Source of the DNA: a virus
Taxonomy: Duplodnaviria; Heunggongvirae; Uroviricota; Caudoviricetes
Virus record (IMG/VR): IMGVR_UViG_2778261161_000002
Strand: one strand, 5' to 3'
DNA: 64,000 nucleotides
Shown here: piece after piece, positions 1-64,000 of the stretch
How positions within the stretch are numbered: position 1 is the first letter of the stretch
How the letters are laid out: every line of letters begins with the position of its first letter
The notes under the pieces: model-generated
The model's database searches: none
Told to the model about the DNA's origin: nothing
What the model saw: the letters and a program-made list of their open reading frames with translations, nothing else
Made by a program: the position numbers and the translations under genes

Positions 1-451
1 TTTGCTGCCATGTTTCTTCTTGGTATTTAGGCCGACGCCCACCTATACGACCTTCTGCGCGAGCTGCATCAAGTCCAGCGCGTGTACGTTCAACGATAAG
101 CTCACGTTCCATTTCTGCCAGCGCCCCCATTACGTGAAAGAAAAAGCGCCCCATTGGTGTACTGGTGTCGATGGAGTCAGTGAGACTCCGGAAGTTAATG
201 CCTCTGTCACGCAGCTCTTCCACCAGCACAACTAAGTGACGCATGCTGCGCCCAAGACGATCTAACTTCCATACGACTAGGGTGTCACCTCTGGAAAGCA
301 TACGGAGAACCTTTTTTAACCCTGGGCGTTCAGCCTTTTTGCCGCTCGCCTTATCCTCAAAAATTAGCTCACATCCTGCGCTTTCAAGGGCGTTTCGTTG
401 TAAAGCGGTGTTTTGGTCATTAGTTGATACGCGAATGTATCCAATAAGCAT
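1..451 (-). CDS. Serine DNA invertase (Cin/Gin/Pin/Hin family), 3' end beyond window
   Basis: Reverse-strand translation from ATG at 451..449 gives MLIGYIRVSTNDQNTALQRNALESAGCELIFEDKASGKKAERPGLKKVLRMLSRGDTLVVWKLDRLGRSMRHLVVLVEELRDRGINFRSLTDSIDTSTPMGRFFFHVMGALAEMERELIVERTRAG, near-identical in pattern to Pin/Gin. Confidence 0.9.
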   Translation of the reverse strand, partial: MLIGYIRVSTNDQNTALQRNALESAGCELIFEDKASGKKAERPGLKKVLRMLSRGDTLVVWKLDRLGRSMRHLVVLVEELRDRGINFRSLTDSIDTSTPMGRFFFHVMGALAEMERELIVERTRAGLDAARAEGRIGGRRPKYQEETWQQ

Positions 452-556
452 ATGTCCCCCCTTGTATGTTAAGGGGGGAGATTTTAGAAGATGTCCTGTA
501 AGGAAATAACAAACTGACTAAGTTAGTGGCGCATTAGATGTTATTTCTGGAGGGGT

Positions 557-883
557 ATGTTTGCAGATTATGAAAATCTGGCTGTAGTAGTCATAACATC
601 CCTACTAAGTGGAACCGGCGTATTCCTTCTCGGAGTTAGAGACGGGCGCATTTCTGCGTCCCTGCTCAATCTTGCGAGTGAATTGTTTACTGCGGTAACA
701 GCCGGGCTTGCGGGGTATGGGGTGGCGGTTAGCCAAGAATGGCCTGAAGGTATCATTTTCTGCGTTGTTCTGATTGCCAGTAACAACGGTAGTGAAATTT
801 TACAGGGCTTGAAGTCCAGAGCTAGTAACGTCTTGAATCTCTTAAGCGTAATAGCGAATGGGGGAAAAGGTGGAGAGAAATAA
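557..883 (+). CDS. Putative holin (LydA-like by size and position), 108 aa, three hydrophobic segments
   Basis: ORF track; hydrophobic segments VVVITSLLSGTGVFLLGV, LFTAVTAGLAGYGVAV, IIFCVVLIASN; first gene of operon divergent from invertase. Confidence 0.4.
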   Translation: MFADYENLAVVVITSLLSGTGVFLLGVRDGRISASLLNLASELFTAVTAGLAGYGVAVSQEWPEGIIFCVVLIASNNGSEILQGLKSRASNVLNLLSVIANGGKGGEK

Positions 884-1329
884 TGGGTAACTTTGGAAAT
901 TATTTCATTTTTATCATGGCATTTGTTGCCATCATTGACCGTTTCATTTTTCGTCGCAAGAGTGTTGAGATTTTGAGTATTGGTGACGCTGTAGTGAAAG
1001 AATCCGCTATAGCATTTCCTGTTTCGCTACGTGTTAAGCGAAGCTGGGTCAGCAATGCTCAAATCGAATATTGGTTGCAAGACCTGAAAAATCCATCTGT
1101 GGTTATTTCAGGGAAAACGCGACCAGTTGACGCCTCAAAACGCGGTGAGAGAGAAGAGTATTTGCTCATCGATACGAAATATCTTGAGCCAACGAAGTGG
1201 GATCTGAAAGTCACATTGACTAACGGTAACTGCCGACTGAATCCGCTTTATCGCATTTTCCCTATCAATGACTGCATAGAGCGCCAGTTTACGATCGAAA
1301 AGCGTGAAGGAGACTGGGATGTCAAATAA
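883..1329 (+). CDS. Hypothetical protein (LydB-like position), 148 aa
   Basis: ORF track; start overlaps stop of upstream ORF (ATGA coupling). Confidence 0.35.
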   Translation: MGNFGNYFIFIMAFVAIIDRFIFRRKSVEILSIGDAVVKESAIAFPVSLRVKRSWVSNAQIEYWLQDLKNPSVVISGKTRPVDASKRGEREEYLLIDTKYLEPTKWDLKVTLTNGNCRLNPLYRIFPINDCIERQFTIEKREGDWDVK

Positions 1330-1939
1330 GAATAATTATGTTCTTCTTAATTATGCTGAATTAAACGAAAAGGGGCTGGCAAAACTCGTCAAAGAAATCA
1401 GCAAAGGTGGTTACAAGATAGCGAGGGTGATCCCTGCAAGTAATGGCAGGAAGAAAGATGGGATCATGACGCGCACGTTTACCCTTATTGGTATTGATGA
1501 ACAGACAATGGAAGTTCAGGTTAACGATACCGGCGATATATCTGGGATCAAACTGAATGGTAAAACAGTACCGTTCAAGCCAGTAAAAACAATGTCGGCT
1601 TTGGGGCAATCTCTTGCGGCTTTATTTAATCGCGGAGCAACTTCTTTCCAGAAGTCATTAGCTCGAAAACTTGCTCGTGCAGCAAAAAATATTGATGACG
1701 GAAATAAGAAGCGGCAGGGAGTTAAATCTAACGCTCAGAAATTAGCTGAAGCGAAAGAATCACGTGATGCACTCCGTGAAGATATCGCTAATGCTAACGA
1801 CAAACTGTCTAAACTCCAGAGCAAGTCAGACAAAGTAATGCAAGATACGGGTAACGTTAAAGCTGCCTTGTCTCAGGAAGTAGCTAAGACACGTGCTCTT
1901 AAAGAAGAAATCGCGCGTCTGGAGGATGAGCATGATTAA
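1319..1939 (+). CDS. Hypothetical coiled-coil protein of dar-like operon
   Basis: ORF track; start moved to ATG at 1319 preceded by AAGGAG; K/A/E-rich coiled-coil C-terminus. Confidence 0.5.
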   Translation: MSNKNNYVLLNYAELNEKGLAKLVKEISKGGYKIARVIPASNGRKKDGIMTRTFTLIGIDEQTMEVQVNDTGDISGIKLNGKTVPFKPVKTMSALGQSLAALFNRGATSFQKSLARKLARAAKNIDDGNKKRQGVKSNAQKLAEAKESRDALREDIANANDKLSKLQSKSDKVMQDTGNVKAALSQEVAKTRALKEEIARLEDEHD

Positions 1940-3875
1940 CAATCCTTTACGAATTAATATTCAGTCTACTTTTGCTGATACGATCCCCGGCTATATGCCA
2001 AGTCGCTGGTCTTCAGAAGAATTAAGCGAAGATGACCTGATTTTTGAGGCGGCGACCTTAGAAGATATTGAGCTTGCCTATATGGGCAATGAAATTCTGG
2101 TTGTGTCTGACGAAGCTATGTTTGAGTCCATAACTACAACCAGAATTCGGTTAGCTCAAACAATGCGAGCTTTCGTCCGTGCGCTGAATCGTGGCCTGAA
2201 TGGTACGAATATTATGGCAGGGACTGATGAAGCTGGGACCGATGAAAATGGACGTAATTGTATTGGTGGTGCGATTATCGGTCGTGTACGTCGGGTAGCT
2301 AATATCCCTGTTTTGACCGCGCAGATACCGCTTACTGACGGGCAGAGTACAAGCATAATTTTCCACTCTCCAACAGCTGACGGGGCAAAAATAAAGAGTA
2401 ACGACGAGCTTGTTGCATTTCAGTTTTTACTTAATAAGCGTAACGTAACTCACGTTGTCGCCCCGATTGGTGGGAGAGATGTTTCTTTAAGCCAGGTATG
2501 CCAGGCGCTATCTAATTTGATTGAGCGTAACAGCGAAAAATTTAAGAAAGCAAAAGAGCGCCAGGACAAAATGAAGGCAGATATTGAGAGTTATCTCAAT
2601 GAAGCAGATAAACTGGCAGAAGAACGGTCAATAATGATTGATCAGGTGGACGTTGCGCAACGTGGGCTGACTGAAAAGCGTGCTGCTCTTACGGAGATGC
2701 AAAAAAAACTTGATGCCCAGAAAGCTATCAATGAGGAATTACAAGCAAAACGCGATAAATTGTTGTCTGCTAAAGGTGAAAAAACGAAAGAACGAGCGTT
2801 TAGTGACCAGCTGCGACATGTAAAACATAATCTTGCCATTGACGGAAAAACAGTGCTTGATAATGGCGCTGAAGTTAATTATGTCACGTCCGGCAGTGAC
2901 AATTTCGTTACGATAGTAGCACCTGAAGGTAAATTCAGTATTGATGCCAGTGCTGTCAAAGGAGGCAGTTTGGCAGATGCTGCAACCAAATTACTTAAAG
3001 CCTACCGAGAGCATAACGCAGATAAATATAAAGTTGATGTGTTACCAGGCCAGTTGGAAGACTCCGAACCACCACAGACAGACCCCGAAACGAACCCAGT
3101 ATTACAACCAGAGAGCCAAGATGTAGGTGAATACCACTATGCACTTCAATCTCGCCCGGCTGGTGTTGGTGCTGTTCCGGATGGAAATAAAGCCGTGCTT
3201 GATCGTCCTGACCAGGCTGATCAGTATTACGAATATGCTCGTCACGGTATCATTACGTATGACCGTAAACTGACAGATGAAGAAGTCAGCCAGTACGAGT
3301 TGCTTTATCTTCCTGATGAAGATGAGCTGAAAGATTTTGCAGGCCAATTGGTTGCGTCCAGCATGTCGAAACATATTGATGGCTATGTGGACCTGTTTGG
3401 CAGTGACCTGAAAACATTCAAGGCGCAAGTGAAAATTCTTTTCCGCAAAGCGTTTCCAAACGTGGCGTATCCACTTAGTGATGGGGAGAACCTTTTCATT
3501 ATGGACGTGTATAACGCCCTTCAAAATCATTCAAGCGAAGTAAAAACAGAGCATGTGGTTGAGCCAGAATCACAACCACAACCACAACCACAACCACAAC
3601 CAGCACCAGAACAGGAGTCGGAGCCAGAAGAAGCGGGTGAATCAGCAAGTGAAGCTGATCAGGAAGCAGATAAAGCGCTGGAGTACCTGAAATCCGTGCC
3701 GGAGCAGTTTACATCCCGCGATCTGACGGTCATCAGTGCTGAACTTGATCATGTGCAGGAAGCAGCAAACGCTCTAATCAGTGCAGGTCGATACGACGAG
3801 AACGAAGCCACTGTGGGTGCAGCAGTTGACTACCTGATCAATATTCTGGCTGAAATTCAGCAGGGAGGTGTTTAA
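1932..3875 (+). CDS. Large acidic protein with (QP)n linker, DarA-like by size and synteny
   Basis: ORF track; GGAGG upstream of ATG 1932; internal ESQPQPQPQPQPAPEQESEPEE linker; about 650 aa. Confidence 0.4.
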   Translation: MINNPLRINIQSTFADTIPGYMPSRWSSEELSEDDLIFEAATLEDIELAYMGNEILVVSDEAMFESITTTRIRLAQTMRAFVRALNRGLNGTNIMAGTDEAGTDENGRNCIGGAIIGRVRRVANIPVLTAQIPLTDGQSTSIIFHSPTADGAKIKSNDELVAFQFLLNKRNVTHVVAPIGGRDVSLSQVCQALSNLIERNSEKFKKAKERQDKMKADIESYLNEADKLAEERSIMIDQVDVAQRGLTEKRAALTEMQKKLDAQKAINEELQAKRDKLLSAKGEKTKERAFSDQLRHVKHNLAIDGKTVLDNGAEVNYVTSGSDNFVTIVAPEGKFSIDASAVKGGSLADAATKLLKAYREHNADKYKVDVLPGQLEDSEPPQTDPETNPVLQPESQDVGEYHYALQSRPAGVGAVPDGNKAVLDRPDQADQYYEYARHGIITYDRKLTDEEVSQYELLYLPDEDELKDFAGQLVASSMSKHIDGYVDLFGSDLKTFKAQVKILFRKAFPNVAYPLSDGENLFIMDVYNALQNHSSEVKTEHVVEPESQPQPQPQPQPAPEQESEPEEAGESASEADQEADKALEYLKSVPEQFTSRDLTVISAELDHVQEAANALISAGRYDENEATVGAAVDYLINILAEIQQGGV

Positions 3876-4243
3876 TGACCATCTCTGTTTTAGACCGCCT
3901 GAAATTAGGTAAAGAGCTATCAGATCTAATGCAGGCGCAGAAAACTGCGCCAGTATTGCAACGCGTCACCATTGGTAAGCAGATTGTTGATGTGATGCTG
4001 AAATTGGGCCTGGGGACTGCCGCGCAACCGGCAGCGGAACCGCAACAACAGGCTGATCCTGTTGTAGATGAAGTCCCTAAGATAGTGACTGACTTCCTGG
4101 GCGGTGTGTTCACAAAGTCCACACAAATGGAATTTATTGATGCGCTGCGTGGGATCTCAAACTATGTTGGCGAGTTCCTTACGTTGGAGCAGGCTAAAGA
4201 GCAGACCATAAGCTGGGTGAAAGCTAACGGTTATGCCGGGTAA
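3875..4243 (+). CDS. Hypothetical protein, 122 aa (DdrA-like position)
   Basis: ORF track; ATGA overlap with upstream gene. Confidence 0.4.
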   Translation: MTISVLDRLKLGKELSDLMQAQKTAPVLQRVTIGKQIVDVMLKLGLGTAAQPAAEPQQQADPVVDEVPKIVTDFLGGVFTKSTQMEFIDALRGISNYVGEFLTLEQAKEQTISWVKANGYAG

Positions 4244-4249
4244 TCAAAA

Positions 4250-4268
4250 GGGGCTGAAATGCCCCTTT
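4250..4268 (+). terminator. Hairpin AGGGGC-tgaaat-GCCCCT after operon segment
   Basis: Inverted repeat read directly; weak T-run. Confidence 0.4.
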
Positions 4269-4325
4269 CACTTATCTGTTCTCACATAAATCACACACTT
4301 TTTACACTCACAGCTTTCTCTATAG

Positions 4326-5723
4326 TTGGAGTGTATTTTGAACAAATCAGTTACTTCTGCGCTTTCCGAGGCCGCAGATATTAACAGCGTCATTGCTCTG
4401 GTTTCTTCATTAGAGAGGAAAGAAACACACCTGGGGCGAAGTAGCTACGTAGTCACCAGCAAAGGTGCAGAGGTAAAGACGGCTTTTAAGGTCGTTGATG
4501 CCAGCAGTCTGATCATTTCGAACAACCTTGACGGTACGATTAACCCGGCCTTCCCGGAAGAACTCCAACCACGAGATCGTACCCGGCTATCCAGCAAACT
4601 CCAGGTTAACCGTATTGCCTCCAATTTACGCCCGGCACAATTAACGGATTCCGGTATGAGCAGCCACGGAGCGCCTATAGTTGGTCCGGACAACGTTGTT
4701 GAATCCGGCAACGGAAGGAGTATGGGTATCTGGCGTGCCTATGAGCAAGGACAGGCGGATGAGTATCGCCAGTACCTGATCGACCATGCGAAAGAGTTTG
4801 GTCTGAATCCTGACGAAATTTCGCAAATGTCTATGCCCGTACTGGTGCGAGAAAGACTCACAGATGTAGACCGCGCTCAATTTGCCCGCGATTCAAACAT
4901 TAGCGATCTGCAAGAGATGGCAGCAAGTGAAAAAGCGTATGCGGATGCGCAATTTCTCACTGAGAGCGTCATGGCGCTATTTAATCCTTCAGATGATGGA
5001 AATCTGCTGGCGCGGTCCAATGATGCGTTTATTCGTGCGTTTTTGCGCGAAATTGGCGATACAGCGACGGCAGGCTTGCTTACTGCCGATGGGCGTCCCA
5101 CGAAACAGCTTATCGATCGCATCCAGAATGCAATTTTTGCCAAAGCGTACAAGGATGAAAGGCTTGTTCGGCTGGTGTCGGAAGAGCCAGATCCGGAAAT
5201 GCGTAATATCCTGACCGCATTAAATACGGCAGCCAGCGATTTTGCGCAAATGCAGTCGCTGTCTGGCGACGCTCACCATGACGCAGTAACAGGCTTAGTG
5301 GACGGTATAGAGCAGGTTAATGGCCTGGATACACAGGCGATAGCAGCACTCCAGGAAGCAATTAATCTTGTACGTGAAGCCAAAGACAACGGTCAGGCCG
5401 TTGAAGAAGTGATCGCCCAAAGGGGGTTATTCGGCGACAGTACACCGGAAGCTGAGGCATTGGCGCTATTCATCGTAGCAAATAATCGCAGTGCGAAGCG
5501 TATGGGGGCAGCATTCAAAAAAATGGCGCAAAAAATCAACGACGAGCTGACTCATAAACAACAGGCATTGGGCGATATGTTCGGCGGTGGCGATGTTGAT
5601 CTGCGTCGTATTTTGTCTGCTGTATCTGATGAAATTGAGGGTGAATTTGGCGAAGGGAAAGGTCTGAACTTTGCTATGTTTGAAAATTCTACGGATCTAA
5701 ATAATTGCCGTACGGAAAACTAA
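4326..5723 (+). CDS. ParB/sulfiredoxin-like nuclease-domain protein, 465 aa
   Basis: N-terminal region ELQPRDRTRLSSKLQVNRIASNLRPAQL ... VVESGNGRSMGIWRAY resembles ParB N-terminal domain; non-ATG (TTG) start implied by ORF track. Confidence 0.45.
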   Translation: MECILNKSVTSALSEAADINSVIALVSSLERKETHLGRSSYVVTSKGAEVKTAFKVVDASSLIISNNLDGTINPAFPEELQPRDRTRLSSKLQVNRIASNLRPAQLTDSGMSSHGAPIVGPDNVVESGNGRSMGIWRAYEQGQADEYRQYLIDHAKEFGLNPDEISQMSMPVLVRERLTDVDRAQFARDSNISDLQEMAASEKAYADAQFLTESVMALFNPSDDGNLLARSNDAFIRAFLREIGDTATAGLLTADGRPTKQLIDRIQNAIFAKAYKDERLVRLVSEEPDPEMRNILTALNTAASDFAQMQSLSGDAHHDAVTGLVDGIEQVNGLDTQAIAALQEAINLVREAKDNGQAVEEVIAQRGLFGDSTPEAEALALFIVANNRSAKRMGAAFKKMAQKINDELTHKQQALGDMFGGGDVDLRRILSAVSDEIEGEFGEGKGLNFAMFENSTDLNNCRTEN

Positions 5724-5787
5724 ACCAACCGCTGAAATCACATACTGATTATGCTGCCGCAAAACTGGAAACGATTTGCGGTGATTC

Positions 5788-7470
5788 ATGGCAACGAAAG
5801 ACAAAAACAAAGGCTTTCTGTCAGCATTGAAGAAAGCCTTCAACGGTGGTGATGTTACGCCCGCCGATCCGGTCGTTTTTACGAGCGGACATAGTGTCGT
5901 TGCTCGTTCCGGCCTGTCTGCTTTACGTCCAGGCATCCTGGGGAGCAATAGCGATGGCATGACGAGTGAGGCAGATTCAATTTCTTTATCCGCTGAACTG
6001 CCCGGCGAGCGCCTGCAAAAGTACAACATCCTGGAAACGATGGCTAAAAGCCCGACTATCTCGACGGCTTTAAACATTCACATTGCACATGCGCTTGCGC
6101 CTTCAAAAAAAACCGGACAGGCATTCATCCTTTCGCCAAAGGATGGTTCCGATGCCGAGGCAGTAAGTAGATGTGAAGAGTTAACCGCTGATTTGGGGGC
6201 GATGATTAATGACGGACTTCCTTCATGGGCCATGATCATGGCGATCTTTGGGGTGTCTTATGTCCGACCTTATGCTGAACAGGGCAGGGGGATAACAGGC
6301 ATTGAGTCCAGTTATTACACTCTGCCACATTTCGTCCAGGAATTTTATCGCGGTAGCCAGCTGGTTGGATTCAGTGGTGATTACATCCTGGATACGCATA
6401 GTTTGCGCAGAGTAATAACCGAACCGTGGAATCTGGTTTCCATGAAAAATCCCTATTGGACGCCACAGCATAAAGTTATTCCGGTTAGCTACGGCACAAA
6501 AGGGTACTCACTGTTAAGTGAGCAGGCTGATAAGCCGTTAATGGAGACGCAGAATTACGGAACTTCATTCCTGGAATACAGCTATGAACCTTACCTTAAT
6601 TTATGTGCTTCGCTCGCCGCGCTGAAATCAACGCGAAATAATGCAGCCAAAATTGACCGCCTGATTGCTCTTACGACGAACACACTGGACCCGGTTAATG
6701 CGGCGAACTATACGCGTGGCGTCAGCCAGGCATTGAAGCGTCATAGTGACCTGGTGGCGCAAAGGTCGATTAATGCCAACGCTATTCCGACTGTGCTTAA
6801 CCATCTGATACCTGTTATGGGAGACGGGAAGAACGGCATCACCATTGATACGCAATCCATACCCGCAGATATCAGTGGTATCGAAGACGTTATGTTTCAC
6901 CTCCGGCAGCTTGCTGCAAGCCTCGGCATTGACGCAACAATGCTTGGCTGGGCTGATCAGATGAGCGGAGGGCTTGGAGAAGGCGGCTGGCAGCAAACTG
7001 CTATCCAGGCTGCATTGCGTGCGAACTGGATCAGACAGGCCGCCCAGCGAACTATTTATCGGCTTCTGGACATTCACCTCGCTTATAAATACGGCAAGGT
7101 TTACACCGAAACAAACCGCCCTTATGACGTGCAATTCAACTCAATGAACACTGCTATCCAGGAAGAGGAAAACCGGGAACTGGATGCACGCGCCAACTTT
7201 GTTGCTGTCATCTCCCAAATTATGGACCAGATCCAGAACAACCCGAAACTGGCTGGTAGTGACGCGTTTATGCGTTATCTGTTCACTGAGCAGTTGCACA
7301 TCGACGATGACACTCTCAACACCATGATCAAAGAGTTTAAGGCGAATGAATCAGAGCAAAACAACGAGCATGGTATGTACGAATCCGCGCCGTTGTCGTC
7401 CGGTGACGATCCGGAAAACTGGACGCCAGAACAGTTAATAAACTTTGCAAAATTTGTGATGAGCAATTAA
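5788..7470 (+). CDS. Hypothetical large protein, 560 aa (possible virion/morphogenesis-associated)
   Basis: ORF track; no motif I can name with certainty. Confidence 0.45.
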   Translation: MATKDKNKGFLSALKKAFNGGDVTPADPVVFTSGHSVVARSGLSALRPGILGSNSDGMTSEADSISLSAELPGERLQKYNILETMAKSPTISTALNIHIAHALAPSKKTGQAFILSPKDGSDAEAVSRCEELTADLGAMINDGLPSWAMIMAIFGVSYVRPYAEQGRGITGIESSYYTLPHFVQEFYRGSQLVGFSGDYILDTHSLRRVITEPWNLVSMKNPYWTPQHKVIPVSYGTKGYSLLSEQADKPLMETQNYGTSFLEYSYEPYLNLCASLAALKSTRNNAAKIDRLIALTTNTLDPVNAANYTRGVSQALKRHSDLVAQRSINANAIPTVLNHLIPVMGDGKNGITIDTQSIPADISGIEDVMFHLRQLAASLGIDATMLGWADQMSGGLGEGGWQQTAIQAALRANWIRQAAQRTIYRLLDIHLAYKYGKVYTETNRPYDVQFNSMNTAIQEEENRELDARANFVAVISQIMDQIQNNPKLAGSDAFMRYLFTEQLHIDDDTLNTMIKEFKANESEQNNEHGMYESAPLSSGDDPENWTPEQLINFAKFVMSN

Positions 7471-7483
7471 CCGGAGGGAAATA

Positions 7484-8482
7484 ATGCAATCACTGAATAC
7501 TGTTACGGATCGCTTCTCCCTGGTAGAGAAAATCCGCAAACACACACCGCAGAACAACCGAAATTATGTCATTCAGTCGGTACGAGACACATTCAACTCG
7601 CCAGAAACAAAAGAGCGTATCGCGCTGGGTGAGATGTATGGTTATTACGGTCATGGTCGCCGGGCGATGCACTATAACAAAACGAAAAGCCTGAACTTGC
7701 CGGAAGTCTCTGTTGTGATGGTAGATGGGAAGCCTGTTGTATTGGAGAACGTGCCGTCAAACAGGACTATCGACATTTCGATTGACGACAACGGCATTGT
7801 TACGCATACGCAGGAAATACTGGATACAGACACCGGGCGTATTGTTCAGGGCATGATTAATTCTGGTGCTGGTGGTTGGTCGTGGGCTACATCTGGTCCA
7901 GATTCATCGGTATCCCTGGTAAAGTCTTTCCACGGCTTTGATTACGTAACTGTGCCTAACTATATCAGCCTCGACAAGAAAAGCCTGATGCTTGAATCAG
8001 CAGAAGAGCGCGATGCGGCTATTCATGCAGCACTTATCGAACAAGGTTTTACCGATAACGCTGCTACGGATCTGGTTCACCACTTTTCAGCAATGAAAAA
8101 TCAGCAAGCCATGCTCGAATCTGCACATCGTGAAGCCCTGGAATCAGAATTGATGCTCCTTGAAGTGGAAAACATACAGCTTCGAGATAAGCTGCGCGCT
8201 CAAACAGCGATGATGGAAAGCCAGGGGGAAAATGCAAAGCAATGCCGCCGGATTTTGCGTGACGCTATCCAGGAAATGCCTGTTTTTATCAGCGCAGAAC
8301 AGCGCCGGGCGCTCTGCCGTATGCAGTCTGAAGATGATGCCCGCATAGTGGCTGCGATGCTTGAATCTCTTGGGGCAAATGCTACTTATGGCTTACCGGT
8401 ATCAGGCAAGAAAGAACCAGAGTTATCACCGAAGGAGAACAAAAACACCACCCCGTTACTCTTCGTTTCTAGAAGGGGGTAA
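7484..8482 (+). CDS. Hypothetical protein, 332 aa
   Basis: ORF track; RBS GGAGGG upstream; coiled-coil C-terminal half. Confidence 0.45.
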   Translation: MQSLNTVTDRFSLVEKIRKHTPQNNRNYVIQSVRDTFNSPETKERIALGEMYGYYGHGRRAMHYNKTKSLNLPEVSVVMVDGKPVVLENVPSNRTIDISIDDNGIVTHTQEILDTDTGRIVQGMINSGAGGWSWATSGPDSSVSLVKSFHGFDYVTVPNYISLDKKSLMLESAEERDAAIHAALIEQGFTDNAATDLVHHFSAMKNQQAMLESAHREALESELMLLEVENIQLRDKLRAQTAMMESQGENAKQCRRILRDAIQEMPVFISAEQRRALCRMQSEDDARIVAAMLESLGANATYGLPVSGKKEPELSPKENKNTTPLLFVSRRG

Positions 8483-8500
8483 TCGCCTTGTTAAGTTAAA

Positions 8501-8509
8501 TTTCTAACA
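8501..8509 (+). promoter_or_regulatory. Operator-like motif TTTCTAACA (copy 1)
   Basis: aaaTTTCTAACAtagtg upstream of ORF 8683. Confidence 0.5.
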
Positions 8510-8599
8510 TAGTGTATTTATATACACTGTTGATCCTGGTGGATGGGATCGAGTAGGATCGCGGTCACTGCTCCGGTAGCGACTGCCAAAAAAGCAAAA

Positions 8600-8620
8600 G
8601 CCGCTGAGAAGCGGCTTTTT
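8600..8620 (+). terminator. Rho-independent terminator GCCGC-tgagaa-GCGGC + T5
   Basis: Hairpin plus T-run read directly. Confidence 0.7.
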
Positions 8621-8682
8621 GGGTGTATAAATCCACTGCCATAGATTTATACGGTAGATAGATTTTTTCACGGAACTATCTG

Positions 8683-9645
8683 GTGAGTATTTTAAATTCA
8701 GTTTCAGTAACTTTCAACACTTCTGAGTATAAAAACAACACTGAATACCACAAAAAAATCAAAGGTCATCAGTTGAGTTTTTTTGCTCGTCATAGCGGTC
8801 TTCTTTCCCCTTCACATAGCGCCATTATTGCCGAGTTCGCCAACCTGGCAGGGTCTACCGATGAATACATGATCCGTCGCTCATATGCTGATATGTCCGA
8901 GATTACAGGACGCAGCATTTCTACTGTGCGCCGGGCATTTGCTGAAGCGACGAAGTGCGGAATGCTTGTTAAGCAACATCAGGTAGCGAATAACAATGCC
9001 CAGGTGTGTAACGTATATCGGTTTACGACACAATTTCTCCACTTCATTCATGTAGCAATGGAGATAGGGGGTAAGCAGGGCATCAAATTTGCCAACGCCA
9101 CAAAGCTGGTTAAGCAATTGATTTCAAAGGTACGTTATTTTTTTGAAACTGGGAACCCCCTGTTCAAATTGAACAAGTCCCCCCATGTTCAAAATGAACA
9201 GCCAATAGAAAATAAGAGTCACTCTATAGCCAAAAGAAGAGAAAGATCATGCGCGGTTCAGCCAAAGGCTTCACCAGCAGATAGTACTCAAGCGGATAAT
9301 GGGGGACTGGATAAAAAAACAGTAATCAGGGAAGAACATACCAACCACTGCCTGGCGGCGGCAAAAGCGAGAGCTGCAAAGCGTCGTTCAGACGAGGGGC
9401 ACGCAAAACGGCAGGCTCTGTATCGTACCGCTGAAAAGCTGGCAAAAAAATTTGCATGGATACGTAGTGCCGCTACCGCAGTGAATAAGCCTAAACAATC
9501 CAGTGCCCTGGATTTCTCAATGGATTATTCTGGCTCCCAGGGGTGTGTAACCATTGGTGAAGCCTTTGACCTGATGAAACAACGTGGCTATCGGTCTGAA
9601 TTTGACCGGGAGGATTGGTCAATCCCTGCGGGATTTAGGGGATGA
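8683..9645 (+). CDS. HTH DNA-binding protein, possible replication initiator (RepL-like position)
   Basis: HTH-like segment MSEITGRSISTVRRAFAEATKCGMLVKQ; operator-like motif upstream; palindromic repeats inside ORF. Confidence 0.35.
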   Translation: MSILNSVSVTFNTSEYKNNTEYHKKIKGHQLSFFARHSGLLSPSHSAIIAEFANLAGSTDEYMIRRSYADMSEITGRSISTVRRAFAEATKCGMLVKQHQVANNNAQVCNVYRFTTQFLHFIHVAMEIGGKQGIKFANATKLVKQLISKVRYFFETGNPLFKLNKSPHVQNEQPIENKSHSIAKRRERSCAVQPKASPADSTQADNGGLDKKTVIREEHTNHCLAAAKARAAKRRSDEGHAKRQALYRTAEKLAKKFAWIRSAATAVNKPKQSSALDFSMDYSGSQGCVTIGEAFDLMKQRGYRSEFDREDWSIPAGFRG

Positions 9646-9699
9646 CCTGTGTGTCTACAAAGCATCCCAATGATCGGAAAATGCTCGCTCGATGATTTG

Positions 9700-9708
9700 T
9701 GTTAGAAA
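9700..9708 (-). promoter_or_regulatory. Operator-like motif (copy 2, reverse orientation)
   Basis: ttgTGTTAGAAAAtt upstream of first immI-like module. Confidence 0.5.
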
Positions 9709-9929
9709 ATTAATTTGCTGTTTCTAAATCGGAATGTATGATCTGCATCATCGACTGAAGTCATCCATTGCTGAAATTTTTAGTTGATCTTCCATGTTTT
9801 CAGGCTTATATTCATGCCGTCGTAGCAAATTCTGCGACCAGGTTTGACAGCCTGAATGTTAGTGCGGACAACCGCAGATTTCCGATATTGCGGTATTTTT
9901 GTGTCCGTAAACCGCGTTACGCCCGAATT

Positions 9930-10030
9930 ATGGTGGGGCGTGATGGGGAGGCTTCGGCCTGCTGGTCTCACTAACGCCAGTCTGTCAACCCTGTCACGTC
10001 CTGCCACCTGTTTGACAGCGGGTAGCAGGT
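9930..10030 (+). ncRNA. Candidate c4-like antisense RNA region of immI module 1
   Basis: Direct repeats GTTTGACAGC at 9842 and 10010 flank a complementary CTGTCAAC at 9982, upstream of icd-like ORF; architecture as in P1 c4. Confidence 0.3.
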
Positions 10031-10058
10031 TGTTAAACCTGTTAGTGAGGCCGTAACT

Positions 10059-10283
10059 ATGGTTAATGCCAATCCTTGCTCACGTCCAGAATTCATCTGG
10101 CGTTTCCACTCCCTGCAAAAACACTGCGATCACTTCGCAATTGCCGCAACCGAAAAAGAAGCCCGTTCTCTGATCCCTGATCAGCATGGTGTTCTTACTG
10201 GTCGTTTCTCTACTTCCCCACAACCAAACACTAATCCCTGGTATCGCAATATTACCAATCCCGGCATTGCGGAGGCACACTGA
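10059..10283 (+). CDS. icd: Icd-like cell-division inhibitor, 74 aa
   Basis: Small ORF with EFIWRFHSLQKHCDHFAIAATEKEARS immediately upstream of and overlapping ant-like gene; paralog at 50053. Confidence 0.55.
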   Translation: MVNANPCSRPEFIWRFHSLQKHCDHFAIAATEKEARSLIPDQHGVLTGRFSTSPQPNTNPWYRNITNPGIAEAH

Positions 10284-10990
10284 TGGATATCTGCATTCTT
10301 GAAAAGCCATCAATGACCAGCATTGAGATCGCGGAGCTGGTGGGAAAACGTCATGACAATGTGAAGCGTACCATTGAAACATTAGCCGAATCCGGCGTTA
10401 TTGTTCGTCCTCAAATTGAGGATGAACCAAAAATAGATGTAATGGGGCGTTCTCGATTAATTCAGGTGTTCCGATTTAGCGACGAGCAAGGCAAACGAGA
10501 CAGTATCATTGTAGTCGCACAGCTTTGTCCTGAGTTTACTGCCCGGCTGGTGGACCGCTGGCGCGAACTGGAAGAACAAGTACGCCAGCCGTTGACCGAA
10601 ATAGAGATGATCGCCGCAATGGCTGCAAATGCAGTTCAGCAGCAAAAGCGGCTTCATGCTGTTGAGTCAAAGGTTAGCCAGGTCGCTGAAACCGTCGAGC
10701 AAATCAAGAAGGGCAATATGCCAGATGGTTACATTGGCTACCGCCAGCTGGCGGCGAAATGCGGCCTGACTGAAGCCAAATGTCGCAACCTTGTCAACGC
10801 TTACCGGATTCCCACCGATACACATGAGTTTTTAACTCCAGAGGGGGTATTGTCGCGTCGTTCCATCGTGGCCTTATCTCCCTTCATGAATGCTTTTAAC
10901 CGGATGATGTCGGAGGCTGAACACCGAGGAAAACGCTGGTATCACCCCAAAATGGGGCAATTCCAGGTGATCGGTTGGGGAGGTGAGTGA
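10283..10990 (+). CDS. ant: Antirepressor-like protein (Ant-like), 235 aa
   Basis: ATGA-coupled to icd-like ORF; shares conserved blocks GKRDSIIVVAQL.PEFTARLVDRWRELE and MP.GYIGYRQLAAKCGLTEAKCRNLVNAYRIPTDTHEFLTP with ORF 50268. Confidence 0.55.
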   Translation: MDICILEKPSMTSIEIAELVGKRHDNVKRTIETLAESGVIVRPQIEDEPKIDVMGRSRLIQVFRFSDEQGKRDSIIVVAQLCPEFTARLVDRWRELEEQVRQPLTEIEMIAAMAANAVQQQKRLHAVESKVSQVAETVEQIKKGNMPDGYIGYRQLAAKCGLTEAKCRNLVNAYRIPTDTHEFLTPEGVLSRRSIVALSPFMNAFNRMMSEAEHRGKRWYHPKMGQFQVIGWGGE

Positions 10991-11187
10991 TGGACATCAT
11001 GCAGGCGGTAAAAAAAATCAGGGAAGGACAGGCTGAAGTGTGCCGCCGTAAAGCATGGAGTGTTGGTGTATGGGCCTGGCCTGATAATTACTCTACTACC
11101 GGATGGTTTTGTATTAATGGACTCCAGATCCGGGAAGTTGATTTATCGACGGCTGATATAGTCGGTAATGATTGGATCGTGACTTGA
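10987..11187 (+). CDS. Small hypothetical protein, 66 aa
   Basis: ORF track; ATGA overlap with ant-like. Confidence 0.3.
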   Translation: MMDIMQAVKKIREGQAEVCRRKAWSVGVWAWPDNYSTTGWFCINGLQIREVDLSTADIVGNDWIVT

Positions 11188-11196
11188 AGCGTGATG

Positions 11197-11220
11197 CCCC
11201 GGCCTGGCCGGGGCTTTTTT
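11197..11220. terminator. Bidirectional terminator CCCCGGCC-tg-GCCGGGG + T6
   Basis: Hairpin and T-run between convergent genes. Confidence 0.75.
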
Positions 11221-11705
11221 CATGCCTCATTAGTTGAGGTTGCTGCGTCTCCGACTGGTAACAGAGCGGTATTGTGTGGTTCGCCAGCAGGCCAGCGATA
11301 GCCAGACACTCTTGATGTTGGGAATGCGCGAATATTAACCGCATCCCCCTGGTTCCCACCCAAGACAAGCAGATCGCCATTGGCGCGGCGTCCGACAACG
11401 AAGCCTACGTGCCCACCGCCTACGCGGGTAAATACAACGATACATCCGTATGCCGGTGTATCTAATTTCTCGCCCCAATCCAGATAGGATTTTGCCGACT
11501 CAAATCTTGTTGAGCGGATGCCTACACGTTCCAGCATTGCACCGACAAATGCTGCGCACCACGGCGTTTCATCGTCTTTAATTCCGCCGCGCTTGATGTC
11601 GCGCCAGAACTGAACGATTTCAGGGTTGTGTTTAGCGCCTTTTATTTCAGTCAGGCCAATGTGCTTACGGGCTTCAATTAGCCAGCGAGGTTCAATGTTT
11701 GCCAT
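11220..11705 (-). CDS. CHAP/NlpC-P60-like peptidase (TIGR02594-type phage protein), 161 aa
   Basis: Motif PWCAAFVGAML and downstream HVGFVVG typical of Cys-His amidase. Confidence 0.55.
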   Translation of the reverse strand: MANIEPRWLIEARKHIGLTEIKGAKHNPEIVQFWRDIKRGGIKDDETPWCAAFVGAMLERVGIRSTRFESAKSYLDWGEKLDTPAYGCIVVFTRVGGGHVGFVVGRRANGDLLVLGGNQGDAVNIRAFPTSRVSGYRWPAGEPHNTALLPVGDAATSTNEA

Positions 11706-11856
11706 ATTTTTCTCCCGGTCATGGGTTAATAAGTAGGCAAACTATGGGGAGTATGTGATTTTGACGGTAGTATCGTCCCCCTGAAAATAACATTCTCCAT
11801 ACCCTCTCAACCGTACCGCATAGCGGAATTTTTTACGGTTTAGAGGGGGAAATCCT

Positions 11857-14800
11857 TTGGACAAACTACTTCATTCAATCAGTGAAGCCTCCAGCTTAGG
11901 CGAACTGATTGAAATTGTTAGTCGGTTGCATAAATTACGTGCTGTTGCGACCTTTGGCGTCAGGAAAGCCGATGGCGTCAGTATTCAGAAAACACGCCGG
12001 GCAGCAAACAATGCCGCAGTAAATCTTCTTAATTCCCTTCCGCCCGGCTTCGATGGGGCGAAATTAACTGACGAACAACGTCAGATTCTTGCTGGGTATA
12101 CCGGTGAAGGCGGCCTGACAGATGGTGAGGGCAGCCAATACGAATACTACACGCCACAGTTTATGGCTGAAGGTATATGGGATCTGTTTGCTGACTACGG
12201 TATTGATGGCGGGCACGTACTGGAACCATCAGCGGGCACAGGTATTTTCCAGGAGACAAAACGGCAGGGCATGATAATGACCAGCGCCGAACTGTCTCCG
12301 ATTTCTGGTCGAATAAACCAGCTTTTGCACCCGGAAGACGATGTGAATATCGGGGCGTTTGAGGCGCTGGCGGCGAAAGATGCAATGTATGACCACGCTG
12401 TTGGTAACGTACCGTTTGGTGAAGGGCGTTCCGGCGTTGCCGGGCTTGATCCGGCATATGCAAACGAGAAGAACGTTGGCAATTACTTTGTGCTGCGCAC
12501 GATCGACAAGGTTAAGCCTGGTGGGCTTATCGTATTGGTGGTGCCAAATGGCATGACCGATGGTACGAAATATAAAAAATTGCGCGATAAAGTCAGCCGT
12601 AAAGCGGAATTTTTGGGCGCGCATCGTATGCCTTCCGGTACGTTCAGTGAATCAGGTACAGATACCGTGGTGGACGTATGGGTATTGCGTAAACACCCGG
12701 AAGCCTTCCTGGAGATGATCCCCGATACGGATGATTCGACGCTCAAATCGGCAAACGTCCTTTGGGATACCTTCCTCAAAGGAAAATGGTTTACAACCGA
12801 AGGGAAGCGATTTGTTTACGGCGACATGGAACGTACCAGCTTCCGCAATACCCTGGTGGTGAAAAAAGACGGTCGTGTATCCAATGAGTCGATGAAAACC
12901 GCGCTATCTCGTCGCTTTGATAGTCGCATCAATTGGGATTTGCTCGGCGTAACTACTCAGGCATGGCAGGGCGCGAAAGTGGGCGATAAACGCCTTGTAG
13001 GCGGTATCTGGCATGAGTTTGATGGTCTGAAATGGGTTAAGGACACGACAACCAAATCCTCCGCGCTTGATGTAAGTCGATATGGTGTTTCGACGTTTGG
13101 CGATCTGCAGATCGCGTTCCAGTCAACAAACGGGATTCTGGCTTTGTCATGGGACCAGATATCGGCGATCGCGTCCGACTATCCATCGGTTGTCAGTGAT
13201 GAAGTGGCAGCAATGATTCGCTTTGCTGGCAAGCAGCGAGAAAAAGACAGGGAGCGCGTTATGCGCGGTGCACTGATAGGTCAGTTGATCAACAAGGCAC
13301 TTGATTTGCGTAACCTGGGGGTGAACGTTGATGACAAACTGGCAGATGCATCCCGCCTGGCGGCAGCAGAAGTTGCGAAGTATGGACCACCGCACGCGAT
13401 TAAGCTGAATGGGCTTGCTGAAGCTGGCGCTAAAAACTGGATGACGTTCACTGGCAATGTGAAACAGGATGGTTCCACTTCTGACCTTCTGGCAGGGCGA
13501 CTTGATGTAACGGATGGTGCTGCCGGTATTGACTTTACGCGTCCTGAACAAGTGATAGCACATCTTTTTAGTGATGTAGCCCTTAATCCTATAACGCTGG
13601 GCGACTTTCGTGAGGCGTTTGCTGGTGAACTGCCAGAGGACGACGACGCGGCCCTTGAATACCTGGCGAAATTTGATGATATCGCTATTGATGGGTATGG
13701 CTGTCTGCTGCCGATGGACCGCGCCACCAGCGGCGATGTTGCAACCAAAACAGCACTGCTGGTGGGTTGGCGTGATGCGTCAACAGGTGAGCAGAAAGCG
13801 AACTTTGAGCGTCAGTTGGCGAAAATCGAAGAGAAACGCATTTTCACGCCACTAAATAAAGTCACCGTTAATCTGAACGCCCGCTGGCTGGATCGCCGCT
13901 TGATAAAAGAGTTCCTGGCAGAGCAGGGCTATGACGAGTTTAAGTACACTGAACCTGATCTGAAGGTCGTCGATGGCATTCTGGTATCTCCGGACGATTA
14001 CGAAGGTAAGGACGGGGTATTTACCGGCTATCAGCTACGAACCGTAAACGGCAAAAACGGGAATGAGTTCAAGAAGGCCAACAATAAAGACGGCTTCCTG
14101 AACCAGTTAGAAAACTACCTGAACGGTGTTAAACCGCGTGGGCAGAACGCTAACGAGTACCTGGATAAAATTGCTCAACTGGAAGTTAGCTTTAACGACT
14201 GGTTACGCACTCACCCGCAGGCTGATCAGATAGCCCGCGAGTATAACGACGCATTCAATGGTTTCATTCCGTTCACGCATTCTGACGCACCGCTTGGCCT
14301 GGAAGGGATTAGTGGAAAGCGCATTCCTCTGACTTATCAGAATGAAGAAGTTCGGCGCTTGTCAGAAGATGGGCGCGGCATCATGGGATTTGGTACCGGG
14401 CTGGGTAAAACCACGACCGCGCTTGCGCTTGAGGCGTATAACTTCGAAACAGGTCGCACTAAACGCACGTGTATTGTTGTTCCGAAGGCGGTTTATCAGA
14501 ACTGGTATCACGAGGCACAGAGTTTCTACAGTGCTGATGCCTTCGCCAATATGATGTTTATCGGTTTGGATGAAGTTCGTGATGACAGCGGAAATATTCT
14601 GACCGCGCCGGTGCTTGATGAAAATGGCGAACCACGCCTCGACAGTAACGGGCAGCCTCTTACCAGAAATGTTGTGAAAGAGTCCGCCAGCGCCGTTATC
14701 GTTCAGCGCATGAACATGATCCCGTCGTCAAATTGGCGAACGGTCATCATGACAAAAGAACAATTCGCGTCTATCCCGCTACGAGAAAAAACCATCGAGG

Positions 14801-17800
14801 AGAACTCACAGCAAGCTGTCTTTAATGCTGTGGAAATGGGGCGTCTTGACCTGGCGTCTGGCAAACACCGTGATGCACAGAAGAAGAACAAGATTAAGGA
14901 TCAGGCCGCGAATACCGGTACAACGAAGAAGCAGAATATCCCGTACTTTGAGGATATGAACTTCGATAGCGTGATTGCCGACGAGGGGCATAACTACCGC
15001 AACTCCTTTAATGCCGGGCGTGAAGCGGGACAACTGGCATATTTGCCTAACCCGGCAGTATCCAAGATGGCCCGCGACATGGCTGTAAAAGCTGCGTACA
15101 TGATGAAACGCAACAACGGACGTGGTGTAGTCATGCTGACGGCAACTCCGCTGGTGAACAGTCCGATTGATGCCTTCAACATGCTGTCTACTGTCATTCC
15201 GCAGGAAGAGTGGATGCGCATGGGCATCATTACGCCTGATGATTTCGTTCGTGTGTTTGGCAAAACAGCCACAGTTCAGGTCCAGAAAATTTCCGGGGAA
15301 GTGGAAGAGAAGCAGGGGCTGGTGGGCTTCCAGAACCTTGATGGCCTGCGTGGTATTTTCCATCGTTGGACCACTCTGAAGACTGCCGCAGATGTCGGAG
15401 CGACGGTTAAAATTCCCGACATCATCGAGAACACCTTGCAGATCCCGATGACAGGGGAGCAGGAGTCTGCTTATGAAGAACTTCGTAAGCGTGCTCAGGA
15501 GTTAAGTCGCAATGATGAGCTGACAGTCGATGAAAACGGGCATATCACTAACGACAAACCGGATGATTTCATCTTCTCCATCATCCGTGACATGGACAAG
15601 GTTGCTATAGACCCGGATCTGTATGCCAGTGCGATTACATTCCAGTTCCCCGTTGAGCTTGCAGACCAGGTAAAAGCTATTGCTGATGCCTTGCCAAAAG
15701 TAGCTGGTGGTAAAGTGGCAGATGATGTTGATGAGGCCGAGGAAGACGGCGCTGGCGGGCTGGTCAGTACGCGTACCAGCAAGGTAGTGAAGACCGCTTT
15801 TAGTGAACATCCGACGCATGTTGAAATACGTGCCAGCATTGAACTGGAAGCTGAAATACTGAAGGCCATTGCGGCTGCCGGTATTGATATGCAGCAGGTA
15901 TCGCACCCCATCCCGCCGAAGTATGCCGCGCTGATCGAAAATCTTCGTGAAGGTCTGAAGAACGGTAAGCAGATCGTCTTTATTGATGAAAAAGCCCAGC
16001 ACCAGAAGCTGCGCCGTATTATCGCCAGTGCACTGCAAATGCCGGAGCAGGAGATTGGCATTATCAATGCGACGACAGTTAGCCAGGCTGGCGGCATCAA
16101 GCTGAAGAAGGTGAATAAGCCGACCGAACCTACTCCAAACAAAAACGGTGAATACAAAGAAGGGGCATGGGAAACCTACTACAGCAAACTTGCCCAATAT
16201 GAGGATTATCTCTCAGCTAAAAATGATGCTGGCCTTGAGGGCATGGAAGGTATTGCCGCCGACTATAACGAAGGTCGCACGCGCATCATAATCTGTAACA
16301 AGAAGGCTGAAGTAGGTATTAACCTGCACATCGGGACAACCGATATCCACCACCTGACACTACCCTGGACACCAGCCAGTATCGACCAACGAAATGGGCG
16401 CGGTGCGCGCATAGGTTCACCGCAAGAGAAGGTCAATGTTCACTACTATTGTGGCAAAGGCACATTCGACGACTTCCGTCTGGATACGCTGAAACGTAAG
16501 AAAGACTGGATCAAGATGGTGATGACCTCCGACATGTCAGAGATCGCCAATGGTGATGTGGATGATGCTGATGAACGCGCCATTATGCTGGCGGCAAACC
16601 CGGAAGAACGCCGCGCAATCATGGCTCGCCAGGCGCAAGAGCGTGAAGAACGTCTGAAACTGAAAGCACAGCGCGAGGCCAACAATGCTCTCGATATCTA
16701 CCTGAAAGCGGCAAACGCCGCCGGAAAAGATATCGGCATGATGGAGACAGAACTGAAAAGCGCGATGGAACAGATAGAGTATTACCAGCGCAATCTTGAC
16801 GACCTGATAAAAGCGGGTACGAACAGGAATGGGCAAAAATACGCGCTTGAGCAGTTGAGTAGCTACAGAAAACGTGCGCGGGTGCTGCGGTTTGCGATCA
16901 CCAGGGCAAAAGACGCGGATACCATAATGAAACGCTCTCGTGGTGATGTGGAGCGCGCTATTAAGTCTGGTGTGCTGGATATCAGTATCGATGTTATTCA
17001 GAACCCACAGGAATATATGCGCACTGACAAGAATATCCTGTTGCATAAAGGTAGTTATTACCGTGCAGTCATTGATGATCGCGAAACAACAGCGATTGTC
17101 CGGGTGGAAAAAATTGACGGTGAAAAAGCACAATACATCTGTCGTATCGCCTGGCTGGATAGAGCAAGTCGTTACGCTCGATCACCGGGGTCAATCGTTA
17201 CATTGCCGTTTGACTCTGTGATTGAAGCGGTAACTTTTGAAGAGGGGGTTGCTGAATCGCGCGCAACGGCTGCGCGTGGTGTTCAGTGCCACCAGCTATC
17301 AACAATACTTACTCGCGATCAGTTCTATGATGCTATTCGCAATGGGGTAATGAATGTTATTGCTGGTAAACCTGGTAATGCATGGGGCGGTGGATCAGCT
17401 ATTAAATACTGGGCATATCGCACAGAAGATGGTCAGATCGCGCTGTCATCGGCCTATGATGGCGTGATAGGCCAAAAAATCGGGCGAGCATCGGATATAG
17501 CACCTGAACGATGGATATATCCTGATGGCAACGACGAGGCGCTGAAGCGTGAAGTGGCAAAAATACAAGCCAGTGATAACCCGCTGAATATCGTGGACGG
17601 AGAGGGATTCCTCCAGGCATTGTATGGGTATGATTACATCCAGGGAATGCAGGCATGGGGCGCACAGGCAACGATGGATGATGTTGCCAAGGAGTTCGAA
17701 AACTGGATGGCTGGGCGTGGTCTGTCAGGTCGTTCGCTTAATAAAGTCACTTCTGAAGATATTCTTAGCTTGTTCCGTAAACCGTCCGGAGAAGGTCTGG

Positions 17801-18693
17801 AATCATTCTGGAGGACCGTGCTGGCATACCGTTTATTCCAGGGCAGGATGAAAGCCTTTAGCAATATCGATGATATTGAACGGATGTTTAATCAGGTCAA
17901 GATCGCGAAAATTAAGGCGAAGATCGAAAAAACACGTTCTGCGCTGGTGGCCTGGCGCGATGCATTGTTTGAGCAATATAAATCACTCAGTGATGCAGAT
18001 GGATGGGCGGCGCTGGAACAGTTGGCGAATAATGGGGTAGATGGGGCGAAACTCGCCATTGTCCAGGCTGATAACCCCCTGGAATCACCGGCAGCACAGT
18101 GGATTAAGGTGGGGGCTGTCATCAATGCATTTGATGAAAAACACATTAGTAAGGACGATTTTGCTGATGCTGTTTCTGTTAATCGCCTGGTAGAAATGGC
18201 TACCCGCCGCGCCCGTGAGTTGAAAGATGGCGACTATGTGAATGAGTTGCCGGATACGCTCAAATCGGCAACGTGGCAGGACTATGTATCGCTGAAAAAC
18301 GGCGGGGCCACTGAATCAGAGATCGCGGAAAGGCTTGAGCAGGCTGAAAGCAAAAGAGAAGAGCAGGCGGCAGTGGCTGAAGCCAGAGCTGATGAAGCGG
18401 CAAATGATGACTATATCATTGTGGTTAATGATAAGCCTATTCGCGCTAAGGCGCGTGTTCGCGGGCGCTGGTGGAGCGTCAGCGAGGACGTTGGCGCGGT
18501 TTATCTCATTGCCGACCAACCAGGTTCCTCGACAATACGGAACGCCAAAGACGCGATTAAGAAGATTGGCGGGCGTTTCTGGAATTTTGAAGTGAATCCG
18601 GTCGCGGATGTGGACTTTGACCGTCCGGCGTGGATGGTATCTACGCGTTACTCGGTAGATGAACTGCGTAAAATAATCGCCGATGCGGCTTAA
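11857..18693 (+). CDS. darB: Giant 2278-aa DarB-like protein: N-terminal N6-adenine MTase domain + SNF2/DExH helicase domain
   Basis: LEPSAGTGIF (motif I) and GNVPFGEG (motif IV-like); GFGTGLGKTTT Walker A; VIADEGHNYRN box II; DQRNGRGARIG motif VI; size matches P1 DarB. Confidence 0.7.
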   Translation: MDKLLHSISEASSLGELIEIVSRLHKLRAVATFGVRKADGVSIQKTRRAANNAAVNLLNSLPPGFDGAKLTDEQRQILAGYTGEGGLTDGEGSQYEYYTPQFMAEGIWDLFADYGIDGGHVLEPSAGTGIFQETKRQGMIMTSAELSPISGRINQLLHPEDDVNIGAFEALAAKDAMYDHAVGNVPFGEGRSGVAGLDPAYANEKNVGNYFVLRTIDKVKPGGLIVLVVPNGMTDGTKYKKLRDKVSRKAEFLGAHRMPSGTFSESGTDTVVDVWVLRKHPEAFLEMIPDTDDSTLKSANVLWDTFLKGKWFTTEGKRFVYGDMERTSFRNTLVVKKDGRVSNESMKTALSRRFDSRINWDLLGVTTQAWQGAKVGDKRLVGGIWHEFDGLKWVKDTTTKSSALDVSRYGVSTFGDLQIAFQSTNGILALSWDQISAIASDYPSVVSDEVAAMIRFAGKQREKDRERVMRGALIGQLINKALDLRNLGVNVDDKLADASRLAAAEVAKYGPPHAIKLNGLAEAGAKNWMTFTGNVKQDGSTSDLLAGRLDVTDGAAGIDFTRPEQVIAHLFSDVALNPITLGDFREAFAGELPEDDDAALEYLAKFDDIAIDGYGCLLPMDRATSGDVATKTALLVGWRDASTGEQKANFERQLAKIEEKRIFTPLNKVTVNLNARWLDRRLIKEFLAEQGYDEFKYTEPDLKVVDGILVSPDDYEGKDGVFTGYQLRTVNGKNGNEFKKANNKDGFLNQLENYLNGVKPRGQNANEYLDKIAQLEVSFNDWLRTHPQADQIAREYNDAFNGFIPFTHSDAPLGLEGISGKRIPLTYQNEEVRRLSEDGRGIMGFGTGLGKTTTALALEAYNFETGRTKRTCIVVPKAVYQNWYHEAQSFYSADAFANMMFIGLDEVRDDSGNILTAPVLDENGEPRLDSNGQPLTRNVVKESASAVIVQRMNMIPSSNWRTVIMTKEQFASIPLREKTIEENSQQAVFNAVEMGRLDLASGKHRDAQKKNKIKDQAANTGTTKKQNIPYFEDMNFDSVIADEGHNYRNSFNAGREAGQLAYLPNPAVSKMARDMAVKAAYMMKRNNGRGVVMLTATPLVNSPIDAFNMLSTVIPQEEWMRMGIITPDDFVRVFGKTATVQVQKISGEVEEKQGLVGFQNLDGLRGIFHRWTTLKTAADVGATVKIPDIIENTLQIPMTGEQESAYEELRKRAQELSRNDELTVDENGHITNDKPDDFIFSIIRDMDKVAIDPDLYASAITFQFPVELADQVKAIADALPKVAGGKVADDVDEAEEDGAGGLVSTRTSKVVKTAFSEHPTHVEIRASIELEAEILKAIAAAGIDMQQVSHPIPPKYAALIENLREGLKNGKQIVFIDEKAQHQKLRRIIASALQMPEQEIGIINATTVSQAGGIKLKKVNKPTEPTPNKNGEYKEGAWETYYSKLAQYEDYLSAKNDAGLEGMEGIAADYNEGRTRIIICNKKAEVGINLHIGTTDIHHLTLPWTPASIDQRNGRGARIGSPQEKVNVHYYCGKGTFDDFRLDTLKRKKDWIKMVMTSDMSEIANGDVDDADERAIMLAANPEERRAIMARQAQEREERLKLKAQREANNALDIYLKAANAAGKDIGMMETELKSAMEQIEYYQRNLDDLIKAGTNRNGQKYALEQLSSYRKRARVLRFAITRAKDADTIMKRSRGDVERAIKSGVLDISIDVIQNPQEYMRTDKNILLHKGSYYRAVIDDRETTAIVRVEKIDGEKAQYICRIAWLDRASRYARSPGSIVTLPFDSVIEAVTFEEGVAESRATAARGVQCHQLSTILTRDQFYDAIRNGVMNVIAGKPGNAWGGGSAIKYWAYRTEDGQIALSSAYDGVIGQKIGRASDIAPERWIYPDGNDEALKREVAKIQASDNPLNIVDGEGFLQALYGYDYIQGMQAWGAQATMDDVAKEFENWMAGRGLSGRSLNKVTSEDILSLFRKPSGEGLESFWRTVLAYRLFQGRMKAFSNIDDIERMFNQVKIAKIKAKIEKTRSALVAWRDALFEQYKSLSDADGWAALEQLANNGVDGAKLAIVQADNPLESPAAQWIKVGAVINAFDEKHISKDDFADAVSVNRLVEMATRRARELKDGDYVNELPDTLKSATWQDYVSLKNGGATESEIAERLEQAESKREEQAAVAEARADEAANDDYIIVVNDKPIRAKARVRGRWWSVSEDVGAVYLIADQPGSSTIRNAKDAIKKIGGRFWNFEVNPVADVDFDRPAWMVSTRYSVDELRKIIADAA

Positions 18694-18729
18694 CAGATAA
18701 GGAGCGGCCCCAACCGGGGCCGAATTTGA

Positions 18730-19164
18730 ATGACGACACTAATTGACACTGTAAAACCGACGGAATCCTACCTTGAGGACATTTTGCCGCAGGCGCTCAA
18801 TGGCAGGAGTGAAGAGGCGTTTCTGGATGCATATCTGAATGGCATGGTGGAAAGGCTGAAACGAGATCCACAGCTTTATCACCTTTATGGGCCGTGGTGG
18901 CCTGCGCTTAAAACGTTATTGCTGGAGCGCGGCGACATATCATTTGGACAAGTTGTAGATAGTGATGTGGCAGAGATCTACAAAATGAGTCGCCCGGCGC
19001 TTACGGTTTTGGCTGGGCATCTGTATTCGAGCGATCGCCTGGAAAATGACGCGGTATACAATCCTGTTCATGCTCTGGAAGTCGCACCTTATGCCGATGA
19101 TACAGAGCCATACGTGTACACAAGTTACGACGAGTCTATAGAGAAATATCGAATCATGGGGTAG
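18730..19164 (+). CDS. Hypothetical protein, 144 aa
   Basis: ORF track. Confidence 0.45.
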   Translation: MTTLIDTVKPTESYLEDILPQALNGRSEEAFLDAYLNGMVERLKRDPQLYHLYGPWWPALKTLLLERGDISFGQVVDSDVAEIYKMSRPALTVLAGHLYSSDRLENDAVYNPVHALEVAPYADDTEPYVYTSYDESIEKYRIMG

Positions 19165-19166
19165 CC

Positions 19167-19427
19167 ATGCGAAAGAATCGTAGGTTTACGGTCGAAGACC
19201 TAAAGGAATATTCCATATCGAAGGGGTATGTCCTTGAGTTCCACCGATACAAGAAGGTTTTTACGCTGCGAAAAGCAGAAAACCCCGCGAACTGGAGCTG
19301 GGTATACTTTCCTCACACCGATGATAAGTTGGTAGAACTTGTTGATGATTTAACCTATGAAGGTTGGTTGATCGCAATCGACAAGACAATCAAAGAATTA
19401 TCCGAACAGGATAAAATAACCCTTTAA
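19167..19427 (+). CDS. Hypothetical protein, 86 aa
   Basis: ORF track. Confidence 0.4.
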   Translation: MRKNRRFTVEDLKEYSISKGYVLEFHRYKKVFTLRKAENPANWSWVYFPHTDDKLVELVDDLTYEGWLIAIDKTIKELSEQDKITL

Positions 19428-19563
19428 AAATAACAGGTTGGGTAAATGCCATGCGATTTACCCTCCTTGTTGATTAAGGTCACTCTTTACTCTAAAAGCA
19501 AATCCGACCTGTTGCATATAGACCATCCTTGAGTAGTATCTCTCTTGTTTTATAAATCTAACG

Positions 19564-20058
19564 TTGTTGTTATTATTTCGCATATTTACTATCAATAGGT
19601 GTGTTAGAAAAATAGCGCGAAAGAGAAGGCGTCGCAGTGAATATTCTGAAACATCCCCACATGCCGCAGCTCTTAGAGAACTGGAGAAAAACCCAGATCT
19701 AATCAAAAGGAACCATGAGCATTACGAGCAGGTTCGCGTCCTGGACTGGTTGTATCGCAATATGCGTTATGTGTATGAGCATACTCACGCCACTCCAAAC
19801 GGTGGCCTGCGAGGCATAAGGACGGCAATAAAAATGGTGGCAGAGGGCCAAAAGAAGGGATATCCCGATCTTTCTATAGACCTTGCTTGTGGGGGATACC
19901 ACGGAATGCGCATTGAGATGAAACATGGGAGAAATCGCCTGACTCCCGAACAACTCGTCTGGATGACCCGCCTCACTGAAGCCGGTTACTACTGCTTTGA
20001 GGCGCGCAGTGCCGCTGAAGCCATAAAAGCTATCACGGAGTATGTTTGTCTTGATTAA
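19564..20058 (+). CDS. VRR-NUC domain nuclease-like protein (5' end uncertain)
   Basis: HATPNGG ... KGYPDLSIDL ... RIEMKHGRNRLTPEQ pattern of VRR-NUC. Confidence 0.55.
   Translation: MLLLFRIFTINRCVRKIARKRRRRSEYSETSPHAAALRELEKNPDLIKRNHEHYEQVRVLDWLYRNMRYVYEHTHATPNGGLRGIRTAIKMVAEGQKKGYPDLSIDLACGGYHGMRIEMKHGRNRLTPEQLVWMTRLTEAGYYCFEARSAAEAIKAITEYVCLD
19602..19610 (-). promoter_or_regulatory. Operator-like motif (copy 3)
   Basis: ggtgTGTTAGAAAAatag; lies inside 5' part of annotated ORF 19564, suggesting the true start is downstream. Confidence 0.5.
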
Positions 20059-20072
20059 ACGGAGAAATCGTT

Positions 20073-20273
20073 TTGCGTTTACTTAACGTGGCAGAACTTA
20101 TCCCTGCAGGAACTAATGCTATCGCTCGTCGTCGCTCATGGCAGCAGGCTCTATGTATTGAGATCTCGAAACGTATCAATGGAAGTTTTGAAGCTCGCAA
20201 TATTGTTACTGGCGATAAGGTTCACATAACCCCGGAAAGTGCAAGCGCTGATGATTGGGAGTTTGTGCATTGA
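20073..20273 (+). CDS. Small hypothetical protein
   Basis: ORF track. Confidence 0.35.
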   Translation: MRLLNVAELIPAGTNAIARRRSWQQALCIEISKRINGSFEARNIVTGDKVHITPESASADDWEFVH

Positions 20274-20569
20274 GCAAAAAATATCATGTGAGTCTGGCGT
20301 TCGCTGACGATGCGGGGAGGACGCGGAGTATCACGTTGAGCACGCCGGTTAAGGCTGTGACAGCGCCGTTAATCCGTGAAGCTCTCAGAGAGCTGGAATT
20401 GGGGGAAAACTCGGCACTGTTGTCGGTTAGTTGGTTAGGGAAAATGTCAGAGAAACAATACGTGGATGGAGTTACCCCAATAACAGTAATGAGGCTACTT
20501 TCATTGCTGCAATGGGCCATCGTACCTGTATTTATCGCGTATCTTATTTATCAGGCTGCAACACAGTAA
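20255..20569 (+). CDS. Small hypothetical protein with C-terminal TM helix
   Basis: ORF track; LLSLLQWAIVPVFIAYLIYQ. Confidence 0.4.
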   Translation: MGVCALSKKYHVSLAFADDAGRTRSITLSTPVKAVTAPLIREALRELELGENSALLSVSWLGKMSEKQYVDGVTPITVMRLLSLLQWAIVPVFIAYLIYQAATQ

Positions 20570-20575
20570 TTGCAT

Positions 20576-20603
20576 AAAAACCCGCCAATTAGCGGGTTTT
20601 TTG
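20576..20603 (+). terminator. Rho-independent terminator CCCGC-caatta-GCGGG + T6
   Basis: Read directly. Confidence 0.75.
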
Positions 20604-20644
20604 TTTATTGCATCTTCCGATACCGTCATCAAACTAATAAAATA

Positions 20645-20653
20645 TGTTAGAAA
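20645..20653 (-). promoter_or_regulatory. Operator-like motif (copy 4)
   Basis: atatGTTAGAAAAct upstream of ORF 20668. Confidence 0.5.
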
Positions 20654-20667
20654 ACTAATTTAACAAA

Positions 20668-21795
20668 GTGACGGGAACAGCAATGAGTCAACACACTGAT
20701 ACTTCTAATCTGGAAATTATCTCGACAGCAATTGAAACGCTGCGCACACAAATCGCTCTTATACAGAAACGGAATCCGGGTGATGACCTGTCAAAGCGAC
20801 TGCACGAGAGTGTCATTGCCACTACAGATAACCTGGTGGCGGAAATCAACAAGCTGCTTGATGATGGGGCAGTTGATTACAATAAGCTGGTGGATCAGTT
20901 TGAGGAATACCAACAAGCTGTTAATGATGGCTTGATCCGTTTTTCACAAGTCACAGGCGTATCAGCGACAGTTGAAAGCCTGGGTGATGCAGTTAATCAA
21001 TTTGCCGCGAATATGCGTAATGAGATCGGCAATCTGGAAGCGCGTCTTGAACAGGCAAATACACTGCGTAAATCTGCCGAAGCCGATTTGAACCGTTACA
21101 AAAAAGACTATCCGCCCAGCCTGACAAAGCGGCTGGATGTTGCGGAGAAGGATAACCGCGCGCTGAAAAGAGAGCGCCGGGAACTAAAAGAGCGTTTAAC
21201 CAAGCTCAATCAGCAATGCATTGATTATCAAGGCGAAGGCGTCACACTGCGTAAAAAGTTAGCTACAGCGCAGAGCATTATCGAAACATTAAAGCGAGAG
21301 TGCTCACAGCTTGGTCACGATCTGAACCGTGCTTGTGGCATGGGACAAAGACCAGAGACATTTCCACTCATGTATGATGGGCGGGATGCCATTGCCTACA
21401 TCCATGAGTATCCGCACGGCCTGGTTGCGGAAACTGGGCAGCGTGGCGAAGCACTGCTGACGGCTAATTACCATCAACAAATCAGAACCAATCGCCTGTT
21501 AACGATGGATGTGATCCCATCGGTATGGGGAACGCCGCTTTACTATCGCCTGCCGGGCTTCGAAAAGGACTGGAATACCGACATAGACGAATGTCTCGCA
21601 GATAAAATTATGGCGTACCTGGAGACGGATTTTCCGCGCTTATATCGCCGGATTATGGACTCTAAGGATGCGCCAATCGATGAATTAAAAATGCGTCCGG
21701 AGACGCTGGAGGCAATCAAGCAGACGGAGTTTGATACTGTATTCAGTGTGGCCTGCATTCCAAGCTGTTTCCATGAAAGCATCCCGTTCATGTAA
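20668..21795 (+). CDS. Hypothetical coiled-coil protein, 375 aa
   Basis: ORF track. Confidence 0.5.
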   Translation: MTGTAMSQHTDTSNLEIISTAIETLRTQIALIQKRNPGDDLSKRLHESVIATTDNLVAEINKLLDDGAVDYNKLVDQFEEYQQAVNDGLIRFSQVTGVSATVESLGDAVNQFAANMRNEIGNLEARLEQANTLRKSAEADLNRYKKDYPPSLTKRLDVAEKDNRALKRERRELKERLTKLNQQCIDYQGEGVTLRKKLATAQSIIETLKRECSQLGHDLNRACGMGQRPETFPLMYDGRDAIAYIHEYPHGLVAETGQRGEALLTANYHQQIRTNRLLTMDVIPSVWGTPLYYRLPGFEKDWNTDIDECLADKIMAYLETDFPRLYRRIMDSKDAPIDELKMRPETLEAIKQTEFDTVFSVACIPSCFHESIPFM

Positions 21796-21893
21796 GGAGA
21801 TCGTCGTCAGGAAATCATTGACGCTTGCCGGGTATGGGCGAACGAATGGGATAAGAAGAATGGGGGGGTAGAAGATCTTTATGGGAAATAATG

Positions 21894-21902
21894 TGTTAGA
21901 AA
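21894..21902 (-). promoter_or_regulatory. Operator-like motif (copy 5)
   Basis: aatgTGTTAGAAAtcta. Confidence 0.45.
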
Positions 21903-22049
21903 TCTAAAATCACAATTCGAATGTATTGATTGTGAAGATAACTTAACATAGAATTTTCCTTGCTGGTGGGCGGTACCCACGTTTCGCTTGCTGGGCTTGA
22001 TAGTCACTTATTGGTTATTGTTCTCCCACCAGCATTTAACAAATTAAAG

Positions 22050-22058
22050 TGTTAGAAA
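22050..22058 (-). promoter_or_regulatory. Operator-like motif (copy 6)
   Basis: aagTGTTAGAAAAata. Confidence 0.45.
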
Positions 22059-23125
22059 AATATGGTAATACAAGAGCACGCTTTGGCACCGTGCAGGCCA
22101 AAGTTCAGCAGGTTTAGTGCGGAAAGTGGTTTCAGAGAGAGCACTTTGCGGAGTAAACGACAATACATGTTGAGCCACGGAAGGTCTTTTTAAGGTGTTC
22201 ATTGATGATGGTCCGGCAGAGAGTAACGGTACATGCTGTATCTAATCATCAATGCACATCTTCAACATTAAGGAGGCATAGGGATTTTTGTGGCGGTTAC
22301 CTTTTGCCCTGAGTCTCCTTAATGTTGCGGTAATGCACCTATGCGGATGTGGCCTTGCATTGTGTCTTGAAAGAATGGGGTAAGGCCGGGGATATCCCCA
22401 GGGGGAGGCACCCCCGCTGCAACGAACAGCCACAGACGGCAGTCGAGTGATGGAAACGTGTAAAGACTTTAAACCTCGTTACGGCTGGCGTGGCAAACGC
22501 GACAACCGAGACAGAGCGGTGACGGGCGGAGAGAGTGCCGCATCAAGAAAGAAGCCGACTTGTGATCCCTTTCTGCGGGCATTTGAAAGTGAATCCAGCT
22601 CAGGCAGTCGGCTTCTTTCTTGTGTGAGATGTAGCGTATTTGCCCATCTTCGGGTGGGCTTTTTTAGGGTTTTCGTCATGGTTAGCGACTTTGCGGCGGT
22701 TTAGAAACCGACCATTAAAGTAAATGCAAACGATGATCTGATGATGGTAGCGGCCTAAGAAGCCTGACGCCACGGGGTATGAGTCGTCCCCCGTCAAAAA
22801 ATCGACCGCAGAGTGTCCCCGTCTGTGTATTAGGGAACGGGGAGGCATAACAGGCAAGGGCGCTGGTGTGATTAACCAGATGAATGAGAAGGGTCAGGTC
22901 TTTCTGGTCAGCGCCCTTACCTGTTACGTCCCTCCAGCGTAACAGCCATTGCTTGATGGCACCCTGGGAGAATTTCTTGTAACGGGTAAATCCCGTCATG
23001 CTGAAGGCGCTAATCACGCTGGAAGCCAGGGTTATGCATCCCCTGTTACCGAATTGCAGCCAGGGCGCGATGCGCCGAAAAGCATACGGAGGTGGAAGCC
23101 CTCGCCGGAGACGTACCCGGCAAGT

Positions 23126-23202
23126 GATGGTGTAGCTCAGTAGGATAGAGCAGCAGCCTTCTAAGCTGTCGGTCGGTGGTTCGAATCCATCCACCATCGC
23201 CA
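23126..23202 (+). tRNA. tRNA-Arg (anticodon TCT, reads AGA)
   Basis: Manual fold: acceptor GATGGTG/CACCATC, D-arm GCTC..GAGC, anticodon loop CTTCTAA, T-arm GGTGG-TTCGAAT-CCATC, CCA encoded. Confidence 0.8.
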
Positions 23203-23204
23203 AT

Positions 23205-23279
23205 GCCGGTTTAGCTCAGTTGGTAGAGCGCCTGCCTTGTAAGCAGGATGTCAGCGGTTCGAGTCCGTTAACCGGCACC
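23205..23279 (+). tRNA. tRNA-Thr (anticodon TGT)
   Basis: Acceptor GCCGGTT/AACCGGC, anticodon loop CTTGTAA, T-loop TTCGAGT. Confidence 0.8.
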
Positions 23280-23734
23280 GACACAACAGGTAAGGGTATT
23301 TTGCGACGTCGGAGATCGCCGTGCTTGGCAGAGGGTTCGAATCCCTACGAAGTACCCTTACCGTTGTGATGAAGTGCAGCTCTTTGAAGCAACCAGAAGA
23401 TAAGCATCTGGCTTCACAACATAAACCGCATGAACGACCAATAAACGGTAGTCCGTATGGAGAACACCCCGTTGAGGAAGAGGCCTGGCCGGAACCGTAA
23501 CCGGCACTACAACGTTGAGAACACTGGCGTAACGGGGTCATATCCCAATCTATGAATAAATGTTGCGTTGCAGCGTGACAACCAGTGTTCTCAACATTGT
23601 GGTGAATGCGCAGGCTGATGCGCGAAAGACATTGCAGCTATTGCGGAAAAGAGCTGTTCGGCGGGGCAATTAAACGCCCGTGAGAGTCTGAAATAACCGC
23701 AAGCCGGAGATCAGCACCGGTCGCCACAATCAGC

Positions 23735-23821
23735 GGAGAGTAGGGGGCATGGTGCTCAAGCGGTCTTGAAAACCGTCCCATTGCGCAAGCGATGATGGTT
23801 CGATTCCATTACTCTCCGCCA
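23735..23821 (+). tRNA. Probable class II tRNA, anticodon TGA (Ser-like), long variable arm
   Basis: Acceptor GGAGAGT/ACTCTCC, anticodon arm GCGGT-CTTGAAA-ACCGT identical in loop to E. coli tRNA-Ser(UGA), T-arm GATGG-TTCGATT-CCATT, CCA; D-arm atypical. Confidence 0.55.
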
Positions 23822-24442
23822 TCGCAACGTTAAGAGTATTTGGCTAATTAAGCGAATGCCGGAAGCAGAACCGGATCATCAAATGCGTACAGGCGTCATC
23901 GCCGCCCAGCCAGCCAAGTGCTCTTACCATTGCGGTGAATGCGGCTAAGCGCACGCGGAACAGTTAAAACAATCCTCCTTAGTGGTTAAGTCAAACATCC
24001 CGGCGTTAATTGTTAACTGGTTAACGTCACCTGGAGGCACCAGGCACCGCAATCTAATAAAGTTTCAAGCAATGGGGTTTTTGTTGTCAGACTTCAGATA
24101 TAGATGGTTGTGGAAGGAGAGCCTGTACATAGTGCAGTTATTTCTTCCGCTATTTGTCTGCTTTGTCATGCTTCCTGAGCTGAAATACGCAATTTCAGAC
24201 ACTTTAAGCACTATCGTTACTTTTGTGTTTTATCTTTACTTTGATTACTTATTGAGCACTAAAATCAATGAATTATCCGAGGAAATGCAAGGTGGCTGTA
24301 AGTGATGGATTTTTGGGCGTTTGCCGATAAGAACCCTGGTTGGACATTTTTATTTTTGCTGGTGGTTGCATATGGGGTCGAGCAAGCGGCTAAAGCCTTA
24401 CGCGGTTCTGGCAAAAAGCGTAAGCGGAATTAACAGTAATCT

Positions 24443-24518
24443 GGCCCTTTAGCTCAGTGGTTAGAGCAGGCGACTCATAATCGCACGGTCACCGGTTCAA
24501 ATCCGGTAGGGGCCACCA
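24443..24518 (+). tRNA. tRNA-Ile2-like (anticodon CAT, AUA decoder) or tRNA-Met
   Basis: GGCCCTTTAGCTCAGTGGTTAGAGCAGGCGACTCATAATCGC... near-identical to E. coli ileX from memory; T-arm ACCGG-TTCAAAT-CCGGT; CCA. Confidence 0.8.
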
Positions 24519-24972
24519 TATTTGGTTGTAACACGGCGTATGGCACATGCGTCGTTAGCGGTCTGGTGTAGCTGTTAGGTACCTTACTAACACTGCATGG
24601 GCACATCAGGTAGCCGGAATGTGCAAGTCACCGCTGGAGGGATAGCGGACTCAGGGACTCACCATCCTGGCGATTCGGTGTGACAGCCGGAATAGCACGG
24701 CGCACAACAGGAAAAGGCGTTTAATTAACGCGAGCGCCGTTTCCGTTGTGGTAATTGCGGCTATGCGCTCGTGACGAAGCCATTTTCATTCACTACGTTC
24801 TGATAAGTGACGTCGCCGGGAGTGGCTAACCTGGCAGGTGGAGGCACCACCGCCACAACTCCTCTCAATTCATCATATAGCCGCTCAGGCTGTACCTCTT
24901 AATTAATACGAAGTTACGACATCACTACCGGTACTTCCGGGGGATAGTCGCGCGTGTAAAAAAGGAGACGTT

Positions 24973-25548
24973 ATGTTAATGGCGAACGATAACGCATATG
25001 CAGAAGAAGATCTCATTTTGAGTGACTTCATAGGGAAGCGGGAACGCTGGACCCAAAAGCGAGAGGAACTTTACGCCTCATTAGTTCGCAAAGGCGTCAA
25101 TATCGAAACCGCACAGAGCGGCGATATGACAGTGGTAAGCGTTGGATTGCACGGTGTAAGCGTGTCAGCAATCAATCATGAGCCATACGTTGCGTTATCC
25201 GAGTCAATGGTAAGGTTAGTTAAGTTCCTGAAGTACACAGAAGCGAATAATGTAATCATTGGCAAAAAGAATATCCCTTTTTCCTCGGCTTTTTACTGGA
25301 TGATGAAAGGGCTTGATGCCCGGCGGACATCATGGCCTAAAGGGAGCTATATATCGATGTTCCGTGGCAGCATTGGCAGCAAAGAAAAGCTCTTCGAATT
25401 CTTGCCGGAAGAGGCATTCGATATTGTGGAAGGGTGCGATGTGATGGTGATGCCTCGCCTGGTAATGATGAATGGGGATTTACAGGCGCAGACAGACTGG
25501 TTTGCAACTGGTGTGGATATTATCGCGACTGACTGGGAGGCTTTCTGA
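24973..25548 (+). CDS. DUF2829 (Tad2-like) domain protein with N-terminal extension, 191 aa
   Basis: C-terminal half FYWMMKGLDARRTSWPKGSYIS ... WFATGVDIIATDWEAF matches DUF2829 pattern. Confidence 0.5.
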   Translation: MLMANDNAYAEEDLILSDFIGKRERWTQKREELYASLVRKGVNIETAQSGDMTVVSVGLHGVSVSAINHEPYVALSESMVRLVKFLKYTEANNVIIGKKNIPFSSAFYWMMKGLDARRTSWPKGSYISMFRGSIGSKEKLFEFLPEEAFDIVEGCDVMVMPRLVMMNGDLQAQTDWFATGVDIIATDWEAF

Positions 25549-25940
25549 TGTACGGGACTACCAAATTAAGCACTCAACAGGCCACCAATATGGAGTGGTC
25601 TATCGCTAACTGTAAGATCGTGTCATGCAATGTCACGCGTACTGATGTGGGCCATAAAAGCACTATAACAGGCTATCTAGTAATGACCACCAGGGGGATG
25701 AGGGTTAGATTTCGCTGGAAAGCAGAGCAAGTAACGCCATTCAGAGAGCCATCAATGCCGCTGCAGGTTGAGCAGGATTATCTATGTTTACCAGAAATAG
25801 ATGGAGGAATGCTGGTGGAGTCTGATGGTAGTAAGGCTGATTTTGAAGCCAATTTGAAGCTGGCACAGGCCGTAATCAATAGTTATCGCGGAAAGTGGAT
25901 CGCAAAAGTGAAACATGTTGTTCGTTTGTCTCGCTGGTAG
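25548..25940 (+). CDS. Hypothetical protein, 130 aa
   Basis: ORF track; ATGA coupling. Confidence 0.45.
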   Translation: MYGTTKLSTQQATNMEWSIANCKIVSCNVTRTDVGHKSTITGYLVMTTRGMRVRFRWKAEQVTPFREPSMPLQVEQDYLCLPEIDGGMLVESDGSKADFEANLKLAQAVINSYRGKWIAKVKHVVRLSRW

Positions 25941-25961
25941 CGTTAGATATTTAATATTAAT

Positions 25962-25970
25962 TTTCTAATA
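25962..25970 (+). promoter_or_regulatory. Operator-like motif variant TTTCTAATA (copy 7)
   Basis: aatTTTCTAATAtaatc with partial inverted partner cGTTAGATA at 25941. Confidence 0.4.
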
Positions 25971-26048
25971 TAATCATCTTTTTACCAGTCTATACAGTTT
26001 TAACATTCTCATTATCATCCCCTCGGTCATTTCCTGCCCGGGGGATTA

Positions 26049-26441
26049 ATGGAACAAATCAGCAGCGCAGAAATTGCGGATATCATGATCAGGGCTGACT
26101 GCTATCTGACAGTCACTGAAATTACCACTCTCGCCAAAGAAAAATACCCTCATCTCCATGTTTCACGAGTAAGTGTAACTAACATCATTCGTCATTTTGT
26201 TCGTTCAAGCAGGGCAATCTGTGAGCTGGATGATCGTGTGTATCCACGAAAATACTGGCTACATGGTCTGAACGGATATCAGTTCAAGGTGCGCGGGCGC
26301 ACGCCTGAATACGGTAGCTTACTGGTTAAAAACTGTAGCAGGAAATCAGTCGAACAGGCGCGAAAAGAGCAACGAGAGCTGGTGGACATGGCGAATAAGC
26401 TGTGGAATGCCGCCGTTAAAAAGCGTGGTGTTGCTTTATGA
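26049..26441 (+). CDS. Hypothetical protein upstream of pacA (Lpa-like position), 130 aa
   Basis: ORF track; position immediately upstream of terminase genes. Confidence 0.4.
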   Translation: MEQISSAEIADIMIRADCYLTVTEITTLAKEKYPHLHVSRVSVTNIIRHFVRSSRAICELDDRVYPRKYWLHGLNGYQFKVRGRTPEYGSLLVKNCSRKSVEQARKEQRELVDMANKLWNAAVKKRGVAL

Positions 26442-27802
26442 GTCTGGTTAATTGGGAGGAGCACCGCGCCCGCTTTATAGCGTTGCGTGAAGAAAAAGGG
26501 ATCACTGTAAAGGAATACTGTGAGGAGCATGGCCTTAGCTTCAATACAGCCAGAAAGCATCTCAATATGAAAAAAAATGAGGTGCGGTCGCAGGTAAAGA
26601 CAACAAAAAAAAGCACCAAATCACCTGAAAAAAAACGGGCGGGAAGAGCAACAAAAAAGCTGGAAGAGGGCGCAGAAAAAACAAAATTTACAGAAATTGA
26701 CAATTCGCAGGGTGCAGGTTCTTTCCGAAGTATGCCAAGAAAGAAAACTCCGGATCATGAAAGTAATACCAATAATAACAATGAGATAAAAGAATCTGTC
26801 AGGAGATCATTGCGCGAAAAAATGGCGAAAATGATCCCCGAAGAAGATAAAAGCGCCCCAAAAATTGAGGGATCTTCAGCAATGATCCCTGGCGGTGCTG
26901 TGCAACGTGCCACATTGCCCACTACGAATGTGGCTCGCGACATGATGAAGAACGGCGCAGAAGAACACCTGCGGTTAGCAATTCAAATGGCGCAAGAGCG
27001 CGCACTTCAGTATCAAAGCATTGTTGATCAGGAGGCCGAACGTCTACAGGCGGAAATAGACGCCTTGGGCGATAAAGAGCCAGAAGGAATGCACCCTGGG
27101 CAGCGCCTTCTCGGTCTAATCAGTGACGCGGCCTACTACATGAATGATTTTATCAGTAGGTTGGCAGCTATATATCAGTCCGAACAAAAGCTGCGACAGG
27201 GGGATGAAAAGCTTCGTCAGAGCGCTCGCCAGCAAGCATTCAAAGAGGCTGAGGCCAGAGAAAAACTCGAATTAGCACGCCTACAGGCCGAACAGCGTGG
27301 CAAAGAGATTGAATATCGCATTGGCGCTGACGCACGCGCAGCCAGAGTTATCGCCGCCGCTATACGTATGCGTGAGCGCGAGGAACTGGATGATATCGGT
27401 GTTGCTGAATACATCGAGCGCCAGGGGGTCAGCGTCCCGGCTATCCTCGCGGCGCGCGCGGCGAAAGCTATCACTCTTCTCGAACCACCTGTTTCTGACG
27501 TCAATGATGTTGATGATGAACAGCTGGACAAAGAGGCAAGGGAGTTTGCGACGCTTCAGGCTAACCATCCGCAATGGCTGGCAGAGCGCCGGGCGGATGT
27601 GGCAACCATTGTTGAAGAATTGGGGTGCGGAGATTACGACCGCAATGGCGAGCGTAAAGCTGGAGAATTCGAGGCCAACGACGAAGAGCTGGATATTGAC
27701 CCTTCGGCAACGGCTGAAATTTACGGTGATTATGATGCATCTGATGCAGGGTATGACGCCGGAGATGATGATATCGCGATAGAACCGCCGGAGGATGATT
27801 AA
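26438..27802 (+). CDS. pacA: Terminase small subunit PacA-like, 454 aa, acidic C-terminus
   Basis: Position upstream of and coupled to PacB-like ATPase; basic N-terminus, acidic tail DASDAGYDAGDDDIAIEPPEDD; contains GATC cluster. Confidence 0.55.
   Translation: MSLVNWEEHRARFIALREEKGITVKEYCEEHGLSFNTARKHLNMKKNEVRSQVKTTKKSTKSPEKKRAGRATKKLEEGAEKTKFTEIDNSQGAGSFRSMPRKKTPDHESNTNNNNEIKESVRRSLREKMAKMIPEEDKSAPKIEGSSAMIPGGAVQRATLPTTNVARDMMKNGAEEHLRLAIQMAQERALQYQSIVDQEAERLQAEIDALGDKEPEGMHPGQRLLGLISDAAYYMNDFISRLAAIYQSEQKLRQGDEKLRQSARQQAFKEAEAREKLELARLQAEQRGKEIEYRIGADARAARVIAAAIRMREREELDDIGVAEYIERQGVSVPAILAARAAKAITLLEPPVSDVNDVDDEQLDKEAREFATLQANHPQWLAERRADVATIVEELGCGDYDRNGERKAGEFEANDEELDIDPSATAEIYGDYDASDAGYDAGDDDIAIEPPEDD
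26750..26890. other. Candidate pac (packaging cleavage) site: 5 GATC sites in about 135 bp
   Basis: GATC at 26753, 26805, 26833, 26871, 26884 in contexts GGATCA, AGATCA, TGATCC, GGATCT, TGATCC. Confidence 0.45.
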
Positions 27803-29310
27803 TGGCTGGAGGGCGCAAGATTAAATGCGTCACCAGCGATCCACGCTGGCGCGATATGGTAATCAAATACCGCTACAACTTTACCCAGGCTGTTGTCGAT
27901 ATTTTTGGGATGTTCCCCTCCCACCAGCAGCAGCAGATCATTCAGTCCGTGCAGGAAACGGGGAGTAGGACGACCGTCACGTCCGGACACGGAACGGGGA
28001 AGTCGTCCCTTACCGCGATGTTGCTGTTGATTTTCATGATCCTGTTCCCCGATGCCCGTGTCATCATTGTTGCTAACAAGATAGGCCAGGTAAAAACAGG
28101 CGTATTCAAATACGTTAAACAGTATTGGGCGAATGCAGTTAAGCGTCATGGGTGGTTGCAGACCTATTTTGTCCTCTCTGACACCATGTTTTATGAGCGC
28201 TCCCGTAAGGGGATTTGGGAAGTTCTCTGCAAAGGTTATCGACTCGGCAACGAAGAAGCGCTGGCGGGGGAACACGCGGCACATTTGCTTCTAATTCTGG
28301 ATGAAGCATCTGGTATATCTGATAAGGCGATCGGCGTAATGACCGGTGCTCTTACTGAAGAAGATAACCGGATGTTGATGCTATCCCAGCCAACAAGGCC
28401 AAGTGGTTATTTTTACGATTCGCACCATTCTCAAGCAAAAACCCCAGACAACCCGAAAGGGATCTGGACAGCAATTGTTCTTAACTCGGAAGAATCACCG
28501 TTCGTCACACCACAATTCATCAAGCAGAAGCTTCTGGAATATGGGGGGCGCGATTCTATTGAGTACATGGTCAAGGTGCTTGGTCAGTTCCCACGAGAAA
28601 TTAACGGCTATTTGCTTGGTCGTGATGAATGCGATCGCGCTGCTCGCCGCAAGGTGCTGTTGGAGAAAAACTGGGGATGGGTGGCAACGGCTGACGTTGG
28701 TAATGGGCGAGATAAGTCGGTCCTCAACATCTGCAAGGTATCTGGTCACAGGGATAAGCGGCGCGTTGTTAACTTTAAGGTAATGGAGATGCCTGGCACT
28801 ATGGACCCATTGGCCTTTGCTGACTTCATATATAACGAATGTACGCCGGAAAAATACCCGAATATAACAATCGCGGTTGATGCTGATGGTTTTGGTTCTG
28901 ATACGTGTGCGCAGTTGGTGCGTCGTGGTGCGAACCCGGTACGTATTCGGTGGGGAAAACCCATGTTTGCGAACAAAGACAGGGAGCGATTTGTTAATCA
29001 GCGTGCCTACGCAAATATTATGGCGCGAGATGCCATAAAGTCAGGGCGTATGCGGATAGACAGTGACCCTAAAACGGCAGAGCAAGCGTCAAAAATCCCC
29101 TTTTTACTGAATGAAGAAGGGAAAATGGCGATGATGCGCAAAGAGCACATGCGGCAAAAGCTAAACATCAAATCGCCTGACCGATGGGATACCTACTGCT
29201 TCACTATGCTGGTGGACTATGTGCCTGCTAATGAAGATATTGGTGCCGAAATGGCAACTTTCCGAGATCAGGTTCTGGCGGATATCGAAATGCCGGATCT
29301 GGATATATAA
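27802..29310 (+). CDS. pacB: Terminase large subunit PacB-like, 502 aa
   Basis: Walker A TSGHGTGKSS, Walker B LLLILDEASGI, C-terminal acidic nuclease-like region. Confidence 0.75.
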   Translation: MAGGRKIKCVTSDPRWRDMVIKYRYNFTQAVVDIFGMFPSHQQQQIIQSVQETGSRTTVTSGHGTGKSSLTAMLLLIFMILFPDARVIIVANKIGQVKTGVFKYVKQYWANAVKRHGWLQTYFVLSDTMFYERSRKGIWEVLCKGYRLGNEEALAGEHAAHLLLILDEASGISDKAIGVMTGALTEEDNRMLMLSQPTRPSGYFYDSHHSQAKTPDNPKGIWTAIVLNSEESPFVTPQFIKQKLLEYGGRDSIEYMVKVLGQFPREINGYLLGRDECDRAARRKVLLEKNWGWVATADVGNGRDKSVLNICKVSGHRDKRRVVNFKVMEMPGTMDPLAFADFIYNECTPEKYPNITIAVDADGFGSDTCAQLVRRGANPVRIRWGKPMFANKDRERFVNQRAYANIMARDAIKSGRMRIDSDPKTAEQASKIPFLLNEEGKMAMMRKEHMRQKLNIKSPDRWDTYCFTMLVDYVPANEDIGAEMATFRDQVLADIEMPDLDI

Positions 29311-29311
29311 A

Positions 29312-29328
29312 GCCCCGCGATGCGGGGC
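29312..29328. terminator. Hairpin GCCCCGC-ga-TGCGGGGC between convergent pacB and repressor-like gene
   Basis: Read directly; weak U-run. Confidence 0.45.
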
Positions 29329-29337
29329 CGGTTGTGA

Positions 29338-30375
29338 TTACCAGAGCTTCGCGGCGTACTGCGTTTGGGGGAATGTGTATCCGTAACGTTCTTCGATTGC
29401 TTTGCCGTATTTTTTACGAGCTTCATTCAGTTTAATGCCGGTCAGGTCGTCTCCAGAGGCCATCATTACGTCTAACAATTCCAGATCCATTTTATCCAGC
29501 CTTGCCATTGCTTCACGTGATGTACGTATCTTACGTTCAATGATATGGCGAATAGCCGGATCGGCATCCTCCAGCATCTTAGCGGATTTCTGCTTAAGGC
29601 TTTCATTGCGAATATCGATGTTCCTTAAGATGTACGACTTCGCAACGTAGCTTGGCTGGTGTTTTTCCAGGTCACGAACACGATATAAGTTAAAATCGCC
29701 GAGAAGGCTGCAAGGTACCGATTCGACGCCAGAATAAATTGTAATGCTCCGGCGTTCACCAACATTATTGACAACGGGGATCGTTGTCTTCGGTAGTCTT
29801 GCGAAAACCAATGCGCCATGTGCGCCAACTCTAAAGCGAGAAAGGGCATTGCTGCCTTCGATGTTTGTTGTCAGCACAACATCTGTATATGCCTCTTTAC
29901 GCGCCCGGTAGATCTCGCCTTCAGGCTCAGCTTCAAAGAAGCGCTGTTCTTCTTCAAGAGCACCTACGATTTGAGAAAAAACCCTATTTTTCAGGCTTTT
30001 CTTTATGATTTTGTCGTATTTTTTTAGCAATTGTTCACGTGTAAATGTACGTGTTGTTGTAGCGCTTTGCACAACGACATGCGTGCTTTGATTGGTGTCC
30101 TCAATGATGAATGGGATCGGAGAATATACAGACTCAACAATGTTCGACGCTTTGCCGTCGGCATCGCGGCACATGTCAACGAAGGCTTTCCATTCAGCAA
30201 GACATTTTTCAGCTTCTTCTAATATGTTTTGGTCATGCGTTAATGCAACATGGCGGAATTCCTCGCCAGCATAACTGGTATCATGGAAAACAGAGTTTGC
30301 GACCACCAGCTCTTTCCACCGTTCAGCGGTTTGCAGGAACCGTTTGTACTCTTTCTCGATCGACTTCTTACTCAT
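29338..30375 (-). CDS. Putative C1-like immunity repressor, 345 aa
   Basis: Position between pacB and lox/cre as in P1; operator-like motif 20 bp upstream of its start; no family motif verified. Confidence 0.4.
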   Translation of the reverse strand: MSKKSIEKEYKRFLQTAERWKELVVANSVFHDTSYAGEEFRHVALTHDQNILEEAEKCLAEWKAFVDMCRDADGKASNIVESVYSPIPFIIEDTNQSTHVVVQSATTTRTFTREQLLKKYDKIIKKSLKNRVFSQIVGALEEEQRFFEAEPEGEIYRARKEAYTDVVLTTNIEGSNALSRFRVGAHGALVFARLPKTTIPVVNNVGERRSITIYSGVESVPCSLLGDFNLYRVRDLEKHQPSYVAKSYILRNIDIRNESLKQKSAKMLEDADPAIRHIIERKIRTSREAMARLDKMDLELLDVMMASGDDLTGIKLNEARKKYGKAIEERYGYTFPQTQYAAKLW

Positions 30376-30394
30376 TATTCCTACTCGATTTAGT

Positions 30395-30403
30395 TTTCTA
30401 ACA
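30395..30403 (+). promoter_or_regulatory. Operator-like motif (copy 8) at promoter of repressor-like gene
   Basis: agtTTTCTAACAtaaaatt; partial second copy TTTTAGAAAA at 30477..30488. Confidence 0.5.
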
Positions 30404-30584
30404 TAAAATTACTATGACAAATTTATGTCGAATAACAGAGTGAGTAAAGGATCGAACTGTGATTTTTTGTCATCAATTTTAGAAAACCAACCGTAGAAAC
30501 CACACTTCGCAAATTAAAGACCATGAAGGCAACGTGTTACTGGTCATCATCAATCTATGATGGATTTAAAAAAATCGGCATTTT

Positions 30585-30618
30585 ATAACTTTAAATAATT
30601 GGCATTATTTAAAGTTAG
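30585..30618 (+). other. lox-like recombination site: ATAACTTTAAATA-ATTGGCAT-TATTTAAAGTTAG
   Basis: 13-bp inverted arms (12 of 13 complementary) around an 8-bp asymmetric spacer; outer arm ATAACTT identical to loxP; about 150 bp upstream of Cre homolog. Confidence 0.7.
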
Positions 30619-30626
30619 GCTATAAT
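30599..30626 (+). promoter_or_regulatory. Sigma70-like promoter TTGGCA-N16-TATAAT overlapping the lox-like site
   Basis: -35 TTGGCA 30599..30604 lies in the lox spacer; -10 TATAAT 30621..30626; reads toward cre homolog. Confidence 0.45.
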
Positions 30627-30769
30627 CATGTGTAGATGAACAGTGTTGACATCACTGAAAATACGTGCCTCGAATCAAAGGCTTGTATTTTGAAAATTAA
30701 CTTATAGCTACCCTGTCATTTTTATATTTTTCGCGTAGCGTCATCTGTATATAGAGGTGTAATAGTTTC

Positions 30770-31798
30770 ATGAGTGAATTAATTATCTCTGGCAGTTCCG
30801 GTGGTTTTCTGCGCAACATTGGCAAAGAGTACCAGGAAGCCGCAGAAAACTTTATGCGGTTCATGAATGACCAGGGGGCTTATGCGCCGAATACTCTGCG
30901 CGACCTCCGGTTGGTGTTTCATTCCTGGGCGCGCTGGTGTCACGCTCGCCAGCTTGCCTGGTTTCCGATCTCACCAGAAATGGCCCGCGAGTATTTTCTT
31001 CAGCTGCATGATGCCGATCTGGCTTCGACCACCATTGATAAGCACTACGCCATGCTGAACATGCTGCTTTCGCATTGTGGCCTTCCGCCACTTTCGGATG
31101 ATAAAAGTGTTTCTCTGGCTATGCGGCGCATCCGGCGCGAAGCGGCAACTGAAAAAGGCGAACGAACAGGCCAGGCTATACCGCTTCGGTGGGACGATCT
31201 GAAACTGCTCGACGTCCTGTTGTCCAGGTCAGAACGGCTGGTGGACCTGCGCAACCTGGCTTTTCTCTTTGTTGCATACAATACGCTGATGCGTATGTCG
31301 GAAATATCGCGTATTCGTGTAGGTGATCTGGACCAAACAGGTGACACTGTCACGCTACATATTTCACACACGAAGACAATAACGACCGCCGCCGGGCTTG
31401 ATAAGGTGCTTTCCCGTCGCACTACCGCTGTGCTGAATGACTGGCTGGATGTTTCCGGGCTTCGCGAGCATCCTGACGCTGTGCTGTTCCCGCCGATACA
31501 CCGTAGCAATAAGGCCAGGATCACGATAACGCCCCTTACTGCACCTGCAATGGAGAAAATATTCAGCGACGCCTGGGTGTTGCTGAATAAAAGAGATGCT
31601 ACGCCAAACAAAGGAAGATACCGGACGTGGACCGGGCATAGTGCACGCGTCGGGGCCGCTATTGATATGGCTGAAAAGCAGGTGTCTATGGTGGAGATCA
31701 TGCAGGAAGGAACCTGGAAGAAACCGGAAACACTTATGCGGTATCTTCGCCGTGGCGGCGTGTCTGTGGGGGCTAATAGCCGCCTGATGGATTTGTAA
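30770..31798 (+). CDS. cre: Cre-like tyrosine recombinase, 342 aa
   Basis: Blocks WFPISPEMAREYFLQL, NMLLSHCGLPPLSDDKSVSLAMRRIRRE, IRNLAFLFVAYNTLMRMSEISRIRVGDL, WTGHSARVGAAIDMA, LMRYLRR align with P1 Cre including catalytic R, H, R, W, Y. Confidence 0.85.
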   Translation: MSELIISGSSGGFLRNIGKEYQEAAENFMRFMNDQGAYAPNTLRDLRLVFHSWARWCHARQLAWFPISPEMAREYFLQLHDADLASTTIDKHYAMLNMLLSHCGLPPLSDDKSVSLAMRRIRREAATEKGERTGQAIPLRWDDLKLLDVLLSRSERLVDLRNLAFLFVAYNTLMRMSEISRIRVGDLDQTGDTVTLHISHTKTITTAAGLDKVLSRRTTAVLNDWLDVSGLREHPDAVLFPPIHRSNKARITITPLTAPAMEKIFSDAWVLLNKRDATPNKGRYRTWTGHSARVGAAIDMAEKQVSMVEIMQEGTWKKPETLMRYLRRGGVSVGANSRLMDL

Positions 31799-31804
31799 AT
31801 TAAA

Positions 31805-31813
31805 TTTCTAACA
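31805..31813 (+). promoter_or_regulatory. Operator-like motif (copy 9)
   Basis: aaaTTTCTAACAcatct just after cre stop. Confidence 0.45.
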
Positions 31814-31871
31814 CATCTTTTTAGATTAACATCTTTGCTGTAAAGTACCCTCGCCTATTTAGGAGGGTGCT

Positions 31872-32216
31872 TTGCAGAGTCAAATCACGGAATCAAGACG
31901 CTTCAAGGTGGATGGTTACACCGTAACCTTCGCCGCTGGTGTTAAGAACAGTCATGCTGTCGTTGTGTTCGGCATCATGACCGGGCTTGAGGCCGTCCCT
32001 GTGTTTACCCTCGAAAAAAACTGGCGAAATCTGGAGGAAGCAGAAAGCTACGTCCGGAAAGTAACCATCATTGCCGCCGAAAAACTCCTGGCCCACTATC
32101 AGGAAAATTATCGCACTATGGTCGAGAAGATTAATCTCGCTTTCACTCGCCCCACTACCGGCTTTATTGCACCGGATACTAATGCAGGTCGATATCCTGC
32201 AAGGGGGCGTCGGTGA
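31872..32216 (+). CDS. Hypothetical protein, 114 aa (cra-like position)
   Basis: ORF track; RBS GGAGGG. Confidence 0.45.
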   Translation: MQSQITESRRFKVDGYTVTFAAGVKNSHAVVVFGIMTGLEAVPVFTLEKNWRNLEEAESYVRKVTIIAAEKLLAHYQENYRTMVEKINLAFTRPTTGFIAPDTNAGRYPARGRR

Positions 32217-32689
32217 AAACTTATTACCCATCTCTGAATTGTTACCCGTCTTCCTATCCAGAATTATCCGGGAAGCTGTTAGCTCTATTAGCTAAAGCAC
32301 CTACGGAATGGTTTAAGCCAGTCGTTATCAATCCACACTTCCTGGATTACGGAACTGTTCGCACTCGTAACGAACTCAAAAACCTACTGGCGCATGGATT
32401 CATTCGACACCGTGCCGGGAAAGGCTATCAGTTAGCGATTGCGCCAGAAGAGGCCGTGCGGCTATTCGCATATCGTGACAGCCAGACAAAAGCTCGGGTA
32501 ATAGCTCAAATACTTCATAACGGCAGCACCTATGCCCGCCAGTTTGGCGGCGACACGTCGCAGTTCTTGCGGGCGGTGCGATCGCTGGAGGAGCAAGGAG
32601 TTATTGAAAGTTCCTGTCTTCCTGTTCCTACCGTTCCACATATCAAACGTCGGGTTTACACCTTCACGCAGAGAGCTAAAAAACAATGA
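32213..32689 (+). CDS. Hypothetical protein, 158 aa
   Basis: ORF track. Confidence 0.45.
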   Translation: MKTYYPSLNCYPSSYPELSGKLLALLAKAPTEWFKPVVINPHFLDYGTVRTRNELKNLLAHGFIRHRAGKGYQLAIAPEEAVRLFAYRDSQTKARVIAQILHNGSTYARQFGGDTSQFLRAVRSLEEQGVIESSCLPVPTVPHIKRRVYTFTQRAKKQ

Positions 32690-33180
32690 TTTACGTAAAA
32701 GTGAAACGCCTACATCCGGCAGCAAAACTTCCAGCTTATGCCACCTCCGGATCGGCGGCGATGGATTTTGAGGCTGTTGAAATAAAACCATGCGTCGATA
32801 GCAATGGTGCAATTTCCTCAAGCTGGTGGGTGTACACCGGACTGGCTATGGAGATCCCGCCCGGCTGGTGTCTGAAACTCTATCCGCGCTCCGGATTGGG
32901 CTGCAAAAAACATACTCGCCTGGCTAACTGCGTAGGAATTATCGACTCCGATTATCGCGGTGAAATCATGGCAAAACTGATTACTGATCCCGGCGGGGAA
33001 GGCGTTTGTCTCAAGCCTGGAATGGCTGTCATGCAAGGCATTTTTGAGCGTGTTGAACAAGTCTCACTAGTCGAGGTTGAGGAACTCAACGAAACGGAAC
33101 GTGGTGCTGGTGGCTTTGGTAGCACATCGGAAGACCACTTTGAAATCAAGCGCACACCGCTTCAGTACGCAAAGTTTTAA
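32686..33180 (+). CDS. dut: dUTP diphosphatase (dUTPase)
   Basis: Motifs SGSAAMDF, PRSGLG, GIIDSDYRGEI, ERGAGGFGSTSE. Confidence 0.85.
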   Translation: MIYVKVKRLHPAAKLPAYATSGSAAMDFEAVEIKPCVDSNGAISSSWWVYTGLAMEIPPGWCLKLYPRSGLGCKKHTRLANCVGIIDSDYRGEIMAKLITDPGGEGVCLKPGMAVMQGIFERVEQVSLVEVEELNETERGAGGFGSTSEDHFEIKRTPLQYAKF

Positions 33181-33194
33181 GCAGAGGAAAGGCT

Positions 33195-33896
33195 ATGAAT
33201 TACATGACAACGAAAGAGCTTTTTAAGTTCCTTCCCAAATACAAAGCTCACAAAAACGTTAGTGCATCGAAAATCAAAAATGTTGTTATTTTCGGAGTAA
33301 CTGCTTCCCCACTTTGGGGCTGCATCGAACTCGTTGAACCAAAAGGGGCAACAGTTTGTGTTGACGCAATTTTTTTACAAAAACACCGACCAAAAACTGG
33401 CGGGTATCTGATCGTTTATGAAAACGGTTATCTGTTCTATGCCCCGGAGAAACCATTTGAGCAATGCTATGGCCTGGTTAACGACGCCTCCGAAAATGGG
33501 GTATCGCTCAGCATTGAAGGTCACAATGGGGTGACATTCATTACAGCCAGGGACGTAACTATTTCTGCTGGCGGTATCGCTACTCTACAAGAAGAAATCG
33601 ACCTTGAAGCAGCCGACTTTTCTGACGCGCTGATGTGGCTGAAGGATGGCAAGAAAGTTGCTCGACGCGGGTGGAACGGCGAAAACCAATTCTGCTGGCT
33701 GGTTCCTGACAAACAGGGTGCTTCAAGACTAACCCCTATAAAACATGCCGCAAACGGAGAGCTTGAAATCAATTTCGACTCTCCTCTTGCTCCTTATGGT
33801 GCGCATTTCGTTTTGAAAAATGCACAAGGTGTAGTTGTTCCATGGATGCCTTCTGTAGGTGACCTGCTGGCATGTGACTGGTTTGTAGTGGAGTGA
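33195..33896 (+). CDS. DUF2829 (Tad2-like) domain protein with N-terminal extension, 233 aa
   Basis: C-terminal LMWLKDGKKVARRGWNGENQFCWL ... VVVPWMPSVGDLLACDWFVVE matches DUF2829. Confidence 0.6.
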   Translation: MNYMTTKELFKFLPKYKAHKNVSASKIKNVVIFGVTASPLWGCIELVEPKGATVCVDAIFLQKHRPKTGGYLIVYENGYLFYAPEKPFEQCYGLVNDASENGVSLSIEGHNGVTFITARDVTISAGGIATLQEEIDLEAADFSDALMWLKDGKKVARRGWNGENQFCWLVPDKQGASRLTPIKHAANGELEINFDSPLAPYGAHFVLKNAQGVVVPWMPSVGDLLACDWFVVE

Positions 33897-33902
33897 TTTA
33901 AC

Positions 33903-34709
33903 GTGGAAAATACTAAAGCAATTCAATACCGCTTGCGTAATGGCCTGCTGGTGGCTGTTAACGCCGACATGTCACTGCCGTTTGACACGATTGAACGCAC
34001 CATAATGACGTATCTCGGCTTTAATGAAGAACTGAATGAAGAGCATGGCGTAGCTATATGGAGTGATGCAGACAGCGGCGTTCGTCGTTACATCACCGCC
34101 AGGGGCAAAGACTACTCTCTGGAAGAACTGTTTGCCCTTGCGCAGTCTTTCGAATGTGTAGCATTAGACCTGTTTAATGATCCTGCTATAGCGCAACGAC
34201 TTATACGCGAGCTTGGGCTATCCGTTACACCAATTATCTTTAAAAATGGCAGCCTGACTGGCACATGGCGCGTAGAACGCATATCAAACTACCTTCCATA
34301 TAACCGACAGTTAAATGGAGTAATCTCCGGCGTTAATCAGCCCGTAGCATGTGAAAATGTAAACCTGGTTGTCGCTGTTTTGGCAACCGCATGTCGTGTT
34401 ATCGGTTTGGCTAAACAGGCATTTATTCATTTCCCAAATGGTGCAGAAGGTAGCGCAGAGATTATCGCGTGTGATTTCGAATTTACCTGGATGCTACGCG
34501 AATATCTGGACCAAACAGTATTCCGTGCCGAAGAACTGGATATGTATATCACGTCAACGATTCCAGACGATGTGCGAGCTGAAGCAATCGCTACAGCCAG
34601 GGCGAAATGCCGTGCGGCGATTGCAGAACAGGCCAAAGAAGAACAGTCCGATGAAGTCGCGGCAGATGTGGAGGCAGAGGTAGCGGAGGATGCTGATGCT
34701 GACGCCTAA
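33903..34709 (+). CDS. Hypothetical protein with acidic C-terminal tail (PacA-like position in paralogous module)
   Basis: Ends EEQSDEVAADVEAEVAEDADADA; overlaps downstream ATPase-like ORF. Confidence 0.45.
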   Translation: MENTKAIQYRLRNGLLVAVNADMSLPFDTIERTIMTYLGFNEELNEEHGVAIWSDADSGVRRYITARGKDYSLEELFALAQSFECVALDLFNDPAIAQRLIRELGLSVTPIIFKNGSLTGTWRVERISNYLPYNRQLNGVISGVNQPVACENVNLVVAVLATACRVIGLAKQAFIHFPNGAEGSAEIIACDFEFTWMLREYLDQTVFRAEELDMYITSTIPDDVRAEAIATARAKCRAAIAEQAKEEQSDEVAADVEAEVAEDADADA

Positions 34710-35796
34710 AAACATCACCGAATTACCAGAGTGGAGAGAGCTGGTAAGCAAATATAGCCATGACTGGGCATTAGCAGCAGAAGAGTTGATGGGTGTTAAG
34801 TTAACCCACCAGCAAAAGCTAATTGTTGAGGCGATTCAACAAAAAGGTTCAGCAGTCAGCGTCACCACTCCTGAAGGGATAGGCCAAAAGACGGTTATCG
34901 CTATAATTAGTATTCTTTATACAATCCTGATGCCTGAGTCTAAAACGGTTATTGTTTCCCCAAAGTTCTATAATTGTCGCAGGCAAGTTATCCAATACAT
35001 AAGTACGTATTGGGATAGAGTCAGTAACAGAATCCCATTGCTGGGAGAATATTTTAAAGTCGATGGAAACGGCATCAATCATCGTTACCGGGAATATTGG
35101 GGCTGCGAAATTAAGCCATATCACCGAAATTATGAGGAAGGTTTCGGTGGATATTATGCTGAACATCTTTTAATCATTGTTACGGAGGCGGCTCTTGCTG
35201 GCGATCGGCTATTCAGCATGTTAAGAGCATCGTTAGTAAGTGACGATTCACGTATACTTTTAATGTCCGCTCCTTCAGAGGAGGAGCATGGACACTTTTA
35301 CGATTCCCATCATGGTCGTGCTAAATCAGAAGAAAATCCATGTGGTATTTATACAGCCATCAAGCTGAACGCAGAAGATACCCCCATTATTTCTCAAGGT
35401 TATCTTGATAACATTGCAGAAATATATGGTGGTAAAAACAGCGATTACTACCGTCGTATGATTCTTGGTGAGTTTCCTGGTATTAGGGAGGCTGTTCTTG
35501 AATCAGATATGCCGAAGACAATGCGCTTTTCGATGCCTGATGGTAGTGAATGGATAATGCCATTACGAGTGATAGCCCGGCATCATGCACAGCACCACGC
35601 CAAAAAACATGGCGTTACAACATTGGAGTGGTTGAAATCGCACACCATTCCACTCTTCACTGCAGATCACAATGCTATCGTTGAGTGGGCAAAAACAATT
35701 CCGTGGGAGAATGTTGCTGAATACGCCCACATGCTAAAACCGCCGAAAGACAGGCAAGAAATTAGCTGGCTGACAGCAGAAAAAATCATTGAGTGA
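34690..35796 (+). CDS. Terminase-ATPase-like paralog of PacB N-terminal domain, 368 aa, degenerate Walker A
   Basis: HQQKLIVEAIQQKGSAVSVTTPEGIGQKT vs PacB HQQQQIIQSVQETGSRTTVTSGHGTGKSS; GHFYDSHHGRAKS vs GYFYDSHHSQAKT; no C-terminal nuclease region. Confidence 0.55.
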   Translation: MLMLTPKNITELPEWRELVSKYSHDWALAAEELMGVKLTHQQKLIVEAIQQKGSAVSVTTPEGIGQKTVIAIISILYTILMPESKTVIVSPKFYNCRRQVIQYISTYWDRVSNRIPLLGEYFKVDGNGINHRYREYWGCEIKPYHRNYEEGFGGYYAEHLLIIVTEAALAGDRLFSMLRASLVSDDSRILLMSAPSEEEHGHFYDSHHGRAKSEENPCGIYTAIKLNAEDTPIISQGYLDNIAEIYGGKNSDYYRRMILGEFPGIREAVLESDMPKTMRFSMPDGSEWIMPLRVIARHHAQHHAKKHGVTTLEWLKSHTIPLFTADHNAIVEWAKTIPWENVAEYAHMLKPPKDRQEISWLTAEKIIE

Positions 35797-35803
35797 TAGT
35801 AGG

Positions 35804-35829
35804 AAGCCCGCCTGGTTGAGCGGGCTTCT
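35804..35829. terminator. Bidirectional terminator GAAGCCCGC-ctggttga-GCGGGCTTC
   Basis: Hairpin with T-run; between convergent genes. Confidence 0.7.
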
Positions 35830-35831
35830 TT

Positions 35832-36212
35832 TCAAATATTGGAACCATATAGTTCACGTAGTTTTTCCGCTACTGAAGATACGGGGATTTCACCAGTTGC
35901 AGCCCCCACCGCAAGTTCCACCAGCACGGGAGAATCATATACCTGTATACCGTTACGGCGTAGAAATAGCAGCGCACTGTTTAGCGCGGTACGCTTATTG
36001 GCATCATTGAATATATGCCCTCTCGCAGTAGCCACCAGGTAGGTTGCGGAGACTTCGAAAAGGTCGGTGATCTCTTCGTAGGCAACTCTGGCCTGAACTC
36101 TCCCGATAATGGCCTCTGCCCTACCCGGATCTGACATTCCCGGCAGGCCGCCGTAGCGGCTTATATTCGCATCATGAAGCGCAATAAGTTCTTCCGGTGA
36201 TATATGCCTCAT
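35832..36212 (-). CDS. doc: Doc toxin (death on curing, Fic/Doc family)
   Basis: [88 protein letters not shown], near-identical to P1 Doc from memory. Confidence 0.9.
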
Positions 36213-36433
36213 TATCGGTTAACCAGTTCCTTGTTGGTGGAGTCCAGGGTGTCAAACAGGGATGCAAATTCAGCATCCAGCGCCGCCTTTTTGTAGGCTT
36301 CGAAAGTAGCCTTGCTGACAATTACTGCTGGTTCACGGCCTCTGCGGGTGATTTCAACCTCTTCCCCGGCTTCAACATTGTTGAGCAATTCAGAAAGGTT
36401 GCCGCGCGCGGTACGGAAGTTAATGGACTGCAT
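36212..36433 (-). CDS. phd: Phd antitoxin (prevents host death)
   Basis: [73 protein letters not shown]; start taken at second Met; overlaps doc start. Confidence 0.9.
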
Positions 36434-36505
36434 AAACACCTCGTGTACTCGTTATGTGTACACAATCATAAACTTCACAGGCATAAAGCACCAGCACTTT
36501 GCAGC

Positions 36506-36895
36506 TTAAATGACCGGACAATCATCAAACTCCCCACTTCGGGCATCATTGATGACATGAGTGATCACACCAAAAACAGCATTACTACCCGTGTAACCAT
36601 CGTCATCTACTGGTAACGCCTCTTTCTTCCCGGTGCTTAAATCCTCCAGGTGCTGGCGCGGATACTTTCGGTATCTCTTTATGCGATATTCACCCTCCAT
36701 AGCGCACACAAGCAGCGAACCATCAACTGGAGTAAGCGAAGAATCAACCACCAGCAAAGCACCCTGCAATATTCCCTCACGGTGATGGCTGTCTGCCGCC
36801 CGCATGAAGTATGTCGCTGATGGATGCCTGATTAGTTGCTGATCAAGAGAAATTCTGCTTTCAACATAGTCCGCCGCAGGAGAAGGGAAGCCCAT
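36506..36895 (-). CDS. humD: UmuD'-like S24 peptidase (HumD)
   Basis: [29 protein letters not shown] aligns with UmuD [30 protein letters not shown]; lacks UmuD N-terminal arm. Confidence 0.85.
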   Translation of the reverse strand: [129 protein letters not shown]

Positions 36896-37250
36896 AGCGT
36901 TTTCACCTCAATAATACTGTTCATTTATACAGTATACATTAAAGAGACACCTTTGGTGCAAACGCGTTATCGCCGGTCATCATTAACTCCTACATTCAGG
37001 GCAAGAGTTCCCTTCCGCAAAATAGGGGAAACTGCTATCAAGCTCATCACACCATCTGCGATGGTCGTAGCACCAAAACGCCTCCCACGGTGCACGGAAA
37101 TACTTCATCCACCAGGACACTCGATCAGGTATATCTGCTGGTGGCAGCTCTTCTGGCAATAATTTGCCTGATAATTCCCTTTCCGCCCGCGCCAGCATTC
37201 CTTTTAGACTCGCATTCTCTTTTTCAAGAATCTCTATGCGCGCCTGTAAC

Positions 37251-38000
37251 TCAGCTTTCGTTGGCATGGTCCGCCTCATGTTTATCAGCCACCAGCGGCA
37301 ATAAAGCCTTCGCCATTTCATGAACCAACATGGCATCAATGACGCCTAGCGTATGGCCCGGCTTAATCTTTAATGCGGCCTCAAGATAGCCTCTTTCCAG
37401 AGTGGTTTTTACGCTTTTCCTGGGCGCTTGTTGGGAACTATCCGGAAAATCCGGATGGTTCCCAGCCTCATAAGCTACCCGCAACCAGTGCATGAATGTT
37501 TCCGCAGACACACAACCGCAGTCCACATCGATTTTCCCGCGTTGCTGTTCCAGCCATTGCTCAAAATCTAACTTGTAAGCCTTACTTTCAGACTTAACTT
37601 TCTGAGACGCTATGCGAGCTGCTTCATACTGTTCACGAGTGACAACCGATGTAAACGCACTGCGATCAAGGTCACTGATATCGCAAATAATGCCATCAAT
37701 GGAATAATTCTTTGATGATTGGTAATTTTTATGGCGCGTACCAAAAAGAACCGTAGCGCGACTACTACCTGGCATCGTAATGGATAGATGGCAAAAATCT
37801 TTTCCATCAGGCCATCCACGCCCCTTAGATAATTCCTTCACTAACAAGTCAATCAGTGTCATAGCTTTACCATCCTTGCAAGGCGCTAAAGCTATTTTGG
37901 CAAGCTCCAATACTTCATCTGCTGTGTATCCAGCACCGTGACCATACATTTCGATACGGGAAATAATATCTGAAATACGCTCTTTAGTGATTCTTGTCAT
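37251..38000 (-). CDS. Hypothetical protein; N-terminus paralogous to ORF 39067..39987
   Basis: MTRITKERISDIISRIEMYGHGAGYTADEVLELAKIALA vs MTTITKERLLTIKQWRETYGPGSNVVLPAEEAEELARIALA. Confidence 0.5.
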   Translation of the reverse strand: MTRITKERISDIISRIEMYGHGAGYTADEVLELAKIALAPCKDGKAMTLIDLLVKELSKGRGWPDGKDFCHLSITMPGSSRATVLFGTRHKNYQSSKNYSIDGIICDISDLDRSAFTSVVTREQYEAARIASQKVKSESKAYKLDFEQWLEQQRGKIDVDCGCVSAETFMHWLRVAYEAGNHPDFPDSSQQAPRKSVKTTLERGYLEAALKIKPGHTLGVIDAMLVHEMAKALLPLVADKHEADHANES

Positions 38001-38206
38001 AGTTTTATTTCCTTGCATGGTTCGCCTTTACGGCAAACAGCTACACGGTCATTTCTTACATTAACCACAGTCACCGTTCCGTCATCGCATTGAATAACGA
38101 TGAAAGGGTGTTCATTCTCTTTTGTGCAATGTTGCTGTTCCCCTGCTGTAACAGTGAGGGGAATTAATAAAATAATAATTACTGCGAATTTACTAAATGT
38201 TGCCAT
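37997..38206 (-). CDS. Small secreted protein with signal peptide, 69 aa
   Basis: MATFSKFAVIIILLIPLTVTAGEQ; four Cys in mature part. Confidence 0.45.
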   Translation of the reverse strand: MATFSKFAVIIILLIPLTVTAGEQQHCTKENEHPFIVIQCDDGTVTVVNVRNDRVAVCRKGEPCKEIKL

Positions 38207-38230
38207 AGCAATCTTTCTTTCTGTTTTTCA

Positions 38231-38524
38231 TTATGGTTGAATCCAGTTATCTTCAATAGCAATGCTCAATCTTTGTAACCATTCTGCTAATTTCAGCATT
38301 GCTTCTCTTTCGCTTAAACCACGAGGAAAATCATCAAGCGATATTGTTGGCTTGAAGTTTCCCAAATTATCCATTTCAACGGTCAGATTTTGCTCCAGCA
38401 CGGTATTCCTTACGCGGCTATTGTGCCGAAGCAAATATACTGAACGTGATTTATTGGTTTTGTGGTCGAACGTATATTCGGTAAGTATCATCTGGCTTCC
38501 GCCATGATTATTACCGCGCCACAT
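38231..38524 (-). CDS. Hypothetical protein, 97 aa
   Basis: ORF track. Confidence 0.4.
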   Translation of the reverse strand: MWRGNNHGGSQMILTEYTFDHKTNKSRSVYLLRHNSRVRNTVLEQNLTVEMDNLGNFKPTISLDDFPRGLSEREAMLKLAEWLQRLSIAIEDNWIQP

Positions 38525-38831
38525 AATTACTCCGTGTTAATTTTACCTTTATCGCGAACACCTTTACCGGTTTATCGCCGAAGTGCGGGTGTGTGATTAT
38601 CTTGATTTCATAGCCGTCATACGGAACATCAATTCTGCGGCTGGAATCGTCGCGCTTCGGATATCCCTTTGTGATAATCAGGCGGTCATACTTACGGTTA
38701 ACGAGGCGCTTATTCCAGTAGTCATTACACAGGCGATACTCTTCCGTTTTCTCCCCGCGAATCATGGCATCGAAGTATTCACCTTTAACGGCAAGTTGCA
38801 GGTTAGCCATTACCTCACCTCCAGTCTCCAT
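38511..38831 (-). CDS. ASCH/PUA-like domain protein
   Basis: ANLQLAVKGEYFDAMIRGEKTEEYR pattern. Confidence 0.4.
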   Translation of the reverse strand: METGGEVMANLQLAVKGEYFDAMIRGEKTEEYRLCNDYWNKRLVNRKYDRLIITKGYPKRDDSSRRIDVPYDGYEIKIITHPHFGDKPVKVFAIKVKLTRSNYVAR

Positions 38832-39070
38832 ACCGCCTGACCAATCCGGCTGGCATGGGTATCTTTGGATACTGTTCCGTCTTTAGCCAGCTCCATAAGA
38901 ATTTTGCGCAAATCTGCCGAACGCCATTCTTCATCAGGAAATTCCTTCTCCATTGCCAACCGCAGATTCCAGGTTGCCATCCTGAATGGATATTCCCCGC
39001 CGAGAGCTTTATCTTGCAGGGCAGCCCGGGAACGCATCACCTGCAAAACCTTCTCTTTTACATCCATCAT
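38810..39070 (-). CDS. Hypothetical protein, 86 aa
   Basis: ORF track. Confidence 0.4.
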   Translation of the reverse strand: MMDVKEKVLQVMRSRAALQDKALGGEYPFRMATWNLRLAMEKEFPDEEWRSADLRKILMELAKDGTVSKDTHASRIGQAVWRLEVR

Positions 39071-39987
39071 TCCGCCTCCTGCGGCGGTTCTGGTAGCGGC
39101 ATCCAGTGAGTTACTTTCGATGCCGGTTCTTCCCCATCGTCAGTAACTGCCCACCATTTGTTTCTCGACCAATCGTAATACCCTTCGAAGGTATTGCACT
39201 CAGTCCAGCCGTAAGACTTACCCCAACACCAAACATACTGTTTATCGTTCGGCATTCGCTCACTACAGCTTATCCAACTATCCGGAGTTCCCGGAGAGTT
39301 GCCATTTACATCGAAGTTTGGCTCTGCGTCCTGAACCAGGAGGATGTAACCATTCTTGGCCGTATCAAGTTCTAACGCCTCGGTGACGGTGCCGAAATAG
39401 CGATTACCTAAATCAGCATCACAAGTGCTTACATCAATGGAAACTTCCATGCCTTCGATTAATTCTGGCAAGTTGTAAGTTTGGCTTACAGGTTGGCTAC
39501 CCTGAAGCATGGCAGCGTGGCAGGCTTCATCAACCATAGCTTCTACGTTTTCGAGAAGTACGTAACTGTACTGCTGCCCACTAACCCATTCTTTTCTGCG
39601 AGGTAATGCGCGTGGGTCCGCTACAATGGTTCGCAAACGTTCCAGAACAGCAGGCACTACCGGCTCTACTGCCAACTGACTGGCATATTTGTTAATGGTA
39701 ACGATAAGCTCTTGCTCGGCCTCATCCAGACAATCACCGATACCTCGCCTGTCACCGTCAAAATCATCGAAATCGGCACGAATCCTGGCAACCTCCCGGA
39801 TTGCGGACAACACTTCACCAGGAATAAGCGGAGAGTTGCCCGATAGTACATTCTGCTCCAGTGATGCCAGAGCAATTCGTGCCAGTTCTTCCGCTTCTTC
39901 TGCTGGCAGTACAACGTTGCTACCAGGTCCGTATGTTTCGCGCCACTGCTTGATTGTCAGCAGTCGCTCTTTGGTAATAGTGGTCAT
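39067..39987 (-). CDS. Hypothetical protein, 306 aa
   Basis: ORF track; N-terminal paralogy with 37251..38000. Confidence 0.5.
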   Translation of the reverse strand: MTTITKERLLTIKQWRETYGPGSNVVLPAEEAEELARIALASLEQNVLSGNSPLIPGEVLSAIREVARIRADFDDFDGDRRGIGDCLDEAEQELIVTINKYASQLAVEPVVPAVLERLRTIVADPRALPRRKEWVSGQQYSYVLLENVEAMVDEACHAAMLQGSQPVSQTYNLPELIEGMEVSIDVSTCDADLGNRYFGTVTEALELDTAKNGYILLVQDAEPNFDVNGNSPGTPDSWISCSERMPNDKQYVWCWGKSYGWTECNTFEGYYDWSRNKWWAVTDDGEEPASKVTHWMPLPEPPQEAE

Positions 39988-40428
39988 AGTTAGTTACTCT
40001 CCATAGTCTAATTTAACAAGTCGGCATTTGAGATATCCAAAATTCTCTGGCTTGGCATCTCTTAAATAAAATTCTTCAGGGAGTTTCCCCCTTATTTTTA
40101 ATCTGCATAATTCTGTAAAAAACAACCCCCTATGATTTACAGGCTCACAACGCGGCATTATCACAAACAACCCAATCCTGCTACCTGATATCACAGGACA
40201 TAACGCGGCATCGTTAATTGTCGACATTTGGCGCTCCTGCAAGTTAGCCAGCAAACCATGTAAAAATAGTTTCCATGATTTAAATGTTGGAATTTTTATC
40301 ACGTAATGTCGCAAAACTATTACTACACGCGTTGCACCACGCCGGTTAATATAAGCTCGCCTGAAGTTTGTCACGGTCTAATCTCCACCCTCTGAATCTG
40401 ACAGAGTTCGCGGTGTGTTAACGCCATA

Positions 40429-40926
40429 TCACTCTCCTTTGATGCGAATGCCAGTGGTACTCATTCTCCTGATTTCCCAGAGCACACGAGGAACACCACC
40501 GTTTCCGACCGGATCGCGTTTACTCCGCAGGGCGACGCTTGATTCCGCCCAGCTTTTTCTTGGAGGAAGCTCTTTCACACGAACAAAACCAGCTGCGCGA
40601 AGAGATGCTCCTGATTCATCTGCCTGGGTGTACGTAATACAACGTTGATAACCCATAGCTTTTGCTGCCCGCCAGATAGCACCATAAAGCGCGCTGTTAG
40701 CGTTGCGTTCTCCTGTGGTACATGTGCGATTTACTTCAAGCGTTAATCCATCGTCCAAATGTCGTGCAACAGGTCTACCGGCTGTCGCCACACCTATCAA
40801 TTCTCCGGCATCATTTCTCAGACCAATGCTGAATTTATGCCCCACCGGGGGTTTATTGTGTCGGTGATGTCTGGATATAAACGCCTTCGCAACACGAAGA
40901 GTAACCGGTGAAATCTGCACTCTCAC
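40429..40926 (-). CDS. Hypothetical protein, 165 aa, ends GIRIKGE
   Basis: ORF track; 3' end shares 25-bp direct repeat with next gene. Confidence 0.45.
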   Translation of the reverse strand: MRVQISPVTLRVAKAFISRHHRHNKPPVGHKFSIGLRNDAGELIGVATAGRPVARHLDDGLTLEVNRTCTTGERNANSALYGAIWRAAKAMGYQRCITYTQADESGASLRAAGFVRVKELPPRKSWAESSVALRSKRDPVGNGGVPRVLWEIRRMSTTGIRIKGE

Positions 40927-41399
40927 TCTCCTTTGATGCGAATGCCAGCGGCGCGTGGCACATTAACTTCCACGATGCGCACTGTTGGTTTGTACATCTC
41001 AATTGCTGTCAGCCAGTCAGTTCCTGTCATGCGCTTTTCTGCATCGCCATTAGTCCACTGAACTGGTACACCAATAGCCTTCATCGCGATTTCTATTTCC
41101 CCGGCAATGGCGCTTTTTCCGCAACCAGTAAAACCAGATACAACGACAAGAACTTCGCCTTTTGCTGGTTTTATTTCCCGCGCCTCCACCTCTGCAATTC
41201 GGCACATAGCATCGATATTTGTGTCTTCCTGGCGTTTAACTTCATCCAATAATGCCAACGCGATATCTGGCGAAAAGTGCTTCATAAAATCGTTAAGCGC
41301 ATTAATTCGCTGATCGAAAGGCATTACAGGCGCTTCACCAGCAATTTTTGTTTTTTCAGCAATTTCACGAAGCTTTTGATAGTCAATTTTGTTTGTCAT
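40923..41399 (-). CDS. Hypothetical P-loop-like protein, 158 aa, ends GIRIKGE
   Basis: GFTGCGKS; ORF track. Confidence 0.45.
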   Translation of the reverse strand: MTNKIDYQKLREIAEKTKIAGEAPVMPFDQRINALNDFMKHFSPDIALALLDEVKRQEDTNIDAMCRIAEVEAREIKPAKGEVLVVVSGFTGCGKSAIAGEIEIAMKAIGVPVQWTNGDAEKRMTGTDWLTAIEMYKPTVRIVEVNVPRAAGIRIKGE

Positions 41400-42274
41400 G
41401 CCACTACCTCTTCGAATTTCAACTCCAATTGGTCACCCCAGATTTCACATGATTCGGAACACGAACCAGTATCAAACCGCTTGGCCTGCACCATCGCCTG
41501 ATACAAATTTCTGTAGTCGCTGTCGGCATACATTCTGGCAATCCCGTCAAGCGTCAGGTGACCACGGTACATAACGTCTTTACCTGTTCTGCGATGACCA
41601 TCCCTGACGTGTTTGCCTGTAACCAGTTCATTAAAAACCCGCATCAGACCTGGTTCGTCTTTACATGCAAGCCCCAGCTTTTGCGTTGACTTTTTGATGC
41701 AAAAAACACAGTTCCCGAGGTGCTCCGGGATTTGCAAATCAAAAGGTTGTTTTCGCCACCACCGGATAACATCCGACTTATCAAAATCTGACAGCTCGGC
41801 AAGATACCGGACGCCCGGTTTCGGTTTCAGCCTACGGGGTTCGTCCGCACGAATACCCAGCCATGTGATGTAATTCCCTCGCCCAAAATGGTCATCGCAA
41901 TATTTCGTGAAAGGGGTGAGTTTTAGCCTGTCAGTACAGAACGCGCCGCCGATGTATGGCGTACCGTACTTTTTAACCATGTCCATAAACGGTTTAAGCA
42001 CCGGCATTCGCGTCTGAATATCCTTTGGTTCCCATTCCGTATAACCATTTGGCTGCCCAAGTTCTGGATTTATATCGACCTGCAACACCGTTAGCGGTAC
42101 ATTCCAGAACTTCACAACCTCACGAATAAAGCGATACGTCAGAGGATGTTCACAGCCGGTATCCATAAAAATGAAATGGACGCTAGCGCCAGCTTTTCGC
42201 TGTGCTTCCATCAGATGAACGAGATAAGCCGATGTTCGTCCACCTGAAAAGCTGACGACTTGATGCATACTCAC
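41396..42274 (-). CDS. PAPS reductase-like (PP-loop ATP pyrophosphatase family) protein
   Basis: PP-loop SFSGGRTS near N-terminus; Cys-rich C-terminus. Confidence 0.6.
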   Translation of the reverse strand: MSMHQVVSFSGGRTSAYLVHLMEAQRKAGASVHFIFMDTGCEHPLTYRFIREVVKFWNVPLTVLQVDINPELGQPNGYTEWEPKDIQTRMPVLKPFMDMVKKYGTPYIGGAFCTDRLKLTPFTKYCDDHFGRGNYITWLGIRADEPRRLKPKPGVRYLAELSDFDKSDVIRWWRKQPFDLQIPEHLGNCVFCIKKSTQKLGLACKDEPGLMRVFNELVTGKHVRDGHRRTGKDVMYRGHLTLDGIARMYADSDYRNLYQAMVQAKRFDTGSCSESCEIWGDQLELKFEEVVA

Positions 42275-42277
42275 GGT

Positions 42278-42970
42278 TTATTCCTGAACGCGCTTAAACT
42301 CGATTACCCATACCCACGGGTTAGATAGCCAGTTATCCTGCCCGTAAATACTGCGCCAGATATCACCAAAACCAACGCGATAAACAGCTTCCGGCGGCGT
42401 AATTTTGTACATCGCCGGAGATGCGCCTTCTGCTTTAGCATCTGCCTCGCTCATATCACGCAGCCGTTCCACACGCACGTCGGTAATTTCCAGCAAAATG
42501 CGCGATGCCCAGCGCGGCATGTGAATTGATGGACGCCACCCGCCATCAAATTTTTCATTCACAGTGTGAGGTTTCCAGTCGGCATCATCGGGTATCGACC
42601 ACAAGCCGTAATCACCCGGCTTTTGCTCACAACTGGCCCGATAAATCCTTGCTGCGTTCTTCTCATCGCCACGACAAAGGTTGTCGTTCCAGTCCACACT
42701 GCAACCATCCTCATTGCCTAATATCGCCCACGCCTCACGGACCCATATGCGATCACCAACGTTACCGAACGGGCATAAACCATGTTCAGGTGCATCCATA
42801 ACGTGGGTATAGACACCATTGCGTTTCTTGGTCGGTTTACGGATAACCAGGCAGTTATCGGCCCTGACATTTTTTACAGGTCGGCGAGTCTGCGTCTTCC
42901 TTCCTTCGAGGATGGCCCTGACCATCTCATCGTTAAAAATCATCCCGCGTTCTTTCATTTTTTGATCCAC
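42278..42970 (-). CDS. ASCH-like domain protein, 230 aa
   Basis: MIFNDEMVRAILEGRKTQTRRP. Confidence 0.4.
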   Translation of the reverse strand: MDQKMKERGMIFNDEMVRAILEGRKTQTRRPVKNVRADNCLVIRKPTKKRNGVYTHVMDAPEHGLCPFGNVGDRIWVREAWAILGNEDGCSVDWNDNLCRGDEKNAARIYRASCEQKPGDYGLWSIPDDADWKPHTVNEKFDGGWRPSIHMPRWASRILLEITDVRVERLRDMSEADAKAEGASPAMYKITPPEAVYRVGFGDIWRSIYGQDNWLSNPWVWVIEFKRVQE

Positions 42971-42974
42971 CTCA

Positions 42975-43970
42975 TCAGTTATTGAACGTGATCACTCCGC
43001 GCTCGATGGCGAAGTCGAAAAGCTGGTTAGCTGCTACGTAAAGGCGTATGCCATGTGCTTTTTCCCATGCCCGGACATCGTTTTCTGCGCTTCTGGCGCA
43101 GTCATCGCAAAGAGGAACAGCCCAGCGGTCGTGTTCGTTTAACGAGCGGGCGCGGTACATGAATGGGTGATTAACCTTGCCGCCGCAGCCTACACACGGG
43201 CGAGACACCACAAACCGGAGATAAGCCGGGCTTTTTCCGAGTAAGGTTTTTGGACGGCGCATATATAGGAGGCCAGAATCTTCATCGACGGACAGATTGA
43301 CGATCTGCTCTGCGGAAATATCCACCAGCTCGCGGGTACTATGCTCCCAGGTAATATCCGACTCTTTCAGAGTGCCGGTAGGGATTTCAGTTTTTGGCTG
43401 ACAAAATGCAATGCGACCAGCTTCATCAGGCAGTTCGTCTTTAAGATTCCGGCGAATGGCCCAAAAGGTGAGTTCAACCATGCTCAGATCGCGATCTGGC
43501 GGAAGTTTTAACTCGCTGGCAGCCCAGTTCATAATCCAGTTGGCGCGATTCAGTGACAGTTGGTCTTCCAGCTTGCCGTATCCCTTCATCATGTATTCCG
43601 CATCATGCTTCCAGCACAGGCGAACGGCAGAACCGTTATAGAAATGGGTGGTTAACTGGTGGCTGCAATCGCGCTTATCATGCGCCTGGCAATCGTGAAT
43701 GTTGGTGCTAACCCAGTGAACGAGAGAATCCTCACCACCTAACGCGTTAAATACGCGCTCACTTTGAAAAAAGGGTGCCAGTGACTGGTTGGTAACCAGT
43801 GAATAATTCAGGTCAACGACACCATCAGGGGTGTTTTCAGCCTGTTCACGCGGCAATGGGGATATAAGAAAACGACGTCCTGCGCCGATGTAATTGCTGG
43901 TGGGCTTATCTACAGGAAAGACAGCCACACCAGTTTCATTTACGACATATGGGGTGATTATTGCACTCAT
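42975..43970 (-). CDS. Hypothetical protein with C-terminal Cys cluster, 331 aa
   Basis: CVGCGGKVNHP ... CDDCARS. Confidence 0.45.
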   Translation of the reverse strand: MSAIITPYVVNETGVAVFPVDKPTSNYIGAGRRFLISPLPREQAENTPDGVVDLNYSLVTNQSLAPFFQSERVFNALGGEDSLVHWVSTNIHDCQAHDKRDCSHQLTTHFYNGSAVRLCWKHDAEYMMKGYGKLEDQLSLNRANWIMNWAASELKLPPDRDLSMVELTFWAIRRNLKDELPDEAGRIAFCQPKTEIPTGTLKESDITWEHSTRELVDISAEQIVNLSVDEDSGLLYMRRPKTLLGKSPAYLRFVVSRPCVGCGGKVNHPFMYRARSLNEHDRWAVPLCDDCARSAENDVRAWEKAHGIRLYVAANQLFDFAIERGVITFNN

Positions 43971-44012
43971 AATGCATACCGACTCTGTTTTGTTCCGAGC
44001 GGTAAAATAATA

Positions 44013-44021
44013 TGTTAGAAA
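44013..44021 (-). promoter_or_regulatory. Operator-like motif (copy 10) with inverted partner TTCTAAC at 44034..44041
   Basis: atatGTTAGAAAActaaaatcaatGTTCTAACg. Confidence 0.5.
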
Positions 44022-44068
44022 ACTAAAATCAATGTTCTAACGCATTTTTGAGTGCGTAAGTGATTTGA

Positions 44069-44761
44069 TCAGACTTTAAGCTGCCCTCCCTTCACCTGCA
44101 TTAGCGTCAGATTTCCGCAAAAAACCGCGCCCGTGTCTATGTAGTGCTGATTCCAGTATGCTTTTGGTCTTCGTACCGGTGTGTGCCCAAAGATAAAGCG
44201 ATCTGCGCCTGTAATTTCTCCACCAATGCCATCTATCGAATCACCGACGCGACTGCGCGACCAGACAACATCAAAAAGCGACACATCCTTACCGAACTGG
44301 TACTCTCCACCTGGATAGTCGGCATGGGCTATAACGATAGTTTCATGCCCGGTGTTCAACTCAATGATATATGGCAGACGCTTTACCAGCTCCACCAGCG
44401 CCCTGGCTAATATTTCCTGATCAGCGTCCAGCATGAAGAACCATTGTCCGCCATTCATTAGCCAGTTATTCACGTTGCCATCAGGACTTAACGCATCGAT
44501 CATTAATCGCTCGTGGTTTCCCATAACCGACCGAAACCAGGGCATCTGCAATAGCTCCAGGCATTCAACATTTTCGGTGCCGCGATCGATAAGGTCGCCA
44601 ACCGATATCAGTAAATCCTGCGCCGGGTCAAAATCCACACGATGGAGTTCGGACATCAGTCTGGTGTAGCAACCATGCAGATCACCAACAACCCATATGT
44701 TTCTGTAGCCAGAACCATCAATACGGCTATATAAATTCACTTCATGCATAGCCTGTGTCAT
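44069..44761 (-). CDS. Ser/Thr protein phosphatase (lambda PPase-like metallophosphatase)
   Basis: GDLHGC, GDLIDRG, GNHE motifs. Confidence 0.8.
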
Positions 44762-45069
44762 GCGGCAACCTTCTCACGCAGCCAGATACAAACCGGACCA
44801 TCTTCAGTGTCATGAATAGAGCCAACAAACCAGCCTTCACCCTCTGGTCGCTCCGGTTCCCAGGCGGCAATATCGGGACCAGCTGCGTCCAGATCAAAAT
44901 CATCTTCATCCATACTGCGAATAGTCCACTGAAGATTATTTCCCTTCATCCAGGCGTCAAATTCCTCAGTGGAAATATATTCACGGCCTGCGCAAAACTT
45001 TTCATACTCCGGATGTGTCCAGCAGCCATATTCATCACGTTCTACCGGCATTTCTTTAATTGTGCTCAC
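44758..45069 (-). CDS. Hypothetical protein, 103 aa
   Basis: ORF track; overlapping stops and starts in operon. Confidence 0.4.
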
Positions 45070-45290
45070 TCTTCATCCTCCAAATCGGCAACGGCCTCCA
45101 TCACATCAGAACCGCGAATAAACTCAAAAGCACGGCAAGCCATTTCAAACACCTGTTGTTCTTGCGGATGCGGTGACTCCCAATACTTAAAACCAGGTCG
45201 ATGCTCGTAACCCATCATGGAATAAAAATCGCCAGCAAGTTCAATCGCGGCATCAACAAGTTCGCGATTTGTCATCGTCTGTTCTGTCAT
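45066..45290 (-). CDS. Hypothetical protein, 74 aa
   Basis: ORF track. Confidence 0.4.
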   Translation of the reverse strand: MTEQTMTNRELVDAAIELAGDFYSMMGYEHRPGFKYWESPHPQEQQVFEMACRAFEFIRGSDVMEAVADLEDEE

Positions 45291-45562
45291 TTTGTTTTCT
45301 CCTGTCTGAACATCACTATCATCAGGTCGCCTTTTGTCGCTATCCTGGCTGTTGTGCCTGGTTCTATGCGGCTAAGTTCAAATGCGTCATAGAACGCTTC
45401 TAATGCCTTCTGGCGTAGTTCCTGTTTGCGCCGTTTTTTCCACTGTTTTAGGAAAATGGAACCCAGCCATCGCCATGTACTGGACATGATGTAAAGCCAA
45501 CCGAGAAGTGCCAGTCCGGTATTTAGGGCCGTATCGATCGTTATCGTGGTGTCGATATTCAC
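45287..45562 (-). CDS. Small membrane protein, 91 aa
   Basis: LALLGWLYIMSSTWRWLGSIF. Confidence 0.4.
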   Translation of the reverse strand: MNIDTTITIDTALNTGLALLGWLYIMSSTWRWLGSIFLKQWKKRRKQELRQKALEAFYDAFELSRIEPGTTARIATKGDLMIVMFRQEKTK

Positions 45563-45807
45563 TGTGGAGGCTCCTGCTTTTCTGCCTTCAATACCATGCG
45601 AGAACCATCATCCAGCTCCCAATTAATTTCACCGCCTTCAGCCATGACTAGATGCCAAACGAGTTGTGCGGCCTCGTTGGTTACATCGCGACCGCGATCA
45701 TTGCCGACACGACGTTTTGTTCCATCCCCTAAGTCACGCATTTTTGCCAACACGATTGTTTTTGATAGCGGTGAAAAACCAAGCTGTAGTCGTGCTGAAT
45801 TGCTCAC
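45559..45807 (-). CDS. Hypothetical protein, 82 aa
   Basis: ORF track. Confidence 0.4.
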   Translation of the reverse strand: MSNSARLQLGFSPLSKTIVLAKMRDLGDGTKRRVGNDRGRDVTNEAAQLVWHLVMAEGGEINWELDDGSRMVLKAEKQEPPQ

Positions 45808-46568
45808 TGTTTGCCTCCTTTTCCAAGCTGGGCGGCGATATCTTCGAGAACGCCATCAGAGAATGAGCGGTCAAAATCACCTTCCGGCGCATTAGCCATA
45901 AACTCAGTAGAGGTAAGAATCATCCGGGCAATATCCGCGGCGTTCTTCGCAGTATCATCAATAAAACCAGCTTCCCAGGCAGCCAGCATTCTGTTCGCCA
46001 CAAAGTAAGCGCCCTCCTTGCGTGCTTCAGTCTTCACTTCAGCCAGAAAAGCATCGGTGGCTGGTGTTTGCGGCATCCCTCCATCTGTTGCGCAGATATA
46101 CGCATCAGATATTTCATCCTGCTCGCCATCAAACACGTAGCAACTCTGTGCGATAAATTTATTCAGCCCTGCATTCTCCGCCGCCAGCGCCGCGCGATTA
46201 CCCTCCAGCTCTGCAATGCGCTGTTTTGCGGCATCAAGTTCAATCGATAATTTTTCCAACTGCTCTTTATGCTTCTTGTATTCCTGATATGCGTGCCAGG
46301 ACTGACCTTTGCGCACACTATCAGTAATATCAGTAATCTGTTCTGGTGTTAGCGTGGTCAGTGGCTGTGCTGGGAAAATCAGCACTTTCCCGGAATCCCA
46401 ATCAAAACCAGCGTGAATTGACTGAACCTCAACTGAGGGTGTTGAACCAATGCTGCCAGGCGAATGAACAACGATCGTTACATCCATATCGCGACGATGG
46501 CTGTGGTTATTGGACAAAATACGATTCACCAACTCAGAAAATTTGGAGAATTTCATGCGGAGCCTCAA
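45804..46568 (-). CDS. Ead/Ea22-like protein, 254 aa
   Basis: C-terminal TDAFLAEVKTEARKEGAYFVANRMLAAWEAGFID paralogous to ORF 46972. Confidence 0.5.
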   Translation of the reverse strand: MRLRMKFSKFSELVNRILSNNHSHRRDMDVTIVVHSPGSIGSTPSVEVQSIHAGFDWDSGKVLIFPAQPLTTLTPEQITDITDSVRKGQSWHAYQEYKKHKEQLEKLSIELDAAKQRIAELEGNRAALAAENAGLNKFIAQSCYVFDGEQDEISDAYICATDGGMPQTPATDAFLAEVKTEARKEGAYFVANRMLAAWEAGFIDDTAKNAADIARMILTSTEFMANAPEGDFDRSFSDGVLEDIAAQLGKGGKQ

Positions 46569-46975
46569 TATGCAAAATAGACAGTTGCCACACCGTTATA
46601 GTGATCAAACGATACGGCGTTTACTTCATAGCTGGCAGGAAGCTTCGAGCCGAGAACGTATCCGGGCCACGTTTTCCATGGAATTTCTCTACTCTCACTA
46701 TCCCCATATACCGTACATCCAAGTGAACCTACAGCCTCGTCATAACGTTTGCCGCATGTTATGAAACCTATATTTTTCTTGCCGGTCTTAATGGCGATTG
46801 GGTGAACACTAGCTGATGCATTGGCAGCACGCTGTGACTGTTGGTTTGCGATATTCGCAGAGTTCGCAGCAGCTACAGCAGCCGTGGTCGCGGCGGTAGA
46901 TGCCACAATAACTGCTGAAGCCTGCGCCTGTTGGGTAATGGTCAGCAATGCCGCCACAAAAATCATCCTCTTCAC
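46565..46975 (-). CDS. Secreted protein with signal peptide, 136 aa
   Basis: MKRMIFVAALLTITQQAQA. Confidence 0.45.
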   Translation of the reverse strand: MKRMIFVAALLTITQQAQASAVIVASTAATTAAVAAANSANIANQQSQRAANASASVHPIAIKTGKKNIGFITCGKRYDEAVGSLGCTVYGDSESREIPWKTWPGYVLGSKLPASYEVNAVSFDHYNGVATVYFAY

Positions 46976-47475
46976 TTGTCAGCTCCTTTGCGAATCTGTT
47001 CCGCCCATTCTTCAAGGGATTTCTCCGCATATTCACCGGACAGGCCATCAATCGGGTGCGGTTCATTAGCCAACTCTTCTTTCGCTGACAGAATCATGCG
47101 CGTAACGTCGAAAACTTCACGTAAAGACTTATTGATAAATCCGTGGTTGAAAGCAGCAGCAAGACGGCTTGCGGTATAGTTAATCCCCTCGTTGCGAGCC
47201 TCCGCACGAATTTCAGCCAGGAAAGCATCGGTGACTGGCATATTTCCTGTTGCCTTCATGGCCTCCAAAATAACCAGAACGCCATCTCTCCCTGCCACCT
47301 CGCAGATAACCTCGGTGTTGTCGCCAACAACATCGCAGAATGCCTGAACTGCTTTACGAGCAAGTGCATTCTCCGCCGCCAGCGCAGCACACGCTTTCTC
47401 AAGTCGGGAAATTTCCGTTACATACTCAGCGTTACGCTCTGCCAGTTGTGCGGGCGTTAAACCTTCAGACTTCAT
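46972..47475 (-). CDS. Ead/Ea22-like protein, 167 aa
   Basis: TDAFLAEIRAEARNEGINYTASRLAAAFNHGFIN. Confidence 0.5.
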   Translation of the reverse strand: MKSEGLTPAQLAERNAEYVTEISRLEKACAALAAENALARKAVQAFCDVVGDNTEVICEVAGRDGVLVILEAMKATGNMPVTDAFLAEIRAEARNEGINYTASRLAAAFNHGFINKSLREVFDVTRMILSAKEELANEPHPIDGLSGEYAEKSLEEWAEQIRKGADK

Positions 47476-47782
47476 ACACTCTCCTTTCGAAATAAACGTA
47501 CTGATTAATCATGCCCAGGGGCATTTCGAGTTTTTCCGCGATCTCACGGCGGGGAACACCACACTGATGAAGCTGCCGTGCCAGTTCTATATCGCTCTGC
47601 CGGTATTTGGCTGACGGATGAAAGTCTCCTTTCAGAATCATGCTGATCCCCAACTCCCGCGCTTTAGTCCTGACGGCATCACCGGTACGACCGATCAGCT
47701 TCCCAATACTCTCGACCGTCATAGTTCCGGCGCACTGGCGGAGTATCATGATTTCTGCCCTTCCCCATCCCCGCCAGCTCAC
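47465..47782 (-). CDS. Putative HTH DNA-binding protein, 105 aa
   Basis: ORF track; two helix-rich basic segments. Confidence 0.4.
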   Translation of the reverse strand: MSWRGWGRAEIMILRQCAGTMTVESIGKLIGRTGDAVRTKARELGISMILKGDFHPSAKYRQSDIELARQLHQCGVPRREIAEKLEMPLGMINQYVYFERRVYEV

Positions 47783-48417
47783 GCAGAACTCCTTCTAACC
47801 AAAAGAACGCCATCTTCAGAAACAACGTTGCAGGACTTCAGGTAATTCATTGCCTCTTTCGGTAATGGATTCTTTGGATCGGCGTTTGCCAGGGATTTCG
47901 ATAACCTCATGATAAATTTGATCATTACCTTCTGGCGGAGCTTGTGCTCATGAGATAAAGAAAGGTAATAGGAAATGGTATGGGCTAAACGCTCACGAAG
48001 CTGTTCTGTGCCGTGATATACAGCAGCGATATCACGCAGTGCATTGACCAGTTCCCGGTAAATATGCGGAGCAACCTGGCATTCAATGTTGGTTGGTGAC
48101 TCATAAATTACAGTCAGCCCCAGCTTTTCAGCCAGCGCGTGCTCTGCACGAGCACCAACCGATTCTTCCCATCGATTGAGCAAATAAATCGCATCAGCAG
48201 AACGCACCATTGCCAGGCAAATATCCATGTATTCACTCTGGCAAAGGCCACCAGGTAACACCGCTGGATTCAGAACGATATGCCCTTCAGCCATCAGCTC
48301 GCTCGCTTTCGCATTAAACGCCGCACGGTTGTAATCTGGATAACCAGTCATCGGCCCCGCGATGTAAATTTTCAAAACACGTTTCACCATCAAAATTTCC
48401 CCAAAATCGTGACGCAA
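47779..48417 (-). CDS. DUF4406-like (nucleoside 2-deoxyribosyltransferase-like) domain protein
   Basis: KIYIAGPMTGYPDYN ... HIVLNP. Confidence 0.45.
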   Translation of the reverse strand: MRHDFGEILMVKRVLKIYIAGPMTGYPDYNRAAFNAKASELMAEGHIVLNPAVLPGGLCQSEYMDICLAMVRSADAIYLLNRWEESVGARAEHALAEKLGLTVIYESPTNIECQVAPHIYRELVNALRDIAAVYHGTEQLRERLAHTISYYLSLSHEHKLRQKVMIKFIMRLSKSLANADPKNPLPKEAMNYLKSCNVVSEDGVLLVRRSSA

Positions 48418-48584
48418 AACATAAGCACTGCGAAAAGCTCAATACCAAGTTCAAGTAGCGCCAACGCCCCGAAAAACAACACATAGAACAGGCCAATCTC
48501 ATTCACAGATGGCTGGTGGATCGCACTTAAAGCTATAAGCATCATGTCCTCCAAACAGTTATCAGGAATGATATTAATGTTTTG

Positions 48585-48593
48585 TGTTAGAAA
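48585..48593 (-). promoter_or_regulatory. Operator-like motif (copy 11), promoter region of leftward operon
   Basis: tttgTGTTAGAAAAtcaa. Confidence 0.5.
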
Positions 48594-48662
48594 ATCAATT
48601 TTGAATATCTAACTGTTTTGATCAATCATAGAAAAATAGCTGAAAAGTAAGAGGCAGCCATC

Positions 48663-49241
48663 ATGCAGAAACAGAGCTATTGGGAGAAACAGAGACAAAA
48701 AGCCATGCAAAAATTGGCTGACCCAGCCTGGCGAGAGGAACAAAGGGCAAAGCGCCTTCAACAAGCTCAACGCCAGCAGCAGCGAGCGAGAGAAAAAGCC
48801 GCATCGCCTGAATATCGGCAAAAGAAAATTGAAAAAGCAAAGCAATATGAACAGCGGAGAAAAGATAAAGCTGTATCCGCTCCGCCCAAAAAAACACGCA
48901 CGTCACGCGGCCTGAAGGGCAGATCACTCACAGCCGATGAACGCCGGATACAGACCGCTATCGGTACTCTCCCCTGCATTGCCTGCCATATTCACGGGCA
49001 ACATAGCCCAGTGGTATCCCTGCACCATATCTTCGGGAGAACGGCAGAGAACGCACATAAATATGTCCTCCCTTTGTGTAAATGGCACCACCAGTACGCA
49101 GCGCCAGCCGAGGTCCGAGAACAATATCCCTGGCTGGTCCCTGTTCATGCTGATGGAAAAATAGGCGGAAAAGCAGATTTCATACGGCACAATGCCGATG
49201 AAATGGCGTTGTATCAGATGGCGATTGAATTAATAAATTAG
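48663..49241 (+). CDS. Ref-like HNH endonuclease with basic disordered N-terminus
   Basis: K/R/Q-rich N-terminal 90 aa then CIACHIHG ... HHIFG ... CKWHH metal-binding pattern. Confidence 0.5.
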   Translation: MQKQSYWEKQRQKAMQKLADPAWREEQRAKRLQQAQRQQQRAREKAASPEYRQKKIEKAKQYEQRRKDKAVSAPPKKTRTSRGLKGRSLTADERRIQTAIGTLPCIACHIHGQHSPVVSLHHIFGRTAENAHKYVLPLCKWHHQYAAPAEVREQYPWLVPVHADGKIGGKADFIRHNADEMALYQMAIELIN

Positions 49242-49242
49242 T

Positions 49243-49251
49243 TTTCTAACA
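49243..49251 (+). promoter_or_regulatory. Operator-like motif (copy 12)
   Basis: agtTTTCTAACAtttta. Confidence 0.45.
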
Positions 49252-49879
49252 TTTTAAGTTGAATTGTAAATTTCTCCGATGTACATTCACTACCGATTGG
49301 CACACCGGTCAACTTTTTGAGACAAACTGTTTAGTTTTTCGTATTATTGCCCCCGCCATACCTATGGCGGTGCAATATAGGTGGCTGAAAAGCCCCCGTT
49401 GACTCACGGTGTTCCAGCCTTTATTGCGCCGCCACCAGACCGTGGAACAGTCGATGGCGGCTCCGAAAGCAAGGAGTCACTACACTATGAACAACTACAG
49501 TCTTTTCCCATCACTCGTCGTCCACCACTCACGCGATAATCTGCATTCTTTATTCGCGCTGGGGGAGTCAAAATGACTGTTCGCTACCTCAACTTTCAAA
49601 TCAAGAACATTACTGGCGGTTGCTATGACTGGTTTGTCACTCTCGGAAAAGAAGTGATTACCGGGAAGCTGGATGAAGTGAAAGCTAAAGCAATGGCCTA
49701 CGCCTGCAAGCAAGCCCGGAAGAAATCCGCCAAAGCATAAAATACTGACTGTTGCGCCCTGGCATTATCGTGGGGTATATTTCTACGGCACCTTAGAAAA
49801 ACGGGTGCCGGGATTGGAACCCCGGATAATGCAAAAGGCGACACAGACGCCGAAAGCGTCTTTTCTTGTGTCATGCCAT

Positions 49880-50030
49880 CGCACAGCCATACGTAGCGTT
49901 TAGCTCAGAGATCAATGGTAGTGCTGGCTGGGCTGCCGAAAGGCAGGCCGGTTCCCTTTTGCGCCGGTAGTTCCAACCCAGTCAGTGCTACCGCCATTGA
50001 GATTGGAACCTCACGCGGTAGCTCCTTAAA
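49880..50030 (+). ncRNA. Candidate c4-like antisense RNA region of immI module 2
   Basis: GATTGGAACC at 49812 and 50001 with partially complementary GTTCCAACC at 49970; tRNA-like TAGCTCAG segment. Confidence 0.3.
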
Positions 50031-50052
50031 TTAGCAAAAGGAGGCTGCCAAT

Positions 50053-50268
50053 ATGGCTACTATCCCTACCCCAACTCATTCTGAATTTATCTGGCGTTTC
50101 TATTCCTGCCAAAAACACCTGTATATCTGCGTCATGGCTGCAACCGAAGCAGAAGCTCGTTCATACCTTCCTGAAGAACCCTGCATTTTTGCCGCACGCT
50201 TCACTCTTGATGCGATGGAGATCCTCAATTACTGGAATCTGCCAATGAACTGCGTGGAGGTGCACTGA
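50053..50268 (+). CDS. icd: Icd-like protein, 71 aa (second copy)
   Basis: EFIWRFYSCQKHLYICVMAATEAEARS; paralog of 10059. Confidence 0.55.
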   Translation: MATIPTPTHSEFIWRFYSCQKHLYICVMAATEAEARSYLPEEPCIFAARFTLDAMEILNYWNLPMNCVEVH

Positions 50269-51209
50269 TGAATCTGTCCATCTCTCAAAAAGCGACAATG
50301 ACCAGCATTGAGATCGCGGAACTGGTAGGAAGTCGCCAAGATAGTGTGAAGAGAACTATCGAAACACTGGCTAAAAAGAGTGTGATCCAATTTCCACAAT
50401 CTGTGGAAATTGAAAATAAACAATCAGTTGGCCCTCGTCGATTTTCCAAGGCTTACATCTTTGAAGGCGAACAAGGCAAGCGCGATAGTATCATTGTCGT
50501 CGCACAGCTCTCTCCGGAATTCACCGCCCGGCTGGTGGACCGCTGGCGCGAACTGGAGAATGCCAGGGGACCGTTAAAATCAAAAGCCGAAATCCTGGCT
50601 GAAATGGCGCAAATGCATCTTGAGCATGAACGCCGGATCAACGCCGTAAATGCCCAGGTAGCCGAGGTATCAGCACAAGTATCGATGGTCGCTGAAACAC
50701 TCGAGCAAATAAAGAAAGGCAATATGCCGGAAGGCTACATTGGCTACCGCCAGCTGGCGGCGAAATGCGGCCTGACTGAAGCCAAATGTCGCAACCTGGT
50801 TAACGCTTACCGGATACCCACTGATACGCATGAGTTTTTGACTCCCGACGGTTTGCTTGCGCGACGCTCAATTGTGGCCCTGGCCCCCTTCCGGAAAGCC
50901 TTTAAGCAGGTTATGTCGGAGGCAGAACCACGCAACAAACGCTGGTATCATCCAAAGATGGGGATGTTTCAGGCAATCCACCATCCTGTGCCTGAAAGTC
51001 CAAAGGCAAACCTGTCGTTGCATACCGCCAGAGAGAGGATTAAAACAGGGTATGCAATCGTATGCCGTCGAGCATCTTGGCCTGAAGGTGTATGGGTATG
51101 GCCCGAAGGTGGATCACGAAAGCACTGGCGCACTATCCGGGATGGGAAAATCCATGCGATTGATTTAGCTCCAGAGGATGTTGTTGCTACGGACTGGATT
51201 GTTAGTTAA
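50268..51209 (+). CDS. ant: Antirepressor-like protein (second copy), 313 aa
   Basis: Shares conserved blocks with ORF 10283 including a 56-bp identical DNA stretch. Confidence 0.55.
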   Translation: MNLSISQKATMTSIEIAELVGSRQDSVKRTIETLAKKSVIQFPQSVEIENKQSVGPRRFSKAYIFEGEQGKRDSIIVVAQLSPEFTARLVDRWRELENARGPLKSKAEILAEMAQMHLEHERRINAVNAQVAEVSAQVSMVAETLEQIKKGNMPEGYIGYRQLAAKCGLTEAKCRNLVNAYRIPTDTHEFLTPDGLLARRSIVALAPFRKAFKQVMSEAEPRNKRWYHPKMGMFQAIHHPVPESPKANLSLHTARERIKTGYAIVCRRASWPEGVWVWPEGGSRKHWRTIRDGKIHAIDLAPEDVVATDWIVS

Positions 51210-51217
51210 TTACTGTT

Positions 51218-51236
51218 GCCCCGGCCTGTCCGGGGC
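51218..51236 (+). terminator. Hairpin GCCCCGG-cctgt-CCGGGGC
   Basis: Read directly; short T-run. Confidence 0.5.
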
Positions 51237-51268
51237 TTTAACTACTAAATAACCGGATTCTCCGCACG

Positions 51269-51553
51269 ATGAAGAAAATAGATTTCACTTACTCTGCTGC
51301 CACAATCCAGCGACGTTTCAGTCTCATAAGGGAAGTGGAACTATCAAAAAACTGGTATCAAATTCTACTGGATGAAGAGTTTTCACTGATGGTTATAGCA
51401 GAAAAATTGGCTATGCCGAATGACCGGCACAAGGTCATAGCCAGCCTGGATCTGGTGACAAACAGATACTGGGAATCCGAGGAACTACTTGAAGTTGGCT
51501 TGATACGCGAGATGATAGAACAGGCTGTTCCCCTCCACTTACAGCAACCATAA
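51269..51553 (+). CDS. Hypothetical protein, 94 aa
   Basis: ORF track. Confidence 0.4.
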   Translation: MKKIDFTYSAATIQRRFSLIREVELSKNWYQILLDEEFSLMVIAEKLAMPNDRHKVIASLDLVTNRYWESEELLEVGLIREMIEQAVPLHLQQP

Positions 51554-51689
51554 TTGAAAGGTCTTAACGATAGTCTGCCACGAATAGTTACTTTCACTGC
51601 CTAAAGTTATTTAATTGCATTACAAAGTGTAAATTAGTAACATTAGAATCTCACACAGCACTATAACTATATGTTTTTTATGTAAAAGG

Positions 51690-52049
51690 ATGATAATCGT
51701 GGCTACTAAAATTAAACTTGAAAACCCTCAAACTGGCGAATCAATCACCGGTTTTTATGGTTTTTCCTGGACTACATTCTTGTTTGGTGCTTTTCCAGCT
51801 TTGTTCAGGAAAGACTTTATAACTTTTATTGGGGTATTCGTAGTGATGCTGATACTGGCATTCCTCACAGCCGGAATTGGCCCGTGGATTGCCTCATTTA
51901 TCTGGGCGTTCATGTATAATAAATATTTCACCGTAAATAAGATAAAACAAGGCTTCATTTTTGCTGGTTCTCACACAGAAAATGAGTTGGCTGCTAGCAA
52001 GCTAGGATTGTCATTAAATCAAAACAACTGCAAAACTATTACCGAGTAA
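51690..52049 (+). CDS. Small membrane protein, 119 aa
   Basis: Two TM segments WTTFLFGAFPALF and FIGVFVVMLILAFLTAGIGPWIASFIWAF; AT-rich. Confidence 0.5.
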   Translation: MIIVATKIKLENPQTGESITGFYGFSWTTFLFGAFPALFRKDFITFIGVFVVMLILAFLTAGIGPWIASFIWAFMYNKYFTVNKIKQGFIFAGSHTENELAASKLGLSLNQNNCKTITE

Positions 52050-52089
52050 TAGCCAAAAAGCAGGCTTAATAGTAAGCCTGCTATGTCAA

Positions 52090-52974
52090 TCACGAATCTC
52101 TCTGACAATTCAGAAACATAAACGCCCGCTTGTCTGTTAAATCCGTAACATAATACTCTCTCATGCCTGTAGGTTTTATTCTACGAGCATATACAAACTT
52201 ATGAACTGGTTGTTTTTCCCCATAACTTACATCAGTCCTAAATTCATCAACCACGCTACCATCTTTTTCGACTTCCTTCCTCACCAGCTTATTTTCTAAT
52301 GCTGGCTTTAATTCGTCCATGCCACTAAAAGCATCCTGGCCTGTACTATTGCCTCGATTTCCGCGCGGCAAATCCCAGGAGAAATAAGTGCCATAGTCAG
52401 TAATCACACGATCCCAGACTCCGGTATCCCCCATATAGTTAGAGCGCTTTCCATTGTAGGTTACAGCCACTTTACAGGAGTACGTTTCTTCATTCCCTCC
52501 AGCCTTACTCGCTGTGGTTGCAGGGATATTTTGGATAGATGCGCTTACGTCATCTTGCGTTAATTCCTCAACTGGAGCAAATTCATATATGGGTGTGCCG
52601 AGGCTATTTAAATATAACTTATATCTAACCCTAAGCGCACTTCCATCTGAGAATTCATACGTTCCCAGGCATTGGAGCTTATTTTTTTCTCTTATCTCAT
52701 TGATCTGATTATAAGCATCAATTACAGAGATTGCTTCCTGATCGTCCTTCAGCAGTTCATTATAATCATCAATTAACATCTGTCTGGTTTTAGGGGCATT
52801 GCAGTCAATTTTGCTAAAATCATAAGCAAAGGCAAATGTGGGAACAGAGAGAGCAACAACAGTAGCAAGTATTGTTGAGGAACATCTTTTTCCATTTTTT
52901 ATAAAAAACATTTCATTAACTCCATACTTTACCATCTTAGCCGCGAGCGCGGTCCCTAAAACCATTAACTTCAC
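52090..52974 (-). CDS. Secreted protein of unknown function
   Basis: Signal peptide ILATVVALSVPTFAFA after internal Met; AT-rich. Confidence 0.5.
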   Translation of the reverse strand: MKLMVLGTALAAKMVKYGVNEMFFIKNGKRCSSTILATVVALSVPTFAFAYDFSKIDCNAPKTRQMLIDDYNELLKDDQEAISVIDAYNQINEIREKNKLQCLGTYEFSDGSALRVRYKLYLNSLGTPIYEFAPVEELTQDDVSASIQNIPATTASKAGGNEETYSCKVAVTYNGKRSNYMGDTGVWDRVITDYGTYFSWDLPRGNRGNSTGQDAFSGMDELKPALENKLVRKEVEKDGSVVDEFRTDVSYGEKQPVHKFVYARRIKPTGMREYYVTDLTDKRAFMFLNCQRDS

Positions 52975-53206
52975 TGCACCGTTCCTTCATGCAATCAAAA
53001 TGACTTTTATGTTATAAAAATAATCAGCCAAATCAACATGATTTAGGCCAAATTTCTGTCAAAAAATAAAATCCACAAAAAGTGGTTGACACTATTTTGG
53101 AAATCACAAACTGCACATAATCCATCGCGCTAACGGCTCCCGTTGAAGGTTCTTTTGACGATTAACTTTCAGCCGAAGCGCGGTAGGGAGTCATAACGCC
53201 AAAGCA

Positions 53207-53230
53207 GGCCGCCATGTGCGGCCTTTTTTT
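53207..53230 (+). terminator. Rho-independent terminator GGCCGC-catgt-GCGGCC + T7
   Basis: Read directly; no obvious + strand gene upstream. Confidence 0.6.
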
Positions 53231-53257
53231 GTATCCGTCATCCGTGGAGGAAGGACA

Positions 53258-53911
53258 ATGGAAAAGATCGCAATATTCAGCCTGACCACCAGCAAGCCTC
53301 AAATGCTCACTGCAATACTGAAAGACGGTGCTCTCATTATTAACGAAGTAAAACCCCTTCCCGCGTCAGCATTGGAGCAAAAGCAAAAAATTCCTCCAGC
53401 TATAGCAGCCCTGCGGAAAAGCAAATTTAAGGTACTGGTAGACGAAATTACGCCAACGATCTCCGCTGGCACCGGAGCAAGCCAGGTGACTCTCAAGACC
53501 CGTCATGCCGATGGCAGAGCAGCAATCATCGTCGGGATGGAGAGATACAGAGAGTTAAAACTCCAGAAGCTATTATCCCTGCCGCAAAATAACAAAGGTG
53601 CTTTCGAAATCCCCGACTCCATCGTTGACACCGAATACAACGGTAACGGAGAAGAAGTCTACCGGGTGAACTGGCAGGATATCAGGCCGGAACATATTCT
53701 GATGATCCTGTGTTGCTACGCGACCGTATACCACAACGTTGCCAGTGCAGATTACGTAGAGCAGATGACCGGTACAGTCGAGAAAGAGCAAAAAACAGGC
53801 ATACTCGCTTCGTTCCTTTCCATTATTGGGCATGAAAAAGTTAAAGCAGGCACCTCCCAGCCAAAGTCACTGGCCGGGAAAGAAGTTGATGAAGATACCG
53901 TGATACTTTGA
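53258..53911 (+). CDS. Hypothetical protein, 217 aa
   Basis: Start at MEKIAIF preceded by GGAGGAAGG. Confidence 0.5.
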   Translation: MEKIAIFSLTTSKPQMLTAILKDGALIINEVKPLPASALEQKQKIPPAIAALRKSKFKVLVDEITPTISAGTGASQVTLKTRHADGRAAIIVGMERYRELKLQKLLSLPQNNKGAFEIPDSIVDTEYNGNGEEVYRVNWQDIRPEHILMILCCYATVYHNVASADYVEQMTGTVEKEQKTGILASFLSIIGHEKVKAGTSQPKSLAGKEVDEDTVIL

Positions 53912-54224
53912 TCACATTAGTAGCTTTGTTAACTCCCTCAATACCAGGTAGAAGAGTAACAAAAATATTGACGCAAGTATTTGCGTGGTCAATGAGGCGT
54001 TCATAAACAGATCAATAAGCTTTAACAATTCTAGAATAACATCCATGTCATTCACTCCGTTTAATTTTTAATCTAATGCCAGCAAATGAAGCTGGCCCCC
54101 GCATAAAGATTAATGAAAGTCACTTGTCACCAGTGAGGGGATCCCTGAACTGGTGGCCTGTCTGTTTCTCGCATTTCACACCCTGCATACAGTTTCCCCC
54201 AGGTTATGACTGAGAGGCTTTGTT

Positions 54225-54554
54225 ATGGGCTATAGCAGACTCGACGATAGGTACATTGAAGACGATATTTTTCGTGCGCTGTTTCACCAGGAAATGATTA
54301 AGCGGGTATCGGAGTATCACTCTGATAATTTCCAGTACACGATAAAGATTGATGAAGTATATCGTTCAGACCTTGCAGCCTACAGGGCGTATGGCAATGC
54401 AGATTTGCGCTGGGTATTCCGGGTGCTGGTGGGCCATGAGTCAGAAATGGAAGAAATGCCCGCAGGGACCACGTTAACTCTTCCTGATGTGGCATGGCTG
54501 AGGAACAAGATCCGTGATTACGCAAGCGCGGAACCGGAGATAGAAAATGCCTGA
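54225..54554 (+). CDS. Tail protein X-like (LysM-like) protein
   Basis: YTIKIDEVYRSDLAAYRAYGN ... MPAGTTLTLPDV resembles P2 gpX. Confidence 0.4.
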   Translation: MGYSRLDDRYIEDDIFRALFHQEMIKRVSEYHSDNFQYTIKIDEVYRSDLAAYRAYGNADLRWVFRVLVGHESEMEEMPAGTTLTLPDVAWLRNKIRDYASAEPEIENA

Positions 54555-55740
54555 TTTCCTGAAAAACCAGGACGGGCGCTATATCACTGACGGCCTGTCC
54601 TCTAAGGACTTCACGCGTTTATTCGACCTTATCAGGAAAGAACAAACCCGTAAGCGCCGACAAGCTCACCGGACGCTGACGCCAGGTAGACTGAGGAACA
54701 AATCCGCCGAAGATATTCTCAAGTTAGGGAAGAAAAAAGGCGGCACGTTCTTCACGCGAGACGACCTGAAAGGTTTCGAAAAGCTACGGAGTAAAACGCG
54801 CGAAAAATATGACAGCAAGACGGCTGGCATCACATACGCCCAGCTGGTGGCATCCAGCCAGGCAATCGATATTAAGCGTGCAAATAACGCCGTGGATGAC
54901 GGATCTGGTATCAAAAGAGCTACACCCGTATCTCTTCGCCACAATGTGATTAATATCCGCGTAGAAGCATCGGATATATCCGTCCACCAGCACCATATCG
55001 TCCGGATACGCTTTGAAGAATGGGAGCAGATGGTTGATGACATCGCAGAAGACGATAAATCAGCTCTCAAAATCACTAAATCACTGTGCGCCGGGCGAGT
55101 GTCTTTCGATTGTGACTGTGGTCGTCATCAATACTGGTATCGTTACATCGCCACTGCGGGTAACTTTGCCCTGGCACCGCCAAAAGAATACGCCTATCCA
55201 AAAGTTCGCAACCCGAAGCTGCAAGGCGTCGCCTGTAAACACGTGATCCACTCAATGACGCGGTTACAGTCCGCCAGTTGGCAAATGAGTATTGCTCGTG
55301 CGCTACAAAAGGCTGCAACGCAAATTGCATTTGGTGACGATCGCCGCCGTACAACCAAACACTTCTCAAAAGAAGACGAGAAGGAGTTTAATCGCAATCG
55401 TAGCAGTAAAACGAACGTTGAAGCCGCCAAACGCGAATGGAGGCTCTATCAGAAGCGCCAGGCAGCTTTAAGTACAAAACTGGCAAAGGACAACGGCAAG
55501 ATCGACAAACTACGTGACCAATTGACCAAGGCCAGAAAGTTGTCAGATGCACAGAAAAAACGGGCGGCAGCAAAAGAAGCGGCCTTGCAACGTGAGAAAC
55601 AGAAAAACAAGGAGCTTCAGCAACGCCTTGCCGATCAGTTCGCACTGAAGAAGCAGGCGTTCATTGATGCGCTTGTCATGGCTGGAACACCACCAGCACA
55701 AGCTGAAAAAATGTTCATGGAGTATGTAAAAAAAGCATAA
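54547..55740 (+). CDS. Hypothetical protein with SWIM-type zinc-finger-like motif and K-rich coiled-coil tail
   Basis: FDCDCGRHQYWYRYIATAGNFALAPPKEYAYPKVRNPKLQGVACKHVIH. Confidence 0.45.
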   Translation: MPDFLKNQDGRYITDGLSSKDFTRLFDLIRKEQTRKRRQAHRTLTPGRLRNKSAEDILKLGKKKGGTFFTRDDLKGFEKLRSKTREKYDSKTAGITYAQLVASSQAIDIKRANNAVDDGSGIKRATPVSLRHNVINIRVEASDISVHQHHIVRIRFEEWEQMVDDIAEDDKSALKITKSLCAGRVSFDCDCGRHQYWYRYIATAGNFALAPPKEYAYPKVRNPKLQGVACKHVIHSMTRLQSASWQMSIARALQKAATQIAFGDDRRRTTKHFSKEDEKEFNRNRSSKTNVEAAKREWRLYQKRQAALSTKLAKDNGKIDKLRDQLTKARKLSDAQKKRAAAKEAALQREKQKNKELQQRLADQFALKKQAFIDALVMAGTPPAQAEKMFMEYVKKA

Positions 55741-55773
55741 ACCACACATAGCCTAGCTGCCTAGGCTAGGCTT

Positions 55774-56502
55774 TCATCTTTTTGAAAAATCAATTTCCGT
55801 TTTATCAAATAAATTTGAAATATCAGCAACCAATTTATTAAAATCATGATCGCCATTATAAAGCGAAGTCTTCTTTATTGCCATTACAAAATCATATAAC
55901 TTTTCTGGGGAGTCAATACCAACCCCTCTACTTTTAAAAAGCTCAATGATAACTCCAACATCATCATATAATAACTTTATTGCCGCCATAATCTCTTTTT
56001 GCTGCCTAAGCAATCTCTCAAGTTCATTTTTATTTTCATCCATAATTCTTTTGTTGAATTGTGTATCATTAATACTTTTTATTATTTCAGTCTCTTTTAT
56101 TTGCAACGCCTTTCTTTTATTTTGATCCATGTCGGCATCCAAATACCTTATCTCTGTATATATTTTACTTGTTAGCTTTGATACGCAAAGAGTGACAATC
56201 GGAGCTGCAATTGATGCAATAATTCCAAAAATAAATGGCAAGCAAAAATGATAAAGCCAAGGAGACAAAACGCCTTCATAAACTAGAGGAATCTTACCTC
56301 CAACAAATGTTACAGATAAAGTATATAGGATATCATCCTTTGACTTCATCAATATTAGTATATCTTTCCAATTAATAATTAGAAAAGAAATTAATATATA
56401 TGCAAACACTTTATTAAAAAGCTTGTCTTTTATGGCATCTCCAAAAGATACTTTTATTAGATCATTTTCAGTCAATTTTTCTGTTGATGAATCTGTATTC
56501 AT
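55774..56502 (-). CDS. AT-rich membrane protein (candidate abortive-infection/exclusion effector), 242 aa
   Basis: TM segments then coiled-coil; low GC relative to flanks. Confidence 0.5.
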   Translation of the reverse strand: MNTDSSTEKLTENDLIKVSFGDAIKDKLFNKVFAYILISFLIINWKDILILMKSKDDILYTLSVTFVGGKIPLVYEGVLSPWLYHFCLPFIFGIIASIAAPIVTLCVSKLTSKIYTEIRYLDADMDQNKRKALQIKETEIIKSINDTQFNKRIMDENKNELERLLRQQKEIMAAIKLLYDDVGVIIELFKSRGVGIDSPEKLYDFVMAIKKTSLYNGDHDFNKLVADISNLFDKTEIDFSKR

Positions 56503-56564
56503 ATAAACTACCGTGATTTCTAATATCTATTTTATGAAAATAGCGGTCATCCAGACCGCCAAAC

Positions 56565-56924
56565 TCAAATACCAACCAAGCTTTCAAGAGGAATGCCAAA
56601 CTGGGAATGTAAACGGCGAATCATAGGTAACGTCAAATTTCGTGTCCCATTTAGCACTTCGTAAACACGATTTGACTTACCAATCGCCGGTTCCAGATCC
56701 TTCACGGTCAGCCCTTGCTGTTCCATACGGAATTTAATGGCCTCAATAGGTGATGGTGGCTCAATTGGGTAATGTTTTTTCTCGTACTCCTCAATGAGAA
56801 GACTCATAACCTCAAAGAAATCACCTTCCGGAGTATTCATTTCCGGTTCGTTATCGAACATCGGTTCGACCGCACGCAGTGCGGCCTCATAATCTTGTTC
56901 TGTACGGATAGGTTTAATGTTCAT
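56565..56924 (-). CDS. HigA-like HTH antitoxin/regulator (E. coli YgjM type)
   Basis: C-terminal GLTVKDLEPAIGKSNRVYEVLNGTRNLTLPMIRRLHSQFGIP resembles HigA HTH. Confidence 0.6.
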   Translation of the reverse strand: MNIKPIRTEQDYEAALRAVEPMFDNEPEMNTPEGDFFEVMSLLIEEYEKKHYPIEPPSPIEAIKFRMEQQGLTVKDLEPAIGKSNRVYEVLNGTRNLTLPMIRRLHSQFGIPLESLVGI

Positions 56925-56936
56925 TAATTACAAAGG

Positions 56937-56962
56937 AAAGCCCACTTGCTAAGTGGGCTTTT
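56937..56962. terminator. Hairpin AAGCCCAC-ttgctaa-GTGGGCTT + T-run
   Basis: Between higA and HigA-like gene. Confidence 0.55.
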
Positions 56963-56980
56963 TGTATGTGTTTTACTATA

Positions 56981-57319
56981 TCAGGCTGCTTTTTTATTCA
57001 GGTTCCGCTGAGAAATAAATTTTTCAGCAGTATTGATACGACTTAACTCTTCCTGAACGCGCATATCATTTTCGACTTCCCACAGATCTACTGCGGTCTG
57101 AAGATTAATCCAAAAATCTACAGAAGTATCGAATGCTTTTGCCAGGCGATATGCCATATCCATCGTTAGCTTACGATTATTATTAACAAGAGCACTTACG
57201 GTGTTACGATGAACATGAAGTATTTCTGCTAACTCGTTGATCTTCAGCTCTAACGGCTCCAGGTATTCGTACAGCAGGATATCACCTACGGTCGTCGGTT
57301 TTCTGGTTGCCTGTTTCAT
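56981..57319 (-). CDS. higA: HigA antitoxin (XRE-type HTH)
   Basis: TVGDILLYEYLEPLELKINELAEILHVHRNTVSALVNNNRKLTMDMAYRLAKAFDTSVDFWINLQ. Confidence 0.8.
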   Translation of the reverse strand: MKQATRKPTTVGDILLYEYLEPLELKINELAEILHVHRNTVSALVNNNRKLTMDMAYRLAKAFDTSVDFWINLQTAVDLWEVENDMRVQEELSRINTAEKFISQRNLNKKAA

Positions 57320-57389
57320 TTTTTGCCCTTACTAGCGTGCGTATTAAGTGGACTCTGGTCAGAACCCGGTCCGTAACCGGGTATCTGTT

Positions 57390-57692
57390 TTAGTATTTGT
57401 GAGGGTCGAGATACAAGTCCTCGGCCTTTCCGTTAACCCACTTAAAAATTAACCTATATTGCTTATTCACCCTTACTGATGAATAGCCATTTAGCTTCCC
57501 TGACAGTTCCTCATACCGATTACCTGGTGGTGATCTTAAATCCTTACAGGTAGTTGCGGCATTGATAATGTCCAACTTCCGTGACAATGTCATATGAATA
57601 TCAGGAGGTATCTTTCTATGTGGTGTTGAAAATTCAAAAAAATCATCAAGCCACGCATCCCTGAAATCCTTTATGTTAATTTTTTTGGTCAT
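57390..57692 (-). CDS. higB: HigB toxin (RelE/ParE superfamily)
   Basis: YRLIFKWVNGKAEDLYLDPHKY C-terminus; upstream of higA. Confidence 0.75.
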   Translation of the reverse strand: MTKKINIKDFRDAWLDDFFEFSTPHRKIPPDIHMTLSRKLDIINAATTCKDLRSPPGNRYEELSGKLNGYSSVRVNKQYRLIFKWVNGKAEDLYLDPHKY

Positions 57693-57842
57693 TAGTCATT
57701 TGATCCTCCGTGATGATTACCGAATGCCATAACTATAGCGCACCGTTGCACTGTGCGCAAGTGCATTTTATGAATTCCCCCTCCTTCATCCAAAATCACA
57801 ATCTCCCGAAAATCTTCCTTTCGATACCTGACAGATCGACCT

Positions 57843-58646
57843 TTGAGGATGCTTATGGGCCGTTTTGACGAATGGTTTGCTGACGATGTAAACCTGGCAA
57901 GTAAGGAGTCAGAACATGACTGCACGCAGAGAGAAACGCCAGCGCCGATTGAAGCGAATGCAGGAGGCGCGCCGGAACATGGCAATACCAGTTCGGATTC
58001 ATTCAGCATTCTGGAAGAGCAACCCGCCGCCAAAGCTGATAGCCATGATAATTTTGCTGATAGCAACGGTGGCCTTACTCCGGACGCTGGCGAATCAAAT
58101 ATAGCCACACTTCCACCTTCCCTGGCTGGCAGAGAACCGACTCCACAGCTAAAAGCACGCTATAACGGGCATAAAGCCTTTAACGACCAAATCCGCGCAG
58201 ACTGGATGCTGATTATTGAATCCAGCCCAGACGCGTTTCAGGCTCTCTTATATCGACCAGATGTTGGCACATATGGGGTAGTCAGCGACGAAACAGGAGA
58301 AGAGTCATTCACTGAACTGGATAACAACCAGCGCGAACTGACTTACCAGGAACCTGAAATCGTTTATGTGCTGGATAACCCGGACGGGCGTGACTCTCTC
58401 CATGCGATTGACGCAGACGGTGAGCAGGATGGCTTAACCGATGATGTTCTGATTCTGCGTATTGCAGCAAATAACGTCCCCGTCGGATCAATTCTTGAAT
58501 GGAATGAAGAGATGGTAAACGGCGTAGCCCGCCGCTGGTGGTACGTGCACCGTATTTTTAGCTACGGCACACAGCATGTTGGTTCGCTTTACTACTGCAT
58601 ACCGGCCAGGAATTTTGATACGACTCAAAACGGAGTGATCGAATGA
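57843..58646 (+). CDS. Hypothetical acidic protein (start uncertain)
   Basis: ORF track; N-terminal low-complexity region. Confidence 0.35.
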   Translation: MRMLMGRFDEWFADDVNLASKESEHDCTQRETPAPIEANAGGAPEHGNTSSDSFSILEEQPAAKADSHDNFADSNGGLTPDAGESNIATLPPSLAGREPTPQLKARYNGHKAFNDQIRADWMLIIESSPDAFQALLYRPDVGTYGVVSDETGEESFTELDNNQRELTYQEPEIVYVLDNPDGRDSLHAIDADGEQDGLTDDVLILRIAANNVPVGSILEWNEEMVNGVARRWWYVHRIFSYGTQHVGSLYYCIPARNFDTTQNGVIE

Positions 58647-59410
58647 CTTCAAATAAAACCCTCCTGGCGCGAACAGGTGAATGGCAAACCTCACGCACAG
58701 GAAAATTCCAGACCACGGGCTTTGAAAGCGTGGATAACGCGTTTGCTACGCTAATCAGCAATATCTTTTCTGATATCTTACTGGTGGCCCCCGCGCCGGA
58801 AGAAAAACGCTTTGCGTCATTCCTGAATCGTCCACCAGCAGAGCGTGTCTATGTGGCCCGTTTCGACAATGCGATCGAGTTTCTTAAAGCAGTTCGTCGC
58901 GCAAATGCCGGGCAAGGGAGAAAACCTGAAAACCAGAACATTAACCGGGATGCTCTCCCCCTGGTCAATATCTCACGCACTATGGATATCAATTATATCA
59001 ACGATGATCAGCAGATTGACCGCAAAAAAGTAGCCAGTTTTTGCGAACCGGATACCGGAATGCCTTTAGCAGAACTGGAATACACCCAGGCCATTCTGAC
59101 GTATGACGTTACGTTAATGGCAACTGATAAAGCGACCATGAGTCTGATGTGTAATTCGCTGGGCGCACGGCTTCGCCTGATGACAGGTACACAATTTGAA
59201 GCAACCACTCACCTTGTTCGTGTCCCGGTCCCGCTGATTTGCTCGATACAGGATGCCAAAGAAGTCGGATTTACGGATGTTTCGGCACCAATTGGAGAAG
59301 AGCGTATTTATGCCACACAAGCGCCGATAAGTGTGATTGCAGACGTGATCACAGCATGGGAGTTGGACGCAAAACGTATTATTACCGAAACCTCGATATC
59401 TATGGGGTGA
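58643..59410 (+). CDS. Hypothetical protein (possible virion structural), 255 aa
   Basis: ORF track; ATGA coupling. Confidence 0.45.
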   Translation: MTSNKTLLARTGEWQTSRTGKFQTTGFESVDNAFATLISNIFSDILLVAPAPEEKRFASFLNRPPAERVYVARFDNAIEFLKAVRRANAGQGRKPENQNINRDALPLVNISRTMDINYINDDQQIDRKKVASFCEPDTGMPLAELEYTQAILTYDVTLMATDKATMSLMCNSLGARLRLMTGTQFEATTHLVRVPVPLICSIQDAKEVGFTDVSAPIGEERIYATQAPISVIADVITAWELDAKRIITETSISMG

Positions 59411-59413
59411 TAA

Positions 59414-60394
59414 GTGGCCCAGGAGTTACAACAATATTTTCTACAGTCAGTGCTCATTAACGATAACAAAGTGCCACGAGACTGGATTTTTACCGCAGTA
59501 TATGTAGAAAAAACCAGCCTCAAAGCCCCTTTGCTAAAACTGGAAATTCATGACGCTACCGGCACCGTAATTGATGACTGGAAAGCCAAATACGGTGCAT
59601 CGCTGGTGGCTGAAATGGGCGATCCAAACGGTAATGTAGGCACTTTTAAAACAGATTTCTTTGTTACGTCTGCAATGCTGGCTGGTGATGTTGTTACCGT
59701 TATTGCTGTCAGTGAAGACGTGCGCAGGTTTAAGATCCCCTCCCCGCGCACAAATTTACATACCAACAAAACACCAGACGCTATATTCAAGGCATATTCC
59801 GGCAAGCTTAAAATTACCAGCAGCGTGCTAAAACGCGCAGTTACATATCATCTGAATGCTGGTGACAAACCGTCAAAAATGCTTTCGGAGATAGCGCGAG
59901 ACAAAGGTGCATTGTGTTGGGTATGTCGGGGGGAATTTAACTTTTACACCCTGGCTGATCTGATGAAGCAAACGCCATCATTTACCTACGAGGGGAATAA
60001 CCCTAAAGCAGAATACACTTTGTCAAAAATGCGCCTACTCCAACAGGAACATGCGTCAACAGCAAAGAATCAATATCGTTTTGTTGGGTATTCCATGACC
60101 GATGGCTACGTCGAATATGGCGATAGCTCACTCCCAGTGCGTTATATATCCGACTCTGATATGGAAACTCTTCGCAATATGCAGCTGTCTCTCGTCCCCA
60201 AAATGGATATAGAAGTCGCAGGCAATCCTGATATAAAACCGGGGATGGTAATAGAGATTATCGTATACCGCTATGACCAGGAAAACCGCATTGATGAATC
60301 AATGCCCCGTAAGCTGATAGTAAAAAATGTTGCGCACTTTGAGGACCGCGTAGGCTACACAACACGAATGATATTGGGAGTGCCGAACAAATGA
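59414..60394 (+). CDS. Hypothetical protein (possible baseplate component), 326 aa
   Basis: ORF track; coupled to spike-like gene. Confidence 0.45.
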   Translation: MAQELQQYFLQSVLINDNKVPRDWIFTAVYVEKTSLKAPLLKLEIHDATGTVIDDWKAKYGASLVAEMGDPNGNVGTFKTDFFVTSAMLAGDVVTVIAVSEDVRRFKIPSPRTNLHTNKTPDAIFKAYSGKLKITSSVLKRAVTYHLNAGDKPSKMLSEIARDKGALCWVCRGEFNFYTLADLMKQTPSFTYEGNNPKAEYTLSKMRLLQQEHASTAKNQYRFVGYSMTDGYVEYGDSSLPVRYISDSDMETLRNMQLSLVPKMDIEVAGNPDIKPGMVIEIIVYRYDQENRIDESMPRKLIVKNVAHFEDRVGYTTRMILGVPNK

Positions 60395-61044
60395 AGCGTA
60401 GAGCGCAAATTGTTGGAACTGTGCACCCGGCAGGGCTTATGCGTGCTCAAGTCCGTGTTTTACCTGACTGGAATGGCGTTCCTGATGACGATCTACCCTG
60501 GGCGGAATACCAGTTACCCATCGGGAACGCTTTTGTACCTACAGTCAAAGGTGACCTGGTCTGGGTAGAGTTTCCTTATTTAGATGTTAACGGTCGAATA
60601 GACACCAGACGCCCAATGATAGTTGGTGCCGCTCAGGATGCACCGGGAGGAATTCCAAACGTTGCACCAGAAGCATCTGGCAAAGGCAACGGCTGGACGC
60701 CGCCGGAAGTAGATGGAGCACCTCCCCGCCCCCAAATCTCAGCAACGAAAGACTTCGTTATTCACCGCAACAATATTCTTGAAGTACGAACTGCTGGTGG
60801 CGGCTATGAAATTGCCAATACGGCAGCTGGCTCAAGGATTGGCATGAATGAGTCCGGGCAGATATATATCATTGGTCCGGCTGATGTAATCGTGAATGCA
60901 GGAGGGAGTGTTAACGTCAAATCAGCCAACAACATCAATGTTAATGGGGAAAATATAGCTGTCACCGCTAACGGGGACATAGCTTTCAAGGCAGGAGGAA
61001 CCTTTCAGGCCACTGCTGGCAACTTCGATTTCAAGAAAGGATAG
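60391..61044 (+). CDS. Baseplate spike/gpV-like protein
   Basis: N-terminal OB-like GDLVWVEFPYLDVNGRIDTRRPMIVG and C-terminal beta-helix-like repeats VNAGGSVNVKSANNINVNGENIAVTANG. Confidence 0.55.
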   Translation: MKRRAQIVGTVHPAGLMRAQVRVLPDWNGVPDDDLPWAEYQLPIGNAFVPTVKGDLVWVEFPYLDVNGRIDTRRPMIVGAAQDAPGGIPNVAPEASGKGNGWTPPEVDGAPPRPQISATKDFVIHRNNILEVRTAGGGYEIANTAAGSRIGMNESGQIYIIGPADVIVNAGGSVNVKSANNINVNGENIAVTANGDIAFKAGGTFQATAGNFDFKKG

Positions 61045-61081
61045 AAAATGCACCCATTTATGTTAGATAATTAACATGCAT

Positions 61082-61090
61082 TTTCTAACA
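61082..61090 (+). promoter_or_regulatory. Operator-like motif (copy 13) with inverted partner TGTTAGATA at 61061..61069
   Basis: tttaTGTTAGATAattaacatgcaTTTTCTAACAtaaat immediately upstream of rdgC. Confidence 0.5.
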
Positions 61091-61103
61091 TAAATGGTGA
61101 GAC

Positions 61104-62009
61104 ATGAGATCAGTCGCTTTCAAAAATATCTTCATCTATCGTCTTTCACGCGAAGTTAACTGGGATACCGCAGAAGTAAATGCTGCCCTTAGCAAGTTTG
61201 TGTTTACCCCATGCGGTTCTCAGGATATTGCTAAAGCTGGTTGGACCCCCGTCCTTGGCGACAACCTCACCCATGAATACAAGGGTTTTCTTCTGATACA
61301 GCATAAACGAGAGGAAAAAATCCTACCTTCTCAAGTGCTCAAAGAAGAGCTACAGAAAAAAATCCTGAAACTTGAAGAAGAACAAGACAGAAAGCTGAAG
61401 AAGACCGAAAAAGATTCGCTGAAGGATGAAGTGCTTCACTCTCTTCTTCCTCGTGCTTTCACGAGAAAATCAGTCGCTAAAATCCTGATAGACCGAAGCA
61501 ATCATCTGGTTTTTGTCGAGGCGAGCAGTGCTAAAAAAGCAGAGGATCAGCTGGCTTTGTTACGGAAATCTCTTGGCAGCTTGCCCGTTGTCCCCTTCTC
61601 TCCGAAAGACCCATTAGAACTGACCATCACTGGCTGGATTAAAAATGGCTTCCCGAACGGTTTCCGTGCCGGTGAGGAAGCGACCTTAAAAGCATTGCTT
61701 GATGATGGCGGCGCGGTCCGCTGCAAAAAAGTGGACCTGCTATCCGACGAGATCATGAGTCATATAGAAGCTGGTAAGGTTGCAACCACAGTTGCGGTTA
61801 ACTGGCAAGACCGTGCATTTTTCAGACTGAATGACGATATGAGTATCAAGGCTTTGTCGTTCAGCGACGAATTGTACGACCAGAACGACGATATTGATCG
61901 AGGGGATGTTGCTCAACGATTTGACGCTGACTTTATCCTGTTTACTGCTGAATTATCAGCGATGTTCACTTCGCTGGTGGAGGCCGTTGGTGGTGAAGCA
62001 GAACGTTAA
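61104..62009 (+). CDS. rdgC: Recombination-associated protein RdgC
   Basis: [69 protein letters not shown] blocks match E. coli RdgC. Confidence 0.9.
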
Positions 62010-62022
62010 CAATAGACCTCTT

Positions 62023-62673
62023 ATGGTGAGTCTTTGTGATTTCACGGGGAAAATGGTCGCCCCCTGGCTGGAGCATGGTATAGATGCTGTTATCGTCGAT
62101 CCACAACACGCAAAGACCACAGATGAGCTGATGCAATCAGGCGCAGTTCTGACACGTATCAGTGCGATTATCGATAGTGATGAAGTTTATGCTTTTCTCC
62201 GAAATAATTTACAACGTATTGTGTTTTTAGCTGGTTTTCCGCCGTGCACGGACCTTGCTGTTTCCGGTGCGCGCTGGTTTGCACATAAGGCTGACAAAGA
62301 TCCGGTTTTCCAGTTCAAAGCGATGCAAGTCGTCTGGCAGTGTTACGACATTGCAAAGATGATTGGTTTCCCGTACATGATTGAAAACCCGGTCAGCCAA
62401 ATATCGACATTCTGGCGTAAACCTGATCACATCTTCCATCCTTACCACTTCACTGCATATTGCAAGGAAGACAATTACACCAAAAAAACATGCCTCTGGA
62501 GCGGGCAGGGCTTTGTCATGCCTGATGCCCTAATGGACGAATCATTAGGCAAGCCAGATAACAGAATCCATACCGCGCCACCTGGGCCTGAAAGGGCTAA
62601 TTTTCGAAGTGCTACTCCGAATGGATTCGCAAAAGCAGTTTTCGAAGCAAATAAGGGGGTGCTCTATGAGTAA
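62023..62673 (+). CDS. Short C5-cytosine-methyltransferase-like protein (atypical, about 216 aa)
   Basis: GFPPCTDLAVSG (PC motif IV-like) and MIENPV (ENV-like) in correct order and spacing; no TRD; stop overlaps dam start. Confidence 0.4.
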   Translation: MVSLCDFTGKMVAPWLEHGIDAVIVDPQHAKTTDELMQSGAVLTRISAIIDSDEVYAFLRNNLQRIVFLAGFPPCTDLAVSGARWFAHKADKDPVFQFKAMQVVWQCYDIAKMIGFPYMIENPVSQISTFWRKPDHIFHPYHFTAYCKEDNYTKKTCLWSGQGFVMPDALMDESLGKPDNRIHTAPPGPERANFRSATPNGFAKAVFEANKGVLYE

Positions 62674-63571
62674 ATCTCTAGTAAGCACAGCCATAGAAAG
62701 ACATGATTCGATGGCGGAAATTAGCTATATGCGCACCATTCGGACTCCGGATGAATACGAGCGTCCGATCTTCAAATGGGTAGGCGGTAAATTTTCAGAG
62801 TTGCCTATAGTGCTTGAGCATCTACCACACGGTAAGCGGTTAATAGAACCATTCGTTGGTGGCGGTTCCGTATTTACGAATGCAGGATTTCGCCACAACC
62901 TGCTTAATGATATTAACGGTGACTTGATTAACTTCTATCAGACATTGCAGCGAGAAAGACATTCTCTAGTCACGCTGTCATATAGTTTTTTCCAAAATTA
63001 CAACAACGCTGACGCTTACCTCGAAGTGCGTGAGGCATTTAACAGAGGAAAGTATGACCAACTACATCATGCTGCTGCCTTTTTGTACCTTAATCGGCAC
63101 TGTTTTAATGGCGTAACACGGTACAACCAAAATGGCGAGTTCAACGTAGGGTATGGTAAATACAAAGCGCCCTACTTCCCACATGCAGAGATGGAGGCAT
63201 TTTTGGCTGATGACGTACTCAAAAACACTTCCTTTGTATCAGGTGACTTTGCTGGCGTCATCGAGGCGGCTGGTGAAGGCGATGTGATTTTTTGCGATCC
63301 GCCGTATGAACCGCTGCCGGATACAGAAGGGTTTACCAGTTATTCAGGAAATAGCTTCCGTTTCGACGAACAGAAACGGCTGGTATCTCTATTGGTGGAA
63401 GCCCACCAGCGCGGCGCTAAGGTAGTGATTACAAATAGTGGTGCGCCAAACATCCGTGAACTATATGAAGGAAACGGGTTTAAAGTACATCATATGGCAG
63501 CCAGACGGTCGGTTTCCTGCAAGGCGTCAACACGTGTAGTTGCTAACGATATAATTGCAATAATGAAGTAA
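62666..63571 (+). CDS. dam: Dam-family N6-adenine DNA methyltransferase (GATC)
   Basis: FKWVGGK, EPFVGGGSVF, FLYLNRHCFNGVTRYN, GEFNV, CDPPY align with E. coli Dam. Confidence 0.85.
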   Translation: MSKSLVSTAIERHDSMAEISYMRTIRTPDEYERPIFKWVGGKFSELPIVLEHLPHGKRLIEPFVGGGSVFTNAGFRHNLLNDINGDLINFYQTLQRERHSLVTLSYSFFQNYNNADAYLEVREAFNRGKYDQLHHAAAFLYLNRHCFNGVTRYNQNGEFNVGYGKYKAPYFPHAEMEAFLADDVLKNTSFVSGDFAGVIEAAGEGDVIFCDPPYEPLPDTEGFTSYSGNSFRFDEQKRLVSLLVEAHQRGAKVVITNSGAPNIRELYEGNGFKVHHMAARRSVSCKASTRVVANDIIAIMK

Positions 63572-63573
63572 AA

Positions 63574-63600
63574 AACGCCGCAGTAGCGGCGTTTACTTTT
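63574..63600. terminator. Bidirectional terminator AACGCCGC-agta-GCGGCGTT; strong T-run on minus strand (glnS terminator)
   Basis: Read directly. Confidence 0.7.
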
Positions 63601-63619
63601 TCATGTGGCGAAATACCTA

Positions 63620-64000
63620 TTAACCTAACTTCGCCCAGGTATCACGCAGCCCAACGGTGCGGTTAAATACCGGTTTTTCCGCCGTAGAATGGCGGCTGTC
63701 GAGGCAGAAATAACCTTCACGCTCAAACTGGAATGCTTTACCCGCTACCGCTTCTTTCAGCGACGGTTCAGCAAAGCCTTGTTTGATCACCAGCGATTCC
63801 GGGTTAATCACCGACAGGAAATCATCCGCAGCACCTGGGTTCGGCACGTTGAACAGACGATCGTACAGGCGGATTTCAACCGGCAGCGCATGTTCCGCGC
63901 TCACCCAGTGAATAACGCCTTTCACTTTACGACCATCTGCCGGATCTTTGCTTAAGGTGTCGGCGTCATAAGTACAGAAGATGGTGGTGATATTGCCTTC
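63620..64000 (-). CDS. glnS: Glutaminyl-tRNA synthetase, 3' end (host gene, 5' part beyond window)
   Basis: [100 protein letters not shown] matches E. coli GlnRS C-terminus. Confidence 0.9.

Follow-up and report, generated by a model that had tools for sequence, protein, structure and literature searches.

A late lysis, anti-restriction and head-assembly gene block, probably of a phage-D6-like plasmid prophage, with a hexanucleotide repeat in darA

Identity and gene content of the block

Positions 557–8482 of the window, i.e., the whole stretch of 64,000 nucleotides of viral DNA that was analyzed, very probably represent the late genes for lysis, anti-restriction, and head assembly in a P1-family plasmid prophage resembling phage D6, a reading that takes in the gene functions, the repeat, and the promoters. 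The hosts of D6-like elements are Escherichia coli and Salmonella, and the block is already annotated in phage D6, i.e., it is a known system. Apart from a 6-base repeat that is prone to slippage and alters the length of a flexible linker in DarA, nothing in it is unusual, so the finding as a whole is essentially ordinary.

According to the open reading frame (ORF) listing, the region holds eight co-directional genes on the plus strand, encoding proteins of 108, 148, 206, 647, 122, 461, 560, and 332 aa. Escherichia phage D6 (NC_050154 / MF356679, orf30–orf21) is 96.7% identical at the nucleotide level to positions 1–12000 of the window, and its record labels these genes lydA, lydB, hdf, darA, ddrA, ddrB, prt, and pro, each given as “similar to P1 gene ….” In BLASTP comparisons with P1, the identities were 43% for LydA, 34% for LydB, 39% for Hdf, 39% for DarA, 33% for DdrA, 64% for DdrB, 50% for Prt, and 44% for Pro. 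PHROG matches were found for all eight proteins, and the Pfam cutoffs were exceeded by the LydB, DarA_N, DarA_C, and ddrB-ParB models. The first-pass annotation had proposed the order lydA-lydB-hdf-darA-ddrA from gene sizes (108, 148, about 205, about 650, and 122 aa), and had suggested profile searches of each ORF. The sizes agree with the ORFs, the order is borne out by both P1 homology and the D6 annotation, the Pfam, NCBIfam, and PHROG models identify the Lyd, Dar, and DdrB families, and each of the eight proteins has a homologue in P1. We infer the role of each gene from its P1 homologue at these levels of identity (33–64%), the P1 roles being drawn from PMC12810830, PMC9024508, PMC12707154, and PMC5512222.

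The 5′ part of the cin DNA invertase gene, truncated by the start of the window, lies on the minus strand at positions 1–451, with 97% nucleotide identity to P1 cin; the D6 annotation reads “DNA invertase, similar to P1 gene cin.” Because lydA and the following genes are on the plus strand, the block and the invertase gene are divergently oriented, as had been noted from the sequence at first reading.

The first gene, lydA (557–883), encodes a 108-aa protein that is 100% identical to D6 LydA and matches phrog_1527 (holin, E = 8e-39), and scored 18 bits with the Pfam LydA holin model, under the cutoff of 28.4. It is followed by lydB (883–1329, 148 aa; Pfam PF16084 LydB, 87.4 bits, cutoff 28). 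By homology with P1, LydA would be the holin and LydB its antagonist. The next gene, hdf (1319–1939), has an ORF spanning 1304–1939, which gives 211 aa from a GTG and 206 aa from the ATG at 1319, the start chosen in D6. Its product has a DarA_N domain (PF18788, E = 2.8e-17) and a C-terminal coiled coil, and matches the Hdf-like phrog_1620 (E = 7e-76). In the P1 cryo-EM structure, Hdf is the partner of DarA at the inner capsid surface (PMC12810830), and the two proteins encoded here would likewise pair via long helices and bind to the inner surface of the capsid.

DarA and its proline-rich linkers

The gene darA (1932–3875) encodes an antirestriction internal head protein of 647 aa, counted from the ATG at 1932 as in D6 and PGAP; the ORF itself (1893–3875) gives 660 aa from a GTG. 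The protein matches NCBIfam NF052326 anti_RE_DarA (1132.7 bits, cutoff 350), Pfam PF18788 and PF18789, and P1 DarA in the PDB (9ukm_I, E = 2.8e-120), and it is 94% identical to D6 DarA. By P1 homology, Pro would remove approximately 70 N-terminal residues of DarA, and DarA, Hdf, DdrA, and DdrB would be packaged and ejected with the DNA, giving protection in cis from type I restriction.

The second of the two linkers of DarA (residues 539–572; 3546–3647, plus strand) is rich in P, Q, and E and is predicted to be disordered, with a pLDDT of < 50 in an AlphaFold2 model that is mediocre overall (mean pLDDT 67, pTM 0.29). In this model, it would form a tether from the middle domain, i.e., the body of the protein, to a C-terminal three-helix bundle (helices 574–592, 598–617, and 621–644, pLDDT ∼80–86). 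In P1 DarA, residues 383–639 are flexible and not resolved by cryo-EM (PMC12810830). Linkers made of XP dipeptides occur at both linker positions across the DarA homologues, including those from other genera, and a weak match to Pfam PF05887 (residues 552–594 of the 660-aa ORF) is shared by many of them. The second linker is the part of darA that diverges most from D6 (80.5% identity in 3402–3588).

A polymorphic in-frame repeat in darA

Tandem Repeats Finder detected a hexanucleotide microsatellite, (CAACCA)5, at positions 3571–3602 of the plus strand (period 6, 5.3 copies, 100% matches, score 64), the sole tandem array in the 64-kb window with a score of ≥ 40. Translated in the frame of darA, it gives S-QP-QP-QP-QP-QP-AP, i.e., (QP)5 at DarA residues 547–557, in agreement with the fivefold PQ-encoding repeat at about 3572–3602 reported in the first-pass annotation, and it sits in the second of the two XP-dipeptide linkers. 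A perfect 32-nt tract of period 6 fixes 26 bases, so only ∼3e-11 such tracts are expected by chance in 64 kb, counting both strands.

The repeat number, whose comparison among related phages had been suggested, varies among relatives, with 1, 2, 3, 4, 5, 6, 7, 8, or 12 copies read from the sequence. The alleles with 4, 5, and 6 copies show no flank mismatch over 526 nt, and those with 7, 8, and 12 copies lie on one common haplotype, in which a Ser-to-Pro change (TCA to CCA) lengthens the repeat. The length classes of 40 plasmid matches are spaced by multiples of 6; seven plasmids have five copies, and 11 fall in the length class that matches four copies. Since the copy number varies among relatives, at times on otherwise identical flanks, the repeat is a live and always in-frame microsatellite, and the expected variation in linker length by in-frame expansion or contraction is thus seen among relatives. 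Some sequencing chemistries are error-prone on short tandem repeats, and the differences in copy number might in principle be sequencing or assembly artefacts instead of true alleles. We regard this as scarcely credible, because every difference is an exact multiple of 6 nt and keeps the frame, the same alleles turn up in complete plasmids that were assembled independently, with laboratory, host, and country all differing, and the 32-nt tract is much shorter than a read. True alleles are therefore the preferred explanation, and they would arise by replication slippage, which would change the length of the DarA linker and keep the reading frame because the unit is 6 nt.

It is conceivable, if unlikely, that (QP)n is an adaptive contingency locus, in which rapid and heritable changes in linker length would tune the reach of the C-terminal bundle from the capsid anchor of DarA and thereby alter the recruitment or ejection of Dar cargo, with consequences for restriction evasion or the ratio of small to large heads. 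Consistent with this, both head size and the incorporation of the remaining Dar proteins depend on DarA in P1 (PMC12810830, PMC9024508), XP linkers differ widely in length throughout the DarA family, nine alleles occur among close relatives, several with identical flanks, and the tract is pure up to 12 units, the Ser-to-Pro change extending it in the 7–12-copy haplotype. However, the 6-nt unit makes ON/OFF switching impossible, the segment is predicted to be disordered and disordered spacers usually tolerate changes in length, and neither a given length nor a repeat is necessary, since the linkers of D6 itself and of many relatives are about as long but non-repetitive. We infer that changes in repeat length are mostly tolerated, so that a flexible spacer varies almost neutrally and does not act as a switch, although a tract that stays pure up to 12 units could be a sign of selection, against near-neutrality.

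ddrA, a short ddrB, prt, and pro

Downstream of darA, ddrA (3875–4243) encodes a 122-aa protein that matches phrog_1855 (DdrA-like, E = 4.8e-50) and no Pfam or NCBIfam model. The next gene, at 4338–5723, encodes 461 aa from a TTG at 4338 with GGAG 6 nt upstream (the ORF, 4326–5723, gives 465 aa from the first TTG). This protein had been described at first as ParB-like with no obvious match to P1 ddrB; the first part of that description holds (PF18763 ddrB-ParB, E = 2.6e-42, followed by a helical region) and the second does not, because the protein is 64% identical to residues 2–442 of the 995-aa P1 DdrB and is the best conserved of the block proteins relative to P1. A plasmid-partition, centromere-binding ParB that adjoins the dar genes by chance might be envisaged for a low-copy plasmid prophage whose protein has a ParB/Srx-superfamily domain. 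This explanation is highly improbable: PF18763, which is not a partition-type domain, is the only Pfam match, P1 DdrB is a virion protein (PMC9024508), the gene lies within the late block downstream of a late-promoter-like motif, and the partition ParB of P1 is a separate gene elsewhere in the P1 genome.

The protein is therefore best read as a short DdrB, which is the N-terminal 45% of P1 DdrB without the HExxH metallopeptidase half. The alignment with P1 DdrB ends after …MFE, and tblastn found the C-terminal half nowhere in the window. Full-length DdrB proteins of 1013 aa in four related loci align with P1 DdrB from end to end and share its HEIGH/HELGH motif; as the long HExxH form is common to P1 and some relatives, it is ancestral. 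These full-length forms, together with the end of the ORF 9–12 codons past the homology stop in an unrelated tail (NSTDLNNCRTEN), would suit a decaying pseudogene, left when a deletion took out the genes downstream together with the 3′ half of ddrB. In contrast, the reading frame is intact, with its GGAG ribosome-binding site and the GNGR motif of the ParB/Srx pocket retained, and the dN/dS is 0.04–0.08 relative to relatives (0.047 and 0.056 in comparisons with other short forms, where dS is 0.5–1.2, and 0.038 in one with a long form). Moreover, most of the loci sampled have the short form (∼17 of 23), and at least four different tails all begin after the same …MFE residue, which indicates that modules meet there and argues against random decay. 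Decay is thus a very unlikely account, and short ddrB is under strong purifying selection. In this lineage, DdrB is thus a short form that has kept the N-terminal ParB-like module alone. P1 DdrB is reported to be processed to ∼76 kDa before packaging (PMC5512222), and the 51-kDa peptidase-less DdrB may behave differently or escape packaging.

The two remaining genes are prt (5788–7470), which encodes a 560-aa portal protein (phrog_1497 portal, E = 8e-230; Pfam Portal_T4, 22.0 bits, slightly under the cutoff of 22.9), and pro (7484–8482), which encodes a 332-aa prohead (head-processing) protease, is labeled “head processing protease” in the GenBank annotation of D6, and gave no match in the Pfam search. 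These two proteins, for which the first reading had noted no obvious match to P1 ddrB, are the portal Prt and the protease Pro, not Dar proteins. The spacer between ddrB and prt is 64 nt in the window; in relatives, the same junction is a hotspot for cargo genes.

Candidate late promoters and hairpins

Three late-promoter-like motifs were found on the plus strand: AAATAACAAACT-GAC-TAAGTT (504–524), 35 nt upstream of the lydA ATG, AAATCACACACT-TTT-TACACT (4288–4308), 30 nt upstream of the ddrB start, and AAATCACATACT-GAT-TATGCT (5735–5755), 33 nt upstream of prt, which also marks the right-hand border of the variable ddrB–prt junction. Transcription probably starts at these copies of AAATMACAHACT-N3-YANNNT. 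The 12-mer AAATMACANACT occurs eight times in the window against 2.3 expected, a count reached in none of 100 shuffles, and seven of the eight matches precede late-type genes and are correctly oriented. The motif is kept in all D6-like loci that cover the lydA, ddrB, and prt positions, even at dS > 1. The positions 504–524 and 5735–5755 correspond to P1 LPdar and LPpro, respectively, and an Lpa-like activator is encoded at 26055–26423. With the weight matrix of the P1 late promoter, the sites in the window scored ≤ 5 bits, versus 13–21 for P1 sites, so the late-promoter call is based only on position, enrichment, and conservation. On these grounds, we read the motif as the D6-lineage equivalent of the late promoter that depends on Lpa in P1.

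A G+C-rich hairpin in the ViennaRNA fold, AAAGGGGC-TGAAAT-GCCCCTTT (4247–4268, plus strand), directly follows the ddrA stop and is conserved in D6-like loci; it was missed by a simple terminator scan and is a possible terminator or attenuator. A palindromic, intrinsic-terminator-like hairpin of 10 pairs, AAAAGCCGC-N4-GCGGCTTTT (8596–8619), was detected by both the terminator scan and folding, and closes the gene block.

Comparison with known systems

The closest system is that of phage D6, whose genes run in the same order (cin ← → lydA lydB hdf darA ddrA ddrB … prt pro); its proteins are 93–100% identical to those of the window, its DdrB is likewise short, and it shares all three promoter-like motifs. 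However, D6 carries orf24 (weak DUF4145 match) and orf23, 1.1 kb in all, between ddrB and prt, its DarA linker is non-repetitive (…SHPQTAPEQQPTPE…) where the window has (QP)5, and the 3′ end of darA with ddrA, and the 3′ end of ddrB, are mosaic patches with only 77–88% identity.

The darA operon of P1 (lydA-lydB-hdf-darA-ddrA-ddrB) has the same order and the same orientation relative to cin, and its six proteins are all homologous to those of the window, with identities of only 33–64%. The domain layout of DarA agrees with the P1 cryo-EM structure 9ukm, and DarB is also encoded in the window (11857–18693). In contrast, P1 DdrB has 995 aa with a C-terminal HExxH peptidase, lydC lies upstream of lydA in P1 and is absent from the window, prt-pro of P1 lies ∼5 kb off, convergent with the dar operon and beside darB, rather than directly after ddrB, and the promoter box is AAGTGACTW-N4-TANNNT in P1 but AAATMACAH…-YANNNT in the window. 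Among DdrB-like ParB domain proteins (PF18763; Iyer et al., 2017, PMC5512222), the N-terminal domain of short DdrB fits the family model, and its late-gene context beside virion structural genes resembles that of solo and polyvalent forms; it is a “solo” version that is missing the metallopeptidase proposed to autoprocess P1 DdrB (PMC5512222).

Like proline-rich XP spacers, including the procyclin-type (EP)n of PF05887, the DarA linker alternates X and Pro, is predicted to be non-globular, and varies in length between homologues; the resemblance is only compositional, and homology is unsupported. The (EP)n/(KP)n region of TonB is presumably another parallel to this linker. Finally, as in the contingency loci of Neisseria, Haemophilus, and some phages, darA has a perfect repeat in its coding region that is polymorphic among near-identical relatives; however, phase-variable contingency loci switch expression, whereas the darA unit is a multiple of three and only the protein length changes.

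Gene content and identity of the lyd/dar block

Between positions 557 and 8482, a six-frame ORF list gave eight ORFs, all in one direction on the + strand, whose start codons were adjusted to fit ribosome-binding sites and the annotations from D6 and PGAP. These are lydA (557–883, 108 aa), lydB (883–1329, 148 aa), hdf (1319–1939, 206 aa), darA (1932–3875, 647 aa), ddrA (3875–4243, 122 aa), ddrB (4338–5723, 461 aa), prt (5788–7470, 560 aa), and pro (7484–8482, 332 aa). On the – strand, positions 1–451 hold the invertase gene cin, which is truncated by the edge of the window. The order lydA-lydB-hdf-darA-ddrA-ddrB, divergent from cin, is the P1-type arrangement. The first-pass annotation, made from the sequence alone, had reported the ORF sizes, the divergence from the invertase, and a PQ repeat, and the ORF list and Tandem Repeats Finder confirmed every particular. 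Between cin and lydA, a strong inverted repeat, CCCCCCTTG-TATGT-TAAGGGGGG, occupies 455–478, a short distance upstream of where cin starts.

Window positions 1–12000 aligned over their full length with Escherichia phage D6, a plasmid prophage resembling P1, at 96.7% identity, and the D6 records label the genes as similar to P1 lydA, lydB, hdf, darA, ddrA, ddrB, prt, and pro. In BLASTP comparisons with P1, the identities were 43% for LydA, 34% for LydB, 39% for Hdf, 39% for DarA, 33% for DdrA (over 118 aa), 64% for DdrB, 50% for Prt, and 44% for Pro. PHROG matches were obtained for all eight proteins, and the Pfam cutoffs were exceeded by LydB, DarA_N (in both Hdf and DarA), DarA_C, and ddrB-ParB. 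LydB (PF16084, 87.4 bits against a cutoff of 28) directly follows a small membrane protein assigned to the LydA family of holins, which scored 18 bits in Pfam, below its cutoff of 28.4, and matched the holin family phrog_1527 with E = 8e-39. Judged by these matches, the two proteins would form a LydA/LydB holin-antiholin pair. In a P1-type Dar operon, Hdf is defined by its small size, its DarA_N domain, and a helix at the C-terminus, and the window Hdf has this form (PF18788, E = 2.8e-17, above the cutoff; phrog_1620, E = 7e-76). The DdrA homologue is encoded immediately 3' of darA (phrog_1855, E = 4.8e-50). On these grounds of homology, we assign the block to the P1/D6 Dar-Lyd late gene set. 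The block itself brings nothing new, because these genes are already annotated in the D6 records.

Several additional features were observed in and around the block. The block is 98–100% identical to D6 except in two mosaic patches, 3402–4182 (the 3' end of darA and ddrA; 80–88%) and 5184–5723 (the 3' end of ddrB; 77–89%), and this patchy identity indicates recombination with other D6-like lineages. RefSeq and PHROG 1801 call Pro a "tail fiber protein" (window 7484–8482; NC_050154 gp106; NC_005856 P1_gp013). It is named the head-processing (prohead) protease in the literature on P1 and in the D6 record of GenBank, and the tail-fiber label looks like a propagated misannotation. Just downstream of repL (8683–9645), positions 9799–10170 match the immunity-I region c4/icd of P1, which comprises the antisense RNA C4 and icd, at 93% identity.

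Architecture of DarA

DarA matched the NCBIfam equivalog NF052326, "antirestriction phage head protein DarA," with 1132.7 bits (cutoff, 350), as well as PF18788, PF18789, and the P1 DarA chain (PDB 9ukm_I, E = 2.8e-120). An AlphaFold2 model, calculated with a 51-sequence alignment as input, predicted a helix of 95 residues at 186–281, so that the modeled protein would have the layout of DarA_N, long helix, and DarA_C. The low-confidence segments of the model were residues 1–72, 166–187, 374–396 (linker 1), and 539–572 (linker 2). Linker 2 contains the repeat at residues 547–557, and is followed by a confidently predicted three-helix bundle (helices 574–592, 598–617, and 621–644). When the model was compared with the PDB using Foldseek, only P1 DarA was found, and the C-terminal bundle gave nothing informative. 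In the cryo-EM study of P1, DarA residues 1–69 were absent from the density, and the authors propose their removal by Pro; residues 70–382 were anchored with Hdf at the penton-hexon junction, and residues 383–639 were too flexible to be seen (PMC12810830).

Two X-Pro dipeptide linkers, which differ greatly in length, occurred at the positions of linkers 1 and 2 across 120 DarA homologues spanning many genera of enterobacteria. For instance, the homologues from Pantoea, Serratia, Klebsiella, Citrobacter, and others (P0006–P0102), which range from 620 to 927 aa, have EP, QP, AP, or TP linkers of 12–59 residues at approximately residues 370–420 and 540–690. The X-Pro linker architecture is family-wide, and the (QP)5 of the window is thus one instance, local and still slipping, of a family-wide bead-and-tether design. 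The part of DarA that could not be seen in P1 can now be described as two XP-linkers and folded modules, which could be useful to work on P1-like phages.

A (QP)n microsatellite in linker 2

Tandem Repeats Finder detected a perfect period-6 array of 5.3 copies at 3571–3602, the sole array scoring at least 40 in the whole 64 kb, which reads S-(QP)5-AP in the darA frame. The linker copy number (n) was read directly in 23 viral contigs and six plasmids (loci numbered with L). It was 1 in L020 and L021, 2 in L007–L009 and L026, 3 in L031, 4 in L004–L006, L014, and L025, 5 in the window and L032, 6 in L027, 7 in L028, 8 in L029, and 12 in L030 (the Salmonella plasmid pYU39_89). In contrast to the (QP)5 of the window, the DarA linker of D6 is non-repetitive. 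All 40 of the plasmid matches listed fell into length classes that were multiples of 6 nt apart. The alleles with n = 4, 5, and 6 had no mismatch over 526 nt of flank, and those with n = 7, 8, and 12 were on one common haplotype. Such variation in copy number on identical flanks or on one haplotype is a signature of recent replication slippage.

We considered whether this array is a phase-variable ON/OFF contingency locus, in which a different number of repeats would alter the frame or the spacing of the promoter. The copy-number polymorphism among otherwise identical sequences is what such a locus would have, but with a repeat unit of 6 nt the darA frame is never lost, and it is intact in each of the nine alleles. 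The locus therefore shows length variation, not phase variation, and the ON/OFF interpretation was rejected. We infer that changes in linker length are largely tolerated; as an alternative, they might tune the recruitment or ejection of cargo. The live microsatellite is a natural allelic series with which the role of the C-terminal bundle could be tested. In the literature, a study of the D6-like plasmids of Salmonella ST213 mentions neither darA nor repeats, and a full-text search for DarA and P1-like phages together with tandem repeats returned nothing relevant.

The 3' region of darA was found in nearly identical copies in 113 plasmids of Escherichia coli, Salmonella, and Shigella. Of 5426 complete E. 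coli genomes, 85 had it, every time on plasmids; D6-like phage-plasmids are common. The relatives were drawn from viral, plasmid, and E. coli collections, and a scan of genome contigs for DarA relatives gave no confirmed locus. In L032 (NZ_CP027309.1), a plasmid with a darA 3' region identical to that of the window, an IS1203 transposase (7773–8986) lies upstream of lydA at the expected place of cin, and hdf is annotated as two overlapping CDSs (9969–10590), reflecting a frameshift or a sequencing error.

A short DdrB without the metallopeptidase half

The first-pass annotation doubted that the ParB-like protein of the block corresponds to P1 DdrB. This doubt was not borne out: the ddrB product is the block protein best conserved with P1, and its 64% identity extends over DdrB residues 2–442. 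Its N-terminal domain matched PF18763, a family named after DdrB, with E = 2.6e-42 (144 bits; cutoff, 27.6). A plasmid-partition ParB, which would have a partition-type N-terminal domain with an HTH and lie beside parA and parS, was rejected as an identity for this protein: only PF18763 (ddrB-ParB) was matched, a parA neighbor is absent, and the context is late and structural.

P1 DdrB has 995 residues, and the window DdrB ends at 461, 9–12 residues past the end of the homology (...GLNFAMFE). A tblastn search of the whole window gave no match to P1 DdrB 441–995, the HExxH zincin-like metallopeptidase half, so that the window lacks the C-terminal metallopeptidase of a P1-type DdrB. A DdrB of 1013 aa is kept in four D6-like viral contigs (L010, L011, L015, and L019). 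The L010 protein aligned with P1 DdrB from end to end at 44% identity, with HEIGH/HELGH conserved (HEIGH at 890). As the long DdrB of the relatives aligns with that of P1 throughout, the long form is ancestral and the short form derived. The roughly 50-nt filler that follows the truncation point had no match in any other junction variant, so a simple deletion from the long DdrB is not demonstrated. The short DdrB, which is the majority state in the sampled loci, is not decaying: comparison with other short forms, at a dS of 0.5–1.2, gave dN/dS values of 0.047 and 0.056, and the GNGR pocket motif is kept. DdrB, which occurs naturally with or without the peptidase half, offers a ready comparison for its proposed autoprocessing role.

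The ddrB-prt junction

The ddrB-prt junction differs sharply between the relatives. In the window (5697–5755 region) and most loci, it is empty, with a 64-nt spacer. The D6 state, seen in L001 (8694–9846), contains D6 orf24, with a weak, sub-threshold match to DUF4145, and orf23. A HicA/HicB toxin-antitoxin pair is present in L023 (4599–5614), and the L010 group has the DdrB peptidase half and three small genes (L010, 6053–8823). In L022 (6183–9933), other genes stand in place of ddrB, among them one for an IS605-type TnpB. Using tblastn, nothing corresponding to D6 orf23, D6 orf24, or P1 LydC was found in the whole window. The left border is always directly after ...MFE of DdrB, and the right border is the promoter-like motif of prt. 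These fixed borders enclose a cargo hotspot, which is empty in the window.

A bolder interpretation joins this result with the microsatellite, taking (QP)n as a selected, fast-mutating "ruler" in DarA and the fixed module boundary at which the short DdrB ends as the mark of a dedicated site for cargo insertion within an operon of late structural genes; we regard this combination as improbable. If it were true, each QP unit would lengthen the extended spacer by about 6 Å by our estimate for a polyproline-II-like form, and the range from n = 1 to n = 12 would span roughly 70 Å. The reach of the C-terminal bundle from the capsid anchor would then change, with effects on how Dar cargo is loaded, on the evasion of restriction, or on the ratio of head sizes, and the cargo of the hotspot would be, depending on the relative, HicAB, the weakly DUF4145-like gene, TnpB, or the DdrB peptidase half.

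Candidate late promoters and transcription units

The Lpa-dependent late promoter of P1 consists of a 9-bp –22 box (AAGTGACTW), a 4-nt spacer, and a TANNNT –10 element. A weight matrix from eight annotated P1 sites gave no credible match before lydA, ddrB, or prt, with scores of at most 1.7 bits upstream of lydA and at most 5.1 bits upstream of prt, versus 13–21 bits for the P1 sites. A simple pattern from three P1 late sites was not enriched (16 matches versus 12.3 expected), nor was the palindrome ACTAAGTTAGTG upstream of lydA. From the lack of a matrix match and of enrichment, a canonical P1 late promoter was therefore rejected for the block. A sigma-70 promoter scan gave six matches, versus 12.7 in shuffled sequences, with none on the + strand upstream of a block gene.

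A different motif, AAATMACAHACT-N3-YANNNT, was found 30–35 nt upstream of the start codons of lydA, ddrB, and prt. Its 12-mer occurs eight times in the window versus 2.3 expected, and none of 100 shuffles reached eight; seven sites, which lie before genes of late type, are at 504, 4288, 5735, 11761 (–), 11785, 53101, and 57793. The sites outside the block precede the darB homologue, genes for a lysozyme-like protein and a tail protein, and one function-unassigned gene. Every D6-like locus covering the three block sites has kept them, also in relatives whose flanking genes have a dS of >1, and two of the sites are positionally equivalent to P1 LPdar and LPpro. From its position, enrichment, and conservation, we consider this motif a candidate late promoter of the D6 lineage, distinct from the P1 box. 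A conserved hairpin is located 3' of ddrA at 4247–4268, and a terminator scan detected a terminator at 8596–8619. Given the motif before lydA, ddrB, and prt and its conserved equivalents, the apparent operon therefore probably comprises three late units with candidate promoters, lydA-ddrA, ddrB, and prt-pro. A candidate D6-type consensus that splits it in three could be useful for work on P1-like phages.

Elsewhere in the window, 26055–26423 (+) encodes an Lpa-like late transcription activator (phrog_1704, E = 3e-58), followed immediately, as in P1, by a homologue of PacA (terminase). With an identity to P1 Lpa of just 31%, the activator would be in keeping with a recognition box that has diverged. 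The lysozyme-like gene (11220–11705, –; phrog_1259/endolysin matches) is divergent from the 2278-aa ORF at 11857–18693 (+), which has SNF2-type helicase matches and carries the label "similar to P1 darB" in D6. A P1-type Dar system also includes Ulx and DarB, a large methylase/helicase, whose genes lie apart from the operon. The 150-nt spacer between them contains one motif copy for each gene.

Comparison with P1 and D6

The Dar system is the classic case of phage-packaged proteins shielding incoming DNA from type I restriction. In P1, the Dar proteins are packaged in the head and ejected with the DNA, and protect it in cis against type I restriction (PMC12810830; PMC9024508; PMC12707154). These activities are known for P1 only, and would apply to the window proteins by analogy. 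The window differs from P1 in the placement of prt-pro and in its late box, where AAATMACAH stands in place of P1 AAGTGACTW-N4-TANNNT. Nothing in the missing DdrB half, the absent P1 promoter box, or the placement of prt-pro departs from the D6 records. What is new relative to these known systems is modest in each case: a series of alleles at the microsatellite, the arrangement of XP-linkers in DarA, a candidate promoter motif, and the hotspot at the ddrB-prt junction.

Follow-up and report, generated by a model that had tools for sequence, protein, structure and literature searches.

The dispersed motif in the 64,000-nucleotide stretch of DNA analyzed here (the window) is very probably the operator set of a D6-type C1, the primary immunity repressor of a plasmid prophage. 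The window is a D6-like P1-family phage-plasmid, and its replicon is that of plasmid CP057047 (100% identical). The initial annotation had proposed the operator regulon of a C1-like repressor, and this reading is supported by homology of the repressors, by synteny with P1 operators, by a motif that tracks the C1 lineage, and by a TCTAA core in the same register. Comparative evidence suggests a C1-type operator regulon with a specificity differing from that of P1; the regulon is the expected counterpart of the known P1 system and not a new kind of system.

The core TTTCTAACA occurred in 12 exact copies on the two strands of the window compared with 0.58 expected, and none of 100 dinucleotide shuffles contained 12 or more. 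These copies, together with a variant, TTTCTAATA, at 25962, had all been reported initially and were recovered at the same coordinates:

8501, 30395, 31805, 49243 and 61082, plus strand: exact copies of TTTCTAACA
9700, 19602, 20645, 21894, 22050, 44013 and 48585, minus strand: exact copies of TTTCTAACA

An unbiased screen of intergenic 8-mers returned the same motif as the top one in the window, and the same screen, as a positive control, ranked the known operator top in P1. The full motif is an asymmetric 19-mer, AaaTTArT-TTTCTAACA-YA, or AaaTTArTTTTCTAACAYA with the core written out, found in both orientations. Conserved flanking positions were A at -8, TTA at -5 to -3, T at -1, Y at +9, A at +10 and T at +16, and half of the sites read C at +9 (TAACAC); since positions outside the core played no part in picking the sites, their conservation is independent. 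Beyond -8 to +10 information content fell to background, except for the single T at +16. A position weight matrix (PWM) of the 19-bp motif found 18 sites at 12 bits or more, where Markov simulations gave 0.9, and 14 sites at 15 bits or more, where they gave 0.1, adding minus-strand sites at 19548, 25941 and 53010; the 18 sites group into 13 loci. The window is 86% coding, and every site was intergenic or leader-proximal. With the non-coding share put at about 12–14%, an ORF mask placed 11 of the 12 exact copies in the intergenic 12% (binomial p about 8e-10). The twelfth, 19602, is covered only by the pmgM ORF when its 5′ end is extended to a TTG start; other annotations start this gene about 140 bp downstream. 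Coding DNA did not carry the motif at an equal frequency, and neither did unrelated or distant DNA.

It is barely conceivable that the motif is a host-factor site (of IHF, Fis or H-NS type), a mobile dispersed repeat, or an artefact of chance or composition. The motif is A/T-rich, as is intergenic DNA, and a looser search for the 12-mer at up to 2 mismatches gave just about a two-fold excess over shuffles (21 vs. 10.9), but no shuffle attained the exact count, and in relatives with 70–80% identical C1 the orthologous 9-bp cores were conserved at 169 of 171 positions (98.8%) compared with 73% in equally A/T-rich flanks (Fisher p=3e-19), a pattern of purifying selection. A host factor would not account for the absence of the motif from P1 and other enterobacterial P1-like plasmids of the same hosts, nor would a mobile repeat account for homology confined to about 19 bp within unrelated flanks. 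A MITE- or REP-like element was rejected on the same boundaries.

The sites, with PWM scores and P1 counterparts, were as follows:

8493..8511, plus strand: operator-like site scoring 27.0 bits that precedes repL by 174 bp; P1 counterpart OrepL (former Op53)
9698..9716, minus strand: operator-like site scoring 30.0 bits that follows repL by 55 bp, precedes the a1b1/C4/icd/ant immI-1 module by about 90 bp and meets a weak -35-like hexamer at its edge; P1 counterparts Oc4 (Op51) and Orlf (Op55)
19546..19564, minus strand: weak site, 14.9 bits, upstream of pmgM, overlapping a promoter-like sequence (19549-19576)
19600..19618, minus strand: site in the pmgM leader, 21.5 bits; P1 counterpart O26 (Op82)
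20643..20661, minus strand: site, 30.0 bits, with the pmgR terminator (20576-20601) on one side and the pmgS start (20668) on the other; P1 counterparts OpmgRa/b
21892..21910, minus strand: site heading the tRNA block, 26.0 bits, with the promoter-like sequence TTGATT-17-TAGAAT (21926-21954) 16 bp further downstream; closest P1 counterparts Oban and OpmgT
22048..22066, minus strand: site scoring 20.4 bits, downstream of this promoter-like sequence by about 100 bp and flanking it together with 21892..21910
25939..25972, both strands: bivalent operator-like site (inverted pair, N16), halves 13.6 and 22.5 bits, upstream of lpa (start 26049); P1 counterpart Olpa (Op94)
30387..30405, plus strand: site scoring 27.0 bits, spanning the positions 12-30 bp ahead of the start codon of c1
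31797..31815, plus strand: site scoring 28.5 bits that overlaps the stop codon of dre and precedes orf117-orf116-dut by 59 bp
44011..44044, both strands: bivalent operator-like site (N16), halves 27.4 and 13.5 bits, in the leftward early operon at the junction of ppp and pdcB
48583..48616, both strands: strong site (27.1 bits) whose inverted partner (N16) is degenerate, with the long leftward operon on one side and ref on the other; P1 counterpart Oref
49235..49253, plus strand: site scoring 27.8 bits that overlaps the stop codon of ref, precedes the immI-2 module (isrK-like, C4, icd2, ant2) and is positioned like P1 Omat (end of ref)
53008..53026, minus strand: weak candidate site scoring 12.9 bits, with simB and mat on either side; D6 has the same site
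61059..61092, both strands: bivalent operator-like site (N16), halves 21.3 and 22.9 bits, between gene 5 and hrdC(rdgC)-dcm-dmt; P1 counterpart Odmt (Op68)

Inverted pairs were present at four loci, 25942, 44014, 48586 and 61062 (lpa, ppp/pdcB, ref and hrdC), and not only at the two first noticed (44013/44034 and 61061/61082), both of which were found. All four had an identical GTTAGA-N16-TCTAAY spacing, i.e. a fixed 21-bp register of about two helical turns. Half-sites that are weak in the window were consensus-like in relatives: at 44011..44044 both halves were consensus-like there, and the counterpart of 48583..48616 in relatives L006 and L008 was a perfect palindromic pair. The suggested likeness to P1 operators that loop is loose, with divergent N16 pairs here and a convergent N8 pair in the bivalent Oban of P1.

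The candidate repressor gene, c1, is a minus-strand ORF at 29338..30375 (345 aa), and its product was 100% identical to D6 C1. It matched phrog_1678 with E=2.8e-170, the same PHROG that P1 C1 matched with 2.6e-140, and BLASTP aligned the two proteins directly at 21% identity over 240 aa (E=2e-8); it had no Pfam match and no PDB sequence match. By these comparisons the ORF encodes a true but distant homolog of P1 C1, and its product would be the D6-type primary immunity repressor and the predicted binder of the motif. Gene order, pacA-pacB-c1-rox-dre, was as in the P1-type system, with c1 beside pacB and the cre-type recombinase gene dre, a cre homolog. The initial annotation had placed a motif copy ahead of cre; this was not borne out, as 31805 comes after dre, and 30395 lies 367 bp from dre and 20 bp upstream of c1. 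In PLSDB, 149 plasmids carried a D6-type c1.

Several features of the sites recall promoters. TAACAT within the motif looks like a -10 hexamer, several sites have TTGnnn 16-17 bp upstream under weaker-hexamer scoring, and sites stand at the heads of transcription units. It is nevertheless very unlikely that the motif is a promoter element, either a sigma-70 -10-like sequence with upstream A/T or an Lpa recognition box. The C at +9 in half of the sites removes the essential last T of a -10, and the strong sites at 9700, 19602, 20645, 21894 and 22050 are antisense to all flanking genes, an orientation unfit for a promoter but fitting for operators, 5 of the 15 listed P1 operators being minus-strand among plus-strand genes. 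A strict sigma-70 consensus scan placed promoter-like sites on or beside only 3-4 of the 13 loci, and found fewer overall than in shuffles. A sigma-70 core element was rejected on this overlap, on the lack of fixed orientation and on the +9 C. A P1 Lpa-dependent late promoter was defined by a AAGTGACT-like -22 box 4-5 bp upstream of a -10 and heading late operons, the box AAGTGACT having been extracted from P1. The pattern had 8 matches in the window compared with 3.4 expected and none at motif sites, on which ground this class was also rejected; the box itself differs from the motif, and was neither enriched in the window nor coincident with the sites. Late structural operons (lydA-darA, prt-pro, pacA, genes 26-25 and genes 7-5) were free of motif sites. 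Terminators directly precede sites 19600 (19440-19463) and 20643, and sites 9700 and 49243 are followed downstream by C4 RNAs.

Across the c1 region the window was 97-99% identical to D6 (MF356679 / NC_050154; immC region AY753669), and D6 shares its sites, with 12 copies that are exact and 18 found by the PWM; the D6 records annotate c1, dre and rox but not the operators, and the window lacks some D6 ORFs, e.g. orf23 and orf24. Motif copies per 41 kb numbered 10-13 where C1 identity was 70-90% and 0-1 where it was about 30%, and PWM site density was 2.8-3.7 per 10 kb compared with 0.10 across a combined 193 kb from P1 and distant relatives. In P1-like plasmids of Citrobacter, Leclercia and Pantoea (NZ_CP099368, NZ_CP042508, CP009882), whose C1 is only 28-30% identical to that of the window, the D6-motif PWM had no matches. 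These plasmids carry instead the motif (TAG)ATTCTAAGG, also with a TCTAA core, and the 8-mer screen in the Citrobacter/Leclercia lineage yielded TTCTAAGG at syntenic positions. Their C1 homolog matches that of the window in length (344-358 aa) and adjoins recombinase and terminase genes as in the window, and their motif lies upstream of c1, after the recombinase gene (the counterpart of 31797..31815), upstream of rdgC (as 61059..61092), at ref and after pro. No close inverted pairs of the lineage motif occurred in the regions fetched. In all three pairwise PWM alignments among D6, P1 and this lineage, TCTAA was in register in the same orientation, the similarity with the third lineage being individually non-significant (p about 0.12).

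Lineage tracking cannot separate C1 from another lineage-specific protein, because whole genomes co-diverge with C1, and the element encodes, by annotation, further putative DNA-binding proteins. A real regulatory site bound by some other phage protein (an HTH or ‘DNA-binding’ ORF, an antirepressor-family protein, or an unrecognised second repressor) is nonetheless improbable. The sites match annotated P1 C1 operator positions locus by locus, the motif and the P1 C1 operator have orientation and TCTAA register in common, and no other regulator in P1 is annotated with such dispersed asymmetric sites. Furthermore, the site 12 bp upstream of the c1 start region (30387..30405) survives together with c1 in a degraded remnant in the conjugative plasmid pK91.

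If C1 is the binder, as we consider most probable, one molecule would occupy each 19-bp asymmetric site in either orientation, as in P1. Sites head early or lytic units, namely repL, both c4-icd-ant modules, lpa, ref, hrdC-dcm-dmt, pmgM, pmgS and the tRNA block, as well as the dut operon distal to dre and the ppp/pdcB junction. Among these targets are genes for lytic replication (repL), antirepressor synthesis (c4-icd-ant) and activation of late genes (lpa). C1 bound at the sites would prevent host RNA polymerase from initiating or elongating transcripts, promoter occlusion being suggested by the weaker hexamers scored in this analysis, and would keep lytic replication, antirepressor synthesis and late-gene activation off in the lysogen. 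The site directly upstream of c1 may be an autoregulatory operator, P1 having Oc1/Op99 upstream of c1, and the inverted pairs at lpa, ppp/pdcB, ref and hrdC may be higher-affinity or cooperative bivalent operators. A broader reading, offered tentatively and with less than even confidence, is that at least three co-evolving C1-operator classes exist on the TCTAA core (P1 GC-TCTAA-TAAA, D6 TT-TCTAA-CAYA and Citrobacter/Leclercia AT-TCTAA-GG), with D6-type C1 pairing cooperatively on divergent N16 operators by a mode undescribed for P1 C1; D6-type C1 keeps a C-terminal region of about 65 aa that is missing in P1 C1.

Phage-plasmids of the D6-like type occur widely in E. coli, Salmonella and Shigella. 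For these elements the operator consensus and site map predict an immunity group heteroimmune to P1, a repressed early regulon and an autoregulatory site, and provide concrete targets for reporter, ChIP and induction studies. Three operator classes with three diverged C1 lineages could be used to map specificity determinants, and if the three-class reading is true the family would constitute a natural specificity code for a repressor fold without a solved structure. C1-operator pairs could also serve as orthogonal tools beside Dre/rox and Cre/lox from the same region.

P1 has 22 operators, which are dispersed and share an asymmetric consensus of 17 bp (PMC8546580). Loci at which the P1 record places operators of C1 are ref, the end of ref, c4, kilA-repL, after repL, uhr-hrdC-dmt, ban/tRNAs, pmgL-M, pmgR-S, lpa and c1. 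The operators of this immC system, formerly numbered as Op sites, include Oref, Omat, Ossb, Oc4, OrepL, Orlf, Odmt, Obanab, O26, Oppp, OpmgRa/b, OpmgT, Olpa and Oc1. About 10 of the 13 window loci adjoin orthologs of genes controlled by these operators (repL, c4-icd-ant, pmgM, pmgR/S, the tRNA block, lpa, c1, ref, mat and hrdC-dmt), and by position the sites lie upstream of orthologs of repL, immI (c4-icd-ant), lpa, ref, the dmt operon and c1, as in an early/lytic regulon. The two systems are alike in having homologous repressors, dispersed asymmetric sites of about 17-19 bp in either orientation, monovalent and bivalent forms side by side, and operators at the same genes. The resemblance of the operators themselves, noted initially, is modest: the best D6-P1 PWM alignment had the same orientation with TCTAA in register (p=0.013 vs. 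column shuffles).

They differ in the consensus, AaaTTArTTTTCTAACAYA here and the P1/P7 consensus ATTGCTCTAATAAATTT in P1. The latter, at up to 3 mismatches, had 17 matches in P1 and 0 in the window, while TTTCTAACA had no exact copy in P1, where the D6-motif PWM gave only two weak matches (14 and 17 bits). Divergent N16 pairs at four loci replace the single convergent N8 pair (Oban) of P1, operator orientation at orthologous loci is not conserved, and one strong site lies upstream of c1 compared with several in P1. C1 has 345 aa here and 283 aa in P1, the P1 protein being without about 65 C-terminal residues of the family profile. Homologs of Coi and Lxc were not detected by tblastn against the window (best E=3.5 and 0.11, respectively), proteins so short that they may diverge past detection, and the ORF after ulx, in the lxc-equivalent position, showed no similarity. 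Unlike P1, the window has two immI modules. The window element and P1 are presumably heteroimmune, with a mode of regulation that appears P1-like and an immunity specificity that is probably its own.

The dispersed motif in the window is very probably the operator set of a C1-type repressor, a reading drawn from sequence comparison. The 9-bp core TTTCTAACA occurred 12 times in the 64-kb window vs 0.58 times expected (maximum 4 in 100 dinucleotide-preserving shuffles). All 12 exact copies were at the places where the initial annotation had put them, and the variant copy (25962) and inverted partners (44034, 61061) that it described were likewise found. Among the 12 aligned copies, conservation extended beyond the core to A at -8, TTA at -5 to -3 and T at -1, and further to Y at +9, A at +10 and T at +16. 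Since these flanks lie outside the core used to select the copies, the element is an asymmetric 19-mer, AaaTTArT-TTTCTAACA-YA, with AAATTAGTTTTCTAACATA as a consensus-type 19-bp site and candidate target of the D6-type C1. A position weight matrix (PWM) built from the sites gave 18 sites of at least 12 bits in the window vs about 0.9 in Markov simulations, adding weaker sites at 19548, 25941 and 53010. The coding share of the window is about 86%, and the proposal that every copy is intergenic or promoter-proximal held: the sites are all between genes except 19602, which is at the 5′ end of pmgM, in a TTG-start extension that is itself doubtful. An independent ORF mask put 11 of the 12 exact copies in the intergenic 12% of the window (binomial p ~8e-10, by our own arithmetic).

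Motif sites in the window.
8501: upstream of repL
9700: directly after repL, ~90 bp before a1b1/C4/icd/ant (Rfam matches at 9806 and 9926)
19548, 19602: upstream of pmgM
20645: between pmgR and pmgS
21894, 22050: heading the tRNA block
25941/25962: ahead of lpa
30395: ahead of c1
31805: after dre, the cre homolog; no P1 counterpart
44013/44034: between ppp and pdcB; no P1 counterpart
48585: in the gap that separates ref from the leftward early operon
49243: overlapping the ref stop codon, ahead of the second C4/icd/ant module
53010: ahead of mat
61061/61082: ahead of hrdC-dcm-dmt

A P1 counterpart was present at about 10 of the 13 window loci, operator positions in P1 being taken from its RefSeq annotation and a supplementary search of P1.

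C1 operators of P1, with the genes downstream of each (other positions are spelled out).
Oref: ref
Omat: placed at the end of ref
Ossb: ssb
Oc4: c4-icd-ant
OrepL: kilA-repL
Orlf: placed directly after repL
Odmt: uhr-hrdC-dmt
Obanab, bivalent: placed at the head of the tRNA/tciA/ban operon
O26: pmgL-pmgM
Oppp: pmgN...ppp
OpmgRa/b: pmgR-pmgS
OpmgT: pmgT
Olpa: lpa
several sites: c1

The window has two immI (antirepressor) modules. In each, a C4 antisense RNA recognised by Rfam comes first, then icd and an antirepressor gene that differs between the two modules.

Rfam matches in the immI modules.
First module: c4-a1b1 9806-9858, C4 9926-10011
Second module: isrK-family match 49788-49866, C4 49911-49998

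D6 itself has one more strong site (24.6 bits), at ~54,201-54,219 (8201-8219 of our D6 sequence, L002), between major capsid gene 23 and orf52 and outside the part covered by the window.

Within the P1 supercluster of phage-plasmids, the window is of the D6-like kind. E. coli plasmid CP057047 matched it at 100% identity, and phage D6 did so at 97-99% over the c1 region. Its D6-like content comprised lydAB, darA, prt-pro, repL, immI, darB, pmg genes, tRNAs, lpa and pacAB, then c1, rox, dre, dut, phd/doc, a long leftward early operon and ref, and the second immI, mat, tail genes and hrdC-dcm-dmt. The product of ORF 29338-30375 (minus strand) was identical to D6 C1 and, on profile and pairwise evidence, is a homolog of P1 C1, for which DNA binding is established. 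Pfam and PDB sequence searches with the D6-type C1 gave no matches, and tblastn against 50,697 phage records matched D6 alone without reaching P1, so homology to P1 C1 was shown through PHROG and pairwise BLASTP: both proteins matched phrog_1678 full-length (E=2.8e-170 for the window C1, 2.6e-140 for P1 C1), and BLASTP gave 21% identity over 240 residues (E=2e-8). P1 C1 (283 aa) covers positions 1-280 of the 347-position profile, and the D6-type C1 (345 aa) and homologs from Citrobacter, Leclercia and Pantoea (344-358 aa) cover its full length. P1 C1 therefore seems to be a family member shortened at the C-terminus; the C-terminal part of c1 in the window is at 29338-29650. The genome of D6 was reportedly described by Gilcrease and Casjens in 2018, its immC by Sauer and McDermott in 2004, and the P1 genome by Lobocka in 2004. 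Operator annotation is absent from both D6 records, and no description of D6 operators was found in the literature searched, which leaves the original D6 papers as a place where such sites may already be listed.

The motif followed the repressor across lineages. In c1-centred 41-kb regions there were 10, 11 and 13 copies in plasmids whose C1 was 90%, 80% and 70% identical, respectively, and 0-1 where the C1 homolog was 28-30% identical; PWM density was 2.8-3.7 per 10 kb in D6-type elements vs 0.10 in P1 and distant relatives (193 kb). In pK91 (NZ_CP029871, S. Typhi) the only sites were two c1-proximal ones at 18557 and 19971, with none in non-phage DNA. This plasmid is a conjugative IncFIB resistance plasmid with a degraded, IS26-interrupted D6-like fragment that retains hot, humD, phd/doc, dut, dre, an intact c1 (68% identical) and a truncated pacB. 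Some doubt about the C1-operator reading persists because lineage-specific factors other than C1 would track the motif equally. Where the relatives with 70% and 80% C1 identity have orthologous sites, conservation of the 9-bp core was 169/171, vs 73% in the 30 bp on either side (Fisher p=3e-19). The half-sites 25941, 25962 and 44034 and the partner of 48585, all weak in the window, were consensus-like in relatives. Core and immediate flanks were compared in place of the 19-bp site and 150-bp flanks, a test that discriminated poorly (87% vs 84% identity) because those flanks are largely coding.

The initial annotation had noted inverted pairs at two loci, 44013/44034 and 61061/61082; both are present, but the number of such loci is four (lpa, ppp-pdcB, ref and hrdC), all with identical GTTAGA-N16-TCTAAY spacing, a 21-bp register and A/T-rich 5′ tails facing. 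The spacing was identical in every pair found in D6 and three relatives. Of the strong sites, five (9700 to 22050) run antisense to every gene around them, which does not fit the motif as a promoter element; the placement does fit an operator, because P1 operators also occur in both orientations. A late-promoter reading was rejected, P1-type late-promoter boxes being neither enriched in the window nor coincident with the sites.

Moderate -35/-10 pairs overlapped or abutted most sites in our own scoring. A strict sigma-70 scan put consensus promoters at or beside no more than 3-4 loci (19549-19576, 21926-21954, 25991-26018), found no general operator-promoter overlap, and gave fewer matches than shuffles (16 vs 22.8 in 8300-26200, 11 vs 26.5 in 30300-49500); promoter occlusion is therefore something that we infer, and the weakness of promoter predictions is a further source of doubt about C1 operators. 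The best strict match in these two stretches, TTGGCA-16-TATAAT (11/12), is inside rox at 30599-30626 and directed toward dre. Terminators at 19440-19463 and 20576-20601 come immediately before sites, consistent with new transcription units starting there. At the repL start there is a minus-strand sigma-70 match, TTGAAA-17-TAAAAT (10/12, 8717-8689), the best in the 8588-8717 region, with a minus-strand terminator downstream at 8619-8596. From this an antisense RNA of ~90 nt across the repL leader is predicted, with three hairpins (-31 kcal/mol, z=-5.4), an arrangement resembling PaskilA (former P53as), which is annotated in P1 as an antisense promoter on the downstream side of OrepL.

An unbiased screen for 8-mers common to many intergenic regions returned as its top motif in P1 the known C1 operator (TTGCTCTAAT...), a positive control, and in the window TTTCTAAC. 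In the Citrobacter and Leclercia lineage it gave TTCTAAGG, with a longer form TAGATTCTAAGG in Leclercia. The copies in this lineage stand ahead of c1 and of rdgC, behind the recombinase gene and pro, and around ref.

Copies of (TAG)ATTCTAAGG in the third lineage.
Citrobacter NZ_CP099368 (L011): 5778, 13546, 13617, 15159, 18377, 19886, 26035, 26215, 29272, 39800
Leclercia NZ_CP042508 (L010): 4070, 9475, 19209, 24322

These copies are dispersed, intergenic and syntenic with P1 and D6 operators, in elements whose C1 homolog is ~30% identical, and look like a third operator specificity class. The resemblance to the P1 operator proposed earlier drew modest support only: D6 and P1 PWMs aligned with p=0.013 (column-shuffle null), and all three pairwise PWM alignments chose the same orientation with TCTAA in register, but comparisons with the third lineage were individually non-significant (p ~0.12 each). 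Separately, Chi (GCTGGTGG) occurred 45 times in the window vs 1.57 expected (e.g. 7868, 10336, 13758 ... 63403), and in each of the P1-supercluster sequences examined, P1 included, the words most in excess were 9-mers containing Chi.

Under the C1-operator reading, the D6-type C1 would bind each asymmetric site and would repress repL, turning lytic replication off, as well as both antirepressor modules, the late activator lpa, ref and the hrdC-dcm-dmt operon, several pmg and tRNA units, and c1 itself, and repression of these targets would keep the element in its state as a plasmid prophage. The bivalent N16 sites could provide stronger or cooperative repression.

The 22 dispersed operators that C1 binds in P1 share the asymmetric consensus ATTGCTCTAATAAATTT, and Coi, Lxc and Ant modulate the repressor (PMC8546580). 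Homologs of Lxc and Coi were not detected in the window, where the ORF after ulx (18730-19427, the place of lxc in P1) is unrelated and the 395-bp c1-dre gap (30376-30770) holds rox and short frames. P1 immC is like the window system in repressor homology, in its dispersed asymmetric sites and in the positions of its target set. The bivalent Oban of P1, in contrast, is convergent with N8, the opposite arrangement to the N16 pairs, and the window sites fall outside the P1 operator sequence family: the P1 consensus at up to 3 mismatches had 17 matches in P1 and 0 in the window, and TTTCTAACA had 12 in D6 and 0 in P1. This mismatch suggests that the D6-type system has an immunity specificity distinct from that of P1.

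Follow-up and report, generated by a model that had tools for sequence, protein, structure and literature searches.

Paired dyad boxes inside repL of a phage D6-like plasmid prophage are probable RepL-recognised elements of its lytic origin

Why would the gene for a replication initiator carry two nearly identical palindromes within its coding sequence? The question is raised by a locus in the window, by which we mean the whole 64-kb stretch of viral DNA analysed here. A first-pass annotation had pointed to two such palindromes, 11 bp apart, inside a RepL-like open reading frame and had suggested an intragenic origin of replication or an autoregulatory site. Both palindromes are present. Box 1 (TGTTCAAATTGAACA, 9161-9175) reads TGTTCA-AAT-TGAACA and box 2 (TGTTCAAAATGAACA, 9186-9200) reads TGTTCA-AAA-TGAACA, each consisting of perfect 6-bp arms (TGTTCA/TGAACA) around a 3-bp spacer. 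The position originally given for box 1 is correct; box 2 starts one nucleotide earlier than had been thought (at 9186, not 9187), and the measured gap between the boxes is 10 bp. Within 9150-9210 the sequence reads tgggaaCCCCC-TGTTCAAATTGAACA-agtCCCCCCa-TGTTCAAAATGAACA-gcc. C-run and box together thus make up a 20-nt direct repeat, CCCC(C/A)TGTTCAAA(T/A)TGAACA, with a period of 25 bp. Both boxes lie within the open reading frame 8683-9645 on the plus strand, at codons 160-173, and belong to the following units:

9156-9175, no strand assigned: unit 1, made of the C-run 9156-9160 and box 1; frame offset 1 (peptide LFKLN)
9179-9200, no strand assigned: unit 2, made of the C-run 9179-9184 and box 2; frame offset 2 (peptide VQNEQ)

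The pattern TGTTCANNNTGAACA has two exact matches in the 64-kb window, namely box 1 and box 2, against 0.0045 expected by chance after adjustment for composition, so the pair is far beyond what chance would produce. In about 29 kb of phage D6 outside the window, no copy with up to one mismatch was found. Elsewhere in the window, the sole one-mismatch relative of the boxes is TGTTGATGATGAACA (27508-27522); with about 0.14 such matches expected by a rough calculation, it is probably a chance occurrence. Upstream of box 1, a further inverted repeat is split between TTTCAAA (9122-9128) and TTTGAAA (9142-9148); it looks like the inner box halves (TTCAAA/TTTGAA) and is partly kept in the Escherichia fergusonii locus L003. 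This could be a third site that has degenerated, or merely a T-tract similar to the AT1 element of phage P1.

The open reading frame that houses the boxes encodes a true RepL homologue, as the first-pass annotation had presumed. It is 97% identical to orf20 of Escherichia phage D6, annotated as 'lytic replication protein, similar to P1 repL', and 28% identical to P1 RepL, with the match to the latter covering 92% of the length (tblastn E ~1e-17, BLASTP E 5e-30). The 98%-identical cluster P0001 is assigned to Pfam family PF26868 (Phage_P1_RepL), as are all the relatives, and phrog_2418 is common to the window and P1 proteins. In an AlphaFold2 model for which 19 homologues were used and whose overall confidence is mediocre (mean pLDDT 64), residues from about 20 to 160 form a predicted N-terminal winged-helix domain with a MarR/ArsR-like fold (pLDDT 80-92 throughout this block save one short dip), residues 162-215 a predicted disordered linker (pLDDT below 50) and residues 217-265 a predicted long C-terminal helix. 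Residues S78, T81, V82, R84 and A85 of the recognition region are invariant. The boxes and the adjoining AT tract (codons 173-189) occupy the beginning of the predicted linker, a segment that, given its predicted disorder, would be best able to tolerate a sequence imposed by the DNA.

The window is a D6-like plasmid prophage; its region 8500-10100 is 96.8% identical to phage D6. Its RepL has a best plasmid match of 99.7%, and at 95% identity or above RepL is found in more than 100 plasmid records. Upstream of repL come portal and head-protease genes and then a terminator-like hairpin; directly downstream lies a P1-type immunity region (9800-10990). The elements around the boxes are:

8596-8619, no strand assigned: terminator-like hairpin AAAAGCCGCT-GAGA-AGCGGCTTTT between pro and repL, kept across RepL clades
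8626-8649, no strand assigned: inverted repeat ATAAATC-N10-GATTTAT directly upstream of repL
8683-9645, plus strand: repL, lytic replication initiator of 320 aa, assigned by RepL homology
9806-9858, strand not given: c4-a1b1 targets (Rfam)
9926-10011, strand not given: C4 antisense RNA (Rfam)
10059-10283, strand not given: icd, downstream of repL
10283-10990, strand not given: Rha/winged-helix antirepressor, downstream of repL

The hairpin marks the predicted left boundary of the repL transcription unit. The inverted repeat at 8626-8649, which is probably what the first-pass annotation had called an operator-like motif, bears no sequence relation to the boxes; in the 65%-identical RepL locus of E. 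fergusonii (L003) its arms are kept and its spacer differs. It could be a repressor operator or a promoter element for repL. A P1-type lytic replicon has an upstream promoter under the control of the repressor C1, with transcription running through the origin; in the window, a consensus scan of the plus strand upstream of repL found no sigma-70-like promoter. Rfam matches were confined to C4 and its c4-a1b1 targets downstream, with no known RNA family at the palindromes.

Several other features of this neighbourhood deserve mention in their own right. Just past the stop codon of the head-protease gene and ahead of the conserved hairpin, the block 8500-8560 contains TTTCTAA..(A)GTGTATTTATATACACTGTTGATC..GGTAGGATC, which is kept even where RepL is only 34% identical; in it lie the near-palindrome AGTGTATTTATATACACT and, within 30 bp, three GATC sites (8532, 8547 and 8557). 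The sequence AGTGNATTTATAYAC occurs at 8511-8525 and 8623-8637 in inverted orientation, flanking the hairpin. A third copy with one mismatch (44727-44741) lies within a metallophosphatase open reading frame and was set aside as probably due to chance. Despite divergence in the rest of the phage, identity to P1 reaches 97% over 9799-10100, a stretch that takes in C4 and the first part of icd.

P1 offers the natural reference, since its lytic origin, oriL, is annotated within repL, with annotations that invoke DnaA and IHF sites. The minimal P1 fragment sufficient as a target for RepL supplied in trans is the 89-bp T5 (Huan, Brown and Wang 2023, PMC9948254), given in the supplement of that paper as ccccctcccccTGTCAGGATGACgtggcaataaagaataagaagtcacaagttaaaaaaacaaaaagatcagtttCCGGCggtGCCGG. 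According to the same study, RepL is the only P1 protein needed for T5 replication; synonymous recoding of the 43-bp A/T-rich AT2 (repL nt 495-540) abolishes RepL-driven amplification, and neither AT1 nor the annotated DnaA and IHF sites are required (PMC9948254). The authors note only 'a cytosine/guanine rich sequence' before AT2, to which they assign no role, report that purification of RepL has not succeeded and describe both the mechanism of RepL and the precise sequence of oriL as unknown; their paper makes no use of the words palindrome, inverted repeat or iteron (PMC9948254).

We found that P1 repL just before AT2 reads cacccccaTGTCAAAATGATAccccctcccccTGTCAGGATGACg, that is, two units of a C-run and an imperfect dyad, 24 bp apart. 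In a codon alignment the window boxes coincide with P1 CCCCCA-TGTCAAAATGATA and CCCCC-TGTCAGGATGAC, and AT2 comes next. The second P1 box, TGTCAGGATGAC, which is the positional counterpart of window box 2, lies inside T5, so that T5 comprises P1 box 2, AT2 and a GC palindrome. P1 box 2 is in all active fragments (T2, T4 and T5), and the inactive T1 and T3 are without both units and without AT2. P1 box 1 is dispensable.

Around the boxes, the window has the following elements at the positions of P1 counterparts:

9133-9148, plus strand: T-rich stretch GTTATTTTTTTGAAAC just upstream of box 1, at the position of P1 AT1
9201-9249, plus strand: A/purine-rich tract (66% A+T, 70% purine on the plus strand) that aligns with P1 AT2
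9255-9275, no strand assigned: weak GC-rich inverted repeat GGTTCAGCC-AAA-GGCTTCACC with 9-bp arms and 2 mismatches, a tentative part of the element

The extent of the AT2 homologue, 9201-9249, follows from the window/P1 alignment after box 2, where the window has gCCAATAGAAAATAAGAGTCACtctatagccaaaagaagagaaaGATCatgc and P1 has gGCAATAAAGAATAAGAAGTCACaagttaaaaaaacaaaaaGATCagtt. Within it, CAATAGAAAATAAGAGTCAC matches CAATAAAGAATAAGAAGTCAC of AT2, and both tracts share CAATA(G/A)A(A/G)AATAAGA..GTCAC and a terminal GATC, at 9245-9248 in the window. The window tract is a candidate DNA-unwinding element homologous to AT2, its A+T content being 66% as compared with about 80% for AT2 (PMC9948254). 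At the boxes there is no DnaA box, IHF site or oriC-type 13-mer; the only candidate, GATCTTTCTCTTC (9236-9248, minus strand), resembles such a 13-mer with two mismatches and lies where the tract ends. The inverted repeat at 9255-9275 occupies the place of P1 TTCCGGCGGTGCCGGAA, the right end of T5, and most RepL clades have a GC-rich inverted repeat 57-69 nt after box 2, the exceptions being L003, L095 and L096.

The two replicons have a homologous initiator and the same two GC-run and dyad units, 24-25 bp apart with a TCA-N3-TGA core, followed in the same order by an A/purine-rich tract ending in GATC and a GC-rich inverted repeat. They differ in that the window boxes are 15 bp long with perfect 6-bp arms (TGTTCA) and a 25-bp period that puts the copies in different frames, whereas the P1 boxes are 13 bp long with imperfect 5-bp arms (TGTCA/TGAYA) and a 24-bp period. 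Unlike P1, the window has no DnaA box beside unit 1, no IHF site and no kilA upstream, and the gene order is reversed, with repL upstream of c4-icd-ant in the window and downstream in P1. Two defining features of a P1-type RepL/oriL replicon, the homologous initiator and the A/T-rich tract inside repL, were found in the window element, which points at the sequence level to membership of that type. We found no description of paired dyad boxes with a TCA-N3-TGA core in the literature searched; older P1 papers, including the 2004 genome paper, and the D6 genome paper lay outside that search.

We then asked how widespread this arrangement is among RepL loci. Protein-cluster look-ups, viral contigs, genomes (two loci) and metagenomes yielded 160 loci. 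The core TCA-N3-(T/C)GA followed by a purine/AT-rich tract is at the same position in the gene in 157 of them, and the other three are truncated. The 157 loci span clades of 25-36% protein identity with differing genomic contexts. Every clade fetched has one or two GC-run and dyad boxes, 24-25 bp apart when there are two, with an A/purine-rich tract directly after. The clades, with their identity to the window RepL, boxes and period, are:

D6-like (window), 95-100%: CCCCC TGTTCA-N3-TGAACA in two copies; period 25 bp
E. fergusonii type (L003, L028), 65%: D6-like arms with spacers AAA and TGA; period 25 bp
Enterobacter-type D6 relatives (L004, L005, L007, L029, L091), 32-36%: CGGTC TGATCA-N3-TGATC(A/G) in two copies, all spacers differing; period 24 bp
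P1-like (about 100 loci), 28%: TGTCA-AAA-TGATA and TGTCA-GGA-TGAC; period 24 bp
Plasmid-borne clade beside zeta-toxin/Rep_3 genes (L093-L096), about 30%: TGTCAAAGTGATA / aGTCAAAATGACA, or TGTCAAAATGAgc / TGTCAAAATGACA; period 24 bp

One member of the last clade is a natural variant. In L096 (1977-1991; compare L095, 1977-2015) one 24-bp unit has been lost by an 8-codon deletion, and a single perfect box, CTGTCAAAATGACAG, is kept. This agrees with the P1 T5 result that one box together with the AT tract is enough. As a separate observation, the Enterobacter-type boxes (L004, 2016-2049; L005 and L007, 1935-1968; also L091) read TGATCA-N3-TGATCA and place four Dam (GATC) sites within 40 bp of the putative origin, so that methylation or SeqA could gate RepL binding in that clade. 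The window boxes contain no GATC.

The boxes appear to vary together with the protein. Recognition regions of the form GRS(I/V)STVRRAF go with TGTTCA, N(I/T)S(V/E)GTVRRAI with TGATCA and GYSxSTV(V/L)RAF with TGTCA. From this we infer that the outer box bases vary in step with the winged-helix recognition residues, a correspondence that extends over three or four clades only, and that the invariant TCA/TGA core would match the invariant recognition residues.

Are the palindromes conserved as DNA or merely as a consequence of the encoded peptide? The arms and the spacers behave very differently within each clade, as seen from the numbers of invariant positions:

D6 clade: arms 24/24, spacers 3/6, rest of gene 67%
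Enterobacter clade: arms 22/24, spacers 0/6, rest of gene 45%
P1 clade: arms 15/20, spacers 3/6, rest of gene 34%

Third codon positions are invariant at 18 of 22 sites in the arms as compared with 249 of 896 elsewhere (Fisher p = 3e-7). Among about 40 D6-like sequences, variants occur in the spacers (AAT to TTT; AAA to AAT) and flanks, never at arm bases. No change is seen in the arms of box 1 across all D6-like loci or in the 65%-identical homologue from E. fergusonii, while the spacer of this box is AAT, AAA or TTT. Spacer codons change the amino acid freely, as in SDQ-G/P/H-DQ and SDH-D/L/A/S-DR. According to the first-pass annotation, loss of the palindromes from homologous genes that keep the same protein sequence would speak against a role for them; the outcome is the opposite, the arms being kept even where the protein sequence has changed. 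These patterns show that the palindrome arms are kept by selection on the DNA itself.

The same data bear on the idea that the palindromes arose by chance or merely reflect a peptide motif repeated in the protein. Where the period is 24 bp, the peptide is indeed repeated as well (PPCQND/PSPCQDD in P1 and RSDQxDQ/RSDHxDR in the Enterobacter type), and window VQNEQ, encoded by box 2, is the same-frame counterpart of P1 CQND. However, because the window period is 25 bp, its two copies are read in different frames and yield the unrelated peptides LFKLN and VQNEQ, which makes the repeat a feature of the DNA and not of the peptide. Together with the frozen synonymous positions of the arms amid varying spacer codons, this rules out a peptide repeat as the explanation, and two adjacent copies are hardly reconcilable with the chance expectation given above; we regard this account as having next to no likelihood. 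A role through DNA structure, either as a cruciform or as a single-strand hairpin serving as a priming or nicking signal, appears highly unlikely. The two units can pair as a 14-bp hairpin, and the single-strand DNA fold is strong in the window (-11.8 kcal/mol, z = -5.1) and in the Enterobacter type (z = -3.5), but the P1 region, for which function has been demonstrated, is no more stably folded than shuffled sequence (-4.4 kcal/mol, z = -0.8). Since folding is strong in the window and not in P1, the conserved property is sequence and not structure: across clades it is the TCA-N3-TGA core that is kept, not the stability of a stem, and L096 has one unit only. The hairpin or cruciform was accordingly rejected as the conserved feature.

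It is also improbable that the boxes serve only as an autoregulatory operator or roadblock, bound by RepL or another phage repressor, with the origin residing in the AT tract alone or elsewhere. Dyad-symmetric sites are typical of operators, the MarR/ArsR-like winged-helix fold of RepL would fit such a role, and feedback could be useful given that high RepL activity is reportedly toxic (PMC9948254). Yet in every clade the AT tract directly adjoins the boxes, the minimal P1 replication target includes box 2, and no box copy is near the promoter or elsewhere in the genome, which is why we do not favour an operator as the sole role; autoregulation, as proposed in the first-pass annotation, may still be a second one. 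The lack of further copies in the window or the rest of D6 likewise led us to reject a dispersed operator regulon. A low probability also attaches to the possibility that the boxes belong to the origin but have a binder other than RepL, be it a host factor or a different protein of the phage. The DnaA and IHF sites invoked for P1 oriL would speak for such a binder. However, the boxes contain no DnaA, IHF or LexA site, P1 RepL alone is sufficient for T5 replication, and box sequence and length change with the RepL clade. In particular, the boxes of P1-type elements are not those of D6-type elements even though E. coli hosts both, a difference that favours a cognate binder encoded by the phage over a host factor. 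A LexA (SOS) box, CTGT-N8-ACAG, was considered separately and rejected: the boxes read CTGT-N9-ACAA and ATGT-N9-ACAG, there is no match within 9161-9200 even with one mismatch, and the TGATCA arms of other clades also contradict this reading.

We therefore return to the origin. The palindromes are likely to be the RepL-recognised cis-acting boxes of the lytic origin oriL, embedded in the linker-coding part of repL. Their alignment just upstream of P1 AT2, with P1 box 2 inside the 89-bp target, lends support at the sequence level to the intragenic origin proposed in the first-pass annotation. RepL made from the same gene would bind both TGTTCA-N3-TGAACA boxes through its N-terminal winged-helix domain, probably as one dimer per box; the dyad symmetry of the boxes suits a winged-helix dimer. 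Bound RepL may then destabilise the adjoining 45-50 bp A/purine-rich tract at 9201-9249, after which the host replisome would be loaded for theta replication. One box beside the AT tract is probably enough, and the second probably adds cooperativity.

In its layout, the element resembles the origin of phage lambda, which has dyad repeats about 20-24 bp apart inside the gene of its own initiator, O, in the same orientation. There, the repeats are followed by an A/purine-rich tract on the coding strand (ACAAAAGACACTATTACAAAAGAAAAAAGAAAAGATTATT; acacaaaagacactattacaaaagaaaaaagaaaagattatt) and then by an inverted repeat; the counterpart tract in the window and its relatives is CAATAGAAAATAAGAG / ACAAAAGAAAAGAAGAC, followed by the weak GC inverted repeat. 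Lambda O consists of an N-terminal domain that binds DNA and a C-terminal domain, joined by a linker, and the lambda origin and oriL both require transcription in cis. On the other hand, lambda has four iterons, bound by O dimers, as compared with two boxes in the window and one in some relatives, and the box sequences are unrelated. Lambda also has a P-like helicase loader, and there is none downstream of the window repL, where C4 RNA, icd and the Rha-type antirepressor are found instead. Comparison of the RepL profile with lambda O by hhalign gave a probability of 0.7%, and there was no match to Pfam Phage_rep_O; a weak match (E 2.6e-7) was to phrog_391, a heterogeneous PHROG named 'replication initiation O-like'. 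As homology to lambda O is unsupported, the likeness is one of working in a similar way, not of membership. An iteron plasmid of the Rep_3/RepA type, which has at least three direct 17-22 bp iterons outside rep, was rejected as a model: here there are two units, they are intragenic, no DnaA box accompanies them and RepL has no Rep_3 domain. Origin repeats within the rep gene are a feature of the RepA_N-family initiators of Firmicutes plasmids (pSK41/pAD1 type).

What the boxes mean for the family follows from their variation. Because the outer bases differ (TGTTCA in D6, TGATCA in the Enterobacter type, TGTCA in P1) around the invariant TCA-N3-TGA, the boxes are probably what gives P1-like and D6-like elements residing in one cell their separate replicon specificities. 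Going further, and tentatively, the RepL family might consist of lambda-O-like 'O-some' initiators whose specificity comes from the outer box bases and two or three winged-helix residues, such that the D6, Enterobacter-type and P1 pairs would be naturally orthogonal and would decide lytic cross-activation of co-resident phage-plasmids. If this is true, orthogonal sets of origin and initiator could serve as inducible controllers of copy number that act independently of one another.

An intragenic lytic origin in the RepL gene and the annotation of D6 orf20 as RepL were already known; what appears to be new, as judged from the literature searched, is the family-wide pair of dyad boxes with frozen synonymous sites. 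It provides a candidate for the RepL target across the family, a TCA-N3-TGA dyad box directly before the essential AT tract, with the D6 type using a box different from that of P1. What RepL recognises would thus become a simple question of mutagenesis and footprinting. The boxes would also help genome annotation by placing the lytic origin in D6-like phage-plasmids, elements often found in E. coli and in Salmonella.

Follow-up and report, generated by a model that had tools for sequence, protein, structure and literature searches.

Two copies of a short direct repeat, with a complementary element between them, precede an icd-like gene in this stretch of phage DNA (64,000 nucleotides; hereafter the window). 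Do they belong to an antisense RNA switch and, if so, to which one? The first-pass annotation had compared the arrangement to the c4 scheme of phage P1, in which an antisense RNA pairs with repeated target sites and blocks translation of icd and ant. We find that the locus is a copy of the P1 C4 antisense immunity RNA system, an already described phage switch. The comparison is borne out by matches to Rfam models and by the features of P1 itself, which map onto the repeats and onto additional b sites. The transcription, processing, trans action and biological output that we describe for C4 here are drawn by analogy from work on P1.

The repeat is real and is no chance match. As had been noted, GTTTGACAGC is present in exact copies at 9842-9851 and 10010-10019 (+ strand). 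These are its only two exact occurrences on both strands of the 64-kb window, where 0.22 would be expected, and 1 of 100 shuffles reached two copies. The element described as complementary to the repeat, CTGTCAAC at 9982-9989, is so over its first seven bases: CTGTCAA (9982-9988) pairs with the repeat core TTGACAG at 9844-9850 and 10012-10018, but the eighth base is left unpaired. Similarly, both repeats had been assigned to the icd leader. This is correct for the second (a2), whereas the first (a1) precedes the RNA gene and belongs to the 5' leader of the operon. A second triplet was overlooked in the first pass. It consists of GTTAGTG at 9858-9864 and 10041-10047, together with the complement CACTAAC at 9969-9975. 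Within the window, we counted exactly three copies of the composite motif TTGACAG-N(1-30)-GTTAGTG (+ strand, 9844-9864 and 10012-10047; - strand, 9969-9988), against a chance expectation of 0.01.

Covariance models identify the RNA family. The Rfam C4 model (RF01695) matches 9926-10011 over model positions 1-87 of 87, with 66.3 bits against a gathering score of 45. The model of the a1/b1 target motif, c4-a1b1 (RF03163), matches 9806-9858 with 54.4 bits against 46.7. Thus, in the covariance-model search that had been suggested as a check for c4, both models exceed their gathering scores. We placed the features of the window by projecting the experimentally based annotation of the GenBank P1 record onto it via a four-way alignment (P1, P7, D6 and the window). 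The P1 record annotates promoters P2c4 and P1c4, the operator Oc4, a1, b1, a 77-nt C4 misc_RNA, a2, b2, icd and ant1/ant2. By this annotation and RF01695, the C4 antisense RNA homolog of the window is a 77-nt RNA at 9932..10008 (+), identical to the annotated P1 c4 RNA at 76 of 77 positions. The single change is U to C at 9967, where a G-U pair with G10049 would become G-C. P1 and the window share the acceptor-like stem and the 3' CACC without change.

RNA folding, another check that had been proposed, gave a minimum free energy (MFE) of -42.5 kcal/mol (z -4.5) for C4. The predicted shape is a long closing stem around two hairpins, with the two elements b' and a' left unpaired. In the MFE fold, b' (UCUCACUAAC, 9966-9975; RNA CUCACUAAC) lies in the 9-nt loop region of a hairpin and a' (CUGUCAA, 9982-9988) in a 7-nt unpaired junction. 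The internal helices of C4 are 99.9-100% paired in 52 distinct homologous sequences, though these helices are almost invariant.

Target sites for a' and b' lie on either side of the RNA gene, all on the + strand and all placed by the P1 annotation through the alignment. Upstream, a1 (TTGACAG, 9844-9850) sits in the loop of the second leader hairpin, and b1 (GTTAGTG, 9858-9864) is single-stranded in the predicted leader fold. Downstream, a2 (TTGACAG, 10012-10018) lies in the icd leader, and b2 (GTTAGTGA, about 10041-10050) overlaps the icd Shine-Dalgarno sequence GAGG (10047-10050). The predicted b'-b2 duplex (10 bp, -14.2 kcal/mol) spans this GAGG and so occludes the ribosome binding site; the predicted a'-a2 duplex has 7 bp (-8.4 kcal/mol). 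With the upstream sites, the predicted energies are -10.4 kcal/mol for b'-b1 and -8.4 kcal/mol for a'-a1.

Short direct repeats could also act as DNA operators that bind a protein, such as a repressor recognising GTTTGACAGC, rather than as sites of RNA-RNA pairing. Exact short direct repeats close to a promoter and a gene start would suit such a role. However, DNA operators have no need for a third, inverted copy within a stable RNA hairpin structure, nor for joint change of all three copies of two motifs with complementarity kept. To see how the sites vary, we scanned IMG/VR for the conserved C4 hairpin, which returned 120 loci. Together with the window, P1, P7 and D6, these gave 118 modules and 52 distinct aligned sequences. 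Sites were typed in the 117 canonically spaced modules; one locus with non-canonical spacing (L064) was left out. Coordinated, complementary change of the sites was seen in 117 of 117 modules, over 12 a-by-b combinations. Furthermore, another sequence in the window, a dispersed 14-mer, makes a better operator candidate. We therefore regard the operator reading as extremely improbable and treat the repeats as RNA pairing sites.

The pairing pattern in the homologs is consistent throughout. Across the 52 distinct sequences, the a'-a2 and b'-b2 positions are paired in 100% of 780 cells, with compensatory (both-side) change in 8 of 15 pairs (6 of 8 for b'-b2, and two positions for a'-a2). When partners were slid by one to three columns as a control, pairing dropped to 28-48%. 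The upstream sites behave alike: a1-a' and b1-b' are paired in 100% of 728 cells, with both-side change in 6 of 7 b1-b' pairs and at two compensatory positions in a1-a'. Each of the 117 canonical modules carries exact complements of its own a' and b' both upstream and downstream. Loss of the repeats in homologs had been named as a finding that would speak against a c4-like arrangement; instead, all 117 canonical homologs keep the sites or show them co-varying. We observed two specificity types for a and seven for b, in 12 of the 14 combinations. The combination in the window, TTGACAG with GTTAGTG, is the P1 type, and it occurs 16 times among the typed modules.

Two open reading frames overlap C4 (9856-10056, + strand, 66 aa; 9780-10007, - strand, 75 aa). 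We rejected both as coding, because three-way complementary changes are a signature of RNA pairing. Note that c4 is labelled as a CDS in an old GenBank record (X15639).

The first ORF after b2 is the icd homolog, at 10059..10283 (+). It encodes a putative cell-division inhibitor of 74 aa that matches phrog_1426, is 61% identical to P1 Icd over 61 aa and scores 40.3 bits against NCBIfam NF033153 (cut-off 25) over residues 12-51. These residues match the part of P1 Icd that is reported as its FtsZ-targeting active core, and P1 Icd blocks division via FtsZ (PMC11897509). The icd-like ORF had been described as translationally coupled to the next gene, and the two do overlap: the stop codon (10281-10283) and the ATG at 10283 share one base (TGATG). 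A GGAGG lies 8 nt upstream of the 10283 start. Translational coupling of the two genes is predicted from this arrangement.

The second gene (10283..10990, +) encodes a Rha/Roi-family protein of 235 aa. The protein has an N-terminal Rha domain (Pfam PF09669, Phage_pRha) and matches phrog_63, 'anti-repressor Ant', with an E value of 6e-47. Its RefSeq name is 'Rha family transcriptional regulator', and the labels among its relatives vary between Roi, antirepressor and DNA-binding protein. However, it has no detectable similarity to P1 Ant1/Ant2; BLASTP against P1 Ant1 gave an E value of 0.31. Given that the labels come from families and that similarity to Ant1 was not detected, 'antirepressor-like' is an annotation label here rather than a demonstrated function. 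A small ORF of 66 aa (10987..11187, +) overlaps the end of this gene and matches phrog_7385 (E 2e-49). The same family also matches residues 252-312 of a protein encoded by a second module in the window (50268-51209), where the homolog is fused to the Ant C-terminus. An intrinsic-terminator-like site found by the terminator scan, with 8 G-C pairs followed by TTTTTT (11196..11222, +), marks the putative end of the operon.

Upstream of the module, the promoter scan found a sole + strand promoter-like site, at 9784..9812. This putative sigma-70 promoter consists of TTGATC (-35, 9784-9789), a 17-nt spacer and TATATT (-10, 9807-9812). Both hexamers align with annotated P1 hexamers, and the site occupies the position that P1c4 (formerly P51b) has in P1.

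In our view, a D6-like plasmid prophage very probably carries an immI operon of the P1 type at this locus. A single transcript would start from the promoter at 9784-9812 and comprise the a1/b1 leader, C4, a2/b2, the icd-like ORF, the Rha/Roi gene, the small ORF and the terminator. By analogy with P1, RNase P would cut C4 out of this precursor. The hairpin-loop element b' and the junction element a', both unpaired in C4, would then pair with b2 and a2 on the operon transcript. Since the b'-b2 duplex would cover the icd Shine-Dalgarno sequence, icd would not be translated, and neither would the downstream gene, because its start codon overlaps the icd stop codon. In P1, blocked icd translation reportedly leads to premature Rho-dependent termination before ant, a result credited to Biere, Citron and Schuster in 1992. 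In a lysogen, the division inhibitor and a lysis-promoting regulator would thus be kept silent, and the a and b 7-mers would set which C4 acts on which phage. Work on P1 is consistent with such a scheme. Full repression of ant requires the C4 antisense RNA, and ant expression also involves icd (PMC8198154, citing Citron and Schuster 1990 and Riedel et al. 1993). The C4 precursor of P1 and P7 is described as a substrate of RNase P (Hartmann et al. 1995, as cited in PMC2190699).

Which element carries the operon? Positions 9650-11250 of the window are 93.7% identical to Escherichia phage D6, and E. coli plasmids of ~93 kb are 99.3% identical to its first 25 kb. The window is therefore part of a D6-like plasmid prophage. 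Around the match, the D6 annotation runs from a repL-like gene to a darB-like gene. Between the two lie, in turn, a gene labelled 'inhibition of cell division' that resembles P1 icd, a 'putative anti-repressor' that resembles HK97 Roi, a small ORF and, on the opposite strand, a peptidoglycan hydrolase. The D6 ORFs around the match are also present in the window. The window and the orf19/orf18 region of D6 share the same Icd-like gene, the Rha/Roi 'putative anti-repressor' and orf17, with a repL-like gene upstream (8683-9645 in the window). The two differ in the b site: D6 has ACTTACG at b1, b' and b2, with TTGACAG as its a site. Copies of the locus that are at least 99% identical occur in 20 complete E. 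coli records, and relatives of the locus in 536 of 5426 complete E. coli genomes (~10%). D6-like prophages such as pYU39_89 have been reported to carry homologs of c4, icd and the antirepressor, as well as a second c4/icd region (PMC6799933). Given that c4 and icd homologs were already reported in D6-like prophages, the novelty of the present locus is low.

The likeness to P1 (AF234172) is close in the core of the locus. Both have the order promoter, a1, b1, C4, a2, b2 and icd, with identical a (TTGACAG) and b (GTTAGTG) specificity sites. In both, b2 covers the icd Shine-Dalgarno sequence, and the stop codon of icd and the start of the next gene overlap. Outside the core, the two diverge. The gene after icd in the window encodes a Rha/Roi protein that is unrelated to P1 Ant1/Ant2. 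The window lacks sim genes upstream and kilA-repL downstream, and its repL-like gene lies upstream instead. The 100 bp upstream of the promoter are unrelated to P1, with 64 differences in 100 positions. The window also lacks the C1 operator Op51 and the P51a-type promoter, and a search of the whole window for the P1 C1 operator (ATTGCTCTAATAAATTT) found none at three or fewer mismatches. The C1-like protein of the window (29581-30357, - strand) is only ~21% identical to P1 C1 and falls far below the NCBIfam equivalog cut-off. With a repressor so distant from P1 C1, the downstream logic may differ from that of P1.

A P1-like 17-mer look-alike at 9767-9783 was rejected, because it is unique in the window and hence forms no operator family. 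Repeat searches of both upstream regions gave nothing useful. Separately, a 14-mer, TGTTAGAAAAYTAA, is dispersed in the window, with one copy at 9700-9713, and is a candidate operator.

Comparison of the window with D6 and P1 shows reversed patterns of difference along the locus. Against D6, the window differs at 1 of 165 positions in 9690-9854, at 24 of 196 in 9855-10050 and at 3 of 190 in 10111-10300; over the analysed flanks as a whole, 5 of 415 positions differ. Against P1, the differences number 77 in 9690-9854, 1 in the 196 positions of 9855-10050 and 91 in 10111-10300. Thus, the b1-to-b2 specificity core is P1-type inside a D6-type backbone. Such a mosaic might mean that the module is an inactive relic, recombined in from a P1-like phage and non-functional in its D6-like background; the 196-bp P1-type patch and the absence of a P1-type C1 operator would both fit. 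We think this very unlikely. Both ORFs and all six pairing sites are intact, as are the promoter hexamers, the Shine-Dalgarno sequence, the C4 helices and the terminator, and the sequence is kept at that high identity in the 20 E. coli records. Moreover, D6 is built in the same way, with matched b sites of its own. A functional immI operon remains our preferred reading of the locus. P7 c4 (AF503408) likewise has the same RNA scaffold and operon layout, but with a = TTAGCAG and b = GATTGTG at all three copies. Judging from these sites, P7 should not cross-react with the window module.

The leader that carries a1 and b1 raises the possibility of a further layer of control. From 9819 to 9900 (+ strand), it comprises hairpin 1 (9819..9838), hairpin 2 with a1 in its loop (9839..9854), single-stranded b1, and a terminator-like hairpin, CCGCA...UGCGG, followed by UAUUUUU (9871..9900). 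Hairpin 1, which begins at about the predicted transcript start, is placed by the c4-a1b1 and isrK alignments, and hairpin 2 by RF03163. The hairpin 1 helix is ~99.5% paired in the 52 sequences, with four both-side changes, all in one divergent sequence; the stem of the terminator-like hairpin is 100% paired, and termination there is hypothetical. The Rfam isrK model (RF01394) scores the leader at 43.5 bits, below its gathering score of 50, so that it is not assigned to the family at that threshold. The leaders of D6 and P1 score 46.5 and 35.1 bits. Above-threshold isrK matches directly adjoin C4 on its upstream side in the second module of the window and in an Stx2a phage. We know of no short leader RNA reported for P1.

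IsrK of the Salmonella prophage Gifsy-1 is a 77-nt leader small RNA that ends at a terminator; read-through continues into orf45-anrP, which share an AUGA overlap (PMC4825925). A processed RNA of ~80 nt, STnc1160, is complementary to IsrK, and short IsrK activates translation of orf45-anrP in trans (PMC4825925). P1 c4 is unmentioned in that paper. The Gifsy-1 isrK-orf45(STnc1160)-anrP locus resembles the present one in its two-hairpin leader and terminator, its processed complementary RNA of ~80 nt, its small ORF and its coupled antirepressor-like gene. It differs in that the paper stresses activation by the short leader RNA rather than repression by the processed RNA (PMC4825925). The CI RNA of satellite phage P4 offers a looser parallel. 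According to the description in PMC4825925, it too is an RNA processed from a leader that pairs with repeated sites up- and downstream (seqA/seqC) and shuts down downstream genes. However, by the same description it acts by transcription termination, and it belongs to another RNA family and acts on other genes.

We tentatively consider that the leader at 9819-9900 could be an IsrK-type small RNA that ends at the 9871-9900 hairpin and U-run and serves as a decoy or structure switch. This would be an added layer on C4 repression rather than a strict alternative to it. Such an RNA might conceivably bind a' and b' of C4, or the long transcript, and so relieve repression, much as short IsrK activates orf45-anrP translation in Gifsy-1, although we hold this too to be less than an even prospect. 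The isrK scores of all three leaders, the true isrK matches immediately before C4 in the second module and the Stx2a phage, the strongly paired leader hairpins and terminator stem (99.6-100%), the shared Gifsy-1 layout (PMC4825925) and the predicted pairing of a1 and b1 with C4 (-8.4 and -10.4 kcal/mol) all point in this direction. Against it, the score is under the family threshold, and the 9871-9900 hairpin has just 5-6 pairs and a 12-nt loop and was unreported by the terminator scan. A long-range helix between 9839-9854 and 10026-10041 in the MFE fold of the whole leader also lends no weight: it is 94% paired, shows no double-sided co-variation and is indistinguishable from shuffles, with both a types tolerated via G-U/A-U pairs. 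As a hypothesis, a1/b1 leaders and IsrK may represent one and the same element, and the leader may be able to counteract C4.

The second module of the window (49788-51209) has isrK, C4 and matched sites of its own. Its leader at 49788-49866 is a member of the isrK family (59.4 bits against a gathering score of 50), and Rfam places its C4 at 49911-49998. Its sites are a = TTGGAAC and b = GCAAAAGG. The Icd-like and Rha/Roi proteins of the two modules are 45% and 67% identical. Predicted non-cognate duplexes between modules (-3.5 to -7.5 kcal/mol) are weak compared with cognate ones (-8.4 to -15.0 kcal/mol). On these predicted energies, the two modules should be orthogonal.

As an almost identical copy of a classic and well-studied regulator, the element is already known. 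Its value is mainly one of annotation. RefSeq leaves a functional-looking C4 gene of P1 specificity unannotated, together with the four sites that it targets: records of near-identical plasmids annotate both proteins, without an ncRNA feature at the C4 position. This concerns common plasmid prophages of E. coli and Salmonella. The side observations, namely the IsrK-like leader, the P1-type cassette in a D6 backbone, the a-by-b combinatorics, the candidate operator and the second orthogonal module, are modestly interesting. As a speculation, P1-type immI operons might be three-RNA switches, in which the leader is a diverged IsrK of ~80 nt that titrates C4 or remodels the transcript and the b1-to-b2 stretch is an exchangeable cassette. 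An unrelated P1 prophage and the present D6-like prophage would then perhaps silence each other's module 1, leaving module 2 private, a consequence that we hold just as loosely. If the IsrK reading is true, the long-unexplained a1/b1 sites of P1 would correspond to the activator RNA IsrK of Salmonella, joining the P1 c4 literature to the Salmonella IsrK literature. Should the side observations be borne out, immunity relations among phage-plasmids would be set by a few 'address' sequences of 7 nt, and very short recombination patches would reshuffle these addresses.

A second immI-like module, which is complete, occupies 49788-51209 of the window. Its leader matches the isrK family at 59.4 bits and carries the a1 site TTGGAAC and the b1 site GCAAAAGG. 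Its C4 RNA scores 76.7 bits, it has an a2 site and a b2 site over the Shine-Dalgarno sequence, and an Icd-like ORF (50053-50268) is present together with a gene for a Rha/Roi protein (50268-51209). Pairing within this module is predicted to be orthogonal to that of module 1. The two modules also differ by a gene split or fusion: in module 1 (10283-11187), a 235-aa Rha/Roi protein and a 66-aa ORF (phrog_7385) are encoded by two separate, overlapping genes, whereas their homologs in module 2 (50268-51209) are joined in a single 313-aa protein.

It appears that isrK (RF01394) and c4-a1b1 (RF03163) are two Rfam descriptions of a single element, the leader upstream of C4 RNAs. We compared the leader regions of the window (9819-9900), D6 (L001, 2521-2602), P1 (L002, 2670-2751), and an Stx2a phage (L126, 1500-1687). 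In the window, D6, and P1, isrK matches with sub-threshold scores overlap the a1/b1 leader; in module 2 and the Stx2a phage, full isrK matches directly precede C4 on its 5' side. The 'orf45'/STnc1160 RNA of Salmonella Gifsy-1 is probably a C4 homolog.

The P1 operator is absent from the window. We found 17 copies of the 14-mer TGTTAGAAAAYTAA at no more than two mismatches (1.14 expected; none of 100 shuffles had as many as 17), at 8496, 9700, 14105, 19602, 20645, 21894, 22050, 25957, 30390, 30477, 31800, 44013, 48585, 49238, 53010, 61061, and 61077. One copy precedes the c4 promoter by 70 nt, another is upstream of the repL-like gene, and two are upstream of a distant C1 homolog (29581-30357, minus strand). 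The 14-mer is a candidate operator for a D6-type C1 repressor, taking the place of the P1 operator. Elsewhere in the window, Rfam identifies three tRNA genes (23126-23277 and 24443-24515), as would be expected of a phage genome of the P1/D6 type.

The C4 RNA of module 1 differs from that of P1 solely by a U-to-C change at 9967, immediately 5' of b', which was not found in any other of the 118 modules. With this change, the base would form a C-G pair instead of a U-G wobble with G10049 in the Shine-Dalgarno sequence, making the b'-b2 duplex slightly stronger.

Positions 9855-10050 form a 196-bp P1-type patch in D6-type flanks, with 1 difference from P1 and 24 from D6. Among the 117 modules typed, two a types and seven b types occur in 12 of the 14 possible combinations, despite the interleaved arrangement of the sites (a1, b1, b', a', a2, b2). 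This implies that recombination or conversion has occurred repeatedly in very short patches.
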